Source: an uncultured Nitrospiraceae bacterium (GTDB lineage Bacteria; Nitrospirota; Thermodesulfovibrionia; Thermodesulfovibrionales; SM23-35). Taken from it: a stretch of DNA of 64,000 bases. The position numbers and the translations under genes were made by a program. Position 1 is the stretch's first letter, and every line of letters begins with the position of its first letter. The stretch is taken from contig CAVSHB010000002.1 in the NCBI GenBank assembly GCA_963727775.1, forward strand, positions 736,001 through 800,000, written 5' to 3'. Below the pieces are notes generated by a model, which saw nothing but the letters and a program-made list of their open reading frames with translations, was not told where the DNA came from and ran no database searches. Positions 1-64,000 of this stretch are shown one piece after another.

Positions 1-446
<446 letters not shown>

Positions 447-454
447 TCGGTAGA

Positions 455-1534
455 ATGGAGGAAAAAGCAATGACAATGAATGTACGAGGTTACGCAGCAC
501 AGTCCGCCAAGGATGCCCTGGCTCCATATCGCTTTGAACGTCGCGATCCGCGGCCTGACGACGTGATTATCGAGATACTCTACTGTGGCGTATGCCACTC
601 GGATTTACACACTGTCCGCAATGACTGGGCTAGTTGGTTTCCCACTACGTACCCGGTCGTGCCTGGCCATGAAATCATCGGTCGCGTGGTAAGCGTCGGA
701 CCGGTTGTCAGCCGCTTCAAGACAAACGATCATGTCGGTGTCGGCTGTATGGTCGATTCCTGCAGGCATTGTGAGGCCTGCGAGCAGGAACAAGAACAGT
801 ATTGCGCGGAGATCGCGACATACACCTATAACCATATTGATCGCTATGATCACACGCCCACCTTTGGGGGTTATTCCGAGAAGATCGTCGTGTCGGATAA
901 ATTCGTACTGAAGATTCCCGATGGGCTGGATCTCAAAGGGGCAGCGCCATTACTATGCGCCGGGATTACTACCTGGTCGCCACTGCGTCACTGGAAAGTG
1001 GGTAAGGGCAGCAAGGTTGCGGTTATCGGCCTCGGTGGACTCGGTCATATAGCGCTGAAACTGGCGAAAGCGCTGGGCACTCATGTCACGCTCTTTACCC
1101 GTTCGTCGGGCAAAGAGAAGGACGCGCGTCGCCTGGGTGCGCACAATGTTGTCCTCTCCACCGATAAAAGTCAGATGGCGTCTATACAGGGTCAGTTCGA
1201 TCTGATTATTGATACCGTACCCTATGTTCATGATCTTAATCTGTATCTGCCGTCACTGACGATCAACGGCACGCTGGTGCTTCTCGGATATCTGGGCGAT
1301 CTAGAGCCGCTCCTGAGCTCTGTTCCGTTGGTAATGGGGCGGAGATCGGTCGCAGGGTCCGTCATCGGTGGCATTGCCGAAACCCAGGAATTGCTCGATT
1401 TCTGCGGCAAGCATGGCATCACTTCCGATGTCGAAGTGATCAAGATTCAGGATATCAATAAAGCGTATGAACGCATGTTGAAAAGCGACGTGAAATACCG
1501 CTTTGTGATCGATATGGAGTCGCTCAAAGCTTAA
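455..1534 (+). CDS. NADP-dependent zinc alcohol dehydrogenase (cinnamyl/YahK type)
   Basis: CGVCHSD, GHE, GLGGLG and DVKYRFVID motifs. Confidence 0.92.
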   Translation: MEEKAMTMNVRGYAAQSAKDALAPYRFERRDPRPDDVIIEILYCGVCHSDLHTVRNDWASWFPTTYPVVPGHEIIGRVVSVGPVVSRFKTNDHVGVGCMVDSCRHCEACEQEQEQYCAEIATYTYNHIDRYDHTPTFGGYSEKIVVSDKFVLKIPDGLDLKGAAPLLCAGITTWSPLRHWKVGKGSKVAVIGLGGLGHIALKLAKALGTHVTLFTRSSGKEKDARRLGAHNVVLSTDKSQMASIQGQFDLIIDTVPYVHDLNLYLPSLTINGTLVLLGYLGDLEPLLSSVPLVMGRRSVAGSVIGGIAETQELLDFCGKHGITSDVEVIKIQDINKAYERMLKSDVKYRFVIDMESLKA

Positions 1535-1550
1535 TGCCGAGGAGGTTGTT

Positions 1551-2375
1551 ATGAAAAGTGTCACGGTTTTAATAGGATCTGGGTCGATAGGTGTTGCAAT
1601 CGCGCGCAGAGTGAGCGCTGGAAAACACATTCTGCTTGCTGATTTAAAAAAAGAGAATGCGGACGCCGCAGCCGCAGTTTTAAGTAACGCAGGATTTGAA
1701 GTCAGCACGGCGACCGTCGATGTATCCTCGCGCGAAGCAGTTAAGAGCCTTGCTCAGAAGGCTGCAACACTCGGAGATGTGACAGGAGTCATCCACGCTG
1801 CCGGAGTTTCACCCTCGCAAGCTTCGCCGGAGGCTATTTTGTCGGTTGATGTGTATGGCACTGCGCTTGTGCTTGAGGAATTTGGAAATATCATAGCGCG
1901 CGGAGGTTCCGGTGTGGTCATTGCCTCGCAATCTGGTCATCGCCTAGGCGCTCTTACAAATGAACAAAATAAACTTCTCGCCACCACCCCAGCCGATCAG
2001 CTTTTATCGCTTCCGATGCTTCAGCCTGATCAAGTGAAGGATTCCTTACACGCTTATCAACTTTCAAAACGCGGGAACGCTTTGCGGGTGATGGCTGAAG
2101 CTGTCAGATGGGGTAAGCGCGGCGCGCGAATCAATACGATTAGTCCGGGGATTATTATCACACCACTCGCGAAAGATGAGCTAACCGGTCCTCGCGGAGA
2201 AGGTTACCGTCGCATGATTGAGCTTTGCCCCGTAGGGAGAGCGGGCACGTCTGACGAGGTTGCCAATGTCGCAGCCCTTCTCATGGGTCCTGAAGGTACG
2301 TTTATCACGGGAAGCGATTTTCTGATGGATGGTGGAGTTACGTCTTCGTATTTCTTTGGTGAGCTTGCTCTGTGA
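1551..2375 (+). CDS. Short-chain dehydrogenase/reductase
   Basis: GSGSIG, YQLSK, ISPG and ITGSDFLMDGG motifs. Confidence 0.9.
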   Translation: MKSVTVLIGSGSIGVAIARRVSAGKHILLADLKKENADAAAAVLSNAGFEVSTATVDVSSREAVKSLAQKAATLGDVTGVIHAAGVSPSQASPEAILSVDVYGTALVLEEFGNIIARGGSGVVIASQSGHRLGALTNEQNKLLATTPADQLLSLPMLQPDQVKDSLHAYQLSKRGNALRVMAEAVRWGKRGARINTISPGIIITPLAKDELTGPRGEGYRRMIELCPVGRAGTSDEVANVAALLMGPEGTFITGSDFLMDGGVTSSYFFGELAL

Positions 2376-2449
2376 GGAGCAGCCGCCGGATCGGTCTACT
2401 GCGTTACGGCGAACGCGAGTTTAAATTACAGATATGAAAAGAGGGAGGC

Positions 2450-3079
2450 ATGAAAAAGATATTTTTTGTTCTACCGATCATCGCCATATTCCTTGTATTT
2501 ATGGGTGTTCGGGTTCAAATAGATTCTGCCGCAACGGAAATCAGTCCGTCGAAGTCGGGAAAGACAAGTCAAGAGAAAGCACTACCACCTTCAGGAACCA
2601 AAAGGATTCTGGTGGCCTATTTTTCCCGCAGTGGCAACACTCGTGAAATTGCCAATCAGATTCACAAGAGCGTGGGCGGCGTTATTTTTGAAATTCAGGC
2701 CGTAAATTTCTATCCTGATGATTATGAAGAGCTTAAAAAACAAGCAAAGCAGGAGCTGGTTTCCGGATACAAACCGGCATTGAAAACAAAAGTTGAGAAT
2801 ATCAAGTCATATGATTTGGTTTTCATAGGCTACCCTATTTGGTGGGGTACGTTTCCCGCTCCGGTAAGAACTTTTTTATCGGAATACGATTTATCGGGAA
2901 AAATTATTGTACCGTTTTGCACACACGCTGGAGGCGGTCTGGGACAAAGCATTACGGATATCTCAAAACTTTGCCCAAAATCGACCTTGCTGGATGGTGT
3001 TGCCATTTGGGGAAGGGATGTGAAAGGCGCGCAAAACGAAGTATCAGGGTGGTTGCGAAAAATTAAAATCACGAAATAA
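2450..3079 (+). CDS. Flavodoxin with N-terminal signal or anchor
   Basis: YFSRSGNT, GYPIWWG and PFCTH motifs; hydrophobic N-terminus. Confidence 0.88.
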   Translation: MKKIFFVLPIIAIFLVFMGVRVQIDSAATEISPSKSGKTSQEKALPPSGTKRILVAYFSRSGNTREIANQIHKSVGGVIFEIQAVNFYPDDYEELKKQAKQELVSGYKPALKTKVENIKSYDLVFIGYPIWWGTFPAPVRTFLSEYDLSGKIIVPFCTHAGGGLGQSITDISKLCPKSTLLDGVAIWGRDVKGAQNEVSGWLRKIKITK

Positions 3080-3131
3080 GAAGATCAAATTAACAAACAA
3101 ATCGGGATTAATAATATGGAGAACGAAATAG

Positions 3132-3671
3132 ATGAGTAAAAAAGTATTAGTGTTGTCTGCCAGTCCGAGAAGGGGTGGAAATTCTGATCTACTGTGCGAA
3201 CAATTTATGAAAGGAGGGCAGCAGGCCGGACACCATACAGAAAAGATTTTTTTAAAGGATAAAAAAATCAATTACTGCAGGGGATGCGGTACCTGTCAGG
3301 GTAATGGAGGCACGTGTGTTCAGAAAGATGATATGGCTGAAGTCCTCGATAAAATGATAGATGCCGATGTGATCGTGATGGCGACACCTGTATACTTTTA
3401 TACCATGAACGCACAGATGAAGACACTGATTGACAGAACCTGCGCTCGTTATACCGAAATCAGAAATAAGGATTTTTATTTCATCGTAGCAGCTGCCGAC
3501 AGCAGCAAGCGGGCAATGGAGAGGACTTTGGAAGGATTCAGGGCATTCACATCCTGTTTGAGCCGAGCAAAAGAAAAGGGGATCATCTACGGAACCGGTG
3601 CATGGAAAATTGGAGACATTAAAGGAAGCAAGGCGATGACCCAGGCATATGAAATGGGGAAAAAAGTATAG
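3132..3671 (+). CDS. Flavodoxin-fold FMN reductase / iron-sulfur flavoprotein family
   Basis: SPRRGGNS, CxGCxxC...C and TPVYF motifs. Confidence 0.88.
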   Translation: MSKKVLVLSASPRRGGNSDLLCEQFMKGGQQAGHHTEKIFLKDKKINYCRGCGTCQGNGGTCVQKDDMAEVLDKMIDADVIVMATPVYFYTMNAQMKTLIDRTCARYTEIRNKDFYFIVAAADSSKRAMERTLEGFRAFTSCLSRAKEKGIIYGTGAWKIGDIKGSKAMTQAYEMGKKV

Positions 3672-3844
3672 AGAGGAGTATTAAGTGAGGCAAATCGCAT
3701 TACTTATAAAGAAGAAAATAGGATGGAGGAGAAGTGCGATATGTATACGCTTCTTGATCGCTCTTTTGTGTATTTACATCAGCCTGGAAGCAGGAGACCA
3801 GCAGCAGCTCCAAGAGAAAGAGAGGACCCCAACAATGGAACTTA

Positions 3845-3952
3845 ATTGAAGAAATCAAACCAGAGGATTGGGCAGAGAAGGGCTATAAGCCGGATATTAT
3901 TAACAACTCGGAGAAGCTGTACAAGAAACCAGGATATAACCCATTTGAATAG
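3845..3952 (+). pseudogene. C-terminal fragment of a PptA-like tautomerase
   Basis: Hand translation IEEIKPEDWAEKGYKPDIINNSEKLYKKPGYNPFE*; no N-terminal Met-Pro. Confidence 0.55.
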
Positions 3953-3980
3953 CACAGGAATCGACTAGATAAAAGGAAAG

Positions 3981-4313
3981 GTGATGCACATGACAAACAG
4001 TAACGAACAAAAAGCGATAGATGACTTAAAGGCTATAGCACCGGAATTTGCGAAACTTACACAAGACTTTCTTTTCGGTGATATTTGGAAACGCCCCGGA
4101 CTATCGCAGCGCGATAAAAGCTTAATTACTGTCACATGCTTAATTGCGCTGAATCGTATTGAGCAAATAGATTTTCATCTTAAAAAGGCTTTTGAAAACG
4201 GTCTCACGAAGGAAGAACTTGTGGCTGCAATTACGCATATTGCATTTTACGCCGGGTGGCCCACCGCAGCCTCTGGGTTTGTTCACTTGAAAAAAGTAAT
4301 TGATCAGCAATAA
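3981..4313 (+). CDS. Carboxymuconolactone decarboxylase family protein
   Basis: FGDIWKRPGLSQRDKSLIT and FYAGWP motifs. Confidence 0.9.
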   Translation: MMHMTNSNEQKAIDDLKAIAPEFAKLTQDFLFGDIWKRPGLSQRDKSLITVTCLIALNRIEQIDFHLKKAFENGLTKEELVAAITHIAFYAGWPTAASGFVHLKKVIDQQ

Positions 4314-4369
4314 ATTGATTGAGGAAAAAATTTGAGTTCAAAGGCCTGGTAAATTTCTAAGTCTTTAGC

Positions 4370-4402
4370 AAAGGCCACTGATTTCTCAATCAGTGGCCTT
4401 TT
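4370..4402. terminator. Probable bidirectional intrinsic terminator
   Basis: AAAGGCCACTGAT / ATCAGTGGCCTTT hairpin between convergent genes. Confidence 0.7.
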
Positions 4403-4478
4403 CGTGCAAGTGATTGATCTTACCAATGATCGCCGGCATTCTATGGCCGGATATGCTGTAGCGCACGAGACTATCGCA

Positions 4479-5282
4479 TCAGCTTAATATGATATCCACC
4501 TTTTCACCTACACCGATGTTAAAGTTTAATGATGCATTCCCTTTGTTTACAAAGAATTCAAGATAACCGAAGCTGTTTATCAAAGAATAGAGCCCCTTGT
4601 CTTCAGCTTCCGAATAAAAGTTTTTCAACGGCGCTTCTATACCTTTCACCACAATCTTCGGTTTCTTCAGTTGATTACCGCCGGAAGGGACATCTATTTT
4701 TTGGGCGGGTACGTTGGTTATGACATTCCCGAAATGGTCTATATAGATAACTTCACCCTCGATCATATTTTCGGACGAAGCCACCGGTTCGGGCATCTTC
4801 ATTGTTACGTAATCGGTGACGGGGTCTCCGAATTTCATTATATTAATTCCCTTGGACAGCCATCCGGCCACGGGTGCAAATACATCTCTGCCGTGAAAGG
4901 TCGAACTCTTACCGGGAAGGAAGTAATGCTCGGCGGTTATGTTGATAACGGTGAAGCTTTGGCTCAGGGAATAAATACGTGAAAATATACCGTTGTCGGG
5001 TCCTACAAAGTAATTGTAATCCGCGGCAACAAGGATGGGCCTGCGCGGAGAACCCACACTCGGGTCTACTACCACAACATGTATTGTATTATGAGGGAAA
5101 AATGTAAAGCTTGTTCCGATTGTGAAGGCTGCTTCGAGAATATTTTGCGGATTTATTTCATGTGTAATGTCTAAAACAACGGCCAAAGGATTTATGGAGG
5201 TTATGACGCCTTTCATTATTCCCACGAAAGGGTCTTTATAACCGAAGTCACTTGTTAATGTTATTATGGGACGATTTTCCAT
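4479..5282 (-). CDS. SAM hydroxide adenosyltransferase / chlorinase-fluorinase family (DUF62)
   Basis: TSDFG, VVVVDP, GPDNG, STFHGRDVFAP and IDHFGN motifs. Confidence 0.9.
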   Translation of the reverse strand: MENRPIITLTSDFGYKDPFVGIMKGVITSINPLAVVLDITHEINPQNILEAAFTIGTSFTFFPHNTIHVVVVDPSVGSPRRPILVAADYNYFVGPDNGIFSRIYSLSQSFTVINITAEHYFLPGKSSTFHGRDVFAPVAGWLSKGINIMKFGDPVTDYVTMKMPEPVASSENMIEGEVIYIDHFGNVITNVPAQKIDVPSGGNQLKKPKIVVKGIEAPLKNFYSEAEDKGLYSLINSFGYLEFFVNKGNASLNFNIGVGEKVDIILS

Positions 5283-6183
5283 CGAGACCGCCGATTATGT
5301 CTTTAACATAACTTATACCCTTTTTTTCTAAATATGTCCATATGCCGTTTATGATCTCCACGGTCGCAGAAGGGTTCAAGAAATTTCCGGTGCCTACCTG
5401 CACTGCGGAAGCGCCTGCAAGCATAAACTCTATCGCATCTTCAGCTTTTATAATGCCGCCTATGCCGATGACAGGAATTTTTATCGATCTTGACGCCTCC
5501 CATACCATCCTGACTGCAATAGGTCTGATAGCAGGGCCTGATAAACCTCCGGTTATGTTCGCGAGTTTCGGTTCCCACGTTTCTATATCAACGGCCATTC
5601 CGGGTATAGTATTGATCAATGATATGGCATCGCTTCCCGACTCTTCCGCAACTCTCGAAAACCCGGGGATATCGGATACACTGGGGGAAAGTTTTGTAAC
5701 CAGAACGGAATTTTTTACAGACTGTTTTACTTTTGATACAAGTTTGGCAAGCGCCTTCTTATCGGTGCCGAAGGCGATCCCTCCTTTTTTCACATTCGGG
5801 CAAGAGACATTCAACTCTACGGCATCCACACCCGCGTCATCGAGCGCTTTTGAGAGCTTTACATATTCCCCGATGGTATTGCCCAGGATGTTGACAATCA
5901 CTTTTGTGTCGAATTTTCTCAGGTAGGGCAGTTTCTCTTTCAGGAATCTTTTCAGTCCGATATTCTGAAGGCCGATTGCATTCAGCATGCCGCATGGAGT
6001 TTCACATATCCTGGGAGAAGGGTTACCCGCCATGGGCCCTAATGATATTCCTTTAACAACGACAGCGCCGAGCAGGTTCAGGTCTACAAACTCCGAATAT
6101 TCCTCGCCATACCCGAAAGTCCCGGAGGCCGTCATAACCGGGTTTTTCAGCCGTAAGTGTCCTATGTTAACAGTAAGGTCCAT
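5248..6183 (-). CDS. pyrD: Dihydroorotate dehydrogenase class 1B, catalytic subunit
   Basis: ASGTFGYG, NVSCPN and GGLSGPAI motifs; next to pyrK. Confidence 0.95.
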   Translation of the reverse strand: MDLTVNIGHLRLKNPVMTASGTFGYGEEYSEFVDLNLLGAVVVKGISLGPMAGNPSPRICETPCGMLNAIGLQNIGLKRFLKEKLPYLRKFDTKVIVNILGNTIGEYVKLSKALDDAGVDAVELNVSCPNVKKGGIAFGTDKKALAKLVSKVKQSVKNSVLVTKLSPSVSDIPGFSRVAEESGSDAISLINTIPGMAVDIETWEPKLANITGGLSGPAIRPIAVRMVWEASRSIKIPVIGIGGIIKAEDAIEFMLAGASAVQVGTGNFLNPSATVEIINGIWTYLEKKGISYVKDIIGGLDGKSSHNNINK

Positions 6184-6190
6184 ATCAAAT

Positions 6191-6300
6191 AAGGATATAA
6201 GGTTGCCCTTGAGCGGCTTTTTTCGCTGATAAGCGAAAACCTCGGAGGTCCCGAAAGCTTTCGGGACCGAGAATGAGCGAAAGGGGAAGCTTATATCCTT
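6191..6300 (+). repeat. Three-way-junction repeat, copy A
   Basis: 20-bp outer inverted repeat (18/20) around GAGCGG-hairpin-CCTCGGA-hairpin-GAGAATGAGCGA. Confidence 0.85.
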
Positions 6301-6309
6301 TATAAAAAG

Positions 6310-7086
6310 TTAATTTTCCCACACAATCTCCTCAAACGGGAAAACAGGGCCTTCCTTGCACACCCGTTTGTAGCCGCTGACTGTATTAACGGCGCATCCG
6401 AGGCATGCTCCGAACCCGCAGGCCATATTCTCTTCCAGTGACGCATATCCTCTTATATTTTTATCGGCGGCAATCTTTGACAATGCCTTAAGCATAGGCT
6501 TCGGGCCGCAGGCGTACATGACATAAGATGTATCAGCAATGGAATGAGAAGATAGAAAATCATTTACAATGCCGTCAACCATTCCTTTCTTTCCGAAGGA
6601 GCAGTCATCCGTGCAGATGAGCAGTTCATTCCCAGATTTTTCCAACTCGGCAAGCATAAGAAGTTCTTTCCTGTTCTTTGCGCCGTAGACTAAATACGCT
6701 TTTCCCGAATACGCTTCAGCCAAAGAAAAAATGGATGCTATCCCTGTACCGCCGGCAACTAATAATGGGGTCTTACCGTTTCCCGGTTTGGGGTATCCTG
6801 TGCCGAGTGGTCCGATTATGTTCACTATTCCGCCGCGTCTGAAATCCTTCATTAAGGATGTGCCTTTCCCAATTACCGTATAGATAAACTGGATTGTCTC
6901 CGATGTTCTCCTGAAATAACTGAAAGGCCTTTTCAGCAGCGGGTCGTATGTATTGCCTGTTTCTATCATATAGAACTGTCCCGGAGCGGGCTCAATTACA
7001 GGGGCCAGAGGTTCTGTTATAAGAAGATTGTTTTTGCTGTTTAAAGGGAGGTTATCGGTAATTTTTGCCTTGAAGTTTCTATTCAA
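6310..7086 (-). CDS. pyrK: Dihydroorotate dehydrogenase electron transfer subunit
   Basis: RPFS, AGGTG, CGP and MACGFGACLGC...C motifs. Confidence 0.93.
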   Translation of the reverse strand: MNRNFKAKITDNLPLNSKNNLLITEPLAPVIEPAPGQFYMIETGNTYDPLLKRPFSYFRRTSETIQFIYTVIGKGTSLMKDFRRGGIVNIIGPLGTGYPKPGNGKTPLLVAGGTGIASIFSLAEAYSGKAYLVYGAKNRKELLMLAELEKSGNELLICTDDCSFGKKGMVDGIVNDFLSSHSIADTSYVMYACGPKPMLKALSKIAADKNIRGYASLEENMACGFGACLGCAVNTVSGYKRVCKEGPVFPFEEIVWEN

Positions 7087-7555
7087 ATCTTATCTCTAAT
7101 ATCTCATACTCCAGGGTCTTCGCGGGGGCTTTAATAATAACTTCATCGCCGATCTCTTTGTTCAGTAAGGCCTTTCCGACAGGAGAGCTTATGGAAATCC
7201 TTCCGTTCTTAACATCCGCTTCGTCGGGTCCGACGAGCATGAAAATTCTTTCCTCGTTACTGTCGAGGTCAAGTACCTTGACCTTTGCCCCGAAGGCGGT
7301 CTTGCTCTGGGAAATTCTTGACGGGTCTATGACATCCGAGAGGGCAAGCTTTGTTTTCAGCTCCTGTATCTTTCCCTCTATAAAAGACTGCCTTTCCTTT
7401 GCCGCATGGTATTCCGCGTTTTCGGAAAGATCGCCGTGCGCCCTCGCTTCTGAAATGTCCTTTATATTATTCGGCCGTTCGATCTTCAGAAGCTTTTGAA
7501 GCTCATCCTGCATCTTATGATATCCGTCAGGCGTGATCGGCATTCTTTTGAGCAA
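7079..7555 (-). CDS. greA: Transcription elongation factor GreA
   Basis: HGDLSENAEY and SPVGKAL motifs. Confidence 0.95.
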   Translation of the reverse strand: MLKRMPITPDGYHKMQDELQKLLKIERPNNIKDISEARAHGDLSENAEYHAAKERQSFIEGKIQELKTKLALSDVIDPSRISQSKTAFGAKVKVLDLDSNEERIFMLVGPDEADVKNGRISISSPVGKALLNKEIGDEVIIKAPAKTLEYEILEIRFE

Positions 7556-7665
7556 ATTATTTCCCTCCCTGAATGAATTAATTTAACACTTTTATGGTAA
7601 ATTTTTCTATATTAGATATCATCACGGATGTCAACAAAATTCCAGAACAATTAAAGGAGCAAGCC

Positions 7666-9336
7666 ATGCGATTTTCGAAGATGCTTATACCGACATTGAG
7701 GGAAGTCCCTGCCGACGCAGAGGCAATAAGTCATATACTCATGTTAAGGGCTGGCTATGTGAGACAGCTTGCAGCCGGACTTTATATTTCCCTGCCGCTC
7801 GGCCTCAGGGTCACAAGGAAGATACACAGAATCTTGCGCGAAGAGATGGCCGCCATAGGCGCGCAAGAGATCACGCTGCCCGCGCTGCACCCGGCTGAGA
7901 TATGGCAGGAGACCGGAAGATGGTATGAGATCGGTGATGAGATGTTCAGGCTGAAGGACAGGTCAGGCCGTGATATGTGTCTCGGCATGACCCATGAAGA
8001 GATAATGACGTGGCTTGCCGCGAGAGAAATCCGGTCTTACAGAGACCTGCCTCAGGTCTGGTATCAGGTCCAGACAAAATTAAGGGATGAGGCCAGACCG
8101 AAGAGTGGCGTGCTCAGGACAAGAGAATTCATAATGAAAGACAGCTACAGTTTTGACGCTGACGAAGAAGGTCTCGAAAAGAACTATCAGCTCCATGCAG
8201 AAGCCTATCACAGGATCTTTTCAAGATGCGGGTTGAAGTATTACATGGTCCACTCGGATCCGGGCATGATGGGCGGCGCGACCTCTCACGAGTTTATGGC
8301 CCCGAGCGCGGCAGGTGAAGATGAAGTCGTGCTTTGCGATTCCTGCGGATATGCCGCCAATATGGAACTTGCCCTTTCGAATCCGAAGGCGATAGAAATA
8401 ATGGATTGGGAGTTGGAAGAGGTCCATACGCCCGAAAAGCGCACTGTTCAGGAGGTATCGAACTTCCTGAAGCTGAAACCCGAATATTTTATCAAGAGCC
8501 TGCTGCTTATCACGGACGACGGTCCTGTTCTTGCCCTTATGAGGGGAGATCAGGAGGCACACGAAAAAAAGCTCAACAGGATCATAGGCAGACACAGACC
8601 GGCGCAGAAGAGTGAGGTCAAGGAGATACTCGGCGTGGAGGCGGGCTTCATAGGACCTATGGACCAAAAGATCAGGATTATTGCAGATAACTCGATTAAA
8701 GAAGGCGTCTATGTAAGCGGCGCTAATAAACAACATTATCATGTGAAAGGAATAAGGCCGGACAGAGATTTTTCCGCCGAATGGCATGATATAACCCTTG
8801 CAAGAGACGGGGACTTGTGCGCGAAGTGTAATTCCCCCATAAGGATCGAAAAAGTGATCGAGATAGGCAATATCTTCAAGCTCGGCACAAAATACTCCGT
8901 CCCTTTAAATGCGCTCTATCTCGATGAGAAAGGGAGTGAGAAGCCGGTTGTCATGGGAAGTTATGGAATAGGGCCAGCAAGAATCGCTGCGGCTGCCATA
9001 GAACAAAACTACGACAAAGACGGGATCATATGGCCTAAGACCATAGCCCCTTTCGATGTTGTTATCCTGCCGTTGAATATGAATGACGCTAAGACGGTCG
9101 AGCTGGCCGAGAGATTTTACAGGGAGCTGACGGAGAAAGGTATAGAGGTCCTGATAGATGACCGTGAGGAAAGGGCGGGAGTGAAGTTCAAAGACGCTGA
9201 TCTCATAGGTATCCCGACCCAAATTATTCTTGGAGAAAAAAACCTGAAAGACGGTCTGGTGGAGATTAAGGACAGGAAGACAAAGGAAACAATAAAGATA
9301 AAGATTGAAGAAGTGGTGGAGAGAGTGAAAGCTTAA
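7666..9336 (+). CDS. proS: Proline--tRNA ligase
   Basis: MTHEE, RDEARP, EIGNIFKLG and MGSYGIG motifs; ATG 7666 follows AAGGAG. Confidence 0.96.
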   Translation: MRFSKMLIPTLREVPADAEAISHILMLRAGYVRQLAAGLYISLPLGLRVTRKIHRILREEMAAIGAQEITLPALHPAEIWQETGRWYEIGDEMFRLKDRSGRDMCLGMTHEEIMTWLAAREIRSYRDLPQVWYQVQTKLRDEARPKSGVLRTREFIMKDSYSFDADEEGLEKNYQLHAEAYHRIFSRCGLKYYMVHSDPGMMGGATSHEFMAPSAAGEDEVVLCDSCGYAANMELALSNPKAIEIMDWELEEVHTPEKRTVQEVSNFLKLKPEYFIKSLLLITDDGPVLALMRGDQEAHEKKLNRIIGRHRPAQKSEVKEILGVEAGFIGPMDQKIRIIADNSIKEGVYVSGANKQHYHVKGIRPDRDFSAEWHDITLARDGDLCAKCNSPIRIEKVIEIGNIFKLGTKYSVPLNALYLDEKGSEKPVVMGSYGIGPARIAAAAIEQNYDKDGIIWPKTIAPFDVVILPLNMNDAKTVELAERFYRELTEKGIEVLIDDREERAGVKFKDADLIGIPTQIILGEKNLKDGLVEIKDRKTKETIKIKIEEVVERVKA

Positions 9337-9389
9337 GTTTATTGACATAAGCAAATCCGGATTCTTATTTAAAAACTAACGAGGAAGAT

Positions 9390-10457
9390 ATGGAAGACAT
9401 GCAATATTGGATACTGAAAAAGGAAAAGTTTAACGACTTCATCTCAAGACTTTCTCAGATGCAGAAGCTGGTTGCTCCTGTTTCAAAGGGGTACAATAAC
9501 TTTGCATTCGAAGAAGTTACCACGGCCGCTGAGATCTCGCTCGTATATATCCCGACCGTACTGCCGCTGAAGAAATTCTTTATGCCGCAGCGTGAGACCC
9601 TACTGAAGTTTAAAACGGCCAAGGGGGCTAACGCTGAAGCCGTTGTCGAATATGAACCGATGACAATCTTCGGTGCTCACACCTGTGATCTTGCCGGTAT
9701 CCAGTGTCTCAATATGGTATTTTCCGAACGGCCGAAAGATTACAATTATCTGACGCGCAAGCACAAGATAACATTGATCGGATTGGAATGTAATGATTAT
9801 TGTGATGAATATGCGAGTTGTCATCTGGTAAATGCAAGTTTTCCCAGCGGCGGATACGACCTTTTTTTCACGGATTTGGGGGATTATTTCATCGTCCATG
9901 TCAATACCCAGACAGGAGATGACATAGTCGATGCAACCGGATTTTTTGAAAAGGCTGACGGGTCGCATATGAATGATCTGGAAAGATTGCGCGATCATAA
10001 GAGAAAAGTGTTCAATAACGAAGTCCCTATAGAAGGCAAGTATATACCGGAATTGTTCGACAGGTCTTTCAGGGCGCCGGTATGGAAAGACCTGAACGAA
10101 CGGTGCCTGGCATGCGGAAATTGCACGAATGTATGTCCGTCATGCTACTGTTTTGACATACGTGATGAGCTTGATCTGAGCCTGAAACGCGGGGTCAGGT
10201 ATCGCGTCTGGGATTCCTGTCAGCTTGAACCGTTCGCCAAAGTCGCCGGCGGCATAAATTTCAGGAAAGAGCGCTCAACAAGGCAGAGGCACAGGTATTA
10301 CCGTAAATTCAGGTATCCCGTCGACAAATTTTCGCGGTTCTTCTGCACAGGGTGCGGCAGATGCACCCGCACATGCATGGCCCGCATCAGCCTTAAAGAG
10401 ACCCTCAATGAACTGATAAAAGAGAGCGAGGACAGAGTATGGAAAAAGTGGCTTTAA
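9390..10457 (+). CDS. Group 3b hydrogenase (sulfhydrogenase) beta subunit, 4Fe-4S
   Basis: CLACGNCTNVCPSCYC and CTGCGRC motifs; first gene of a four-gene operon. Confidence 0.88.
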   Translation: MEDMQYWILKKEKFNDFISRLSQMQKLVAPVSKGYNNFAFEEVTTAAEISLVYIPTVLPLKKFFMPQRETLLKFKTAKGANAEAVVEYEPMTIFGAHTCDLAGIQCLNMVFSERPKDYNYLTRKHKITLIGLECNDYCDEYASCHLVNASFPSGGYDLFFTDLGDYFIVHVNTQTGDDIVDATGFFEKADGSHMNDLERLRDHKRKVFNNEVPIEGKYIPELFDRSFRAPVWKDLNERCLACGNCTNVCPSCYCFDIRDELDLSLKRGVRYRVWDSCQLEPFAKVAGGINFRKERSTRQRHRYYRKFRYPVDKFSRFFCTGCGRCTRTCMARISLKETLNELIKESEDRVWKKWL

Positions 10458-11275
10458 AAGATTCCAGTTATAGATTAAAAAAGGCAAAGATCCTTCATAC
10501 AAAAAAGCTGACTGCCAATGAAAAGTTTTTTGAGCTAGCGCTCAGAGACGGCAGTTCACTCGACCACGAACCGGGACAGTTTATTATGGTCTCTTTCCCC
10601 GGTATCGGAGAAGTACCCATTTCCGTCTGTTCATCTCCCGTGAAACGCGACTCCTTTGATCTCTGTGTCAGGGCTGTCGGCAAAGTCACCAGGAGTCTGC
10701 ATAAATTAAAGTCGGGAAATGAGATAGACATACGCGGACCTTACGGAAAAGGTTTCCCCATAAGGATCCTCGCTGGGAATGATTTATTGATCATCGCAGG
10801 CGGACTGGGTATCGCACCCTTGCGTTCTTTAATTACATATGTCCTCGACAACCGCCGCGATTTCGGAAAAGTCCATATTTTATTTGGCTGCAAGGAGCCA
10901 AAGGACATGCTTTTCGGAGATGAGCTTGAAGGCTGGAATAAGCGCACAGACCTCCATTATGCCTGTACGGTGGACCGTGCAGCCCCTGATTGGGCGGGCA
11001 ATGTCGGTGTAATCACAACGCTGATACCGGGTGTTGATATCGAACCGCAAAGAACGTTTGCTGCAATAGTCGGTCCTCCGGTCATGTATAACTTTGTCAT
11101 AAAAGAGCTGTTGGCCAAGGGAATTCCCGAGCGTCAGATCCTTTTGTCCTTCGAGCGCAACATGAAATGCGGCAATGGGAAATGCGGCCGCTGCCAGATC
11201 CAGAACCTCTATGTTTGCCAGGATGGGCCGGTTTTTAATTATGAACAAATCAAAAACTTGAGCGAGGCGTTTTAG
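10439..11275 (+). CDS. Group 3b hydrogenase gamma subunit (FAD/NAD(P), 2Fe-2S)
   Basis: GPYG, AGGLG, GPPVM and MKCGNGKCGRC motifs. Confidence 0.88.
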   Translation: MEKVALKDSSYRLKKAKILHTKKLTANEKFFELALRDGSSLDHEPGQFIMVSFPGIGEVPISVCSSPVKRDSFDLCVRAVGKVTRSLHKLKSGNEIDIRGPYGKGFPIRILAGNDLLIIAGGLGIAPLRSLITYVLDNRRDFGKVHILFGCKEPKDMLFGDELEGWNKRTDLHYACTVDRAAPDWAGNVGVITTLIPGVDIEPQRTFAAIVGPPVMYNFVIKELLAKGIPERQILLSFERNMKCGNGKCGRCQIQNLYVCQDGPVFNYEQIKNLSEAF

Positions 11276-11276
11276 G

Positions 11277-12017
11277 ATGAAGAAACCAAACGTTGGAATT
11301 TTCGATTTTGCCTGCTGTGAAGGATGCCAGTTACAGATCGCAAACATGGGCGAAGCTGTCCTGGATGTGCTCGGTTCCATAAATGTTCTGGAATGGAGAG
11401 AAGTCATGTCCGAAAAGTGGGGCAAGAACCTGGACATCGCCATCATAGAAGGAAGCATTACAGACCCGCATGCAGTTAAACGCATACAGCAGATACGGAA
11501 AAAAGCAAAGGTCCTCATTACCATCGGTTCCTGTGCAACAATAGGCGGGGTAAACGGCATGAAGAACAACTTCGACCTTAATGATATCAGACAGTATGTT
11601 TATGGAGGCAGCTACAGGTTCTTCCCGACAGAATTGACAAAGGCCGTTCACCAGGTAGTTAAAGTTGACTATTTTGTCCATGGCTGTCCAATGTATATCC
11701 CGGAATTTGTTACGGTTATAAAGGCTGCTTTGCAGGGTGTCCCTTATTATGTCCCCGATTACCCTGTATGTGTTGAGTGCAAACTTAATGAGAATGTATG
11801 TATGTATGACAGAAAAGTCACATGCCTCGGCCCTGTTACAAAGGCCGGATGCAACTCATGGTGCATAAATAACGGTAATATCTGTTACGGCTGCCGCGGC
11901 ATGGTCAGCAACCCTAATGAAAAAGGGGCTAAGGACGTGCTGGCTAAATACAGGATCCCTATGGAACTTATATTGAACAAAATGAATATGTACAACAAAT
12001 GCAGGGAGCTCGGCTAA
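11277..12017 (+). CDS. Group 3b hydrogenase small (delta) subunit
   Basis: CEGC, EGS, GSCA, GCP and CYGCRG motifs. Confidence 0.9.
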   Translation: MKKPNVGIFDFACCEGCQLQIANMGEAVLDVLGSINVLEWREVMSEKWGKNLDIAIIEGSITDPHAVKRIQQIRKKAKVLITIGSCATIGGVNGMKNNFDLNDIRQYVYGGSYRFFPTELTKAVHQVVKVDYFVHGCPMYIPEFVTVIKAALQGVPYYVPDYPVCVECKLNENVCMYDRKVTCLGPVTKAGCNSWCINNGNICYGCRGMVSNPNEKGAKDVLAKYRIPMELILNKMNMYNKCRELG

Positions 12018-12018
12018 T

Positions 12019-13350
12019 ATGAAAAAAAACGTGAGTATAAATGTTGAATACCTTACAAGGGTTGAAGGGCATGGAAACATTGTTATCAATGTAAAAGACG
12101 GAAAAATAGAAACCTGCCGTCTGGACATAGTCGAAGCGCCCCGGTTTTTTGAAGGCATACTCCGTGGCCGTTCCATATTCGAAGCCCAGCATATCACGAG
12201 CAGGATCTGCGGTATCTGTGCCTGCGGACATACCCTCGCCTCAATACAGGCAGCGGAGGATGCCCTCGGCATCACTCCGACTGAACAGACAATAAAACTG
12301 AGGAAACTTTTGCTTCACCTCGAAATACTCGACAGTCACATTCTGCATATATATCTTTTAGTCGCCCCCGACCTGCTTGGAGTCAAAAGTTTTGCCCCGT
12401 TGATCAGCAGTCACAATGAAGTTGTCCGCAGGGCTTTACGGATGAAAAAGACCTGTAACGACCTCTGCGATGTTCTTGTTGGCCGCCATGTGCATCCGAT
12501 ATCTGCGATTGTCGGCGGGTTTACAAAATTACCACGATCTAAAGATCTGGACGCAATGCTCAATATGCTCACCGGTATGAGGGCTGATATGGAAGCGACC
12601 GTAGAATTGGCTGCTTCGCTGAGATTCCCTGAATTCGAGCGTGACACCGAATATGTGGGACTTGTGAGCGATGACGCTGAATATCCTCTGTTAATGGGAG
12701 ATATCGGTTCTACAGACGGCGTAAGAATGAATAAAAAAGATTATAAGAATATTACCAATGAGTTTATCGTCCCTCACTCCTCTGCCAAACATGCAAAGCT
12801 CAGCAGGGAATCATATGCAGTAGGCGCATTGGCCCGGTTTAATCTGAATGCTGAAAAGCTGCATCCAAAGGCCAAACAAGTGGCCTCTGCTGTGGGACTG
12901 AAGCCTAAATGCATTAATCCCTATCTGAATACTGTTGCACAATTAATAGAAAGTGTTCATTGTCTTGAAGAGGCAATAGCTATTGTAGAGGATTTGAAGA
13001 GCAAGCCCGTAAATTACGATGAGGAAATCGTTGTCGGGCTGAATGAGCAGCACAGGATTCCCGTAAGAGCCGGCAACGGCGTGGGAGCAGTAGAAGTCCC
13101 AAGAGGTATCCTCTTCCACAATTATCAGACCGATGAAAATGGGATCATTGTAAATGCCAATTGTATTATCCCTACAAATCAGAACACCGGCAATATTGAG
13201 TACGATATGATGAAACTTGTTCCTGAGATTCTTGATAAAAGTGAAGAGGAAATGGCCCTTGCTATTGAAATGCTGGTCAGGGCCTATGACCCCTGTATCT
13301 CATGTTCAACCCATCTTTTGGATATCAGGTTTGTGAACAACAAAGAATAA
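12019..13350 (+). CDS. Group 3b [NiFe] hydrogenase large (alpha) subunit
   Basis: RVEGH; L1 RICGIC; L2 DPCISCSTH plus a C-terminal extension. Confidence 0.93.
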   Translation: MKKNVSINVEYLTRVEGHGNIVINVKDGKIETCRLDIVEAPRFFEGILRGRSIFEAQHITSRICGICACGHTLASIQAAEDALGITPTEQTIKLRKLLLHLEILDSHILHIYLLVAPDLLGVKSFAPLISSHNEVVRRALRMKKTCNDLCDVLVGRHVHPISAIVGGFTKLPRSKDLDAMLNMLTGMRADMEATVELAASLRFPEFERDTEYVGLVSDDAEYPLLMGDIGSTDGVRMNKKDYKNITNEFIVPHSSAKHAKLSRESYAVGALARFNLNAEKLHPKAKQVASAVGLKPKCINPYLNTVAQLIESVHCLEEAIAIVEDLKSKPVNYDEEIVVGLNEQHRIPVRAGNGVGAVEVPRGILFHNYQTDENGIIVNANCIIPTNQNTGNIEYDMMKLVPEILDKSEEEMALAIEMLVRAYDPCISCSTHLLDIRFVNNKE

Positions 13351-13368
13351 TTTTATCGGCTTTTATTG

Positions 13369-13554
13369 CTATTTTTCCGAATCTTTTTCTGCAAAAAATT
13401 TCGATAGAAATTCAGCGTCTTTTGGGGGCAAATCAAATTTCAGGCAGGCCTCGCCTACCAGCTTGGACAGGCCTGCGCCGGGGTTTTCGAGCCGCTCATC
13501 CGATATCCATTTGACCGCCCTTCTCAATTGTTCACCTTCCGGTAGAATGCTCAT
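13369..13554 (-). CDS. Small hypothetical protein
   Basis: AAAGGAGG ribosome-binding site; 61-aa ORF. Confidence 0.75.
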   Translation of the reverse strand: MSILPEGEQLRRAVKWISDERLENPGAGLSKLVGEACLKFDLPPKDAEFLSKFFAEKDSEK

Positions 13555-13670
13555 TATTTTCCTCCTTTGAGATAAGTTTTATTTTCAAAAAATCATATGC
13601 CCGACAACTCCCGTATTTAAGTGTGATATATAAAATTATATCAGATTATAACCTACACTATTCACAAGAT

Positions 13671-13760
13671 TGCCGACAGATACATTATTTAAGCGGTTAT
13701 ATTCTTTCGAAGAAAGAATTTACCTCGGAGGCCCGATTCGTACCGGGCCGAGAATGAGCG
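13671..13760 (+). repeat. Three-way-junction repeat, copy B (right outer arm lost)
   Basis: TGCCGACAGA...AAGCGG...CCTCGGAGGCCCG...CGGGCCGAGAATGAGCG. Confidence 0.85.
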
Positions 13761-13808
13761 AGAAAATTCTGCTCCCGGTGTAATGGCCCATGCCAAGAAT
13801 AGTTATGA

Positions 13809-14189
13809 TCAATGCGCTGAATCTTCCTCTGGGGGAAGCGAGTATTTCAGGACCGATCTTTTTTTCCTCTTCGCCTTTTGCTTTTTTATCTTTTCCCTTT
13901 TAATCCCCTCCGGTGTTGTGTCCTCTGACAATCCCTCAATCCTTTTAATAAGCTCCCTGCGTGCAAGAAAGCGGTTGATCGACTGGCTCCTGTCTTTCAT
14001 GCACTTCACTTCAATACCGGTCGGGATGTGTTTTAGATAGACGCAGGTCGATGTTTTATTGACATGCTGTCCGCCTTTTCCCGAAGAACGGACAAATTTT
14101 TCCTCGAGGTCCTTTTCGTGGATGTTGAGCGCTGCCATCCTTTCCCCCAGCCATCTGTTCTTTTCTTCGCTGACTGCAAAGGTTGTCAT
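13809..14189 (-). CDS. Release-factor-like peptidyl-tRNA hydrolase (ArfB type)
   Basis: SSGKGGQHVNKT motif; basic C-terminal tail. Confidence 0.85.
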   Translation of the reverse strand: MTTFAVSEEKNRWLGERMAALNIHEKDLEEKFVRSSGKGGQHVNKTSTCVYLKHIPTGIEVKCMKDRSQSINRFLARRELIKRIEGLSEDTTPEGIKREKIKKQKAKRKKRSVLKYSLPPEEDSAH

Positions 14190-14255
14190 AAGTATTTGTT
14201 TTTCCCTTAATATTATTTGACAGCTATAACTAAGAATGGCTTATAATTTTGGTGA

Positions 14256-14879
14256 TTGGATATTATAATTAAAACAATGAAAGATATTATAAGAATACTG
14301 CCGAATACCTTTATCCCATTGTTTGTCGCGATGAATGTGTTCATGCTCATCCCGATTTTTATATCGATGACCAAAGAGATGACGACACCTAAGAGGCAGA
14401 AAGTCATATTGGACTCGATACTTACCGCTATTATTGTCAGTGTTTCATTCATAGCACTGGGAGAGGTGATCTTTAAAATCCTGGGGATCACCGCGGATGA
14501 TTTCAAGATTGCCGGAGGCCTTTTGCTCCTTGTGCTGGCGATCCTCGATCTCACGCATCACATTGAAGAACGGATGAAACCCGATGTCAAGATGGGTGTT
14601 GTGCCTATCGGCGTCCCTTTAATTGTCGGGCCCGCCGTGCTCACCAATATTCTCTTGCTCGTGGACCATTACGGCATCTTGCCGACGATCGTTTCTTTAG
14701 TGCTCAATCTCTTTATTGTCTGGATATCATTAAAGAACGCCGACGGAATCATAAAGATCGTTGGAAAGGGCGGGATAGTCGGGATATCCAAGGTCATGGC
14801 TTTGCTTCTTGCGTCTATTGCGATTATGATGATAAGGCTCGGCATTGAAAACATCATAAAAATAAGTATAAAAGGCTGA
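14256..14879 (+). CDS. MarC family membrane protein
   Basis: FKIAGGLLL and VVPIGVPLIVGP motifs. Confidence 0.9.
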   Translation: MDIIIKTMKDIIRILPNTFIPLFVAMNVFMLIPIFISMTKEMTTPKRQKVILDSILTAIIVSVSFIALGEVIFKILGITADDFKIAGGLLLLVLAILDLTHHIEERMKPDVKMGVVPIGVPLIVGPAVLTNILLLVDHYGILPTIVSLVLNLFIVWISLKNADGIIKIVGKGGIVGISKVMALLLASIAIMMIRLGIENIIKISIKG

Positions 14880-14893
14880 AAGGAGACCGCACT

Positions 14894-15373
14894 GTGCTTA
14901 TCGGTATTATGTCGGACACCCATGACAATCTGGTTCTTGTAAAAAAAGCTATCGGATTGTTCAATGACAGAAAGGTTGGATATGTCATACATGCGGGGGA
15001 CTACACATCACCCTTTACCCTGAAACTCTTTAAGGCGTTGAAATGCAAATATGCAGGCATATTCGGTAATAACGACGGAGACAAGTTGCTTCTCTCAGAG
15101 AGGGCTGAGGGAAATATTCATAATCAGCCCTATATTTTTACGCTGGAAGGCAAAAAAATTGTCGTAATGCATGAGCACAACGTTGCCGATGCGCTTGCCG
15201 ACAGCGGACATTTTGACCTTGTCATCTATGGACACACTCATAAGCCCGAAGTCAGGAAAGTCAATAATACCCTGGTCGTAAATCCCGGCGAAGTGGGTTC
15301 ATGGCTCTACGGTGAACCGACGGTGGCATTGGCGGACCTGGATAAAATGGAAGCGGAGATCATAGGACTTTAA
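14894..15373 (+). CDS. Metallophosphoesterase (YfcE/MJ0936 type)
   Basis: SDTHDN, HAGD, GNND, GHTH and NPG motifs. Confidence 0.92.
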   Translation: MLIGIMSDTHDNLVLVKKAIGLFNDRKVGYVIHAGDYTSPFTLKLFKALKCKYAGIFGNNDGDKLLLSERAEGNIHNQPYIFTLEGKKIVVMHEHNVADALADSGHFDLVIYGHTHKPEVRKVNNTLVVNPGEVGSWLYGEPTVALADLDKMEAEIIGL

Positions 15374-16281
15374 ACATCAATCCTTGTCAACCCTGCCTCT
15401 TCCGCCAGTTCTATGGCTTTGCCATATTCCTGGGCGGTGATCCTTCTGTCGAGGGGAGGGTGGCCGGATGCCTTGTAACAGGGATGGTACTGGTCCATGA
15501 TATTTATAAGGGTATTTTTTGAAATCCCGGCGATAAATTTTACCACTTCTTCAGTGCCCGCAATTCCTCCGGGCAATACAAGGTGCCTTACGAGCAGCCC
15601 TTTGAGTGCGATACCTTTGTTGTCTATCAATAGATCACCAACCTGTCTGTGCATTTCTTTGAGCGCGGCCTTTGCGGCTTCAGGATATCCTTCCGCCCTG
15701 GAATACTTGAGGGCCATCGCCGGGTCCATATATTTGAAATCGGGCATATAGATATCGACAATCCCATCGAGGATCTCTAATGCGTGGAGAGATTCGTATC
15801 CTCCGCAATTGTAGACGAGTGGAAGTTTCAGCCCTTTTTCGGAAGCGATCAGGAGGGACCTGAGTATTGCCGGCATCTGGTGCGTCGGCGTAACAAGGTT
15901 TATGTTGTGACAACCTTCCTTCTGGAGCGCAAGCATGACATCAGCGAGCTTTTCAAAAGATACCTCCACGCCTTCTCCAAGTTGGCTTATAGAATAGTTC
16001 TGGCAGAATATGCATCCGAGATTGCAATGGCCCATAAAGATTGTGCCTGAACCGAATCGCCCCACCAATGGCTTTTCCTCGCCGAAATGAGCGCCATAGC
16101 TTGATATGAAGGGCTTGCTCCCGGTTTTGCAGAATCCTTTCTCTCCAGCAGTCCTATCAACCTTACAGTTCCTCGGACAAAGGGTACAATCTTTCAGAAT
16201 CTCCTCCGCCTCCCTGAACCTATCAGCCAATACGCCCGGAGGAAGCCGGAGATAGGCCGGAGTGAATGAATAAGTGTCCAT
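15370..16281 (-). CDS. Radical SAM protein, PflX-like
   Basis: CTLCPRNC, HFGEE, CNLGCIFC, YMPDFKY and VRHLVLP motifs. Confidence 0.88.
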   Translation of the reverse strand: MDTYSFTPAYLRLPPGVLADRFREAEEILKDCTLCPRNCKVDRTAGEKGFCKTGSKPFISSYGAHFGEEKPLVGRFGSGTIFMGHCNLGCIFCQNYSISQLGEGVEVSFEKLADVMLALQKEGCHNINLVTPTHQMPAILRSLLIASEKGLKLPLVYNCGGYESLHALEILDGIVDIYMPDFKYMDPAMALKYSRAEGYPEAAKAALKEMHRQVGDLLIDNKGIALKGLLVRHLVLPGGIAGTEEVVKFIAGISKNTLINIMDQYHPCYKASGHPPLDRRITAQEYGKAIELAEEAGLTRIDV

Positions 16282-16299
16282 ATTTTTAGTTTACTGTGA

Positions 16300-16515
16300 A
16301 GTAGAAAAATAGGGAAGGTCAGGTGCGATGCAAGGAGCTATTTAACAAGTGACTCTATTTATCCAAAGGGCTCCGCACCCCTAAAATATTCTTTGTTGCG
16401 ACGTGCGTATAGATCATGGTTGTCTGGAGATTGGTGTGCCCTAAGAAAGGCAAAACTGCAAGATTACGAAAACTACATAATTGAAAGACGAATTAACGAC
16501 ATATTCGGACTTTAA
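16300..16515 (+). pseudogene. Probably 5'-truncated cassette ORF ending in an attC site
   Basis: Open frame ...[16 protein letters not shown] with no ATG; its TAA lies inside the attC R'' box. Confidence 0.45.
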
Positions 16516-16578
16516 CATCGCGCTACACTGGAGCGGCGTGAAACTACCCACGCCTCCCAGTGAGCTTGCGCGTTATGC
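16510..16578 (+). other. Integron attC site 1
   Basis: CTTTAAC...GCT-A-CACTGG...CCAGTG-AGC...GTTATGC imperfect palindrome with an extrahelical base. Confidence 0.8.
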
Positions 16579-16592
16579 CGGAAAATAATCAA

Positions 16593-16622
16593 TTGACAGA
16601 AACACAAAACCAGAGGTATGAT
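16593..16622 (+). promoter_or_regulatory. Sigma70-type promoter of the TA cassette
   Basis: TTGACA-18 nt-TATGAT. Confidence 0.55.
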
Positions 16623-16647
16623 ATAAAGTAATACTGGAGGTGTTTTT

Positions 16648-16890
16648 ATGGGCAAAACAAAAATTGCGATAACGTTGGATGAACAGTACATTGATCAGCT
16701 GGATACATTTGTTAGTAAACATATTTTTCAAAATCGCAGCCAGGCTATTCAGGAGGCTGTAAAGGAAAAACTTGCGCGGATAAAACGCACCCGTCTTGCA
16801 AAAGAATGCGCGAAGCTTGATCCGACCTTTGAAAAGGCAATGGCGGATGAAGGATTAACTGAGGATCTGAGCCAATGGCCCGAATACTAA
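16648..16890 (+). CDS. Ribbon-helix-helix (CopG type) antitoxin
   Basis: KIAITL...NRSQAIQEAV; overlaps the toxin gene. Confidence 0.85.
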   Translation: MGKTKIAITLDEQYIDQLDTFVSKHIFQNRSQAIQEAVKEKLARIKRTRLAKECAKLDPTFEKAMADEGLTEDLSQWPEY

Positions 16891-17213
16891 GGGGTGACAT
16901 TCGATGGGCCGATTTGAACCCTGTACGTGGCCGCGAGCAAGCAGGCTTACGGCCTGTTTTGATTTTAAGCCAGGATATTTTTAATGAAAGGTCGGGGACG
17001 GTTATTGCCGTGGCTTTAACCAGTCAGCCTCAGAAAGCAGGATTTCCATTGACTCTTGAATTAAAAACATCAAATTTACCTAAAGAGTCATGGGTAAAAA
17101 TAAGCCAGATTCGGACGCTTTCCGTCGGGAGAATTGGAAAAATAATCGGAAGAGCTTCTCCTGAGGAAATAGAACAGGTTGTGGACGGATTGAATGAGAT
17201 TATAGGCGCATAA
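16875..17213 (+). CDS. PemK/MazF family toxin
   Basis: RGDIRWADLNPVRGREQAGLRPVLILS and SQIRT motifs. Confidence 0.92.
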   Translation: MARILRGDIRWADLNPVRGREQAGLRPVLILSQDIFNERSGTVIAVALTSQPQKAGFPLTLELKTSNLPKESWVKISQIRTLSVGRIGKIIGRASPEEIEQVVDGLNEIIGA

Positions 17214-17263
17214 CAAATCACTCGTGCGGTCTTTCACTACGTCGCACAGTTCAGTCGTTAGAA
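17208..17263 (+). other. Integron attC site 2
   Basis: GCATAAC...ACT-C-GTGCG...CGCAC-AGT...GTTAGAA; overlaps the toxin stop codon. Confidence 0.75.
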
Positions 17264-17287
17264 AAACAATAAAAGAGGATACCACTT

Positions 17288-17611
17288 ATGAACCAAGTAA
17301 TTGAAACAATTATGAAAAGAAGATCTGTCCGGCTTTAAGAATCAAAGCCAATCCCTGAGAAAATCTTGCAAACTTTAATCGATGCAGGCAATGCAGCCCC
17401 AACAGGCGGAAATGCACAAAACTGGAGATTTGCTCTGCTTGAAGAAGAAAAGAAAGGGGACCTCAGAGGTGTGCATGTTTATAAGTTCAAAATCACATCT
17501 ATCCGGTATCTCCTTTCATACCGAATGATTAAAGCCGGCTTGGAATTAATCATGATTGGTCCGCACGAAAATTATTATCGCGAACTCAAAGGTTATTTGA
17601 AACGAAGATAA
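17288..17611 (+). pseudogene. Chimera: nitroreductase N-terminus (internal TAA) fused to a RelE/ParE-like C-terminus
   Basis: MNQVIETIMKRRSVRL*ESKPIP...AAPTGGNAQNWRF, then KKGDLRGVHVYKF...GPHENYYRELK. Confidence 0.75.
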
Positions 17612-17712
17612 AAAAAGTAACGTTCGCGGGTTCAGGCTTGCGATTATGCAAATAGAATTAGCCCTCAAGACAGTAAAAAAGCGGGTGGCCCAATGTTATA
17701 ATCAAAACGAGG

Positions 17713-18558
17713 ATGACAGATAAGGATTATTATAAGGTCCTCGGCGTAGATGAAAAGGCCGCTGCCGAGGATATTAAGAAAACCTACCGCAAATTGGCTT
17801 TTCAGTATCACCCCGATAAAAACCCGGGCAGTGAAGAGATGATGAAGGAGATCAACGAGGCCTATGCGGTCTTGTCCGATCAGAAGAAGAGAGAGGCCTA
17901 TGATTCTTTCAGGCATACATACGGTGCATCTGCAAGAGATTTGTTCAGACAGCGCTATGCAGAGCAGGACATCTTCAAAAATTCCGACATTTATCAGATT
18001 TTCGAGGAGTTGAGCAAGGCATTCGGTTTCAGTAGGCCGGAGGACATCTTCAGCCGCGGCAATTTCTACGGAAACCAATATAAGACCTTTGAATTTAAAG
18101 GCCCCGGAGTCTTCGGAAAGGGTACGTTTTTTTTCCGGCAGATGCCGACCGGTAACCGGGAGCATATGACAGGTCCACAGTTTCAAACGGAAGATACGGC
18201 CACGCGGCGGTCTTCTTTCTCATCCAGTCTTTTGCTGAAAGGACTGGGTCTGTTTCAGAAACATATGGCAAAAAAATACGGGCTGGAAATACCGGAAAAC
18301 GGCAGGGACTTGTATGACGTGATAAAAATTACGCCTGAGGAATCCGCAATGGGGAGTAAGGTCGGGTACCAGTACTCGAGAGGCGACAATCCCCGGGACC
18401 TTCTGGTCAAGATTTCTGCCGGAATACGAGACGGGCAAAAAATAAAACTTAAAGGTTTGGGTGAAGAAGGAAAGAATGGCGGGACAGCCGGAGACCTTTA
18501 CCTAAAAGTCAAAATTCGCATCCCGCTTCTTAAAAAGATATTGGCGTTCTTTAAATAG
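17713..18558 (+). CDS. DnaJ-domain protein (CbpA-like, no zinc finger)
   Basis: [11 protein letters not shown] and GDLYL motifs. Confidence 0.88.
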
Positions 18559-18587
18559 GGATAATTAACTCACACTATTCAAAAGAT

Positions 18588-18700
18588 TGCCGACAGATGC
18601 AGTATTTAAGCGGATTTAAATTCTTTCGAAGAAAGAATTTGCCTCGGAGGCCCGATTTGTACCGGGCCGAGAATGAGCGTAAATACTGTATTTGTCGGCA
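18588..18700 (+). repeat. Three-way-junction repeat, copy C
   Basis: TGCCGACAGATGCAGTATTT...AAATACTGTATTTGTCGGCA outer stem with the conserved core. Confidence 0.9.
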
Positions 18701-18736
18701 CCCGAAAATTTATGAATTAAGTGGGTTAAATATCTT

Positions 18737-20389
18737 TTACTTCATAACTGCGCCGTTGCCCGCGGAACTGACCAGCTTAGCATACCTGGACAAATAGCCT
18801 TTTGTAATCTTCGGTTTCAGCGGCTTCCATTTATTCATTCTCTCTTTTATCTCTTTACCGGATAAAAGGACATCTATCTTTCTTGCGGCAATGTCTATCT
18901 TTATCCTGTCCCCGTCCTTCAGTATGGCTATTACTCCGCCTTCCATTGCTTCAGGGGATATATGCCCTATGCACGGTCCTCTCGTACCGCCGGAGAATCT
19001 TCCATCGGTTATCAGAGCGACCGATTCACTTAACCCCATACCTGCAATGGCCGCAGTCGGCGAAAGCATCTCACGCATGCCGGGGCCACCTTTGGGGCCT
19101 TCATATCTGATGACAACGACATTGCCGGGCTTGATCTTTCCGTTCATGATCGCCTTCATGGCTTCTTCTTCTGAATTGAAGACCTTTGCGTCGCCTTCAA
19201 ATTTCATCATGTTCCGGCTTACGGCAGACTGCTTGACGACCGCGCCGTCGGGCGCAAGATTTCCCCTCAATATCGCGATGCCTCCTTCCTTGTGGTAGGG
19301 CTTGTCCAGCGGTCTTATGACATTTTCGTCGACTATCGTTGCCGACGCGGTGATCTCGAATATTTTCATCCCGCTTACGGTCGTATTGTTGTTCAAGCTT
19401 TTACCAAGTCTTTTCATGACAGCGGGGATTCCGCCCGCCCAATCGAGGTCTTCGAGATAATGTTCGCCGCCCGGAAGCATATTGGCGATATGGGGCGTCT
19501 TTTTGCTGAGTATATCAAACGTCTCCAGCGGCAATTCAACGCCTGCATCATGGGCTATCGCGGGAATATGAAGTACGGTATTCGTCGAGCCGCCGAGGGC
19601 GAGGTCCACCATGATGGCGTTCTCAAAGGCCTTTCTCGTCATGATCTTTCTTGCCGTAACATTTTTCTTTATGAGGTCTACGATGCGCATTCCGCTTGCA
19701 AAGGCAATCCTTCTTTTATCGGCAGAGACCGCGAGAGCCGTAGCGCATCTCGGAAGGCTCATCCCGAGCGCCTCGGTAACACACGCCATGGTATTTGCCG
19801 TATACATGCCCTGGCACGAGCCTGCGCCCGGACACGCGCATAGTTCGAGGGCTTCAAGCTCGGCATCCTTTATCAGTCCCTTTTTATACTTGCCTATTGC
19901 TTCAAATGTGTCGTTTACGAGAGATAACCTTCTCCCTCCCATGCGCCCGGATAACATCGGTCCGGCAGTGACAACTATTGCCGGGATGTCTATTCTTGCA
20001 GCCGCCATAAGCATTCCAGGGGTTATCTTGTCGCAGTTTGTGAGGAGCACAAGGCCGTCGAACTGGTGGGCCTGCGCGACGGTCTCTACGAGATCGGCGA
20101 TCAGTTCGCGTGAAGGCAGGGAATAATGCATGCCGCTATGCCCCATGGCAATACCGTCGCAAATACCGGGGATCCCGAAAAAGAAGGGATATCCTCCGCC
20201 GGTATGCACCCCTTTTTCAATGTACCGCTCAAGGTCCCGCATACCGATGTGCCCAGGGATAATATCGGTGAAACTTGTCGCTACGCCGATGAAAGGTTTT
20301 TTCATCTCGCTTTTCGGCAGGCCTGTAGCGTAAAGCAGCGCCCTGTGCGGGACGCGCTCCAGCCCTTCTTTTATTGTCTTGCTCCTCAT
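18737..20389 (-). CDS. ilvD: Dihydroxy-acid dehydratase
   Basis: [20 protein letters not shown] and TDGRFSG motifs. Confidence 0.96.
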
Positions 20390-20489
20390 AAATACCCCCA
20401 ATAGTTATATAAATAAAAACTGAGAAATATGAAATGAGACAAAAATCTCTTATTGCTCAATTCCAACTTCTCAGTTCTTATTTCTGTTT

Positions 20490-20720
20490 CTAATTCAGTG
20501 TTTGAGTTTTCTTATGCTCTCGTACCAGCTCCGCCATTCTGTCTTTTCTCGCGAGTTTCTGTTTCTGGATCCTTTTCCGTTCTATTTCTTCTTCAGCGGT
20601 AAGGTAACGCTTGCTGTCGATCTCTGAAAGAAGGCCGTCAAGATTCCTGTGCTCCTCGCTGAGCTTTTTGAATTCATCATTTTCCTTTTTTAAGAATTCA
20701 ACAATCTCGTTCTCTTTCAT
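20490..20720 (-). CDS. DUF465/YdcH family protein
   Basis: FKKLSEEHRNLD...KQKLARKD. Confidence 0.75.
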   Translation of the reverse strand: MKENEIVEFLKKENDEFKKLSEEHRNLDGLLSEIDSKRYLTAEEEIERKRIQKQKLARKDRMAELVREHKKTQTLN

Positions 20721-20819
20721 TTTACCCTCCTGTAAATAGATTTATAGATTTGTTTTTTGCATGGTCCGGATAAAATTGTCTTATTACAAAAAAACATTTG
20801 AGGCCTTTTTCCTATAAAA

Positions 20820-22179
20820 TTATATCTCCTGAATAATCCTTTCTGCAAGTTTATGAGAATTATCTATACAGTCGTTGACGCTGATCCCGCGATAGGCATT
20901 CCCGGTTATGTAAAATCTTTTAAATTTGACGATACAGGACTGTATCGTTTTAAGTCTTTTTTCGTGTCCCGGAGAATATTGGGGGATACCTTTTTTATGT
21001 GTGTAGACCTTCGCAAAATCAGGCTGTATCTTCAAGTCCATGATACCGTTTAACTCGTCCATAACTACGTTTATCAAATTTTCTTCAGACTGAAGCGCAA
21101 GCTCAGAATCTCCTGACCCCTCCCAGCATGCTCCTGAGCAGCACATGACCCTCGGGCGCTCTATTTGGAAAAATGCTTGAATCCCACAAGGTCCCGAGTA
21201 TCTTTCTGCCTTCCCTATTAGGGATCAAAAACCCGAACCCGTCAAGTGAGCGTTTTATCCTGTCACGTCTGTAACCGAGGCAGACTACTGAAATTGATGG
21301 ATAGTAGATTTCTCCGAGCGTTGAGGAAAGCTGTTTGTCAAAGTCTTTTGTCATTTCTGAAGATTCGAATGCAGGCGTTGCAAGGACAACGGCCTCCGTC
21401 TCGATGTTCGAACCATCGGACAAGTGGACAACATAAGAGTCCTTTGTTTTGTCGATTGAGACCGCCCTGGCTCCGGTCTTTAGCCTTTCTCCCATATAAT
21501 CCGATAGAGCATTGATCATTGTTTCCATCCCGCCCAGGAAAGAAGTAAGTGTCCCTCCGGGACCTGCCCCCACTTTTTTGCCAGTTTTTTTCGCCTCTCT
21601 CTGGAGTTTTATCAAAGCCCTTATAAGACTTCCGTATTTCTGTTCAAGTTCATATATCCTCGGGAAACAACTCTTAAGGCTCATCTTTTCGGGGTCACCG
21701 GCATAAATACCCGATGCCATGGGATCAATTAATTTCTCATAAGCCTCTTTGCCCAGTCTGCGTTTAGCAAACTTAGCCAGTGTCTCGTCTTCTCCACTGC
21801 CCTTTTGCGCAAATATTTCCCAAATAATCCTAATACGGCCCGGAAGGCTGAGGAGGTTTGAGGAGAAAAAAGCTGTCGCTGAATCAGGCAGGAGTTTCAG
21901 TTTTCCGTCAGAAAAAATATATCTTTTTCGTGCGTTATCATTGCTTCTTAAAGGTGTGAGGGAAAGCCTTGAAACAAGATCGAGTGTCTTCGGCTTATTA
22001 TCAAGGAAGCCGTTCACCCCGCCTTCACACAAAAAACCGTCCACCTTATCAGTCCATATCTTGCCGCCTGCTTTTTGTTCGGACTCAAGGACGGTGATGT
22101 CTAAAAAGGGCTTATTCTCAAGAAGAAAATAAGCCAAAGAAAGGCCGGTGATTCCCCCTCCGACGATTATTAATCTCAT
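20820..22179 (-). pseudogene. hemY: Protoporphyrinogen/coproporphyrinogen oxidase (HemY type), split by a one-base frameshift near 21105-21112
   Basis: GGGITGL, GIYAGD and GFGFL in one frame; GIPQY and GNAYRGISVNDC in the next. Confidence 0.85.
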
Positions 22180-22293
22180 TTTATATCCATTAAAATTGTA
22201 ACATAATTGAGACCGATTTCACTATCAGTTATGAGCAAAGGGAAAATATGCTGTAGAATTTTGTTTTGGCCTATTTTTTATAAATTTGAACAG

Positions 22294-22443
22294 ACGGCAG
22301 GCATGTATGCATCAAAACCTCTTGAACGCAGGATTTGTGTCTATCGTTATTTAACGATAATAGTAAAAAATATAGGTTATTCGGATCATTGACCGCTTAC
22401 AAAGGAGCTGCACAAGAGCTTTTGATGCATACATGCCTGCCGT
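22294..22443. repeat. 31-bp inverted repeat pair (30/31 match) enclosing two small hairpins
   Basis: ACGGCAGGCATGTATGCATCAAAACCTCTTG (22294-22324) versus 22413-22443. Confidence 0.85.
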
Positions 22444-22485
22444 GAAATGCATTTGAAAACACTGAGATTTATGGACGGACTCTAA

Positions 22486-22599
22486 TAAGGGAGGATACAG
22501 TGTTTGAGCGGTTTTAAATTCTGTGAAGATTTATCGGAACAGAATTTACCTCGCAGGGCGATAGCCCGAGAATGAGCTCAAATACTGTGTCCTCCCTTA
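22486..22599 (+). repeat. Three-way-junction repeat, copy D
   Basis: TAAGGGAGGATACAGTGTTT...AAATACTGTGTCCTCCCTTA outer stem with the conserved core. Confidence 0.88.
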
Positions 22600-22644
22600 G
22601 TTTGCAAATATTTTATAAAGAATCATGAATAATAAGGAAGTCGC

Positions 22645-24489
22645 CTACGGGACTAAGGCTCTATGGGTCTTTATTGCCAGGGATAGGAAAGATTTTTTGT
22701 CAGAGGAATAAAGGATGATTCCCTTCCGCTCAAAATCATCCAGGATTGAATATACATCCCCGGATGATCTGCCGAGTTCTTCGGATACTTTATCGATCGG
22801 CTGGTATTTTTCGATAGCCGAAAGATAGATATCTTTTTCTATTGAACCGAGAAGGTACTTTAATCTCTGCGCGCCCCGGGATATATCGATCTGCAAGCCA
22901 TTAGGGAAATCGGTATATAACATATAATTATCCCGCGGATTCTTGTCTTTAATCTCTTCGACTTTATTCCTTATTATTCCTGATAACCTGTACTGTTCAT
23001 CGTCATTATCAAACTGATACGGATAGGGATAATTGGAATAAGACGGCATCGGAAAGTCTTTAAAGATAGACGAAAAGATAGACGCGGCGTGTCTTTGCAG
23101 GCCGTATTTTTCGATGTCCAGAAAAACAGGGCAGTCCGTCGGCAGATAGAATTCTCCGGGATAGATCTGAATATTTTCACTTACAAGTATATGGGTAATG
23201 AGGTCCATGACCCGGAGATTTTCCTTCACGTCGTTTTCCGTCATATTCGGGAAACATGTGAAAAGATTAAACTGGACAGGCACTCCCAATTCTGCGGCAG
23301 CCTTCAAGACCTCAACGTTTTTTAAAGCCGTAACACCCTTGTTCATTAGCCGGAGCAGCCTGTCACTGAACGTTTCGATCCCGATCTGGAAGTTTGATAC
23401 CCAATTGCCGAAGCGATGAATCGCCGACAGCACTTCTTTGTCCATTCTCTCAGCGCGAAATTCCGCATAGATAAAATTGAAGTCCTTGCCTTCAAGGTAC
23501 CCGGATATGTCCTTAATATTTTTCGGGTCCTTGAGCGCATCTGAATCCAGAATGAAAAAATTTCTGAGGTTCGAAGAAATACTCTGGTAGTATTCTATTT
23601 CTTCTTTCACACGCGCAGAGGTCTTTGCCTGGCACAGTATGTTGTATGATTCATCTGGACAGAAGCTGCACTTTTTCCATGGACAACCTCTTCCAAATTC
23701 AATCGGCAGAATGATGTCTCTGTGTTCTATGGGGAATTCGGTAAAATCATATTTGGGGAAGGGGAGAGAATTGATCGACACATTCGGTTTTGGTTTTGAA
23801 TCTCTGGTTTCTCCGGTTTTGTCTCTGAACACGACATTATAGAAATCTTTTCCGGAATCCGTGATATGTTCAAGCAAGTTTTCAATTGTCACTTCACACT
23901 CGCCGATACCCACGAAATCCAGGAAGTCCATATTTTTCAGCAGATCTTTGGCAAAAGTGCCTGAACAGTCTTTGCCTCCGACGATAGTTAGGATATCGGG
24001 ATATGAATGTTTTATCATCGAGCACAGCAGGAGAGAGCCGCTTAATTGGTAATGGGAGCAGCTGAAACCTATGAGTTTTGTGCCTTTTAAATACGGCGAC
24101 AGCTTTGAATAGGCCGACTTGATAAATGCGCCGGCTGTTTCCCTTATTTCTTCGAAGTCGTTTAATGTTAATCCGAGCGAAGCAAGGCGGTCTGCGAAAC
24201 GGTCTTTTGAATTTTGATACCTCTCCTCAAAAAGGAGTGTTGCGAAGACATAATCCAGTCCCATGTATTCCACGCCGGACTGTTCTGTAAGTTTAAGCAG
24301 ATTGTCGGTGATTCTCGGATCAAAATTTCTAAGGAAGGAAAGAAACTCGAGATGAAGATGAAAGGTTTTGGCACTTTTCCCTTTCTCCGCCAGGTAAGAT
24401 TGCATAATGCCGAGGTTGATGTTAGGTATATTGGCAAACCATTTTGATATAAATCTCGCATAGGGCATGGAAACAAAGATAAAATCCAT
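22645..24489 (-). CDS. B12-binding radical SAM enzyme resembling the RiPP-maturation (TIGR03975-like) family
   Basis: VSMPY N-terminus, IGFS...IVGG, RGCPWKKCSFC and QIGIETFSDRLLRLMNKGVTALKN. Confidence 0.75.
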   Translation of the reverse strand: MDFIFVSMPYARFISKWFANIPNINLGIMQSYLAEKGKSAKTFHLHLEFLSFLRNFDPRITDNLLKLTEQSGVEYMGLDYVFATLLFEERYQNSKDRFADRLASLGLTLNDFEEIRETAGAFIKSAYSKLSPYLKGTKLIGFSCSHYQLSGSLLLCSMIKHSYPDILTIVGGKDCSGTFAKDLLKNMDFLDFVGIGECEVTIENLLEHITDSGKDFYNVVFRDKTGETRDSKPKPNVSINSLPFPKYDFTEFPIEHRDIILPIEFGRGCPWKKCSFCPDESYNILCQAKTSARVKEEIEYYQSISSNLRNFFILDSDALKDPKNIKDISGYLEGKDFNFIYAEFRAERMDKEVLSAIHRFGNWVSNFQIGIETFSDRLLRLMNKGVTALKNVEVLKAAAELGVPVQFNLFTCFPNMTENDVKENLRVMDLITHILVSENIQIYPGEFYLPTDCPVFLDIEKYGLQRHAASIFSSIFKDFPMPSYSNYPYPYQFDNDDEQYRLSGIIRNKVEEIKDKNPRDNYMLYTDFPNGLQIDISRGAQRLKYLLGSIEKDIYLSAIEKYQPIDKVSEELGRSSGDVYSILDDFERKGIILYSSDKKSFLSLAIKTHRALVP

Positions 24490-24666
24490 ATTTTTTATTA
24501 TTGACTAAATCCAGCCTTTTTTCCAAGTGATCTTCTTTTATTGCTCTGAGGGAGGAAAGAATCGGGCATCATATACATATACATACCGGTCTAATGAAAC
24601 AATGCGCAGTTTGCTTTTTTTATAAATAATTTTTTATGCTAAATATAATATTAACTTTTTGGAGGT

Positions 24667-25023
24667 TTGGTGATGACTATAACTGATAAGGCTGCCGAAA
24701 AGGCAAAGGCCATATTGGCCGTTGAAGGAAAAGACAACTGGGGCATTAAGATTTATGTCGCCGGTGAAAGCTGCTGCGGGCCGTCATTCGGGCTCAATTT
24801 CCAGGAAACCCAGATGCCTGACGACGAAGTCGTCGAAAAAAACGGGGTTAAGGTATATATCGACAAACAGACTTCGGAAACACTTTCGGAACGGGAACTC
24901 GACTATTATATGGGTGCTGACGGAGAGGGCTTTATCTTTACCGGTGGGGTTTCATCCTGCGGCACAGGCGGTTCATCGTGCGGCTCCGGCTCCGGCTGCG
25001 GTTCAGGCTGCGGTTCAGAATAG
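24667..25023 (+). CDS. HesB/IscA family protein with a Cys/Gly/Ser repeat tail
   Basis: ITDKAAEK, CCGPSFGL, NGVKVYID and LDY motifs; tail SSCGTGGSSCGSGSGCGSGCGSE. Confidence 0.85.
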   Translation: MVMTITDKAAEKAKAILAVEGKDNWGIKIYVAGESCCGPSFGLNFQETQMPDDEVVEKNGVKVYIDKQTSETLSERELDYYMGADGEGFIFTGGVSSCGTGGSSCGSGSGCGSGCGSE

Positions 25024-25034
25024 AGCTGCAATAA

Positions 25035-26006
25035 ATGTATCCGGTCCATAGACCAAGAAGGTTAAGGAAGAACGCGACTATCAGGAGAATGGTGAGGGAG
25101 ACCTCATTATCTCCTGATTGTTTTATTTACCCCCTTTTTGTTACCTTCGGCAAAGGCGTAAAAAAAGAGATCTCTTCAATGCCCGGTTGTTTCCAGGAAT
25201 CCGTTGATTTGATCGTCAAACACGCCAAAGAGGTTTATTCCCTCGGGATCCCTGCCGTATTGCTCTTCGGCATCCCGGAACACAAAGATGAAATCGGTTC
25301 AGGCGCATACGATGAGCATGGCGTTGTACAGAAGGCAATTGGGGCAATTAAGAATAAAGTGCCTGGCCTTTATGTTATCACGGACGTCTGCATGTGCGAG
25401 TACACAAGCCACGGCCATTGCGGCATCATAAAGAATTGCGATGTCCAGAACGACCCGACACTCGAACTATTAGCGAAAGAGGCCTTCTCCCATGCAAAGG
25501 CGGGCGCTGATATGGTCGCTCCGTCGGACATGATGGACGGAAGGGTTGAGGCTATAAGACTCGTACTCGATGAAAATGGGTTCGAGGAAATCCCGATAAT
25601 GTCCTATGCCGCTAAATACGCGTCCGCCTTCTACGGGCCGTTCAGGGAAGCGGCAGAGTCTACTCCGCAATTCGGCGACAGGCGGTCATACCAGATGGAC
25701 CCCGCAAACAGGCGAGAGGCGTTGAAAGAGGTGGCGCTTGATATCGAAGAAGGCGCGGACATTGTGATGGTGAAACCGGCGCTTTCGTACCTCGACATAA
25801 TCTCCGATGTTCGTGATTCATTTGATGTTCCCGTTGCCGCTTATAACGTAAGCGGAGAGTATTCTTTGGTAAAGGCTGCGGGAAAACTCGGCTGGATCGA
25901 TGAACAGCGTGCTATGATGGAGATCCTTACCTCAATAAAGAGGGCGGGCGCAGACCTGATCCTCACCTATTTTGCTAAAGAAGCAGCAAAGATTCTGAAT
26001 AAGTAA
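25035..26006 (+). CDS. hemB: Porphobilinogen synthase
   Basis: [23 protein letters not shown] and YNVSGEY motifs. Confidence 0.96.
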
Positions 26007-26075
26007 TCAGCTACCAGAGTTTACCTATCAATCAACTGCGATATTTCGACCTTCTCCGTTAAAACGTATCCCTCT

Positions 26076-27983
26076 TTAGACATGGCTGCTTTCTCCATAC
26101 ATCCCCAGCCAATTTATAAAGTCCTGTGGGGCTAACGGCTCACTAAAAAGAAACCCTTGCGCTTCATCACACTTCTGGGAACGCAAAAATTCCAGTTGAT
26201 CAACATTTTCAACCCCTTCAGCAATCACTTTTAACCCCAGGCTGTGTGACATCGCAATAATCGCCTTGGAAATCGACTTATCATTAGGGTTTATCGCAAT
26301 TGAATGTAAAAAGGATTGGTCAAGTTTTATCTTGCTCAGTGGTAAGTATTTAAGATAACTTAAAGATGAATAACCAGTTCCAAAATCATCAATAGAAATG
26401 TTTATCCCAAGAGTTTTTAATTCATTGAGCGTCGACAAAGCCAAATCTGAATCCTGCATGACTGCACTTTCTGTGAGTTCCAGTTCTAAATACTTTGATT
26501 CCAGATTTGTTTCTTCTAATATATTCATCAACATTTTTACAAATGTTTTGTGCTTAAGCTGATGCATTGAAACATTGACTGACAGGACAATCGACGGAAG
26601 CCCGGCTTCCTGCCATGCTTTGTTCTGAGCGCAGGCAGAACGTACTATCCATTCGCCTATGGGTTGAATAAGACCCGTTTCTTCTGCTAACGGGATAAAC
26701 CGCATCGGAGGCAATAAACCATAATGGAGATTATGCCAACGCATTAGCACCTCCGCACCAACAACTTTCCCACTTTTCAAATCCACTTCCGGCTGGTAGT
26801 GCAAAATGAACTCCTTCTGCTGGAGTGCCTTATGTAGATAGCTTTCCATTTTTATTTTTTCCATAACATATGCATTGATTGACGGTGTATAGAATTGATA
26901 GTTGTTCCTTCCCTGTTCTTTGGCATGATACATGGCCGCGTCTGCATTTTTTACAAGTGATTCCAGATCGTTACCGTTTTCAGGAAAGATGCTGATGCCA
27001 ATACTCCCCGTGGTATAGATTTCTTTATTATTGATTACAAATACCTCAGATAGTTTTTCAAGGATTTTATTTGCAACGACAGAAGCAGCGTCAGTATTAT
27101 TTATATCACAAAATAGAAAGAGAAATTCATCGCCTGACAGACGGCTGACTGTATCACCTTCACGCATGGTATCCTGTAAACGCTTTGACACTGCCTGAAG
27201 AAAGAGATCACCTGTATTGTGACCAAATGTGTCGTTGATGAACTTGAACCTATCCAGGTCAATGAACATAATAGCTAATGATCGCTTATGTCTGCGTGCT
27301 TTTGCCAGTTCTTGTCTTAAACGATCATCGAATAAAGAACGATTAGGCAGACCTGTCAGGGTATCGTAAAAAGCAAGCTTTTTTATAATCTCTTCATTTC
27401 TCTTGCGGTCTGTAATATCTTCGCAAATCGTAATAATAGAAAGAACTTCTCCCTTAGTATTTTTAACTACATCCGACATTAAATATACAGGAAAGTTAGT
27501 GCCGTCTTTTCTTACATTAATGCTTTCTCTTTTATATGTGCTTTGTATCTGTTCGGGCATGGGTTTCCATATTTCAGGTGGACTAAATACTCGGGCTTCA
27601 GTGCCGAATAGATCTATATCGCTATAACCGTGCATTTCAGCATCAGCAGGATTTGAATAGATAATCTTTCCCTTTGCATTGCTGATGGTTACACCTATTT
27701 GCATATTATCAATGGCCTTTTTCAATGAAAGAAGAGTTTCTTCATCTCTCTTATGATCGGTAACCTCATGTTTCCATCGGCGATATAACAACAAGATAAG
27801 CCACAATAAATAAAGAAAAATGAAATTGATGATGAGTTCTATTGCAGGGAAACTTGTATATATGCTTACAAGTTCTTCGAGGATATGGATAAAATTCAAC
27901 GTTAACTTGAAAAAAGTGACAATGAAGGCAAGGAATAGGATAATGGATAGATAGAGGAGAGTTTGACTTTTCCTTTCCTTCAT
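26076..27983 (-). CDS. Membrane-anchored PAS-GGDEF-EAL protein
   Basis: Two hydrophobic segments, PAS/PAC, SGDEF, EVL and DDFGTGYSS. Confidence 0.9.
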   Translation of the reverse strand: MKERKSQTLLYLSIILFLAFIVTFFKLTLNFIHILEELVSIYTSFPAIELIINFIFLYLLWLILLLYRRWKHEVTDHKRDEETLLSLKKAIDNMQIGVTISNAKGKIIYSNPADAEMHGYSDIDLFGTEARVFSPPEIWKPMPEQIQSTYKRESINVRKDGTNFPVYLMSDVVKNTKGEVLSIITICEDITDRKRNEEIIKKLAFYDTLTGLPNRSLFDDRLRQELAKARRHKRSLAIMFIDLDRFKFINDTFGHNTGDLFLQAVSKRLQDTMREGDTVSRLSGDEFLFLFCDINNTDAASVVANKILEKLSEVFVINNKEIYTTGSIGISIFPENGNDLESLVKNADAAMYHAKEQGRNNYQFYTPSINAYVMEKIKMESYLHKALQQKEFILHYQPEVDLKSGKVVGAEVLMRWHNLHYGLLPPMRFIPLAEETGLIQPIGEWIVRSACAQNKAWQEAGLPSIVLSVNVSMHQLKHKTFVKMLMNILEETNLESKYLELELTESAVMQDSDLALSTLNELKTLGINISIDDFGTGYSSLSYLKYLPLSKIKLDQSFLHSIAINPNDKSISKAIIAMSHSLGLKVIAEGVENVDQLEFLRSQKCDEAQGFLFSEPLAPQDFINWLGMYGESSHV

Positions 27984-28201
27984 TGTTCGCTCATTTTGTG
28001 TAAAAAACCAGTTAGTTTTTCTGAACATTTTTGCTTTCAAAGTGAGGACAGCGTATTTTCAGGTTTAACTTCAAATTCTTTGAGCAAGGACTAAATATAT
28101 TGCATGTCTGAGAAAGGCTATTTCTGTTGATGCAACTAATATTTAGACTTATTTTATACCCCACAAAAATATGTTGAGGTGAAGGAAAAAATCATCGTTA
28201 C

Positions 28202-28561
28202 TTAATTTGATTTCACAAGCAAGACGTCAGCAACAATTTCTTTGCTGCTATTTTCTGACTTCGTTACTTTCTGAAGAGTGAAATCTTTTCCGCAAACAAT
28301 TTTTGCAACATCTTCTGTTTTTAGGTTGGAGAACTGTTCTTGAGTTACAGCCCATGTTACCGGTCCAACAGTTACTGCTTTTCCCTCGCAATATCCTGCC
28401 ACTATCGCGGTGACGTTCCCAGTTTTGTTGTCATAAGTTGCTCCCAGTCTTCCCGAAACTATAGAGACTGATGAATCCGCATAGGCCAGAGTTGCTCCGA
28501 TGGAAATCGATACTAATAATAAAGCCATGAATAGCAATCTCACTGCGCTCTTTTTACACAT
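28202..28561 (-). CDS. Hypothetical exported protein
   Basis: Signal-like N-terminus ending AYA; GAGGG ribosome-binding site. Confidence 0.7.
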   Translation of the reverse strand: MCKKSAVRLLFMALLLVSISIGATLAYADSSVSIVSGRLGATYDNKTGNVTAIVAGYCEGKAVTVGPVTWAVTQEQFSNLKTEDVAKIVCGKDFTLQKVTKSENSSKEIVADVLLVKSN

Positions 28562-28689
28562 ACCGCCCCTCGCTTTTTTTATAGACAACAGTTTATAAGA
28601 GAAAAACACAACCCTCTGAAAGATTTCTTCCTTCACTCTCATCCAGACAAAAATGTCTTTGTACCTTTTTCTACTACAATACACTTTAA

Positions 28690-28718
28690 ATGTTAAGGAA
28701 AAAGCAACCTCTTGTCAA
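28690..28718 (-). promoter_or_regulatory. Sigma70-type promoter
   Basis: Minus strand TTGACA-17 nt-TAACAT. Confidence 0.6.
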
Positions 28719-28738
28719 GGCAACCTCTGGGCTTTTTT

Positions 28739-30085
28739 TTAAAAAAAGTGTTTAAAGGGAAATTTTGACTTTTTCCCTTTTTTGAGAAGTTTACCTATCT
28801 CTTCAGGGGGAAGAGGAAGGCTGAATATGTTACCCTGAAGTTCATCACATTTGAGGGAACGGATGAGTTGCATCTGTTCCTTCTTTTCCACGCCTTCAGC
28901 TACGACCTTCATATTCAGCGTATGAGCTAAAGCGATAATCGCCCTTGCAATAACCTCGTCTGTAGGACTGAATGAGACTGAAGATATGAAAGGCTCTACA
29001 ATCTTCAGCTTGTTTATAGGAAAATATTTAAGGTAACTGAGGGAAGAGTAGCCAGTTCCAAAATCATCGATAGAGATACTCACACCTATCTTCCTTAACA
29101 CTTTAAGTGCCTTAACAGTACGCTCCAGATTTTTCAAAAAGATACTCTCTGTTAATTCTAATTCGAGGAATTTAGGTTCAAGCCCGGTATCTTCAAGCAC
29201 TCTGCTTACGATATATGTTATGTCTTCTTCATGGAATTGACGGGATGAGATGTTCACCGCAATACGTAAAGGTTTGAGGCCGGCTTCCTGCCAAACTTTA
29301 TTTTGTTTGCAGGCTGTGCGGAGGACCCATTCACCGAGTGGCACAATAAAGCCTGTTTCTTCCATTAAATAAATAAAGCTCTTTGGATAAATTAAGTTAC
29401 TCCCTGGCTTCTGCCAGCGAACAAGGGCCTCCAGGCCGGTTATCATCCCTGATTTAAGGTCAATTTGCGGCTGGTAGTGAAGGATGAACTCTTCACGTTG
29501 GAGTGCAAATTTCAGATCATTCTCCATTACCATTCGCTCAAACGCCCTTTCAGTTAAAGCTGGCGAATAGAATTGATATGTGTTTTCCCCGAGTTCCCTT
29601 GAGCGTTGCAAGGCTGTATAAGATGTATTGAGGAGAGCTTTAGGACTATTCCCGTCGTTTGGATAGACGCTGATTCCGACATTAATTGGCACAATCAATT
29701 TATGGTTTTTAAGAGTAAAAGGTGATTCTAAAGAGGCAAATATCTTTCTGGCTATTAGGGCGGCATCTTCAGCATGTCTGATCTCGGGTAGCAAAATCAT
29801 AAACTCATCTCTGCCAGGTCGAGCCACAATATCGCTCTTTCTTACACAAGCTTTTAGACGTTTTGCTATCGCCTTTAATAATTTATTGCCATAATTTTCA
29901 CCAAGTGTATCGTTAATTAGCTTTAAACGATCAATGCAGATAAACAAAATAGCCGCAATATTTTTATTTCGGGCTGCAAGTGCAAATGCCTGTGTTACAT
30001 AGTCAAAGAAGACATTTCTGTCAAGAAGCCCTGTCAAGGGATCGCAGGAAGCAGTTTTATTTACAGTTTTTTTCTGGTCTTTCAA
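28739..30085 (-). CDS. GGDEF-EAL protein with degenerate GGDEF
   Basis: RPGRDEF; EALVRW; DDFGTGYSS. Confidence 0.9.
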   Translation of the reverse strand: MKDQKKTVNKTASCDPLTGLLDRNVFFDYVTQAFALAARNKNIAAILFICIDRLKLINDTLGENYGNKLLKAIAKRLKACVRKSDIVARPGRDEFMILLPEIRHAEDAALIARKIFASLESPFTLKNHKLIVPINVGISVYPNDGNSPKALLNTSYTALQRSRELGENTYQFYSPALTERAFERMVMENDLKFALQREEFILHYQPQIDLKSGMITGLEALVRWQKPGSNLIYPKSFIYLMEETGFIVPLGEWVLRTACKQNKVWQEAGLKPLRIAVNISSRQFHEEDITYIVSRVLEDTGLEPKFLELELTESIFLKNLERTVKALKVLRKIGVSISIDDFGTGYSSLSYLKYFPINKLKIVEPFISSVSFSPTDEVIARAIIALAHTLNMKVVAEGVEKKEQMQLIRSLKCDELQGNIFSLPLPPEEIGKLLKKGKKSKFPFKHFF

Positions 30086-30396
30086 TTCAAGTCTTTTTCA
30101 GCTCCCGTGAGCTGTCTGTCGATCGAACAAGTATCCCGATCACTATCTGAAAAGCATTAAAAATTGCAAGGACATCTTATTGCCCTATTTTTCGTTTCAT
30201 CACTAATCTGACATGTCATTGGGATATCTTTAAATCTTTCTGACTCTAATTAGAATACAAAAATATTGATTTTGTCAAATATTCAGATTAAAAGTAGGCA
30301 ACTCTATTTTGTTGATTCGTGTTTGTATTGTCGCATCATAGAACAAGCTTTCAAAATCTCGCTTAGAATAGGAAGTACTTCAGTAATTCTGACCCT

Positions 30397-30879
30397 TCAT
30401 GCGACTCTTGTTTCTTGCTCTTTTCCTTTCAACCTTTGCCTGTAAGCGTCATAATCAGGCACGAAGCGCTCGTACGCTTCGGACATTAATGATGACGAAA
30501 TTATGAAGTCCGCCGAGGCCCGGTTGCACGCTACGGGAATGTTCCAGACTACGGCTATCCTCAAAAGGGCTTTCACGTCAGGATCGTGAGGCTGCGGTTC
30601 AAGAGGGTCCCAAAAAAAGATCAGGAAATCAATGATCCCTTCTGCTATCTTTGCGCCAATTTGCTGGTCGCCACCCAATGGGCCGCTTTGAAGTTTGATG
30701 ATCTCAAGCCCGAGTTCCTTCTCCAGAATAGTACCCGTCGTTCCCGTGGCATACAGCTTGTGCTGGGCAAGAAGCTCTCTATTAAATTTTGCCCATTGCA
30801 GAAGATCAGATTTCTTATTGTCGTGGGCAACGAGGACGATATTCTTCCTCTGCTCCATTTCTATCTTTTTAGATTCCAT
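30397..30879 (-). CDS. mgsA: Methylglyoxal synthase
   Basis: [23 protein letters not shown] and PHDPDV motifs. Confidence 0.95.
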
Positions 30880-30963
30880 AGAATTGTCCTCCTTATTCAA
30901 AGTAATCTCTCCATCCAGATTCTTATTTGCACTACGCACAATTATATCAGGTTCGAGGGATTT

Positions 30964-31575
30964 TTAAATTAAGCCCTTCTCCCTGTAAATGGACAGAAAA
31001 ATGTCCTCTTTCTTATGCATCAATGTCACCGACCGGGAAAAGGTGGTAATCGCAAATTGAAGGATATCTTCAGGCTTCACATAAAATAATTCAACGTTTC
31101 TTTGAGGAACATAGTATGTCAGAAGGTTTAGATGTAGGGCCTCTCTGCAGAATCCGAAAAGTTTTTTCAGCACATTCTTCATGGATTCCTCAATCCCGGC
31201 AACCCTGAGGCTGAATACACCACAGATAAAAATCACCTCAAACTTTTGCCTAAACTCTGTCTCTTCTATATCTATGGCACTAAACTCTGCCTCGGGATAT
31301 TTCTTCTTAGCAAGTGTAATCAAATTCTCGTTGACGTCGATCCCGCAATAACTTAGAGAAATCCCCTTTCCCCTGATGAATCCGTAAAAATCTCCCTTCC
31401 CGCATCCGAAGTCGAGGACCTTTTTGCCTGAGATATTGCCTGCAATAGTAAGGAGGGTCTCATACCTCCGCTGCTGGCCTTCGGGGGTCCATCTCACGGC
31501 TTGCGGCGAATCACCGAAGTCTTTCAGGTGCCTGTCATAGAAGCTCAAAAGCTCTTTTTTGCCGAGGGGGTCCAT
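30964..31575 (-). CDS. Class I SAM-dependent methyltransferase
   Basis: VLDFGCGKG motif. Confidence 0.85.
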   Translation of the reverse strand: MDPLGKKELLSFYDRHLKDFGDSPQAVRWTPEGQQRRYETLLTIAGNISGKKVLDFGCGKGDFYGFIRGKGISLSYCGIDVNENLITLAKKKYPEAEFSAIDIEETEFRQKFEVIFICGVFSLRVAGIEESMKNVLKKLFGFCREALHLNLLTYYVPQRNVELFYVKPEDILQFAITTFSRSVTLMHKKEDIFLSIYREKGLI

Positions 31576-31652
31576 TTTTTTTAAGATATACTTATTATAG
31601 TCTTAGCCGGCAGGATTGGAAACCCTGTTCCCAATACAAGAAATAAGATATC

Positions 31653-31764
31653 AATGCGGGAGACAGTATTTGAGCGGCTTTAAATTCTGTGAAGATTTAT
31701 CGGAACAGAATTTACCTCGGAGGGCAACAGCCCGAGAATGAGCGAAAATACTGTCTCCCGCATT
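31653..31764 (+). repeat. Three-way-junction repeat, copy E
   Basis: Perfect 19-bp outer stem AATGCGGGAGACAGTATTT with the conserved core. Confidence 0.9.
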
Positions 31765-31825
31765 TCCAGATAGTTCACGAATGATAGGGGTTGATGTTAA
31801 AATATATAAAAGAAAAGGAGTCTGT

Positions 31826-32176
31826 ATGGGCGAGTTTAAATATAAGGAATATACTGAAGAGGAAAATCGGATTTACAATGAAGCGATGGATAAGATAATG
31901 CGAGGCTTAGAAGACGGACTGAGCTTTCATGCCGCGTGCAGTGCTGCTCCTGTTGCGGATGAGGAGTTGAAAGCTTTCATTTTAGATGATGCTCTCAAGA
32001 TATTGATCGCAACTATGCATTATACAAAAGGGACCCCTCTGGATGAAGTAGCAGCTCTCTTAAATGTATCTGTTGAGATTGTCGACAAGGCAAACCGCGA
32101 AATGCTCGATGATGTAGCTATATCTTCCATGGAGGCATACAAGTTAAGTCCCGATGGTCCGATAGGAAACGCATAA
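31826..32176 (+). CDS. Hypothetical protein
   Basis: AAGGAG ribosome-binding site; first gene of a three-gene run. Confidence 0.7.
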   Translation: MGEFKYKEYTEEENRIYNEAMDKIMRGLEDGLSFHAACSAAPVADEELKAFILDDALKILIATMHYTKGTPLDEVAALLNVSVEIVDKANREMLDDVAISSMEAYKLSPDGPIGNA

Positions 32177-32183
32177 GGCCGGG

Positions 32184-32444
32184 ATGGAAGAGCAGAAAAA
32201 AAGAGTCAGGCTTTATTCTTTAAGCACTTGTCCCACGTGCAAAATGATGAAAAGATATCTTGATGACAATAACATAAAATATGAACTCATAGAAGTCGAC
32301 TTGCTGGACAGCGGTGAACAGTGGGTCACATCAAAGGAAATCAAGAAGTATAATCCGGCAGTGACTTACCCGACCTTAGTCATAGAAGAAGTCATAATAG
32401 AACTCGATAAGGAAGCCATAAAGAAGGCGTTAGATATTAAATGA
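32184..32444 (+). CDS. Glutaredoxin-like protein
   Basis: LSTCPTC and TYPT motifs. Confidence 0.85.
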   Translation: MEEQKKRVRLYSLSTCPTCKMMKRYLDDNNIKYELIEVDLLDSGEQWVTSKEIKKYNPAVTYPTLVIEEVIIELDKEAIKKALDIK

Positions 32445-32770
32445 CCCCTGACAGGCTTTATGATATTCTCAGCAAATATTCCGAATCCATCGGAATCCGG
32501 TTGAATAAGGACAAGGAATACGTCATGGAAATAATCGGGGGGCTGCTTACAAATGAGTCCCGATACGGTTACCGTTCGTGTCCCTGCCGGCTTGCGACAG
32601 GCGCAAAGATAAAGGATGCCGACATAATATGCCCGTGTATTTACAGAGACACCGACATCAAAGAATACGGAAGCTGCTACTGCAGGCTGTATGTTTCACA
32701 GGAATGGAATGGAGAGAAGATTAAGCATATCAGGGTGCCGGAGAGAAGACCGATAGATAAACAAGGCTGA
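32441..32770 (+). CDS. Ferredoxin:thioredoxin reductase catalytic subunit family
   Basis: CPCR, CPC and CYC motifs. Confidence 0.9.
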   Translation: MTPDRLYDILSKYSESIGIRLNKDKEYVMEIIGGLLTNESRYGYRSCPCRLATGAKIKDADIICPCIYRDTDIKEYGSCYCRLYVSQEWNGEKIKHIRVPERRPIDKQG

Positions 32771-32811
32771 AGCGATGTTTAATGAGATGTCAACACCCGA
32801 TTAATTAATCT

Positions 32812-32949
32812 CCATACCCCGCCGTCTCTGCGGCGGGCACCTTACGTCGTCGGGGTGCAGGGCGTCGGAGCGAAGCGCAGACCCTTGCCGACCCGCGGGG
32901 TCTAATACCCCGTGGTGTCGTGCCGAGCAAAGCGAGGTTTAGTTTATTC
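32812..32949 (+). repeat. 138-bp multi-hairpin element, copy 1
   Basis: Identical to 44988-45125. Confidence 0.95.
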
Positions 32950-32963
32950 ATAAATTTTGCTAC

Positions 32964-33076
32964 TACCGACAAATACAGTATTTGCGCTCATTCTCGGCCC
33001 GGTACAAATCGGGCCTCCGAGGTAAATTCTTTCTTCGAAAGCATTTAAAACCGCTTAAATACTGCATCTGTCGGCA
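32964..33076 (-). repeat. Three-way-junction repeat, copy F
   Basis: Near-identical reverse complement of copy C. Confidence 0.9.
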
Positions 33077-33132
33077 ATCTTATGAATTATGAATGATGTA
33101 GGGTATAGAGAACTCGGAATACAGATTGATTC

Positions 33133-33633
33133 TCAGAGGGTATGAATCAGGTAGATTATAAGGAAGATACCGATAGCGAAGATAGATAAAGTGAGCATTA
33201 CGTCAAGTATAAGTGACGGCTGATAGGTATTTGCGTTGATCTGACATTCAACCTTCTTGTAACGTATAAAAGCAAGAACACCCAGCAGGGCGCCGAGCCC
33301 TATAAGCGCTATTCCCAAGACTGACGAGTACCCGGGGGCAGGAGCTTGCCCGGGTGCGCCTATGCGACCGTACCCCTGACTTATGAAATAAGAAAACTGT
33401 TTAACGAACAAACCGAACTTCTCAACGACAAAACCGAATGCCATGATTCCTATGCTCGTCCTGATCCACGCGAGGAAAGTCCTTTCATTCGCCATGTGGA
33501 CGCGGCGGTTACGGACTTTTGCAACCCGTTCATCTTCAGGGATGTGCGGGGAACACTTAGCCAATAGTTGGTATATTTTATCGAGTAATAACATTCTCCT
33601 ATATAGTTTAGCAGTCTCCCCCTTGTCAATCAA
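33133..33633 (-). CDS. DUF202/YidH membrane protein (start uncertain)
   Basis: HMANERTFLAWIRT motif. Confidence 0.88.
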   Translation of the reverse strand: MIDKGETAKLYRRMLLLDKIYQLLAKCSPHIPEDERVAKVRNRRVHMANERTFLAWIRTSIGIMAFGFVVEKFGLFVKQFSYFISQGYGRIGAPGQAPAPGYSSVLGIALIGLGALLGVLAFIRYKKVECQINANTYQPSLILDVMLTLSIFAIGIFLIIYLIHTL

Positions 33634-33709
33634 TCTTATATAAAGTTATAATTTTGAGCGATCCGATTCACCTTGGTGCGAGATTCTTTCAGAGAGAGGT
33701 AAAAAATAC

Positions 33710-35803
33710 ATGGACCAGAACTCAGCGAACGGCTTTTCTTTTTTGCTTGAGATAGGCGCTGAAGATTTGCCTGCAAGATTTCTCCCTTTGGCGATAAAAC
33801 AGCTGAAGGAAAATACCGGAAAAATATTGAAGGATAATCATGTAAGATTTTTCGATATAAGGACATACGGGACTCCTCGGAGACTTGCCGTAATCGCAGA
33901 CGGTGTTCCACAGATGCAGGAAGACAGGACAATAAAGGTATTCGGTCCGTCAAAAAAGGCGGCGTTCGATGAGAGGGGCAACCCAACAAAAGCCGCTCTC
34001 GGGTTTGCGAATTCACAGGATATAAGTGTGGAGAGTCTTGTTATTAAGAGCAAAGATAAGGGTGAATATGTCGTGGCTGAAATAGATGAGAAAGGTGTTC
34101 CTGTCGCGGAAGTATTGCCTGAAATATTCAAGAGTATTGTGCTTTCTCTGCACTTCCCGAAAGCAATGAGATGGGGCAATAATAATTTGAAATTTGTCCG
34201 GCCCATACGCTGGCTGCTGGCTTTATTTGACAAGGAGATAATCAGTTTTGAAATAGACGGAATAAAAAGCGGTAATAGAACGATGGGCCACAGATTTTTG
34301 TCGCCCGCAGGATTTCAGATAAAGGAGATACCGAGTTACAAAAAATTGCTCAATAATAATTTTGTAATAATCGACGCTGAAGAAAGAAAAAGAATCATAG
34401 CCGAAAAGATGGAGAAACTTCTGGCGTCGACAGGTGAAAGACCTATTAAGGATGAAGACCTCCTTGAGACGGTTGTAAATCTCGTTGAATACCCTGTGCC
34501 TGTTGTTGCAGCGTTTCCCGAACAATACCTTGAACTGCCGAAGGAACTGCTCATAACCGTCATGAAAGGACATCAGAAGTATTTTGCTGCTGAGGACGCC
34601 AATGGTAAGATTACAAATCATTTTGTTGTCGTTAGCAATACCAGTCAAGAAAATGCCGATACCGTGAAGATCGGTGCGGAGAGAGTTATCAAGGCTAGGT
34701 TTGAAGATGCGCGGTTCTATTTTGATGAGGACAGGAAAAAGCCCCTGTCCGACAGGATTGAGGAACTCAAAAAGGTAACATTCCAGGAAAACCTCGGGAG
34801 TCTGTATGAAAAGATGCTGAGGGTGGCGTCGATTGCGGAAGTTCTTGCCGGCAGGATCAATCCGGAGGTAAAGGCCAACCTTGTCCGTGCAGCACGGCTG
34901 GCAAAGACGGACCTTATAACAGGTGTTGTTAGGGAGTTCCCGGAACTGCAGGGCGTCATGGGCGGGTATTATGCGCTGCATGACGGAGAAGGAAATGAAG
35001 TTGCAAAGGCTATAGAAGAACAGTATCTGCCTGCATATTCGGGAGGAGATCTACCCGGGACGGATGCCGGCGCTTTGCTGAGCATAGCTGATAAGATCGA
35101 CAGCATTGCCGCCTTTTTTTCCATAGGCCTTATGCCTACCGGGTCTGAAGACCCGTTTGCATTGCGAAGACAGTCTCTCGGCGTCATAGCAATCATCCTG
35201 GATAAAGGCTATGAGATTTCCTTAAGAACGCTTGTTGAAAAGGCATTGGAAAGTCTGTCAGGGACAAAGAACCCCGAGGGAACAAAGAACCAAATCCTGC
35301 AATTTTTCAGGGCCAGAATAGAAACGGTATTCGCGTCTCAAGGACATGCCCCCGATTTGATAGAAGCGGTCCTCCCGCTGTCTCATGATGTTTTTCTGAA
35401 GGACCTGTTACAAAGGCTTGACGCCCTTAAACAATTCAAGGAGCATGCGGGGTACAACGATTTTATCACCGCTATGAAACGCGTGAACAATATTATCCCC
35501 AAAGGCGCTGTCCCTGTATTAAAAAGGGAACTCTTGATGGAGGAACCGGAGAAAAAACTCAAAGAAGCTCTTGATTCCGTGGATGCAAAATTCAACCCAC
35601 TCCTTGAAAACGTGGGCTATCAACCTGCGGTAGAACTTCTCCTTTCTCTGACAGATCCGATCAATCATTTTTTTGACAGTGTGCTTGTGATGGACAAAAG
35701 AGAAGAGATTAAGCTGAACAGACTCGCGTTGCTGAATGAGATATGGAAAACCGTTTCGGTTTTTGCTGATCTTTCAAAGCTGTCTGCTATCGAGAAAAGT
35801 TGA
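33710..35803 (+). CDS. glyS: Glycine--tRNA ligase beta subunit
   Basis: LLEIGAEDLP, TPRRL, EFPELQG and GSEDPFALRR motifs. Confidence 0.95.
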   Translation: MDQNSANGFSFLLEIGAEDLPARFLPLAIKQLKENTGKILKDNHVRFFDIRTYGTPRRLAVIADGVPQMQEDRTIKVFGPSKKAAFDERGNPTKAALGFANSQDISVESLVIKSKDKGEYVVAEIDEKGVPVAEVLPEIFKSIVLSLHFPKAMRWGNNNLKFVRPIRWLLALFDKEIISFEIDGIKSGNRTMGHRFLSPAGFQIKEIPSYKKLLNNNFVIIDAEERKRIIAEKMEKLLASTGERPIKDEDLLETVVNLVEYPVPVVAAFPEQYLELPKELLITVMKGHQKYFAAEDANGKITNHFVVVSNTSQENADTVKIGAERVIKARFEDARFYFDEDRKKPLSDRIEELKKVTFQENLGSLYEKMLRVASIAEVLAGRINPEVKANLVRAARLAKTDLITGVVREFPELQGVMGGYYALHDGEGNEVAKAIEEQYLPAYSGGDLPGTDAGALLSIADKIDSIAAFFSIGLMPTGSEDPFALRRQSLGVIAIILDKGYEISLRTLVEKALESLSGTKNPEGTKNQILQFFRARIETVFASQGHAPDLIEAVLPLSHDVFLKDLLQRLDALKQFKEHAGYNDFITAMKRVNNIIPKGAVPVLKRELLMEEPEKKLKEALDSVDAKFNPLLENVGYQPAVELLLSLTDPINHFFDSVLVMDKREEIKLNRLALLNEIWKTVSVFADLSKLSAIEKS

Positions 35804-35845
35804 AAATCATCCTTACCGGTCCGCTTAATCCATAAAAGTTGCTTA

Positions 35846-35958
35846 TGCCGACAGATGCAGTATTTGCGCTCATTCTCGGCCCGGTACGAATCGGGCCTCC
35901 GAGGTAAATTCTTTCTTCGAAAGAATTTAAATCCGCTTAAATACTGTATCTGTCGACA
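35846..35958 (-). repeat. Three-way-junction repeat, copy G
   Basis: Reverse complement of the C-type unit. Confidence 0.9.
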
Positions 35959-36001
35959 ATCTTATGAACATACTTATTCCTGTTGTTCCTGGTGAATCAC
36001 T

Positions 36002-37198
36002 ATTCTTGAAAGGTTTTCAGCTTTACAGCATAGAGACTTCAGACTCTTCTGGTTAGGCCAGCTTATCTCTTTATCAGGGACGTGGATGCAGTCTGTTGCG
36101 CAGGGATGGCTTGTATACAGTCTCACAAAATCACCTTTTTATCTCGGGATGGTTGCTGCAGCCGGCTCATTACCGATCCTTTTGTTTACATTTGTGGGAG
36201 GGATAGCGGCAGACAGGTTCAGAAAGAGAAATCTCCTCCTTATGACACAGGCGATATCGATCTTGCCTGCGCTCCTCCTCGGCATACTGATCAATACTCA
36301 TTTGATAGCTGTCTGGCATGTTGCCGTTCTTGCTGCAGTGCTTGGGACCGTTAATGCCTTTGATGTGCCTGCACGACAGTCGTTCATTGTGGAAATGGTC
36401 GGGAAGAGCAATCTTTCAAACGCCATAGCTCTGAATTCTGCGGCGTTCCACGGCGCCCGGATGATAGGCCCAGTGGTGGCGGGTGTAACGATCGCAGCTA
36501 TCGGGTTGCCGGCCTGCTTTTATCTTAATGCCATAAGCTTTATCGCGGTCATCATCGCGCTTTCCAAAATAAAAGCGAAAGGAGATGTTCGTGAAAGTTC
36601 CAAAGGACTTTTGGAAGATTTTATTGAGGGAATACTGTATATCAAAAATAAACCCGAGATTTTCAGAATCATGATCCTGATTGCCGTATTCAGTCTCGTG
36701 GGCATGCCGTTTATAACCCTGCTTCCCGTATTTGCCGTCGAGGTATTGAGGGCGGGCGCCAAAGGGTTTGGTTTCCTTGTGGGCGCGACCGGGGCAGGCG
36801 CCCTGACAGCGGCTTTGTACCTTGCCTTCAGGGGCGATATCAAAGATAAGAACAGGTTTATGTCCATGTCTGCGCTCTGTTTTACATTATCCCTTTTCGC
36901 ATTTTCATTCTCCAGGAATTTTACTGTTTCCATAATTACACTTGCGGTCGCCGGCTGGAGCCTTGTCAGTTTCTTTGCAACTGCAAACAGTTTCATACAG
37001 CTTTCCGTGCCCGACAACCTGAGAGGGAGAGCGATGAGCGTTTATACCTTTGTATTTCTGGGCACCGCGCCTATAGGCAATTCACTCATCGGCGTTATGG
37101 CGGATTCTATCGGTACGACAAGGGCGGTAAGTCTTTCGGCTGTTGTATGTTTTATCGTATCGGTTATCTTTTCGAGGAAAATATTTAGAATGGAATGA
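36002..37198 (+). CDS. MFS transporter (start uncertain)
   Basis: FSALQHRDFRLFWLGQLISLSGTWMQ lies upstream of the first ATG; GIAADRF and FDVPARQ motifs. Confidence 0.88.
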   Translation: MLERFSALQHRDFRLFWLGQLISLSGTWMQSVAQGWLVYSLTKSPFYLGMVAAAGSLPILLFTFVGGIAADRFRKRNLLLMTQAISILPALLLGILINTHLIAVWHVAVLAAVLGTVNAFDVPARQSFIVEMVGKSNLSNAIALNSAAFHGARMIGPVVAGVTIAAIGLPACFYLNAISFIAVIIALSKIKAKGDVRESSKGLLEDFIEGILYIKNKPEIFRIMILIAVFSLVGMPFITLLPVFAVEVLRAGAKGFGFLVGATGAGALTAALYLAFRGDIKDKNRFMSMSALCFTLSLFAFSFSRNFTVSIITLAVAGWSLVSFFATANSFIQLSVPDNLRGRAMSVYTFVFLGTAPIGNSLIGVMADSIGTTRAVSLSAVVCFIVSVIFSRKIFRME

Positions 37199-37212
37199 TA
37201 TAGTATGTTCTT

Positions 37213-37941
37213 ATGAAAATACTCGCTGTCGAAACATCAACAATGCTTGGCGGTCTGGCTGTTATTGACGATTCAACCGGGCTAATTGCGGAAATAAGGC
37301 TCAATGTCAAGTCAACGCATTCAGAGAGGCTGATGACAACTACAGACCATATACTGAAGCATTCGGGGTTGAAAATGTCCGATATCGATTGTTTTGCAGT
37401 TGCTATAGGCCCCGGTTCATTCACGGGACTGAGGATTGGATTGAGCACCGTAAAAGGCTTTTCCTATGCAGCCGGGAAGCCGATAGTCTCTGTCCCTACG
37501 CTCGAGGCCTTTGCATGGAATTTCCCTTATTGCAGATATCCTGTTTGTATAATGCTTGACGCAAGGAAAAAGGAGGTATATTCAGCCCTGTTTAGATGGG
37601 ACAACAGCGGCGCTGCAAGATTGATAGGAGAGACATCGATTAAGGTGGATAAACTTCTGGATAAAATTAATGAAACATTGAAAACGGGGAATGGGGAAAT
37701 CCCACCTGATAAAATCCTGTTTGCAGGGGAAGGGGCGCTGCTTTACAAAAGTGATATCATCAACACAATGGGCGAAAGGGCAGTATTTGCGTCACATGAA
37801 AAGATGGCGCCGTCACCGGCAAACGTAGCAATTATAGGGCTGCAAAAGGCATTGAAAGGGGAGTTTTCCGAGCCGGTCAGCCTTGTCCCGTTTTATATGA
37901 GGAGATCTGAAGCCGAAATCAAATGGAAGGATAGTTCTTAA
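37213..37941 (+). CDS. tsaB: tRNA t6A biosynthesis protein TsaB
   Basis: ILAVETS, GPGSFTGLRIG and DARKKEVY motifs. Confidence 0.93.
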   Translation: MKILAVETSTMLGGLAVIDDSTGLIAEIRLNVKSTHSERLMTTTDHILKHSGLKMSDIDCFAVAIGPGSFTGLRIGLSTVKGFSYAAGKPIVSVPTLEAFAWNFPYCRYPVCIMLDARKKEVYSALFRWDNSGAARLIGETSIKVDKLLDKINETLKTGNGEIPPDKILFAGEGALLYKSDIINTMGERAVFASHEKMAPSPANVAIIGLQKALKGEFSEPVSLVPFYMRRSEAEIKWKDSS

Positions 37942-37957
37942 TCAGGCCGGACTGTGA

Positions 37958-38965
37958 TTATTTCCATCTGCCCTCAATCCCATATCCGCATTTGATACAT
38001 TTACCTCCCTTGATCCTTTGCTCACCGATTCTGAATCCGAAGCGGTTTATGAGGAGTTCTTTGCAGTCCGGGCAATAAGTGTTTTCTCCGCCTTCCCCCG
38101 GCACATTGCCTTCATATACATATTTCAGGCCTGCTGCAACTCCTATTTCCCTTGCCTTGCGGAGTGTCTTAACGGGCGTTCTCGGTTTGTCGGTCAATTT
38201 ATATGTCGGATAAAACTGTGACACATGCCACGGTATGGATACGTCGACTGACGCGATAAAACCGGCGATATCCCTTAAGTCTTCGTCTGAGTCATTATAG
38301 TCGGGGATTATCAAAGTCGTTACCTCGACCCATACCCCGAGTTCCTTCATAAGCCGTATCGTCTCTTTTACAGGCTCAAGCCGGGCCCCGCATATTTTTT
38401 TGTAAAAATCATCGTTCCCCTTAAGGTCTATATTGTTCCCGTCAAGATAAGGCGCTATGAACCTTGTTGCTTCGGGGCTTGTATATCCATTGCTCACAAA
38501 TACATTCTTTATCCCTTTTTCATGCGCAAGCCTTGCGCAGTCATAGGCAAACTCAAGGAATATTGTCGGCTCGGTATAAGTATAGGATATGCTCTCGCAG
38601 CCGCTCCTCTGCGCTGCCGAGACGATCTCATCGGGAGTAACGGGTTTGCCCAAAATGTCTTCGTGTTCCTTCGGATACTGCGATATCTCAGAATTCTGGC
38701 AGTGGTCACAGTGAAAATTGCAGCCGACGGTAGCAATGGAAAAAGAGGTCGACCCCGGCAGAAAATGGAACAAAGGCTTTTTCTCTATGGGGTCGATATT
38801 AGTGGAGACGACCTTCCCGTATACGAGACTGTAAAGGACGCCGTCGATATTTTTGCGCACGTGGCAGATTCCGCGTTTATCTTCTCTGATGAGGCAGTTA
38901 TGTGCGCAGAGAAAGCACCTGACTTTATTGTCATCCAGTTTTTCATAAAACAACGCTTCTTTCAT
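37958..38965 (-). CDS. AmmeMemoRadiSam system radical SAM enzyme
   Basis: IDPIEKKPLFHF, CNFHCDHC, YTYTEP and NTYCPDC motifs. Confidence 0.9.
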   Translation of the reverse strand: MKEALFYEKLDDNKVRCFLCAHNCLIREDKRGICHVRKNIDGVLYSLVYGKVVSTNIDPIEKKPLFHFLPGSTSFSIATVGCNFHCDHCQNSEISQYPKEHEDILGKPVTPDEIVSAAQRSGCESISYTYTEPTIFLEFAYDCARLAHEKGIKNVFVSNGYTSPEATRFIAPYLDGNNIDLKGNDDFYKKICGARLEPVKETIRLMKELGVWVEVTTLIIPDYNDSDEDLRDIAGFIASVDVSIPWHVSQFYPTYKLTDKPRTPVKTLRKAREIGVAAGLKYVYEGNVPGEGGENTYCPDCKELLINRFGFRIGEQRIKGGKCIKCGYGIEGRWK

Positions 38966-38996
38966 GATCGGATTATAGCACAGTTATGTCAAACTG

Positions 38997-39476
38997 CTAA
39001 GTAACGGTAATATCGAGTGTTCCTTCCCAGTAGCCATGGAGGTTGCATCGCTGGTGCGCTACGAGGGTAAGTTTGCCCGCTGGCGCGGATTCCTTTGTTA
39101 AGACAACATTGAAAGTGGCCTTTGGATTCAGGTATCCTTTCGGTTCGAAATCGATCCTGCCGGCCGGCTCATTTCCTATGTTCAACTCTATATATTCGAT
39201 CCAGTGAGCAGGCCCCATAGGATGGACAACCTGGCCTACACTTACTTCGACAGCGAACGATTCGCCTGCTTTAACGGTAGCCGGAGCGGTTATGACGGGC
39301 GCATGCGATTTTTCAAGCGGAGTCTTATTTGACGGGTCCTTTACCCTGTTGATGGTCTCAAAAAGGCTCTGGTCGGCCTTTACGGGGAAATATTTCTCCG
39401 CAGCAAAGGCTTTTCCCGCAATACCGGATGCAATGGTCCCAACCGCCATGGCTTTTAAAAAGTTTCTTCTGTTCAT
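38997..39476 (-). CDS. Tat-signal superoxide reductase-like (class II SORL) protein
   Basis: NRRNFLK; EKSH, HPM, HWI and CNLHG motifs. Confidence 0.85.
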   Translation of the reverse strand: MNRRNFLKAMAVGTIASGIAGKAFAAEKYFPVKADQSLFETINRVKDPSNKTPLEKSHAPVITAPATVKAGESFAVEVSVGQVVHPMGPAHWIEYIELNIGNEPAGRIDFEPKGYLNPKATFNVVLTKESAPAGKLTLVAHQRCNLHGYWEGTLDITVT

Positions 39477-39527
39477 AAGTTCTCCCTTCTTTCTTGATGG
39501 ATTGATTTTTAAAGGATATCTTTTTCC

Positions 39528-40064
39528 TTACTTGTGTCTGGAATCTCCCCCCTCTTCAAAAGGCATTGTTTCGAGGTTCTGGTAGAGCCTGATATAAACA
39601 ATTGTTTTGCCGTCTGTCTTTTTGTAGTACACGTGAAGGATGTCGGGGTTGCCGTAAATTATCGGGTAATATAAAGGCCTTATTTCGTACCCTATGACGG
39701 TACCCTGGTTATCTATAATTTTGCTCAATTGCGATTTCCAGAAGTCATGATGAAACCCTACAAAGTCTTCTGCCTTTTTCAAGGCATCCCGGGCGAGAAC
39801 TCCTTTGATTATCTTGTAATCAAATTCAGGAGCAAAGACCTCGAAGGTGTTTTGAGTCTCCTCTTTAGCAAGGATAGCAATAGTCTTTTTATCGTTTGCA
39901 TAGTTCCCCCCGTAAAGAATGAGTGTGTAAGCACCGGTTATCTCTCCTGAATTTGCGCTTTCTGTTTTTAAATATCTCCCGCCGTAACAGGAATAGTTTG
40001 TCAGAGAGAGAAGTATAAACATAAAAGCGGTAATTACTCTAAATAGATTTTTGTTTATCGACAT
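39528..40064 (-). CDS. Hypothetical probable lipoprotein
   Basis: AAGGAGG ribosome-binding site; hydrophobic stretch followed by Cys. Confidence 0.7.
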   Translation of the reverse strand: MSINKNLFRVITAFMFILLSLTNYSCYGGRYLKTESANSGEITGAYTLILYGGNYANDKKTIAILAKEETQNTFEVFAPEFDYKIIKGVLARDALKKAEDFVGFHHDFWKSQLSKIIDNQGTVIGYEIRPLYYPIIYGNPDILHVYYKKTDGKTIVYIRLYQNLETMPFEEGGDSRHK

Positions 40065-40137
40065 TAGGCCCTCCTTTTTACTGCAGAGAATTTTGCGATT
40101 CATATTTCTGCCCCAGCTAATCCATAAAATTTTCGTG

Positions 40138-40245
40138 TGCCGACAGATACAGTATTTGCGCTCATTCTCGTCCGCCATAGCGGACTCCGAGGAAATTCTT
40201 TCTTCGAAAGAATTTAAAACCGCTTAAATACTATATCTGTCGGCA
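40138..40245 (-). repeat. Three-way-junction repeat, copy H (alternative P3 hairpin)
   Basis: C-type outer stem; P3 is GTCCGC-TATG-GCGGAC. Confidence 0.9.
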
Positions 40246-40419
40246 ACCGTATGAATAGTCCGTGCTAAAATTCCGATTTCAAATTTGCAAAATTAGTGCC
40301 AGATGGAACATATTGTTTTATCTCGATTAAAATGAAGTTATTATTAATACAAGCGGGAAAACTGCCGTATTAAAGGGCAAGATGTCTTTTCATCTTCTGT
40401 CGAACTTCTGAACGGTCGC

Positions 40420-40470
40420 TTGACAATACTTTCCTCTTGTTGTATTATTACTACAACACCATACGACAAG
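40420..40470 (+). promoter_or_regulatory. Promoter with overlapping operator-like inverted repeat
   Basis: TTGACA-17 nt-TATTAT; CTTGTTGTAT...ATACGACAAG. Confidence 0.6.
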
Positions 40471-40483
40471 GAGGTGCAATGCA

Positions 40484-40858
40484 ATGTCTTCCAAAATGAC
40501 ATTCGGTGAGTTCTTTAAGCAAAAACGCATAGATCTCAAGAAAACCCTGCGACAGTTCTGCACTGAAAATAAGCTTGATCCCGGAAACGTCAGCAGGCTT
40601 GAGCGCGGGCTCATGCCGCCCCCACAGGGGAGCGACAAGCTTGAAGAGTATGCGCGGTATTTGCAAATCAAAAAGGGCTCCGACGACTGGTACAGATTCT
40701 TCGACCTTGCCCGAATTGAGGCCGGACGTATTCCTGATGAACTAATGAAAAACGAGTCGGTTGTTGCAAGTCTGCCCATTCTGTTCAGGACACTGCGGGG
40801 GCAAAAGATTTCTGAAAAGAAGCTTGAAAAACTGGTTGAGCTGATCAAAAAAGCGTAA
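40484..40858 (+). CDS. XRE-family helix-turn-helix regulator
   Basis: FGEFFKQKR...TLRQF...NVSRLERG. Confidence 0.88.
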   Translation: MSSKMTFGEFFKQKRIDLKKTLRQFCTENKLDPGNVSRLERGLMPPPQGSDKLEEYARYLQIKKGSDDWYRFFDLARIEAGRIPDELMKNESVVASLPILFRTLRGQKISEKKLEKLVELIKKA

Positions 40859-40861
40859 TCC

Positions 40862-41035
40862 ATGACCGATATCCCTGTATACAGTTATGAGGATTTGCGC
40901 AAAAAAGCAGACGAATTTCTTCTGCAGTATCACCCTTCCGGTGACATCCCTGTACCCATCGAGGAAATTGTCGAGTTTGAGTTCAGGATCAATATAGTAC
41001 CTGTATTAGAGAACAACTCCTTGGCAGCCTGCTGA
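40862..41035 (+). pseudogene. N-terminal fragment of an ImmA/IrrE-type metallopeptidase
   Basis: EDLRKKADEFLLQYHPSGDIPVPIEEIVE directly after the XRE gene; ends before any HEXXH. Confidence 0.6.
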
Positions 41036-41180
41036 ATTGGGACGACTGGAATGCAAAAAAGATTTTGTCTTTGAAAATGAATGGAATAAGAAGTATTATA
41101 AGATTAAACAGGTAAGGCCAATATTTGCAGAAGAAGTTACAGAGATCGTCGTAATTACTGTCTATACGTATTCTTTCTAA
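41012..41180 (+). pseudogene. C-terminal fragment of a DUF4258-type toxin
   Basis: TPWQPAELGRLECKKDF...EIVVITVYTYSF* immediately before a DUF2283 gene. Confidence 0.6.
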
Positions 41181-41192
41181 TGGAGGTTTAAG

Positions 41193-41405
41193 ATGAGAAT
41201 AACCTATGATTCAGAAGTGGATGCCCTGTATATTCGTTTTATAGAAACAACCGTAACAACTAAACATGTTGCAGAAGGTATTGCAGTTGACTATGATGTA
41301 GATGGTAAAATCGCAGGCATTGAAATTCTGGATGCTGTAAAACGATTTAGCAGCAAGGATGTTTTCAAAAAGGTGACACTTGAAGATTTGGCATTACATG
41401 CATAA
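41193..41405 (+). CDS. DUF2283 protein (putative antitoxin)
   Basis: MRITYDSEVDALYI and GIEILDA motifs. Confidence 0.88.
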   Translation: MRITYDSEVDALYIRFIETTVTTKHVAEGIAVDYDVDGKIAGIEILDAVKRFSSKDVFKKVTLEDLALHA

Positions 41406-41628
41406 CCAATGAATCACCCCTTCATCCCCCTCGTAGCCCAAATCCTCGCCGCCAAAAAAACAACCCCATTCATCTCCCTTTGACGCGGGGGAATTAAAAT
41501 ATGCCGACACCTCAACAGCATATCAGAAATTATTAGATACTGAATTTGCAAGCAGGTGGGAAGAAATAGCAAAGACAAAGGCATCTGAGCAAGCTAAAAA
41601 GCAAGATCAGTAACTACTGGAGGCAGCC

Positions 41629-41826
41629 ATGAAAATTACCTATGACCCTGAAGTTGACGTTATGCGCATTATTTTCAGCAGCGCGCCTATTGAGGAGAGC
41701 GACGAGGAAAAGTCCGGCGTAATTCTTGATTTCGATAAAGACGGAAATGTTGTGGGTATGGAAATACTTGATGCGTCACGACGAATCGAGAACCCGAGAA
41801 CAGTCGAATATGCTGTAGCAGGTTGA
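41629..41826 (+). CDS. DUF2283 protein (putative antitoxin)
   Basis: MKITYDPEVD and GMEILDAS motifs. Confidence 0.88.
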   Translation: MKITYDPEVDVMRIIFSSAPIEESDEEKSGVILDFDKDGNVVGMEILDASRRIENPRTVEYAVAG

Positions 41827-41857
41827 TTACCCATAGAGGAATTCTTTTGATTAAATA

Positions 41858-42634
41858 TTATCGGGAATTAAATGAGGCTGCAAATTCTGCGCAGGTAACA
41901 AACTCTGCCTGATTTTTGAGCCATGTCAGATACGTTTCAAGCTTTGCCAGCATCTTATCGCCGCTCACACGTTTTACCAGCGCCGGCAGTTGCCATTTGC
42001 TCAAGTCGCTGAATTCCCATGGATGGAAAAAGATATTAAGATAACCGTCCGCCCCTAAGGTCCATCGAGACATTCTTTTCAGTATCCATAAAGGGCTGTT
42101 TTTAAAACTCAGCCAGAAGAAGGGATAGCGGATGAGAGGACTTGCTGAAACCGGCAGGTTCAACACGCCCCCGGAAAAATACGGAAGCCGCGGTTTTAAA
42201 AAGTGCATATATCTGCCGGGAAGCCATATCGGGTTTTCTGAAGAGCTGTAGGTATAACCTGCTGCGGCTATTTCCTTATGGTCAATCGGCCTAAACCGGG
42301 GGCTCCGGAACCCGTATACTTTCCTGCCGCTTAATTTTTCCAGTTCAAGACGCGAATCCAGCAAGTGGCTGGGCTGAAAGTCTGTATGGAAGAATCCATG
42401 GGAGGCCAATTCATGCCTGGCAAGTATCCGCTGCATGAGAGACGGCTGGTTATTGGCGAAATAAACAGTTGTAAAACAGGTTATCCTAATGTCCAATTTT
42501 TCTAAAAGGTCAAGCACCAACGCCAACCCCTCGCTTGTGACACGGATTTGGGTTGACGGGTCGACCTTTTGCCCATATTCTTCAGGGATGTCGAACTCCT
42601 CAACATCCAGACTCAATAACACCTTTTTAATCAT
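41858..42634 (-). CDS. Polysaccharide deacetylase family protein
   Basis: SLDVEE, HELASHG, GFRSP and FHPWEF motifs. Confidence 0.88.
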   Translation of the reverse strand: MIKKVLLSLDVEEFDIPEEYGQKVDPSTQIRVTSEGLALVLDLLEKLDIRITCFTTVYFANNQPSLMQRILARHELASHGFFHTDFQPSHLLDSRLELEKLSGRKVYGFRSPRFRPIDHKEIAAAGYTYSSSENPIWLPGRYMHFLKPRLPYFSGGVLNLPVSASPLIRYPFFWLSFKNSPLWILKRMSRWTLGADGYLNIFFHPWEFSDLSKWQLPALVKRVSGDKMLAKLETYLTWLKNQAEFVTCAEFAASFNSR

Positions 42635-43370
42635 AGCTTCCTGTAAAATTCCTCAAGCGGATAAGCAACAGATGAGAAAACATGATCAAAGAATCTTTTA
42701 TGAGTTTTAATTTTCCTTTCTTATAGCGATGTTTCTCGTTTTCTTGAGCAGCTATCTCGGCGATACCAAATCCGAATTTGTTTGCGAGGAAAAGGAGTTC
42801 AACGTCGAAAGCAAATCCCATAACAGCGAGTTTTTCAAAGATCCTCCGTGCCGCCTTAAAACGAAATCCCTTAACTCCGGCCTGGGTATCTCTGAACGGA
42901 AGGTCCAGCATACGCCTGACAAGACAGTTGAAGCACTCTCCCATAATCTGTCTCCTCAGACTGGATCTCTTTTTCCAGGAGGTAGTCAATTTGCGTGACC
43001 CTATTACCACATCATTTGTCTGCAATTTCTCCTCGATAAGCTTAAGGTGGTCCAGAGAATAGGCCATATCGGAATCGATGAAACAGAGCGCATCTGCCTC
43101 CGCCATTTCAAACCCGATTTTGACCGCATACCCTTTCCCCAGGTTTTTTTCGCAATGAAAAAAAGCGATGTTTGCCTGACTTTGTTTGTCCACTGCGGCT
43201 TTAAGTATTTCAGCGGTGCCGTCATCCGAGCCGTCGTCTACAAAAAGGAAATAGTAATGGGGATTTTCTGCGGCAAAAGCCTCCACGGAATCTATCATTT
43301 CCCCGATAATTCCACGCTCATTATAAATAGGTAAAATTACAGCTAATGAATTTATTTCTTTCTTTGGCAC
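42627..43370 (-). CDS. GT2 polyprenyl-phosphate glycosyltransferase
   Basis: PIYNE, VDDGSDD, DSD, DTQAGVK and FDVELL motifs. Confidence 0.88.
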   Translation of the reverse strand: MPKKEINSLAVILPIYNERGIIGEMIDSVEAFAAENPHYYFLFVDDGSDDGTAEILKAAVDKQSQANIAFFHCEKNLGKGYAVKIGFEMAEADALCFIDSDMAYSLDHLKLIEEKLQTNDVVIGSRKLTTSWKKRSSLRRQIMGECFNCLVRRMLDLPFRDTQAGVKGFRFKAARRIFEKLAVMGFAFDVELLFLANKFGFGIAEIAAQENEKHRYKKGKLKLIKDSLIMFSHLLLIRLRNFTGSYD

Positions 43371-43374
43371 GTTA

Positions 43375-44751
43375 TCACTTCTTTTGCATAATAGGGAAGT
43401 GAATATCCTCAGTCGCATTACGCAGCATAATAACGCTCCCCGCCCATAATAACAGTGTAGTCAGTAAAACAAGCCCGAAATCGCGCAAAAACCATAATAC
43501 CCCGCCGATTGCCGTCAATAAATGGCTCAGAACCAATAACCAGAACAGCGCCTTCCATCCAAAAGGTATGTTCGGATATGGATATCGGTCCCATATCATT
43601 GATAATAATACTGTTATCAATGGGAGAGCAATAGAGACGTAATGCGGAGAAAATACCGGACTGATGATGAGCATTGTCAGAAGCAAAGATCCGAGAAACA
43701 GGATCTCACGAGGGGTTTCATCGACTTTCCCTGCGAACCAGCGTGCAGAGGTCTTCCAGCCGGCGGCATATAAAGTAATAATCGTAAGCAGAACAGCGAT
43801 TCCCCAATGCGTTATGCGTACACCGGGCGCTGCCACGTTAGGCCGGGTTTTTACGTCGGGATACATAGCATTATGCATTATTACCATAGGCGCATTACTG
43901 TCCGTGCTCGTTATCCCTGTAAGCTCACCTGCCACGCGGCCTACTGATTTCCCGGTGATGCCCCCCAACAAAGTTTCATTGTAAAGCTCGTTATAGCCAT
44001 CAAGTACCCTATTGGGACCCATCGCTATCACAGGAATTATGATCAGCCCGAATACCAAACCGATTAAGCTCCCCGACAACATCCGCCAATCACGCCGCCA
44101 GGCAGGCAATAACAGCAGAAACGCGGGGATTATTTTTATACAGGCTGCAACAGAAAGCCACATGCCGGCACGGAGTCTTCTGCGATGTAATATTGATGCT
44201 GCTGTAGCGCAAAGAGTAAAGACCAAAAGCATGTCCACCTGACCGCGCATCTGTGCTCGACCGATAGCCGGCAACAGGACCAAAACCGGCAGTATCCGTA
44301 ACGCCCACCATCGCCGGCAAAACACCGGTTGCTCCCGTATCGCCGGATCTCCGGAAGTTTCTTCCAAGGCCTTTGCAAGGCTGTGGACACCATAAAAGCC
44401 TATTGCGAGCGTCAACACATACCAGATACCTACCGATAATTCATATGGTAAATAGCCGTAACGGCTCACGCCGCGCGGCGGATCGGCCAGCGGGGCCATA
44501 CTGACGGCGAATACCGGCGGATAGACATAATGCCATCCTCTATTGTCGGGGATCTTGTAAATATTGTCTCCGGAGCGCACAGCCCAGGCGGCTCTCAGAT
44601 AAACTCCCAGGTCGGTTCTGCGCACCCTATCAGCCATTCCCGAACCCCTGAATTCAACCCATACGCCGAAAGCAATGCACAGTAACAGGAGTAAACATAT
44701 CCCGGTCTTCTGTGCTCTATTCAAAGGCTCTGAAGCATGCATGTATTTCAT
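43375..44751 (-). CDS. GT-C membrane glycosyltransferase (GT87/DUF2029-like)
   Basis: DLGVY, YVYPP, GQVD and IKIIP motifs; multiple hydrophobic segments. Confidence 0.8.
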   Translation of the reverse strand: MKYMHASEPLNRAQKTGICLLLLLCIAFGVWVEFRGSGMADRVRRTDLGVYLRAAWAVRSGDNIYKIPDNRGWHYVYPPVFAVSMAPLADPPRGVSRYGYLPYELSVGIWYVLTLAIGFYGVHSLAKALEETSGDPAIREQPVFCRRWWALRILPVLVLLPAIGRAQMRGQVDMLLVFTLCATAASILHRRRLRAGMWLSVAACIKIIPAFLLLLPAWRRDWRMLSGSLIGLVFGLIIIPVIAMGPNRVLDGYNELYNETLLGGITGKSVGRVAGELTGITSTDSNAPMVIMHNAMYPDVKTRPNVAAPGVRITHWGIAVLLTIITLYAAGWKTSARWFAGKVDETPREILFLGSLLLTMLIISPVFSPHYVSIALPLITVLLSMIWDRYPYPNIPFGWKALFWLLVLSHLLTAIGGVLWFLRDFGLVLLTTLLLWAGSVIMLRNATEDIHFPIMQKK

Positions 44752-44987
44752 TCCAGGGTAATATTAGTGTTGTTCACTTCTTTAGAGATTAAGGCGTCTA
44801 AAACCGCCTCAAGTCCTGACCTGATAGGGCAGATTTCTCGCACTAAACAAGTGAATTATATTATACCGGTAAGGGTTATATCTTGGGTACTAAGAAATTT
44901 GTTCTATAAAAACTAATGTATTTAAAAATGAGCAGGATTTCCGATGAATTTATAAGCTTATTTCCCGCGCATAAAATTCATTAATTC

Positions 44988-45125
44988 CCATACCCCGCCG
45001 TCTCTGCGGCGGGCACCTTACGTCGTCGGGGTGCAGGGCGTCGGAGCGAAGCGCAGACCCTTGCCGACCCGCGGGGTCTAATACCCCGTGGTGTCGTGCC
45101 GAGCAAAGCGAGGTTTAGTTTATTC
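44988..45125 (+). repeat. 138-bp multi-hairpin element, copy 2
   Basis: Identical to 32812-32949; overlaps the stop codon of the next gene. Confidence 0.95.
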
Positions 45126-45684
45126 CGCCCGGCATGGCGGGCATCTGCATTTTCTGGTATCCGGCAGGGACCTCAAAAAGGCTGTTGGGCTGCGGACCCA
45201 TTTTGATGTTCCTGAATTCCTGGGACCATGATCCGTCTATTGCCGCCGTCTTTACAGGGAAGTTTATGTCGGTAGCCATCCACTGATAAACCTGATCTGT
45301 TTTGTTGCCGATTTTATAGGTAATAAGATATTTTTTTGTCGGATGTCCGTCTATTGTCTCGGCGCCGACCTGTTTTCTTTCGATCTCGCCCTCAAATTTT
45401 TCGTCTACCTTCGGTTTATTTTTCAGGTCGAAAGGCATTTCCATATACATCTTTTCTTTAGGCATTATGTTCCATGCGACCTTTTTGTCCACCCTCGTTA
45501 TCACAACCATATCTTCATGTACCTTCATATCCATTCTGAACCTGTCGGGTTTAAAATAAACTTTACCCGTCATCTTCTCCCCGTTTTTTTGTGTTATGAT
45601 GGAGTCTGCCGAGAATTCAATTGCCTGGACGGTTCCTGCAAATAGAAAGACAACCAGTAAAATAAAAGCAATTTTCTTGAACAT
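45115..45684 (-). CDS. Exported DUF4412-like protein
   Basis: Signal peptide; EFSAD, ETIDGH and LFEVPAGY motifs. Confidence 0.8.
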   Translation of the reverse strand: MFKKIAFILLVVFLFAGTVQAIEFSADSIITQKNGEKMTGKVYFKPDRFRMDMKVHEDMVVITRVDKKVAWNIMPKEKMYMEMPFDLKNKPKVDEKFEGEIERKQVGAETIDGHPTKKYLITYKIGNKTDQVYQWMATDINFPVKTAAIDGSWSQEFRNIKMGPQPNSLFEVPAGYQKMQMPAMPGGIN

Positions 45685-45835
45685 TATGGATTTATATCCC
45701 CCCTATTATTGGAAATTATTCGTATGCATATGATTCTGCGAATTCTGAAATTTTAAGGCCTAATAAATATTTTGTCAATTGCAGGTCGACTTTATAACAG
45801 ACTCTATTTAAAATATAGGACAATAATACTGTGTT

Positions 45836-48800
45836 ATGAAAAATACCGTTGGTTTGAAAAGAGTTTTATATCTCCTGCTTTTGGCAGTTATTGCCGGGTT
45901 GACTATACTCATTTCTAAAAGCACACAAATATCCGACACTCTGAAAAGTCTTTTGATTCCTGAATTGCAGGAAGCGTCAGGACAGAGAGTCGATATCCGG
46001 AGCATTTCTGCAAACCTGTTCCCGCTATTTATAGAGGCAAAAGGGGTAAAGGTTTTCGATGGATCAGGAAAAAATATCCTCACGGTGAAAAGGGCCAAGG
46101 GGTATATAGGACTTTCGGGAATTTTAAGCAGGCATATTTCTCTCCGTAGGCTTGTGATAGATGAACCTGAGATATCGACAAACAGGCAACAGCTTGAGGA
46201 GATGATCAAAAGCGTTAAGAGATATCTGGAAAAAGAAAAAAAGACGGCGTTCAAGGTCAAAGTGAAGGTTATCGAGATTATCAAAGGCGCGGTCGATCTG
46301 AGAGACGATGATTCAAGGAGCGCGGTGGACATGAAGGGGGTTGCGGGTGAATTGGTCCTCGGAGAAAATCAGAAGATCAAAATGTCCGTAACAAAGCTGA
46401 AGCTGGATAAAGAAGGCTGGCCGAAGATTATGTGTAATGTGAATGGTTTTTTGGTTTTGAAAGATGACAGGATAGAGATAAAGCTGCTCGAAATCGGTTC
46501 TTACGGGTCAGGTGTTAAAAGTGAAGGATCGTATTCAAAGGGCAGCGGGACCCTGAAAACCGAGTTCGTCCTCCTTGTCGATTCCGTTAAGCGCATGTTT
46601 AATCTCGGACAAAAGGGGGAGGGAAAGATTTCTGCAAAAGGCGAAATAAGGCTTGGGAAAACCGGGGGCGCGGGACCTTTACTCCGGTCCCAGGCTGCCG
46701 GGATTGATCTTAAAGCGCTTAAAAATTTATTTATCGATATGAAACTTGGCGGTAATTTTTATATACAGACACTTATGGAACTTTTGAACGTTAAAGAAAA
46801 GATAGAGGGGCTTATTGATTTTCGCGGCGAGATAAAGGGATATCTTTCCGACATTTCCGGAAAGGCAGGGGCAAGGCTTCGGAATGGAAATCTTTTTGGG
46901 GTTGACGTTGATTCACTGAAATGCGATATCCTCTATCAAAACGGCATAATGAAATTTGAGAATGCCTCGGGACAGCTCTATAACGGCACGGCTAACGCCG
47001 TTGCATCGCTAAAACTTCCGGTAGTCGACTTTTTCACAGTGGGCGTAAAGTTCCATTCAATCGACAGCAAGCCCGCCCTCAGACTTATCGGATGGGAACC
47101 TGAAATCCCTTACGGGAAGGTTGACGGAGAGCTGTCGACGTCGGGCAGGGAATTTAATCCGAGCGGTTGGTTTGCATACAAAGCTCTCAGCGCTGAACAG
47201 AGGGCAAGGATGAAGGGTTATAAACCGCAGGTTGATGATTTTCTAAACAGGATAAGGGACATTAAGGGGAACTATTCCCTGAACGGGAACAACCTTTCGC
47301 TCTCGAACCTGCAATTAAGCACATCTGTTTCAAGTATTGCAGCAGGCGGCGCTGTGGACATTGCAAATAAGACGCTTAATCTGAAAAGCAGGCTGCTTAC
47401 GGGAGACATCTCTGATCTGGCGTCGCCGTATTACAGAGACGCCAAAGGCAGCGGGGAATTTTCAGGGGAGATAGCCGGTACATTTGATAATCCTAAGATA
47501 ACCGGGAAAGCCGTCTTATCGAATACCTCGATTGAAGGGTATAGGACAGACAGTATTACGTCGGACTTTACATATCAAAAGAATCTTCTCGATATGCGCG
47601 AGTCTCTTTTTAAGTCTGCCGGGGAAGAGCACAGGATGAAGGGCAGGATATCCTTCCCTGAGGCAAAAGAGCTTTTTGAGTTATCTAATCCGGTTTATGA
47701 CCTATCGGCCACGATCAAGAATGCTGAGTTCGGACAGTTTGTCAGGATATTTTATAAAGACTTCATGGGCAAAGGTAGGATGAATGCCGACATAAAAATC
47801 AGAGGGAAGAATAAGGGGCCGGATGTTTCGGGGAAGGCCGTCATAGAAAAAGCGGCTGTCTATGATATGCCTTTTGATTCCGCGTCAACAACATTCGACT
47901 ATATGAAAAATGAACTTTTATTGAAAAATGTTAAAATCCTGAAAGGCAGATCCATTCTGACCGGAGAAGGCAGTATCTCCCTCGATAAAAAGTTTTCCTA
48001 TAGTGTATCTTCTGAAAAAGTTTTTATCAAAGACCTTGGCCTTGAGTACATGCCTGACGACACAGTTTTAAGCCTGCAATCGGAAGGGCATGGCACTTTT
48101 GATAACCCTGCCGTTACAGTGAATGCCAGGATTTCAGGCGGCACATTTAAGGGAAGGAATATGGGCAGCGGGACAGTCAGCGCTACTATTCAGAACAGGG
48201 ACATCTCACTTAATGCCGCCCTATTCAATGAGAGAGTGAAGCTTAAGGGAAAGGGGCGGCTTGACGACAAATTGCCGTGGTCCGCCGAGCTCCTGATACA
48301 GCCCGGCAAATATGATTTCCTTGTCAGTTCATTCCTGAAGGATGTCCCGGAAGACCTGCAACTCAACCTCGAAGGCCGGGTCGATTTGAAAGGGGACAGA
48401 AAAGATATCGCTGCGACAGGGAATATGTCCCATCTGACACTATCGCTTTTCGGCCAAACCTTATCTAATGACTCGAATATAGTTTTTTCACTGAACAACA
48501 GAAAACTTTCATTTACGACGTTTACGATTAAAAGCGGCACAGCTTCATTCAGGCTTCAGGGAGGTATGGAAATCGGCAAAGAATACGACATTACCCTCGA
48601 CGGCAGCTCTTCTCTGTCGCCGCTGAAGGTCCTTTCGAAGAAGATAGGATATCTTAAAGGGGATTCCGATTTTGTATTTCAGATTAAGGGGAAATGGGAA
48701 AAGCCCGAAATCAACGGAGGCATGAATGTAACGAACGCCTCTTTCGGCCTCAGAGACTATACTACTTATATCACTTCGATAAACGGTTATCTCTATACAG

Positions 48801-49864
48801 ACGGTGACAGGATAGTGCTTGAGAAGCTTTCAGGTAAAGTCGGAGGGGGTAATATAAATATATCGGGGGTTGTATATTTTAAGACATTCCTCATAAATAG
48901 ATACTACCTCGACGTCAAGCTCGATGACGTCACCGCTGCTGTTTCAAAAGATTCCCATGTCAATTTTAACGGCAACTTCTTGTACAGGGGCACGCCGGAT
49001 GCGATGAATATTACCGGCGACATAAAGATAAACAGGGCAAGGTACAAAGATATGGTGGATTGGAGGACATGGCTCTTCGCTCCGAAGGCTGTTGAGAAGC
49101 CGAAAGCGGAAGTGTCTGCTTTTGAAAGGGCCGAAATTAATATAAAAATTTCAGGCAGTGAGAATATCTTCATCGATAATAATATTGCCCGCGCACCGGT
49201 GAAGATAAGCGGAGACATGTTGGTGAAGGGTACTATTTCCAAGCCGATAATCTTCGGGAGGTTCGAGTCGACCGAGGGGTACGCATATTTCAGGAATATA
49301 GAATTTAAAATAATATTCGCCGGCGTCGATTTTATAGATCCGAACAGGATCAAGCCTGCTATAAATCTTACCGCTGAGACCGTTATAACTGGATATACCA
49401 TAAGATTGAATCTCGAAGGCCAGATGGACCGGTTCACTTTATCTCTGTCTTCGGACCCGCATCTTGAGGAGGGAGATATTTTGACCCTTCTGTCGGGCGG
49501 TCAGGTAGGAAAACAACTTAAAGGTCAGCAAGGAGGTATCGGCGCCGGACAGGCGGCGTCATTCCTTACTGGCAAGCTGCAGGATGTCGTCGAAGAACGG
49601 CTGAGAACGATAACAGGGCTGGACAGGTTTCAGGTAGAACCTTATGTTTCCAGTACCACAGGCACGGTTAGCCCGAGAGTCACCGTATCAAAGCGGCTCA
49701 TAGGCGAAAATCTGTTCGTGACTTACGCTACTTTAATGGGCACCACTGAAGAACAGGTTCTTAAGGTCGAATACCTTATTAGCAGGAATCTATCGCTGGT
49801 AGGGGTCAGGGATGAACAGGGAATCCTGGGAGGCGATGTAAGGTTCAGATTCGAATTCAAATGA
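45836..49864 (+). CDS. TamB/AsmA-like translocation and assembly protein
   Basis: N-terminal anchor, long beta-repeat body, C-terminal LSSDP...RFRFEF. Confidence 0.85.
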   Translation: MKNTVGLKRVLYLLLLAVIAGLTILISKSTQISDTLKSLLIPELQEASGQRVDIRSISANLFPLFIEAKGVKVFDGSGKNILTVKRAKGYIGLSGILSRHISLRRLVIDEPEISTNRQQLEEMIKSVKRYLEKEKKTAFKVKVKVIEIIKGAVDLRDDDSRSAVDMKGVAGELVLGENQKIKMSVTKLKLDKEGWPKIMCNVNGFLVLKDDRIEIKLLEIGSYGSGVKSEGSYSKGSGTLKTEFVLLVDSVKRMFNLGQKGEGKISAKGEIRLGKTGGAGPLLRSQAAGIDLKALKNLFIDMKLGGNFYIQTLMELLNVKEKIEGLIDFRGEIKGYLSDISGKAGARLRNGNLFGVDVDSLKCDILYQNGIMKFENASGQLYNGTANAVASLKLPVVDFFTVGVKFHSIDSKPALRLIGWEPEIPYGKVDGELSTSGREFNPSGWFAYKALSAEQRARMKGYKPQVDDFLNRIRDIKGNYSLNGNNLSLSNLQLSTSVSSIAAGGAVDIANKTLNLKSRLLTGDISDLASPYYRDAKGSGEFSGEIAGTFDNPKITGKAVLSNTSIEGYRTDSITSDFTYQKNLLDMRESLFKSAGEEHRMKGRISFPEAKELFELSNPVYDLSATIKNAEFGQFVRIFYKDFMGKGRMNADIKIRGKNKGPDVSGKAVIEKAAVYDMPFDSASTTFDYMKNELLLKNVKILKGRSILTGEGSISLDKKFSYSVSSEKVFIKDLGLEYMPDDTVLSLQSEGHGTFDNPAVTVNARISGGTFKGRNMGSGTVSATIQNRDISLNAALFNERVKLKGKGRLDDKLPWSAELLIQPGKYDFLVSSFLKDVPEDLQLNLEGRVDLKGDRKDIAATGNMSHLTLSLFGQTLSNDSNIVFSLNNRKLSFTTFTIKSGTASFRLQGGMEIGKEYDITLDGSSSLSPLKVLSKKIGYLKGDSDFVFQIKGKWEKPEINGGMNVTNASFGLRDYTTYITSINGYLYTDGDRIVLEKLSGKVGGGNINISGVVYFKTFLINRYYLDVKLDDVTAAVSKDSHVNFNGNFLYRGTPDAMNITGDIKINRARYKDMVDWRTWLFAPKAVEKPKAEVSAFERAEINIKISGSENIFIDNNIARAPVKISGDMLVKGTISKPIIFGRFESTEGYAYFRNIEFKIIFAGVDFIDPNRIKPAINLTAETVITGYTIRLNLEGQMDRFTLSLSSDPHLEEGDILTLLSGGQVGKQLKGQQGGIGAGQAASFLTGKLQDVVEERLRTITGLDRFQVEPYVSSTTGTVSPRVTVSKRLIGENLFVTYATLMGTTEEQVLKVEYLISRNLSLVGVRDEQGILGGDVRFRFEFK

Positions 49865-52587
49865 AAAAAACGGAGACGAGAAACAGCCTTTGGAAAGACC
49901 GCAGAGTAATATATTTTACATTTATTTCATGCTGTCTGCTTTTTGCTGTCTGCTGTTGGCCGGTTGTTTCTCCTGATGTATCGGCTTCCGTAGTCGGTGA
50001 GATAGAAATTAAAGGTCTTTCTTCGATGGGCAACGATGAACTCCTCTATCTTCTCGATCTCAACCCCGGAAAGACAATAGATGCCGAACGTGTCAAGCTG
50101 GGGATAAAAAGGGCTTTCTTGACCGGAATATTCGAGGACATTACGGTTGAGACCACGGACGGAGAAAAATCTAAAGTAGTGATTAACATAAAGGAGAGGG
50201 ATTTTATAAAAAATATTTATGTGAAAGGGGAACATGCCCTTTCTAAAGGGACGATAAAGGAATTGTTTCCATTGAAAGAAGGACAGGAGTTGTCCTGTGA
50301 TATGCTCGAAAAAGCTGTAAGGGATCTGCGCCACAAGATTGAAATTCGCGGTTACCCGCACGTTGAGATCAAACCCGAAGTTGAACATTTAAAAGAGCCT
50401 AACAGGGTCAATATATATCTCCGGGTAGATACCGGAGAACCCCTGAGGATTAGAAAGATTGAAATCACCGGAGCAAAAGGTGATATCAGGCATGTAATGA
50501 AATTATCTGAAGGAGATGTATTCGACCGGACGCTTATGGAGAAGGATATGGAGCGGATAAAGGCTTACTACAAGGACAAAAAATATTTCAGGCCTGTAAT
50601 CGGGCCTTATACCTTCACCGGCGGAACACTCTCTCTGCAGGTCGAAACCGGCAGGCGCCTGGATACTTCCATCGAAGGCAATGATCATGTCTCCATGAGC
50701 AGGCTGTCAAAAGAGCTGCCTTTCTTCGATGCTGAGGATTTCAGCGATGATATTGTGGAAGAGGCGGTGCAGAGAATCTTGTCTGTTTACCATGCGGAGG
50801 GATACCCCTTTGCACAGATCGCTCCTGTCACAACCTCGGAAGATGACCTTATCATTGTCAATTTTTTTGTGTTTGAAGGCGTCCGGGTCGCTGTAGGTAA
50901 AATCACCTTTACCGGAAATACCCTGTCGGATAAGAATCTTAAAGGAATAATGTCCTTAAAAGAGGGCAAGATATATAATCCCAATTTTATCGATTCGGAC
51001 AGAGAGACACTGAAGAATTTTTATGGTTCCCTCGGTTACCTGTCTTCTGCAGTTGAGGAGCTTCAGACAAAATACGAAGAGGGTTCTAATAAAATAAATA
51101 TATCTGTGACTATACACGAAGGCCCAAAAACATTGATTGACCGTGTAACCATCAACGGAGCAAAACTCATCGCGGGAGAAGAATTAAGCAAGATTATCAG
51201 GATTAAGCAGGGAGACGTATATAACGAGGTTGATATTTCCGATGCGCGATACAGGGCAATTGAGTTTTATAACAACAAAGGGTTCCCTGATGCCACTGTG
51301 TCCGTAACCAGAGAAATCGACGGGCAGAAGGCCAACATAACGTTTCATATTAATGAGGGGGCGCTGACATTATTCGGTAAAGCCATAGTTACCGGCAACC
51401 GCGCGACAAAATATACGGTGGTACAAAGGGAATTGATGCAGGAAGAAGATAAACCGTTCGATTTGAGCGCCCTCGCAAAGGAGAGACAAAAGCTGTATAA
51501 ATTGGGACTGTTCACCGATATTAATATGGAAGCGCTCGATAAGCATGACGACAAGAAGGATGTCCTGATAAAGCTGAGAGAGGGAAATGCAGGGTCAGTT
51601 GAACTCGGCGTGGGATACGGTGAATACGAGCAGTATCGGGGCATGATAGATGTAAGCTACAGGAATCTCATGGGCATGAACAGGCAGGCTTCATTAAGAC
51701 TTGAATTCAGCTCTCTCGAAAAGCGTTATATACTGCAGTATTTCGAGCCCTGGTTTTTGGGGACTCCTTTGCCGTTCAGGGTATCACTACTTGGAGAAGA
51801 TAAAAAGGAAATAAATGTGGACACAGGAGAAACCCTGTACAGGTTGACGAGACAGACCCTGTCTGCAGGCTTCGAAAAAAAGCTCAGTGATGTGGTAAAG
51901 TCTGAACTGTATTATGATTTCTCAGTTGTGAACACCTTTGACGTCCAGCCGGATGTTATATTGAGCAGGGAAGACACCGGCACACTTATTATAAGCGGAC
52001 TGCGGCTGGGCCTCATTTACGACACAAGGGACAATCCTTTTTCTCCCGAGAGAGGAATCCTTTCCGGGATTAGCCTAAAACTCACGTCTCCAGTTTTCGC
52101 GTCGGAGACCGATTTTGCAAAACTCTCCTTCTACGGCAATGTTTATCATAAAATTGTACCAGGAGTAGTCCTTGCAGCATCAATTAGAGGAGGAATCGCA
52201 CAGGGCTATTATAATACGAATGCACTGCCGATCGTGGAAAGGTTTTTCCTTGGTGGGAGAACTACTGTCAGAGGTTATGACCAGGATACCCTTGGCCCCA
52301 AGGGCACTGACGGAAACCCCACTGGAGGGAACGCCTATCTTATGGAAAATCTCGAAATAAGGACATCTTTGGGTAAAGGATTAGGGGTGGTGACCTTCCT
52401 TGACGGGGGTAATGTCTGGCTGAAAATCGACCAAATTAACCCCGCGTATTTCAAATTTACGACCGGCTTGGGGTTAAGGTATGACACTCCTGTCGGACCT
52501 ATCCGGGTAGATTATGGATTCAAACTCCAAAAAGAAAAAGGCGAAAGCAGCGGCGTACTACACTTCAGCATAGGCCATGCATTTTAA
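49861..52587 (+). CDS. Omp85 family (BamA/TamA-like) outer membrane protein
   Basis: POTRA repeats; VRGY, TPVGPIRVDYG and C-terminal HFSIGHAF. Confidence 0.9.
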   Translation: MKKTETRNSLWKDRRVIYFTFISCCLLFAVCCWPVVSPDVSASVVGEIEIKGLSSMGNDELLYLLDLNPGKTIDAERVKLGIKRAFLTGIFEDITVETTDGEKSKVVINIKERDFIKNIYVKGEHALSKGTIKELFPLKEGQELSCDMLEKAVRDLRHKIEIRGYPHVEIKPEVEHLKEPNRVNIYLRVDTGEPLRIRKIEITGAKGDIRHVMKLSEGDVFDRTLMEKDMERIKAYYKDKKYFRPVIGPYTFTGGTLSLQVETGRRLDTSIEGNDHVSMSRLSKELPFFDAEDFSDDIVEEAVQRILSVYHAEGYPFAQIAPVTTSEDDLIIVNFFVFEGVRVAVGKITFTGNTLSDKNLKGIMSLKEGKIYNPNFIDSDRETLKNFYGSLGYLSSAVEELQTKYEEGSNKINISVTIHEGPKTLIDRVTINGAKLIAGEELSKIIRIKQGDVYNEVDISDARYRAIEFYNNKGFPDATVSVTREIDGQKANITFHINEGALTLFGKAIVTGNRATKYTVVQRELMQEEDKPFDLSALAKERQKLYKLGLFTDINMEALDKHDDKKDVLIKLREGNAGSVELGVGYGEYEQYRGMIDVSYRNLMGMNRQASLRLEFSSLEKRYILQYFEPWFLGTPLPFRVSLLGEDKKEINVDTGETLYRLTRQTLSAGFEKKLSDVVKSELYYDFSVVNTFDVQPDVILSREDTGTLIISGLRLGLIYDTRDNPFSPERGILSGISLKLTSPVFASETDFAKLSFYGNVYHKIVPGVVLAASIRGGIAQGYYNTNALPIVERFFLGGRTTVRGYDQDTLGPKGTDGNPTGGNAYLMENLEIRTSLGKGLGVVTFLDGGNVWLKIDQINPAYFKFTTGLGLRYDTPVGPIRVDYGFKLQKEKGESSGVLHFSIGHAF

Positions 52588-52604
52588 GAAAGCGGGAATA
52601 AAGA

Positions 52605-53165
52605 GTGAAGAGTAAAAGGATAAAGGAACTGGGAAGGAAATTATATGGCGATTTGTTACCGGCTATGCGTTATTCAGTATTCGTTTATTTTCTATTGGTC
52701 ATCCCTTTATGTAATTTGCTCCATGCCGGAATGATGGACCGTGTGGCGGCGTATGCTGACAACATTGCGATAACGCTCAGTGAATTGGAGGCTAAATACG
52801 CTGACACCGTAAAAATAAAGCCTGACATAACAAAAGACGAGGTGCTGAATACCATGATCAATAAAGCGCTTATGCTGAAAGAGGCAAAAAAGATACGGCT
52901 GGAGGCGCCTTCTGAAGATGAACTGCTGAAAGAATATATTGATTTAAAGGTCAGGGCCTTTATCAGAATAAGGGATGCAGAGGTCACGGATTTCTATAAT
53001 AAACATATCCCGGATTTTAAAGAAAAAGAATTGGAGGATGTGCGAGCGGAAATCGAAACCTATCTCATCGAAAAAGAATTAAACCAGAGGCTGAAAACAC
53101 ATATTGATGAGCTCAGGGAGAAGTCCTGCGTAAAGATACAATTAAATCAGGGTCCCCAGAGGTAA
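52605..53165 (+). CDS. SurA N-terminal-like protein
   Basis: DRVAA...ITLSEL and IDELREK; follows the Omp85 gene. Confidence 0.65.
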   Translation: MKSKRIKELGRKLYGDLLPAMRYSVFVYFLLVIPLCNLLHAGMMDRVAAYADNIAITLSELEAKYADTVKIKPDITKDEVLNTMINKALMLKEAKKIRLEAPSEDELLKEYIDLKVRAFIRIRDAEVTDFYNKHIPDFKEKELEDVRAEIETYLIEKELNQRLKTHIDELREKSCVKIQLNQGPQR

Positions 53166-53169
53166 TGGT

Positions 53170-54138
53170 ATTCTTTCTATAGGGCATATAACGGTCACTT
53201 CTCCGTTGGTGCTTGCCCCGATGTCCGGAATAAGCGACTTGCCATACCGCCTGATCAACAGGTCTTTCGGCTGCGGCCTTGCTTTTACCGAAATGATAAG
53301 CGCCCACTCTCTCATCTACAAAAATAAAGCCACTTTGAAAATGCTTTCTACAAACCGGGACGACAAGCCTTTAGGCGTCCAGATTGTGGGACACGATCCC
53401 GAGATCATCAAAAGGGCGTTGGATATCCTGTCGGGATATGATTTTGATATCATAGATTTCAATGCTGCATGCCCGGTAAAGAAGGTTGTATCGAAGGGGG
53501 AGGGGGCCGGACTGCTCAGAGAACCGGTGAAGCTCCAAAAACTCCTGAAGCTGATCGTTGAAAACACCGGCGTGCCCGTCACGGTCAAGATACGCTCAGG
53601 CTGGGATGAAACGGCCGTAAATGCAGTAGAGACCGCCCTTTGCGCGCAGGATGCTGGGGTGAAAGCTCTTATTATACACGGCAGAACGAGAATGCAGGGG
53701 TACAGAGGAAATGTAAATTATAATATCATAAGGGAAGTAAAACAGGCGCTGGAAATACCTGTGATCGCAAGCGGTGATGCGCTGAAGCCGGTCCTTATCA
53801 AGAAAATGTTTGATGAGACAGGCTGCGACGGTGTGGCCTTAGCAAGGGGCGCGCTCGGTAATCCCTGGATATTCAGCGAGACGAGTGAGTTTCTGAAAAC
53901 CGGGACGATACTTTCCAGCCCCGAGGTTCATGAAGTAATCCGGACCATGACAAAACATCTTGATTTACTTGTCTCATTCCATGGAGAGATGACCGGCGTT
54001 ATGCTTTACAGAAAATTCTTCACGTGGTATACCAGGGGAATGGCCGTAAAGCAACTCAGAGTCAGGGCCTTCGGCGCAGAGACACGGGATGATATGCTGC
54101 GGTTGATAGGTGAAGTGCAGACATTGATGTCCCGTTAA
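53170..54138 (+). CDS. dusB: tRNA dihydrouridine synthase B (start uncertain)
   Basis: LAPMSG, NAACP, KIRSGW, HGRT and GNPWIF motifs. Confidence 0.9.
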   Translation: MLSIGHITVTSPLVLAPMSGISDLPYRLINRSFGCGLAFTEMISAHSLIYKNKATLKMLSTNRDDKPLGVQIVGHDPEIIKRALDILSGYDFDIIDFNAACPVKKVVSKGEGAGLLREPVKLQKLLKLIVENTGVPVTVKIRSGWDETAVNAVETALCAQDAGVKALIIHGRTRMQGYRGNVNYNIIREVKQALEIPVIASGDALKPVLIKKMFDETGCDGVALARGALGNPWIFSETSEFLKTGTILSSPEVHEVIRTMTKHLDLLVSFHGEMTGVMLYRKFFTWYTRGMAVKQLRVRAFGAETRDDMLRLIGEVQTLMSR

Positions 54139-54207
54139 CCCGAATAATAAGACGCAAGTATATATTTGAAACAGAAATTTAGGCGTTAGCCCAAGGAAAT
54201 TGATGAA

Positions 54208-54534
54208 ATGAAAAAATGTCCATACTGTGCTGAGGAGATTCAAGACGCGGCAATAAAGTGTAAACACTGCGGCGAGTTTCTCGATGCATCCCCCCGCCCA
54301 CATCATAGAGAAGACACTATCAAATGGTATTTCCGGAAATCTTTCATTATCATCGCAGTCTGCACCGTGGGACCTCTGGCATTGCCGTTAATCTGGTGGC
54401 GACCTAATACGACGCGCGTTTGGAAGATCGGCCTCACAATCGTGGTCCTTGCGCTAAGTTGGATATTGTTCCAATTAACTCTGGAATCCATTCGAAAGAT
54501 AACGGAGTATTACCGGCTACTTAACACAATATAG
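54208..54534 (+). CDS. Zinc-ribbon membrane protein
   Basis: CPYCAEEI...CKHCGE followed by two hydrophobic segments. Confidence 0.8.
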
Positions 54535-54549
54535 CAAGAGTAGATTCGA

Positions 54550-54816
54550 ATGTCTGAATATAAAAAACAAAAAAGTTCTGCAACCCACCCCAGGGTATTT
54601 CAATTAAAAAGAGATTGGAACACATGGCTCGCTCTTTCGCAATGGGTAAAAGAGACAATGAGAATGAATAGCTATTGGATCAATGTTGCACATGAGATTA
54701 GCAAGAGCCTGAAGGAAGGAAAACAACTGACTGATAAGCAGGAAGAAGATATGGGTAAATGTTGGCGACAGGCTATCAGAAAAGGTTTTGCACCAAAGGG
54801 AATAATGAGAAGTTGA
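54550..54816 (+). CDS. Hypothetical protein resembling the helical C-terminus of AIPR-family proteins
   Basis: TWLALSQWVKET...LTDKQ...AIRKGF, recognised from memory only. Confidence 0.45.
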   Translation: MSEYKKQKSSATHPRVFQLKRDWNTWLALSQWVKETMRMNSYWINVAHEISKSLKEGKQLTDKQEEDMGKCWRQAIRKGFAPKGIMRS

Positions 54817-55200
54817 CAAAAATCCTATGTTATACCGAATCGGTTTTTAGTCCTTATTGCCACAATATACCGAATGCCCCCTGATAAAACATGTTGATAT
54901 TATTAAATTCTTAACTTTTTGTTACGTTTCAGATGTGCTATAATTTCGCCATAAAACCAAAAAATAAGGTATCGGTATAATCATTGTTGAACTAAACCGC
55001 TCCGCGGTAGCCTTCCGATAAGTCATCCATCCCAATAAGATAACGCCTGTCTGTTTATTTGCTTCATCGCATTATCGTTACTTGTTGAATGAACGCAAAT
55101 CCCGATAGAATCTCTTTTCTGTATTACTGCCGGCATTAGCTGGTGTATATCCATTTTATTCGCCTCAGCGAATCCGCCGTGGCGGAAAGGAGATTTTGTC

Positions 55201-55695
55201 ATGACATTAAGAGAACAGATGCAGAGGGACCTTCAGTTAAGGGGGCTGAGTGCAAGGACGCAAGAGGTTTATCTTACTCGGCTAAGGGAACTTGCCCGTT
55301 ATTTCAAGAAATCACCTGATCAGCTTGGAGAGAGCGAAATCAAGCAGTACCTTCTTTATCTTTTGAAAGAAAAGAAGGCATCCGATTCGACAGTCCGACA
55401 ATACTATGGAGCACTGAAGTTCTTCTATCAGATAACGCTGAAGCGCAGTTGGGTAATGGAAAAGATTCCCTATTTGAAGACCAAGAAGAGACTTCCTGTT
55501 ATCCTGGACAGGGAAGAGATTGAAGCTCTTTTTGCCGCAACGGACAATATCAAGCACCGGGCTATATTGATTATCATCTACTCGGCAGGGTTGCGAATCG
55601 GGGAAGCAGCCAATCTGAGGATTGCAGATATTGACAGCAAGCGAATGACTACTAGCATTTTAGGGTCAGGTCTATATTGTTTGACTTTTATCTAA
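55201..55695 (+). pseudogene. Tyrosine recombinase truncated after box I
   Basis: SAM-like N-domain, LPVIL and YSAGLRIGE present; HxxR and catalytic Tyr absent; last codons read from the inverted repeat. Confidence 0.85.
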
Positions 55696-56591
55696 ACATC
55701 TGCTAAGCTCTCTTCATGGCCCGCCCGCTCCGCATTGAATACCCTGGCGCTGTGTATCACATTACCAGCAGAGGAAATGATAAAAAGACCGTGTTCAAAG
55801 ACGATACAGACCGGGAAACATTTCTCAGTACCCTCGCCCATGTCAATAAACGCTACTACTGGCTTTGCCACGCTTACTGCCTCATGGACAACCACTATCA
55901 CCTACTCGTCGAAACCCCGGATGGCAATCTCTCCATAGGCATGAGGCAATTAAACGGCGTTTTTACTCAGGCGCGGAACAAACGCTACCAAAAAACCGGA
56001 CATCTCTTCCAAGGCAGGTATAAGGCCATTCTTATTCAAAAAGACAGCCATCTCCTTGAAGTATGCCGTTATGTGGTGCTGAATCCCATCCGCGCAAGAA
56101 CGGTCAAAAGACTTGACGATTGGAAATGGTCCAGCTATCGGACAACAGCGGGTAAGGAACAGCTCCAGCCTTGTCTTACTATAGACTGGGTGCTCGGCCA
56201 ATTCAGCCGAACAAGAGCCGAAGCAGAGAAAGAATACCGCCAGTTTGTCAAATGTGGGATCGGTAAAGAGACAATCTGGAATGAAGTTAAGTGCCAATCG
56301 ATTCTCGGTGAAGACGATTTTGTCGCCAGTCTGAGCGATCATCTTAAAAGACACAGGGATGTTCCTGAGATACCCAAGAGCCAGCGGTTTGCCAACCGTC
56401 CTGAGCTTGACAAAATATTCACTGAGAGTATACTCAGAGACAAACGCAAGCGGGATAGGAAGATAGCCGAGGCCATTGAGAAGCACGGATACACTCAACG
56501 TTCGGTCGCCAATCACCTTGGTATGCACTTCACATACGTGAGCAGAATATTGCGCGAAAAAAAGCAAAGGTAAACAATATAGACCTGACCC
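55663..56591 (+). mobile_element. Y1 HUH transposase unit bounded by perfect 20-bp inverted repeats (STIRon-like)
   Basis: GGGTCAGGTCTATATTGTTT at 55663-55682 and its reverse complement at 56572-56591. Confidence 0.85.
55716..56573 (+). CDS. REP-associated-type Y1 tyrosine transposase with C-terminal HTH
   Basis: YHITSRGN, CLMDNHYHLL (HUH), GHLFQGRY and RYVVLNP motifs. Confidence 0.92.
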   Translation: MARPLRIEYPGAVYHITSRGNDKKTVFKDDTDRETFLSTLAHVNKRYYWLCHAYCLMDNHYHLLVETPDGNLSIGMRQLNGVFTQARNKRYQKTGHLFQGRYKAILIQKDSHLLEVCRYVVLNPIRARTVKRLDDWKWSSYRTTAGKEQLQPCLTIDWVLGQFSRTRAEAEKEYRQFVKCGIGKETIWNEVKCQSILGEDDFVASLSDHLKRHRDVPEIPKSQRFANRPELDKIFTESILRDKRKRDRKIAEAIEKHGYTQRSVANHLGMHFTYVSRILREKKQR

Positions 56592-56735
56592 CGATATTGC
56601 TGGTCGTTGACAAAAAATCAAGGTTTTGCGCCGAAAGAACTCAATACCATACGGGAAATAATTAGAAACAACAGAGATAAAATAATGGAGGCGTGGTATG
56701 AGCACTGCGGTAAAACTACAAGAAGTAAGAATTAA
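56592..56735 (+). pseudogene. 5'-truncated DUF4160 gene
   Basis: SLTKNQGFAPKELNTIREII...EAWYEH, upstream of a DUF2442 gene. Confidence 0.7.
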
Positions 56736-56979
56736 GGAAATAAGCGTCACAGAGGATACAATTACTGCTCAGCTCGTTGACGGACGTATAATCAGCGTCC
56801 CGCTTGCATGGTCGTGGCGATTGTCTGAGGCAACACCGAAGCAGCGCGCAAATTTCAGAATTATAGGAGAAGGGCATGGTGTACATTGGCCGGATATCGA
56901 TGAAGATATCAGCGCTGAAGGTATGCTTTATGGTATTCCTGCTCCCCGACCGTCAAAACACAAATCAAAATCCAAGTAA
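56698..56979 (+). CDS. DUF2442 protein
   Basis: DGRIISVPLAW and GVHWPDIDEDIS motifs. Confidence 0.9.
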   Translation: MSTAVKLQEVRIKEISVTEDTITAQLVDGRIISVPLAWSWRLSEATPKQRANFRIIGEGHGVHWPDIDEDISAEGMLYGIPAPRPSKHKSKSK

Positions 56980-56990
56980 CACAAAACAAT

Positions 56991-57078
56991 GGCCAACAAC
57001 AGCATCGACCTGACACGGTTTAAACCGCCGTTGGTTTTGCATAGGCAATTGCCGCGCCGGTTAAGGCCATCGTTATCT
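56991..57078 (+). other. Degenerate attC-like site
   Basis: GGCCAAC-AACAGCATCGACCTGAC...GCCGGTTAAGGCCATC-GTTATCT between two TA modules. Confidence 0.5.
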
Positions 57079-57164
57079 GCCAAAATAACTAAACGACACT
57101 TGAAAAATACATACGATTGATGCATACTAATGCATATATAAAATATTGATGGAAGGGGAATTTT

Positions 57165-57362
57165 ATGAGGACCACACTCAACATAGAAGACGGATTACTT
57201 GACAAGGCAGCAAAGTTGACTGGTATTAAGGAAAAAACGTCCCTTGTCAGACTTGGGCTTGAAGCACTCATAGCAAAAGAAAGCAGTAAGAGACTCGCAA
57301 ACCTCGGAGGAACAGAAAAGAAATTAAATATGATCCCTCGCAGAAGATCAGCAGGTACGTAA
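57165..57362 (+). CDS. VapB-type antitoxin
   Basis: MRTTLNIED...EKTSLV; upstream of a PIN gene. Confidence 0.85.
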   Translation: MRTTLNIEDGLLDKAAKLTGIKEKTSLVRLGLEALIAKESSKRLANLGGTEKKLNMIPRRRSAGT

Positions 57363-57363
57363 A

Positions 57364-57720
57364 ATGGTTCTTGTTGACACTTCGGTGTGGGTTGAACATC
57401 TTCGAGCCGGCAACGTCGGACTTGAAAAGCTATTGAATGAAGGCCAGGTTGTTTGTCATCTGTTCATTGTTGGAGAACTCGCTTGCGGCAATCTCTCAAA
57501 CAGGTCTGAAATCCTTTCTCTCTTGCAGGTCCTGCCTCTGGCGAACCATGCAGAACATGAAGAAGTGATGCATTTTATAGAGAATTATTCGCTTATGGGA
57601 AAAGGGTTAGGGTACATTGATATGCATCTGATTGTTTCGGCTCTATTGACGAAAGTTTCAATTTGGACACTCGACAAGAAACTCAAAGAGGTTTCTTCAA
57701 AGCTGGGGTTAGAGTACTGA
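57364..57720 (+). CDS. VapC PIN-domain toxin
   Basis: LVDTSVW, GELACG and WTLD motifs. Confidence 0.9.
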   Translation: MVLVDTSVWVEHLRAGNVGLEKLLNEGQVVCHLFIVGELACGNLSNRSEILSLLQVLPLANHAEHEEVMHFIENYSLMGKGLGYIDMHLIVSALLTKVSIWTLDKKLKEVSSKLGLEY

Positions 57721-57725
57721 TTATC

Positions 57726-57773
57726 GCGGCAGGAATAAATCGGAATGAGTGGCAGATTTCACCGGAATATACA
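57726..57773 (-). mobile_element. Isolated IS21-family-like terminus
   Basis: Minus strand TGTATATTCCGGTGAAATCTGCCACTCATTCCGATTTATTCCTGCC with repeated ATTCCG...CTGCC units; no transposase. Confidence 0.55.
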
Positions 57774-57854
57774 CCTGCATTATTTCAATTGTATTTGGAG
57801 TTACTATCTTCCTCATAATTGCAAAAAATATCTTGTTGTTCGTATAATTTACGG

Positions 57855-58421
57855 ATGGATTTACGAGGGAATTTAATAGAAATAATAAAAGAGAGATCTT
57901 TTCAGTACAGCAGCGATCCAAAATTTAAGCTCACATCCGGCGCCGTCAGTAATTTTTATTTTAATATGAAAAAAACTACCCAGTCTCCTGACGGCATGCA
58001 TTTGATAGGCCAAATTGTTTTTGAAAAGATAAAAGAGCTCGGACTCTGCCCTCACGCCATCGGCGGCCTTACTATGGGCGCAGATCCTATTGCTTATGCT
58101 GTTGCTATGTATTCTTTCGGCGTCAACGATCCTGTCCAGGCGTTTGTAATAAGAAAAGAACCTAAAGGACATGGGCTGAAACTACCGATAGAAGGAAATG
58201 TCAATCCAGGCGAACACGTAATTATCATAGATGATGTTATCACTACCGGCGGCTCCACAATAAAAGCTATAAACATCGCTAAAGAGTACGGACTGATTAT
58301 AGACGCTGTAATTGTCCTTGTAGACCGCTGCGAACAAAACGGCAGGCAGAATATAGAGGAATTAGGCTATCCGCTTTATGATATTCTGACTCTCTATGAC
58401 TTTATTCCCGCAAAAAATTAG
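57855..58421 (+). CDS. pyrE: Orotate phosphoribosyltransferase
   Basis: FKLTSG, GGLTMGADP, RKEPKGHG and IDDVITTGGS motifs. Confidence 0.88.
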   Translation: MDLRGNLIEIIKERSFQYSSDPKFKLTSGAVSNFYFNMKKTTQSPDGMHLIGQIVFEKIKELGLCPHAIGGLTMGADPIAYAVAMYSFGVNDPVQAFVIRKEPKGHGLKLPIEGNVNPGEHVIIIDDVITTGGSTIKAINIAKEYGLIIDAVIVLVDRCEQNGRQNIEELGYPLYDILTLYDFIPAKN

Positions 58422-58491
58422 CGTCTGATCTGAACAGTAAGTCGATAAATAATACCGGATGTCCTTCCGTTCTTCGGGTTTTGGGCCTGAT

Positions 58492-58815
58492 TTAGAATGT
58501 GAACGTTTCTTCTTCGGCTACCACGAATATCGGATGCCCTCCTGTGGAGATTGACACCGCGTGAGCCAGCGTCTCCTTCGCTCCCTCCGTGGCGGCACAG
58601 GCATTCAAAGCATCTATCGACGGGAAGTAAACCTCTGCAATCCGGTAAAAGGGCGGTGTTCCCTGAGGCGCGCCGATTACTTTTGTCGCCACAAACTTAG
58701 TTTTGCCCACCAGTTTTTCAACAGCCATCGGGACGTGTTCCTCCTGATACAGCTTTTCGAAAGCTTCGATATCGGCGGGACGAGGATAGATCACTATAAA
58801 TTTTACTTCAGCCAT
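58492..58815 (-). CDS. EthD family protein
   Basis: YPRP...FEKLY..EHVP; GGAGG ribosome-binding site. Confidence 0.8.
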   Translation of the reverse strand: MAEVKFIVIYPRPADIEAFEKLYQEEHVPMAVEKLVGKTKFVATKVIGAPQGTPPFYRIAEVYFPSIDALNACAATEGAKETLAHAVSISTGGHPIFVVAEEETFTF

Positions 58816-59109
58816 TTTTCCCTCCTGAATTTTGTTTATATATTTCAGTTTACCCCCACCGGCTGCAAAATCAAGTCCGCGTCCTCTATAAGGGACTAAA
58901 AACTCACTGCCGATATTATGCAAATAAATTCAGCCGGACCAAATAATGCAAACATTGTTCGATAAATAATTTAAAATATCTTTTGTGGAAGTATTCATAA
59001 GAATAAGCCTTGGATTATTTCTTGGAATTATACTAAGGTACCGGCAAATTAAAAAATCTCAATCACGAGTTATACGCGTGATAGTATTCCAATTGGGGTT
59101 TAGGCGCTG

Positions 59110-59553
59110 ATGAATAAGCTGATCATCCGCGATATGAGGGACAATGATCTGCCTTCCATATTGGAAATAGAACAGATTTCGTTTACAACCCCGTGGTCCG
59201 AACAATCTTTCCTTAACGAAATTTACAAAAAGTACGCTTTTTCAAAAGTCGCCGTGTTTGAGGAAAAGATTACAGGGTTCATCTGCGTGAATTATCTGCT
59301 CCACGAATCCCATCTCCTCGACCTCGCGGTCCATCCGGATTTCAGGAGGCGGGGGATCGCAACCATGCTGATGGATGAAGCCATGAAGGGATTGAAAAAA
59401 ATGGGCTGTGTTTTTGTGTACCTTGAAGTCAGAGTTTCAAATACCGGCGCACAAAAATTCTATGAACGGTTCGGGTTTAAGGTTGACGGCATCAGGAGAA
59501 AATACTACGGCAACCCGGATGAGGACGCGCTACTGATGATGGGAAGGCTATGA
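59110..59553 (+). CDS. rimI: Ribosomal-protein alanine N-acetyltransferase
   Basis: SFTTPWS, RRRGIA, LEVRVSN and RRKYY..EDA motifs. Confidence 0.92.
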   Translation: MNKLIIRDMRDNDLPSILEIEQISFTTPWSEQSFLNEIYKKYAFSKVAVFEEKITGFICVNYLLHESHLLDLAVHPDFRRRGIATMLMDEAMKGLKKMGCVFVYLEVRVSNTGAQKFYERFGFKVDGIRRKYYGNPDEDALLMMGRL

Positions 59554-59611
59554 ACATATCTATCAGTGTACTATGGTTAGGATCTTCCGGTGAAAACGTT
59601 ATGGGAATGCT

Positions 59612-59770
59612 TCAATATTTAAGAAAGAGCGGTTTATGAATTTTAGGTTTCTTATCTTTCCCACCTTTTTTATGCTTAGGAGAGCGGCACATATTGCAGC
59701 GCACTTCGCTGCAGTATTGGCAAAAGGTGCAGTCGGGGCACGGGTTCTTTTGCAGAGTTTTCTTTTCCAT
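59612..59770 (-). CDS. Unannotated 52-aa Cys-cluster, Lys-rich protein
   Basis: Hand translation MEKKTLQKNPCPDCTFCQYCSEVRCNMCRSPKHKKGGKDKKPKIHKPLFLKY. Confidence 0.65.
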   Translation of the reverse strand: MEKKTLQKNPCPDCTFCQYCSEVRCNMCRSPKHKKGGKDKKPKIHKPLFLKY

Positions 59771-59825
59771 AGTTATATTTTACAATCTTTTACTGGTTTA
59801 ACGTTTATGTGTATCAACTGAAATA

Positions 59826-60617
59826 ATGCATATCGTCGGCATATACGATCTTGGTAAGGAGAAGGAAAACCTGGCGGGCGCTTTGGCAGCGGCCTTGGGC
59901 AGGACTAACTGCGAGGCTATGGCCCGCTTGCGTGCGCCCGGAGAAGGTCCGCTGATCGTTGCTGTTTTTGCCATGGCGGAGCAGGCAGGGCTTCTTTCTG
60001 AAAAGCTCCGGTATGCCGGGTTTAAAGCAGTGGTCCTCACTGCGGATGAGATAGAGGCGGAAAAACATGCACGAATAGTGAGACGGTTCGGGCTTGGTGA
60101 TCAGGACCTGTTTATTGAAACGGACAAAGCTGAAAGGCTCACTGTCCCTTTCCTTGATATAGCACTTATCCTGCGCGGGACCGGGATCGTGAGCGCTATG
60201 TCCTCCGAGACGCTCAAGAGCCGCTCGGTGAGCCTGGGGCGTGCGGTGCTTTCCGGCGGGATGATGATCAGTAAGACCAAAAAAGATGTTCGTGAGGTCA
60301 GGACCGAGGAAAGGGAAGGTTTCGTCAACCTGTATGCGGGAGGTGCGCCGACCCTCGTTTTCAGAGAGAATTCCATCGCATATGATTCGCTCGGTCCCGA
60401 ACTCAGACCTTCACGCGCAGCGAACTTCGTCTATCTTGTGTCCGAATTTCGCCGGCGCTGCACAACCGCCCGGTATGACGAGCGTCTGCTGACCAGAGCG
60501 GGGCAGGCCTTTCTGCTTGGTCCTTCGCTTGTCCCCGAAGAGAGTCCGGCCATTGCCACGGCGCTCCTTGCAAAGACACTCCGTTTATTGTTGCAATCAA
60601 AGACTGAGATTTCGTAA
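59826..60617 (+). CDS. Hypothetical protein
   Basis: 263-aa ORF with protein-like composition. Confidence 0.75.
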   Translation: MHIVGIYDLGKEKENLAGALAAALGRTNCEAMARLRAPGEGPLIVAVFAMAEQAGLLSEKLRYAGFKAVVLTADEIEAEKHARIVRRFGLGDQDLFIETDKAERLTVPFLDIALILRGTGIVSAMSSETLKSRSVSLGRAVLSGGMMISKTKKDVREVRTEEREGFVNLYAGGAPTLVFRENSIAYDSLGPELRPSRAANFVYLVSEFRRRCTTARYDERLLTRAGQAFLLGPSLVPEESPAIATALLAKTLRLLLQSKTEIS

Positions 60618-60646
60618 AATAAGAAAAATAACAGGAGGTAATTGTT

Positions 60647-60691
60647 ATGTGTAAAAAATGCAGTTGTGGAAAAGGCGGCAAAAAGAAATAA
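60647..60691 (+). CDS. Candidate 14-aa peptide MCKKCSCGKGGKKK
   Basis: AGGAGGT 7 nt before the ATG; terminator follows. Confidence 0.55.
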   Translation: MCKKCSCGKGGKKK

Positions 60692-60720
60692 ATAGAAAGC
60701 AAGGTCCACTAAGGAACTTT

Positions 60721-60752
60721 AGGGGCGGGACAAAGATTCCGCCCTTTTTTTT
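60721..60752 (+). terminator. Intrinsic terminator
   Basis: GGGCGGGA-loop-TTCCGCCC followed by T8. Confidence 0.8.
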
Positions 60753-61128
60753 ATTTCTTCTCAATATAATAAAGGACTTTACTGCCGGAGGTTACAACCT
60801 GCGATATCCGAAAGCCTGCGTCGAATAATTGATTGAGTCGAAACTCATATGTAGTTAGTGCGGCGCTGTAACAAGTTAATGTGGTATCGGGAAATGCGAA
60901 TTGATTCAATAAAAGCTTTTTATCTTTTGGGGTACAAACAATAATGCTAAGTGAGTCCAAAGGCCCGTTTGAGCTTGCCTGAATTTCCATTGCTACATTC
61001 TGAACAAAATCAGGACTTAATCTGCCACTGATGTTATATTCACAAGAATTCGGGCCGCTATTTTTATCGCAATCGAAAGCAAACGCGAACGTTGGGAAAA
61101 ATAACAGGATAATTATTATTTTTTTCAT
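60751..61128 (-). CDS. Hypothetical exported protein
   Basis: MKKIIIILL...AFA signal; AAGGAGG ribosome-binding site. Confidence 0.7.
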   Translation of the reverse strand: MKKIIIILLFFPTFAFAFDCDKNSGPNSCEYNISGRLSPDFVQNVAMEIQASSNGPLDSLSIIVCTPKDKKLLLNQFAFPDTTLTCYSAALTTYEFRLNQLFDAGFRISQVVTSGSKVLYYIEKK

Positions 61129-61203
61129 GCCATATCCTCCTTCTTATACGCGTATATCTATTTATACCAGAATGGATAACAAAATATAAGTGGCTATGTT
61201 GAC

Positions 61204-61560
61204 CTACGGACAGGCATATTTCCTGCACCGCAGGGGCCGTTTGTCGTGGATGCCGCACTTAAAGGTCACGCGGTCGAGGTGAGGACAATATCCATCCGCA
61301 TCGCGGGCGATATAAAAAGGGCGTTCGGGATTGTATTTGATAAAGCTTTTTCCGACTTCCTCTTGTGTAAGGGCAAATGCATAGGTGCAGCAGATAGCCC
61401 TGCAAGATTCGGTTCTCGCTCCGCAGTCGACTTCTGCCTCAGGTTCTGTATCGTCCTCCAGCCCGTAGACCTTGCCGGCGATCATAATCATATGTTCGAG
61501 CGCAATCTCCAGAATTTTTGCCCTCTCTGCTTCCGAGATAGGGAGCGATCCGGCGGTCAT
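61204..61560 (-). CDS. YkgJ-family cysteine-cluster protein
   Basis: CRAICC, CPHLD, CGIH and RPLRCRKY motifs. Confidence 0.8.
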   Translation of the reverse strand: MTAGSLPISEAERAKILEIALEHMIMIAGKVYGLEDDTEPEAEVDCGARTESCRAICCTYAFALTQEEVGKSFIKYNPERPFYIARDADGYCPHLDRVTFKCGIHDKRPLRCRKYACP

Positions 61561-61561
61561 A

Positions 61562-62284
61562 TTAAAAGTTTCCGCGCGAGAGTCCCCGGATAATCCGAAC
61601 GGCGTCCTCGATTGTGTTTGCTCCCTGGATATAATCCAAATCATCGGGACTGATGGTGCCCTCGGCAAGCAGCGTGTCCCGCAGGAAACGGCGGAGATGG
61701 TCCCAGAAATCTCTCACCATCCCTACAACCGGGAAGCGTTCGAGCTTTCCGGTCTGGGCGAGTGTGATCACTTCGAAGGCCTCATCCAATGTCCCGAAAC
61801 CGCCCGGCATCACGACGAAGGCCGTGGAGTACTTTACGAGCATTACCTTGCGTATGAAAAAGTGCTCGAATTCGATGAACTTGTCGAGATACGGATTTGG
61901 TTTCTGCTCAAAGGGAAGCTTGATATTGCAGCCGAGACTTAAGCCGCCGCCTTCCTTTGCGCCCCGGTTTGCGGCCTCCATAATCCCGGGTCCGCCGCCG
62001 GTCATGACTGCATAGCCTGCATTGGCGAGTGCGCGTCCAAGCTCACGGGCAAGCTCGTAGTAGCGATGTCTTTCCTGAAAACGCGCCGAGCCGAAAACCG
62101 TGACGCAAGGCCCGTCAAAATCAAAACTCTCGAAGCCGTGCAGGAACTCAAGAAAGAACCTAACTGCGCTCTCGAGGTCTTCGCCCCGTTTCCGGCGGCC
62201 CGAGAGAAAGAGTTTCTCCGCGCCCACGACCTGACCGAGCAGAGAAGAGGACTGTATCATGTCCGACAAGCCTTTGTTATTCAT
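61562..62284 (-). CDS. LOG family nucleotide phosphoribohydrolase
   Basis: VFGSAR, TGGGPGIM and PGGFGTLDE motifs. Confidence 0.9.
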   Translation of the reverse strand: MNNKGLSDMIQSSSLLGQVVGAEKLFLSGRRKRGEDLESAVRFFLEFLHGFESFDFDGPCVTVFGSARFQERHRYYELARELGRALANAGYAVMTGGGPGIMEAANRGAKEGGGLSLGCNIKLPFEQKPNPYLDKFIEFEHFFIRKVMLVKYSTAFVVMPGGFGTLDEAFEVITLAQTGKLERFPVVGMVRDFWDHLRRFLRDTLLAEGTISPDDLDYIQGANTIEDAVRIIRGLSRGNF

Positions 62285-63275
62285 AAAAATACTCCTTTTT
62301 TGTAATATGCTTTTTTAATGAAAGAATCCCTTGATGCTCTGCAGTGGAAGGAGTCGGTTTAAAAGGCCGTTCCTGATCAAAATCAGGCAGGTAATGGGCC
62401 TGACTTTCGAGTTTCTGTATAAATGCGTTTTCCAGGCCAAGCTCAAGCGCATAGTCCGTGATCTCATCATATTCGTCTTCTGTCAGGGTCCGGTTTATCC
62501 CTGGAAAATCACGCGCCTTATATTGAGGTGAATACTGCGACATGATGCTGACGTGAATATCCGGAGACAGGTCCGCCAGAAAGGTGAGGCATTGCCGACT
62601 GTTCTCCAGACAGTCCGGCAATACAAGATGACGGACCAGCACTCCGCGCTCAGCGATGCCATCGTGACCCATTACCAGGTAGCCCACCTGATTCAGCATT
62701 TCCCTGAGGACGCCGGGGACTATATCAGCATAATCGTCTACATTAGAAAATTTTTCCCCGGGTTCATTTTCCAGATATTTGATATCCGGAATATAAATAT
62801 CCACAAGGCCCCTGATCTGCCGGAGCGCATCCACTGAATCATAACCATTGGAGTTATACACAACCGGCACCACAAGCCCCTTTCGCTTTGCCGATTGAAT
62901 GGCAGCTGCCATCTGAAAAATCATATGTGAAGGTGAAACAAAATTGATGTTGTGAGCGCCTTCATCCTGAAGCCGCAGCATCTCAGATGCAAGCTCATCT
63001 GTAGTCAGGGTCCTGGTGCGGCCTTGCTGAAATTCCTGGCTGATCTGATAATTCTGGCAAAACACGCAGCGCAGATTGCATCCGCTAAAAAAAATGGCGC
63101 CTGAACCATTGGTGCCGGAAATAGGGGGTTCTTCACCAAAATGCAGGCCTGCATGGGAAATCTGAATGCCGGAGCCGACCCTGCAAAAACCGGTTTTATC
63201 TTCAAGTCTGTTCACCCCGCATCTGCGCGGGCAACATTCACATTTTTCCAGCTGATTTGTTAATAACTGATTCAT
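62277..63275 (-). CDS. Radical SAM protein, PflX-like (second paralog)
   Basis: HFGEEP, CNLRCVFC and VRHLVLP motifs. Confidence 0.88.
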   Translation of the reverse strand: MNQLLTNQLEKCECCPRRCGVNRLEDKTGFCRVGSGIQISHAGLHFGEEPPISGTNGSGAIFFSGCNLRCVFCQNYQISQEFQQGRTRTLTTDELASEMLRLQDEGAHNINFVSPSHMIFQMAAAIQSAKRKGLVVPVVYNSNGYDSVDALRQIRGLVDIYIPDIKYLENEPGEKFSNVDDYADIVPGVLREMLNQVGYLVMGHDGIAERGVLVRHLVLPDCLENSRQCLTFLADLSPDIHVSIMSQYSPQYKARDFPGINRTLTEDEYDEITDYALELGLENAFIQKLESQAHYLPDFDQERPFKPTPSTAEHQGILSLKKHITKKEYFYE

Positions 63276-63662
63276 TTAGCTGTGTTACCTGCTCAAACAA
63301 CAATTAATACATCTTCTGCAGTATATTTACCAGGAACTACTGTATCCGATATTTTGTTCATAATCCGCTCTTGAATTGATTACCACTTATAATCTATATT
63401 TTTATAAAGTATATCATGGATGCGGCGAATGAAATGCGCATTTTCATGACGAAAGTATACGGCGAGTGGCTCTGTTGTATCTGTAGGAGGTGCAGTTTTA
63501 CAGTTTATTTCCTCAAATCGTCTAAGGGTTCCTCAAAAAAGGAATATAAACAGAGTTGCTTGTTTCTAACATGACGGATTCATTAGAAAGTTTAGTTGGC
63601 ACGGATTTTGTATTCTTTATCAATCAGGTAGTTAATTCCAGTTAGGAAAGGTGGTGAAAAAG

Positions 63663-64000
63663 ATGAAAAGAATTATAGCGCTTATGACAGCAATCCTTTT
63701 CGTGCTTGGCATTTCAGTTGTTTCTTTTGCAGCCGAAGCAGTGAAGCCTGAGACTAAAGCTACGAAGGCAGTTGAAGACAAGGCAGCACCTAAGAAGAAG
63801 GTAGCCGAAGACAAGAAGGCAGCAGAAAAGATGACTGCCGAGGATAAGGCAGCAGAAAAGAAGAAGGCGGCTGAGGAGAAGAAGGCAGCCAAGAAGAAGG
63901 CAGCTGAGGACAAGAAGGCGGCCAAGAAGAAGGCAGCTGAGGACAAGAAGGCGGCCAAGAAGAAGGCAGCTGAGGACAAGAAGGCAGCAGAAGAGAAGCC
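63663..64000 (+). CDS. Exported Lys/Ala/Glu-rich low-complexity protein, 3' partial
   Basis: MKRIIALMTAILFVLGISVVSFA signal followed by KKKAAEDKKAA repeats. Confidence 0.8.
   Translation, partial: MKRIIALMTAILFVLGISVVSFAAEAVKPETKATKAVEDKAAPKKKVAEDKKAAEKMTAEDKAAEKKKAAEEKKAAKKKAAEDKKAAKKKAAEDKKAAKKKAAEDKKAAEEK
63858..63989 (+). repeat. 33-bp coding tandem repeat, about 4 units
   Basis: AAGAAGAAGGCAGCTGAGGACAAGAAGGCGGCC. Confidence 0.9.

Follow-up and report, generated by a model that had tools for sequence, protein, structure and literature searches.

TwoAYGGAY RNAs (RF01731; PMC2864571; PMC4333381; bioRxiv 10.64898/2026.09.22.753630) carry two hairpins closed by a basal stem, occur in multiple copies of variable number and have loops proposed as CsrA sites, and the link between their mobility and Csr regulation is stated as unresolved (bioRxiv 10.64898/2026.09.22.753630). 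In the sponge RNAs CsrB/CsrC and RsmY/RsmZ, too, A(N)GGA sits in the loops of hairpins and is flanked by AC/GU pairs, many such sites lying on one gene, and the REP/REPIN sequences associated with RAYT are intergenic and multi-copy, with a long hairpin and a one-strand bias. The bcr1 element of the Bacillus cereus group is about 155 bp long. In the section of PMC3184786 that describes it, bcr1 has short flanking repeats and folds into a branched structure with two stem-loops that compensatory changes maintain, and it is reported there from Bacillus only. DDE-derived MITEs such as Correia/NEMIS, ERIC, Nezha and TIME are characterized, in the relevant sections of PMC3184786 and PMC4133298, as multi-copy sequences of 30-300 bp without a gene, with short duplications, stable folds and ends that resemble those of an intact IS.

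The repeat family analysed here, from a 64,000-nucleotide stretch of DNA (the window) of an uncultured Nitrospiraceae bacterium, bears on each of these systems. Like TwoAYGGAY it has two hairpins on a common basal stem, is multi-copy and forms divergent doublets (6/8, compared with 68% in TwoAYGGAY), and its versions in csrA-bearing hosts have CsrA-type loops, whereas the copies in the window are without AYGGAY-type loops. The junction strands differ when compared by eye with part of the published alignment, only the GA flanking P3 being alike, and here, unlike in TwoAYGGAY, both the likely mobilising IS family and the target duplications have been recognised. The TwoAYGGAY model has no match in the window, in 20 loci or in five genomes (the last search run without a positive control), and it is the correlation of the loops with csrA that points to a kinship in function. 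The family shares the general traits of the DDE-derived MITEs, but its interior is far better conserved than its ends and is common to elements with unrelated ends in other phyla. It can be set beside bcr1 by description. Unlike the sponge RNAs it spreads its sites over many dispersed mobile copies, two on each, with no promoter or terminator found and no Rfam match, and unlike REP/REPIN it has DDE-type ends with duplications, no small REP hairpin per arm and no adjacent RAYT, no copy lying by the RAYT-like gene of the window. The initial annotation had suggested that the element could be uncatalogued, and no Rfam family matches it: there are no matches at the gathering score in the window, four weak and unrelated ones (E 1.1-7.3) in positions 31400-36200 and none at E<=1 in 20 loci. 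The open literature yielded no account of the family and none combining both junction words, and the family is likewise not found in the portions seen of the open literature on IS1380, MITEs, terminal inverted repeats and secondary structure.

The eight copies that had been annotated in the window are all borne out in position and strand (Table 1), and a covariance model built from the family retrieves exactly these eight at 62.5-103.5 bits, with no ninth; a scan of the genome brings the number to 73 copies of 153-195 nt, all without a transposase gene. The mobile unit is larger than had been annotated (about 157 nt) and has IS1380-type ends that had gone unseen. These outer ends add about 20-30 nt on either side of P1 in copies C, F and H, are decayed in E and G, and are present only on the left in B, which had been taken for a truncated copy and is, as judged by eye, a chimera that takes its right arm from the P1 of another subfamily. 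Copy A occupies the spacer between pyrK and pyrD and is antisense to their operon, copy D is antisense to both neighbours, and copy G is antisense to glyS and an MFS gene.

Table 1. Coordinates of the eight element copies within the window and of their recognizable parts.
Feature	Position	Strand	Description
Copy A	6191..6300	+	P1 and three-way-junction core; IS ends not detectable (below threshold)
Copy B	13652..13790 (right limit approximate)	+	left IS1380-type end and main-subfamily left arm, core, right arm of other subfamily
Copy C, complete	18565..18729	+	TTAA duplication at 18565-18568 and 18726-18729
Copy C, inner parts		+	outer limits of the inverted repeats 18569 and 18725; P1 and core 18588-18700
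Copy D	22486..22599	+	P1 and core, GCA bulge; outer ends below threshold
Copy E	31631..31790	+	P1 and core 31652-31765 inside decayed IS1380-type ends
Copy F	32938..33102	-	P1 and core 32964-33076 inside IS1380-type ends
Copy G	35820..35958	-	P1 and core 35846-35958; IS1380-type ends: right 35820-35838, left partly lost
Copy H	40108..40268	-	153-nt element 40112-40264, core 40138-40245
Copy H, target copies	40265-40268; 40108-40111		CTAA; decayed copy

The initial suggestion of a structured mobile repeat is supported, although in this genome the signal for mobility lies in the outer IS1380-type ends and not in the fold. Four full IS1380 copies of 1650-1651 nt in the same genome share the ends of the element, and the 448-aa IS1380 protein matches NF033539 with 409 bits, the cut-off being 180. 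At a threshold set to the 99th percentile of random DNA, both ends are recognized in 27 of 71 copies, and 52 of the 71 have one end or both. The target duplications that had been proposed as a check are 4-bp YTAR sequences, exact in 12 of the 27 two-ended copies (3.8 expected, 0/10000 permutations), in 13 of 25 in other genomes (6.2 expected, 5/10000 permutations) and in two of the four copies of IS1380 itself, for whose members 4- or 5-bp duplications are listed. A clean empty site is seen for copy H, where a contig of a related strain (one contig of one run, X1) lacks precisely 157 nt, that is, 153 plus 4. Most of copy E is missing from contigs of two runs, and one contig skips the whole spacer 32756-33142, so that copy F is absent there, not cleanly. 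As to the two sites at which a search for empty counterparts had been suggested, copy G at glyS-MFS is absent from a 6-kb contig, but 30 other letters replace 172 and the site is not clean; the pyrK-pyrD spacer is at most 28 nt in 10 of 29 relatives and is filled in four other lineages, whose element has P2 and P3 different from those of copy A. Against IS1380 as the vehicle counts that, among the 24 family relatives, a close IS1380 (>=66%) was found in just 4, and that two or three of those finds are fragments; the core pattern is present in 20 of the 24.

The P1 stem and core are older and more widespread than the IS1380 ends, and the junction recurs in several unrelated phyla, within different transposon ends or none (of 115 genome-contig loci, 18 that were judged by eye to be chance matches do not enter the later counts). 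Both IS1380 ends are found in 0/20 copies of genome G129, 0/12 of G152, 0/7 of G108 and 0/3 of G035, and the NF033539 search finds no IS1380 in G041, G044, G129 and G187 and seven weak fragments in G108. The copies of G041 are flanked by 3-bp duplications, exact in five of eight two-ended copies, with one extra base in two more. Copies without IS ends can be numerous: the pattern matches 103 times in G044 and 36 times in G045, and the model 21 times in G129. Viral contigs give 77 pattern matches, none with a paired P1 (best 11/20), which are read as chance; plasmids and phages give no BLAST match. No mobility gene recurs beside the copies in 107 and then 300 loci, where only two tyrosine-recombinase matches occur. 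The P1 arms were not found as the ends of another IS outside copies or their fragments, and duplications at the P1 ends are near the shuffled expectation (22 vs 12 for >=5 nt).

Selection on a fold of one strand, as first proposed, is supported by covariation, by the excess of G-T over A-C and by the unpaired junction bases kept across phyla. In 69 sequences 87.8% of the cells are paired, compared with 61.7% after shuffling, and 33 of 40 pairs show two-sided changes; in two further sets found with the model the paired cells reach 91.9% and 91.4%, and pairing, on which the structural claim had been made to depend, evidently holds under sequence change. Folding z-scores on the annotated strand range from -6.6 to -10.5 for seven copies and are -3.0 for copy B, and on this strand G-T outnumbers A-C about 5:1 (75:14 in this genome, 145:29 elsewhere). 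The P1 stem is prolonged by a tandem purine mismatch with two G-C pairs, and A-U replaces one of these two pairs in 4 of 50 sequences. About 20 junction bases are near-invariant while the stems vary freely, an invariance that is partly built into the first alignment because the copies there were found by pattern; among 23 standard copies the identity to consensus is 99% for the junction bases, 95-96% for the P1 arms and 86% and 73% for the outer ends (ungapped, the 73% being understated). The final G of GCGG and the initial C of the annotated CTC covary (G-C 150, A-T 16, other 1; n=167, the 16 A-T cases all belonging to one subfamily), which favours a junction register other than CTC/GAG. The 3-nt bulge is G-N-A and not just GGA or GCA, with G at the middle base in 138, C in 25, A in 3 and T in 1 of 167. 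The k-junction, a three-way junction with a kink-turn, has a 3-nt loop, then conserved tandem G.A pairs, and a third helix on the other strand; in it the G of the first G.A pair should be invariant and the third loop base variable. Here the topology fits, but that G is kept in only 138/167 and the third loop base is fixed.

Recombination between copies is also evident. Six of 71 cores are inverted relative to their ends, all four stem-type combinations are present for 7, 7 and 3 quartets, and the close doublets are inverted in 8/8. The swapping stems had been read as a mark of selection and not of copying; selection on the fold is upheld, but the swap is at least partly recombination.

The correlation between GGA in the loops and csrA in the host is what is new here. 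In counts made over incomplete genomes and non-independent kin, with 33 loci and two own copies missed by the parser left out, at least half of the copies have GGA in terminal loops in 21 of 22 csrA genomes and in 8 of 48 without a csrA hit; an A(N)GGA loop is present in 59 of 63 copies in csrA hosts, in 22 of 152 in the others and in 1 of 61 in this genome, and both loops contain GGA in 47 of 63 copies of csrA hosts compared with 1 of 61 here. The reverse-strand word TCC is found in 1 of the 63. csrA was not found in this genome (G000) nor in 23 of 24 family relatives, and this genome is thus one without csrA and without GGA loops. The exceptions are G195, which has csrA and no GGA loops, one copy of G020 outside the count, and the eight genomes with GGA loops and no csrA hit. 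The loops fit the published consensus of CsrA sites (PMC7652899; PMC4005645). The initial annotation had left the choice between an RNA and an ssDNA motif open; since in csrA hosts both loops carry the motif that CsrA binds, RNA is favoured, if indirectly, with ssDNA kept as a rival. CsrA cannot account for the junction, as this is intact in csrA-less hosts.

In co-directional spacers of this genome the folding strand is antisense in 33 cases and sense in 5, and in tight spacers in 14 and 0. In csrA hosts, too, it is mostly antisense to the neighbours (12:3 in G129, 4:0 in G152), which counts against the RNA reading; the bias is absent in G108 (1:6). Outside Nitrospirota there is none, with 12 antisense and 15 sense copies, or 6 and 9 in a hand count with Pfam-checked genes. 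CsrA as the reason for the tolerated sense orientation was rejected (Fisher p 0.24). A -10 box or U-tract is not in excess at the P1 ends. The GC skew, looked at for replication direction, is patchy.

Three other explanations have to be weighed against this RNA reading. P1 and core could be an ssDNA element moved, REPIN-like, by an HUH enzyme of the RAYT or IS200 type that reads the junction, with IS ends captured later. GNA triloops and a GNA bulge have special stability in DNA. The hairpin loops include 12 and 20 GNA triloops, compared with 0 and 3 among the reverse complements, and no cUUCGg was found among 123 and 126 distinct hairpins, which together with the GNA bulge suits DNA and counts against RNA; the narrow range of P1 lengths (18-25 bp in 101 of 119 copies), the multi-copy state without IS ends in G044, G045 and G129 and a RAYT-like gene within the window also speak for such an element. 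It is nevertheless unlikely, as none of 11 Y1 loci of G041-G044 has a copy within about 1.5 kb, G045 has no Y1 match, at the two of eight own IS200 loci that adjoin a copy, IS200 has inserted into the outer repeat after TTAAT, and none of the roughly 300 loci points to a recurring mobility gene. IS200 TnpA and RAYT are therefore unsupported as partners, and a DNA-only element leaves the csrA-tracking loops unexplained.

The same loops weigh against a neutral palindromic MITE, in which template switching would repair the stems, gene conversion homogenise the copies and recent horizontal spread account for the shared junction. Inverted cores and chimeras show that such recombination occurs, the outer ends decay and the site of copy A is empty in many relatives, yet arm-to-arm repair is strand-blind and does not yield the roughly fivefold excess of G-T, and unpaired bases are fixed across phyla though stems, loops and outer ends have all been replaced; we regard this as less likely still. 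Least likely is that the junction is an undescribed self-cleaving ribozyme, therefore kept out of operon mRNA: the near-invariant junction between free stems and the 14:0 antisense placement in tight spacers of this genome would suit it, but no Rfam ribozyme matches, and sense copies lie between co-directional genes in other phyla (lexA-dinP, L114; after rpoB, L140).

The copies are thus probably gene-less IS1380-ended MITEs, likely moved by the IS1380 transposase, with a core likely kept as an RNA fold whose loops are predicted to bind CsrA in csrA hosts. The shared inverted repeats, 4-bp YTAR duplications and empty site would reflect transposition in trans by the 448-aa enzyme. Recombination of copies with one another, at the invariant stretches of the junction and across P1, may have swapped P2 and P3, flipped cores and made chimeras such as B. 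The folding strand would act as RNA, its two A(N)GGA loops in csrA hosts being offered to a CsrA dimer; the loops of the present csrA-less lineage would have drifted. The weakest step, which we find somewhat doubtful, is a conserved host factor that binds or processes RNA, recognises the junction and terminates or cleaves the transcript; this would explain why Nitrospirota operon mRNAs avoid the folding strand. More tentative again is the wider proposal of a cross-phylum RNA module on unrelated transposon ends, its invariant junction read by a putative host factor and its pair of CsrA loops gained and lost with the host csrA.

Outside Gammaproteobacteria, CsrA-binding RNAs are so far a prediction that awaits proof (PMC4333381), and the action of such RNAs beside FliW is stated as undetermined (PMC7652899). 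The copies in this genome are probably passengers, and the interest lies in the family, a MITE whose interior is under stronger constraint than its ends. If the wider proposal holds, the family would be a Csr element that is mobile and dispersed, lies outside Gammaproteobacteria and has an identified vehicle. The family provides a natural experiment, the same junction with or without GGA loops in hosts with or without csrA, together with a named transposase and target site, and makes testable both the existence and action of such RNAs outside Gammaproteobacteria and the link between mobility and Csr regulation in TwoAYGGAY.

All eight copies reported in the initial annotation align on a common three-way junction, and a covariance model built from 69 copies matches exactly these eight in the window and 73 copies in the 3.43-Mb host genome (G000), where 150 of 434 candidates were scored. 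On the strand originally assigned, the copies fold with z-scores of −6.6 to −10.5 (−3.0 for copy B), and for the five copies folded on either strand the reverse one is weaker by 3-12 kcal/mol. The anticipated covariation was recovered strongly in the basal stem P1 and in the hairpins P2 and P3, with scores that are not probabilities and shuffles that ignore relatedness. Within P1, G-T outnumbers A-C by 75:14 in 71 copies of the host genome and by 145:29 in 119 other copies, which fixes the folding strand. Of 119 copies, 101 have a P1 of 18-25 bp; beyond it come a tandem purine mismatch and then two G-C pairs. Across 167 of 173 pooled sequences, conservation reaches 97-100% at most positions of the junction, in part by construction, and a joint change of G to A and C to T in one subfamily (16 sequences) favours a register in which the last G of GCGG would pair with the first C of CTC. 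The bulge, described earlier as near-invariant GGA or GCA, keeps its first and last base, whereas the middle one varies, giving G-N-A.

The element is real, mobile and uncatalogued in the sources searched. The window and 20 loci of the element gave no Rfam match, in agreement with the earlier view that no family is recognized, and no description of the family was found in the literature searched. TwoAYGGAY (Rfam RF01731) works like the core of the element, as far as the consulted parts of its descriptions go (PMC2864571, PMC4333381, bioRxiv 10.64898/2026.09.22.753630), but the element fails the model, loop and junction tests of that family. The k-junction, in the portions of its description consulted, has a compatible topology, but its conservation pattern appears not to match that of the element.

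By its ends, the element is an IS1380-derived MITE (definition and review, from the sections consulted, in PMC4133298 and PMC3184786). A second inverted repeat lies outside P1, and its profile also matches one partial copy and four 1.65-kb elements in the host genome, the latter encoding a 448-aa IS1380 transposase. When scored against the ends of these IS copies, 27 of the 71 host-genome copies are two-ended, and one or both ends are present in 52. Exact 4-bp duplications flank 12 of the 27 two-ended copies, against 3.8 expected by permutation, and 13 of 25 copies in other genomes, against 6.2; YTAR flanks 23 host-genome copies on the left and 15 on the right. Contigs of related strains were compared over window positions 21200-41100, one contig per site. 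At copy H one of them skips exactly 157 nt, which is the element plus one target copy; others lack copy G and the spacer of F (the whole spacer beside F is missing from one), with some letters replaced there, and two have a deletion inside copy E. The ends, the duplications and the empty site at H uphold the proposal of a structured mobile repeat. At pyrK-pyrD and glyS-MFS, where empty sites were sought, copies A and G are absent in some relatives, though not cleanly for G. A close IS1380 was found in only 4 of 24 family relatives (mostly fragmented assemblies), and IS1380 is able to capture adjacent DNA according to the consulted part of PMC9330008. As the vehicle of the host-genome copies, IS1380 is well supported.

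Positions of the element copies and of other features in the window and in contigs C1-C3 of the host genome
Feature	Position	Strand	Observation
Copy A	6191	+	
Copy B	13671	+	
Copy C	18588	+	
Copy D	22486	+	
Copy E	31653	+	
Copy F	32964	-	
Copy G	35846	-	
Copy H	40138	-	
MazF-like gene	16875-17213		toxin-antitoxin
Protoporphyrinogen oxidase ORF	21103-22179		spans only ~370 of 470 model positions; gene may be split
..ATGGACAGACTCTAA-type end motif	22467-22485		different, short; abuts copy D; perhaps another MITE family
Same motif type	G000:C1:1569.7 kb, G000:C2:596.9-597.2 kb		abuts copies
Ferredoxin-thioredoxin reductase subunit	32441-32770		FtrB double-selenoprotein family match below cut-off
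IS200-type end-hairpin remnant	32800-32940		beside copy F, after TTAAT; then GC-rich repeat-like stretch
IS200-type TnpA elements	G000:C1:672113, G000:C3:133614		inserted in a copy's outer repeat at TTAAT
Tyrosine-integrase gene	55201-55695		truncated by RAYT-like unit
RAYT-like unit	55663-56591		285-aa Y1 protein, C-terminal HTH, between 11-bp inverted repeats
98% copy of RAYT-like unit	G000:C1:139 kb		frameshifted
IS1380 copy	G000:C3:395 kb		interrupted by relative of RAYT-like unit with same ends
Two of four full IS1380 copies	G000:C1:1115306, G000:C1:1358641		unequal flanking 4-mers; may record rearrangement between IS1380 copies

The core outlasts and predates the IS1380 shell, since elsewhere it occurs in other shells or in none, and in the host genome decay of the outer ends outpaces that of P1 and the junction. 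In genome G041 the same junction lies inside other inverted repeats, with exact 3-bp duplications in five of eight two-ended copies, one of the five carrying a different head. At loci L378, L240, L365, L372, L380 and L386 of G041, the same shell and P1 enclose either another head or a compound one that has additional hairpins within P2, which shows that the junction heads belong to a wider set. At the Desulfobacterales locus L132 (a single copy, judged by eye) the ends begin with GTAA and the flanks match at 7 of 8 positions; we take these ends to resemble IS66. The ends are asymmetric in G042, and no common ends were found in G044, G045, G129, G152 and G035. Three copies of G129, at L397 (2842-2973), L403 and L406, have in common about 50 nt of flank on either side that is not IS1380-like, suggesting a larger host element.

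Within the host family 20 of 24 genomes contain the junction pattern, as do 2 of 16 from elsewhere in the order, while the reversed-pattern control gave none, and the model has matches in 14 of 150 genomes sampled from the phylum. Scanning of genome contigs gave at least 115 loci, 18 of which were removed by eye as chance matches, and 73 matches reached the P1 pairing score. Of 121 metagenome loci, 97 satisfied the pairing filter or were so close to the end of their contig that it could not be applied. Among the matches listed, real copies have record titles of Thermodesulfovibrionales, other Nitrospirota, Desulfobacterota, Planctomycetota, Omnitrophota, Gemmatimonadetes, Latescibacterota, Competibacteraceae, Ignavibacteria, Saccharibacteria and Parcubacteria. 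The core therefore extends beyond Thermodesulfovibrionales, to which the IS1380 shell may be confined. Viral occurrence was rejected, the 77 viral matches being judged chance.

The interchange of stems claimed initially is, we infer, most simply read as recombination at invariant words of the junction. By crude clustering, 10, 9 and 7 stem types form 27 combinations, several pairs of types showing all four possible combinations, and 6 of 71 host-genome cores are inverted relative to their ends. All eight close doublets are inverted, as expected if direct pairs collapse, and copy B looks like the product of such a collapse. In the pyrK-pyrD spacer, counterparts of copy A with a related P1 and different P2 and P3 occur in four other lineages, whose PyrD is 75-82% identical along all or much of its length; one of the counterparts is flipped. 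Among 29 relatives this spacer holds a full copy in one and remnants in two and measures at most 28 nt in ten, a rarity which indicates that copy A is dispensable. Many relatives (L596-L609) carry unrelated palindromic repeats there, and the spacer looks like an insertion hot spot. At five loci of different sources (L102, L404, L490, L499, L557) the same gene pair lies near a copy, a second site that may be old.

Hairpin loops of the host lineage are often GNA triloops and include no cUUCGg, which initially suggested a reading as ssDNA. In other lineages the loops are CAGGATG, CATGGATG, CAGGGATG or CACGGAGG, and these fit the CsrA consensus and ANGGAX loop as given in the consulted parts of PMC7652899 and PMC4005645. 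A search for csrA, the gene of this RNA-binding regulator, found none in the host genome or in 23 of 24 family relatives, and the gene is present in 5 of 5, 2 of 5 and 19 of 56 genomes of three further sets. GGA loops occupy at least half of the copies in 21 of 22 csrA genomes versus 8 of 48 others (33 loci and two host-genome copies, unparsed, were left out), with a Fisher p of 2e-10 that is overstated since kin are not independent. In larger samples they make up 20/21 (G129), 10/10 (G152) and 8/10 (G108), in contrast to 4/20 (G006), 2/17 (G023) and 0/4 (G035), and contrasts of few copies each exist within one family (G026 versus G178) and within Planctomycetota (G206 versus G044). Exceptions are G195 and one G020 copy, and eight genomes, of completeness not given, have GGA loops but no csrA match. 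While csrA may be only a marker of another flagellar-linked factor, the association is the best evidence for RNA because CsrA binds RNA, and an RNA role of the element is likely. Crude ORF calls in the host genome place the folding strand antisense to the genes on either side in 33 of the 38 co-directional spacers, and in 14 of 14 tight ones. The bias is absent in G108 and at non-Nitrospirota loci, and csrA status fails to explain it. It recurs in G006, G023, G129 and G152, and such orientation suggests that in the class Thermodesulfovibrionia the folded strand would harm operon mRNA.
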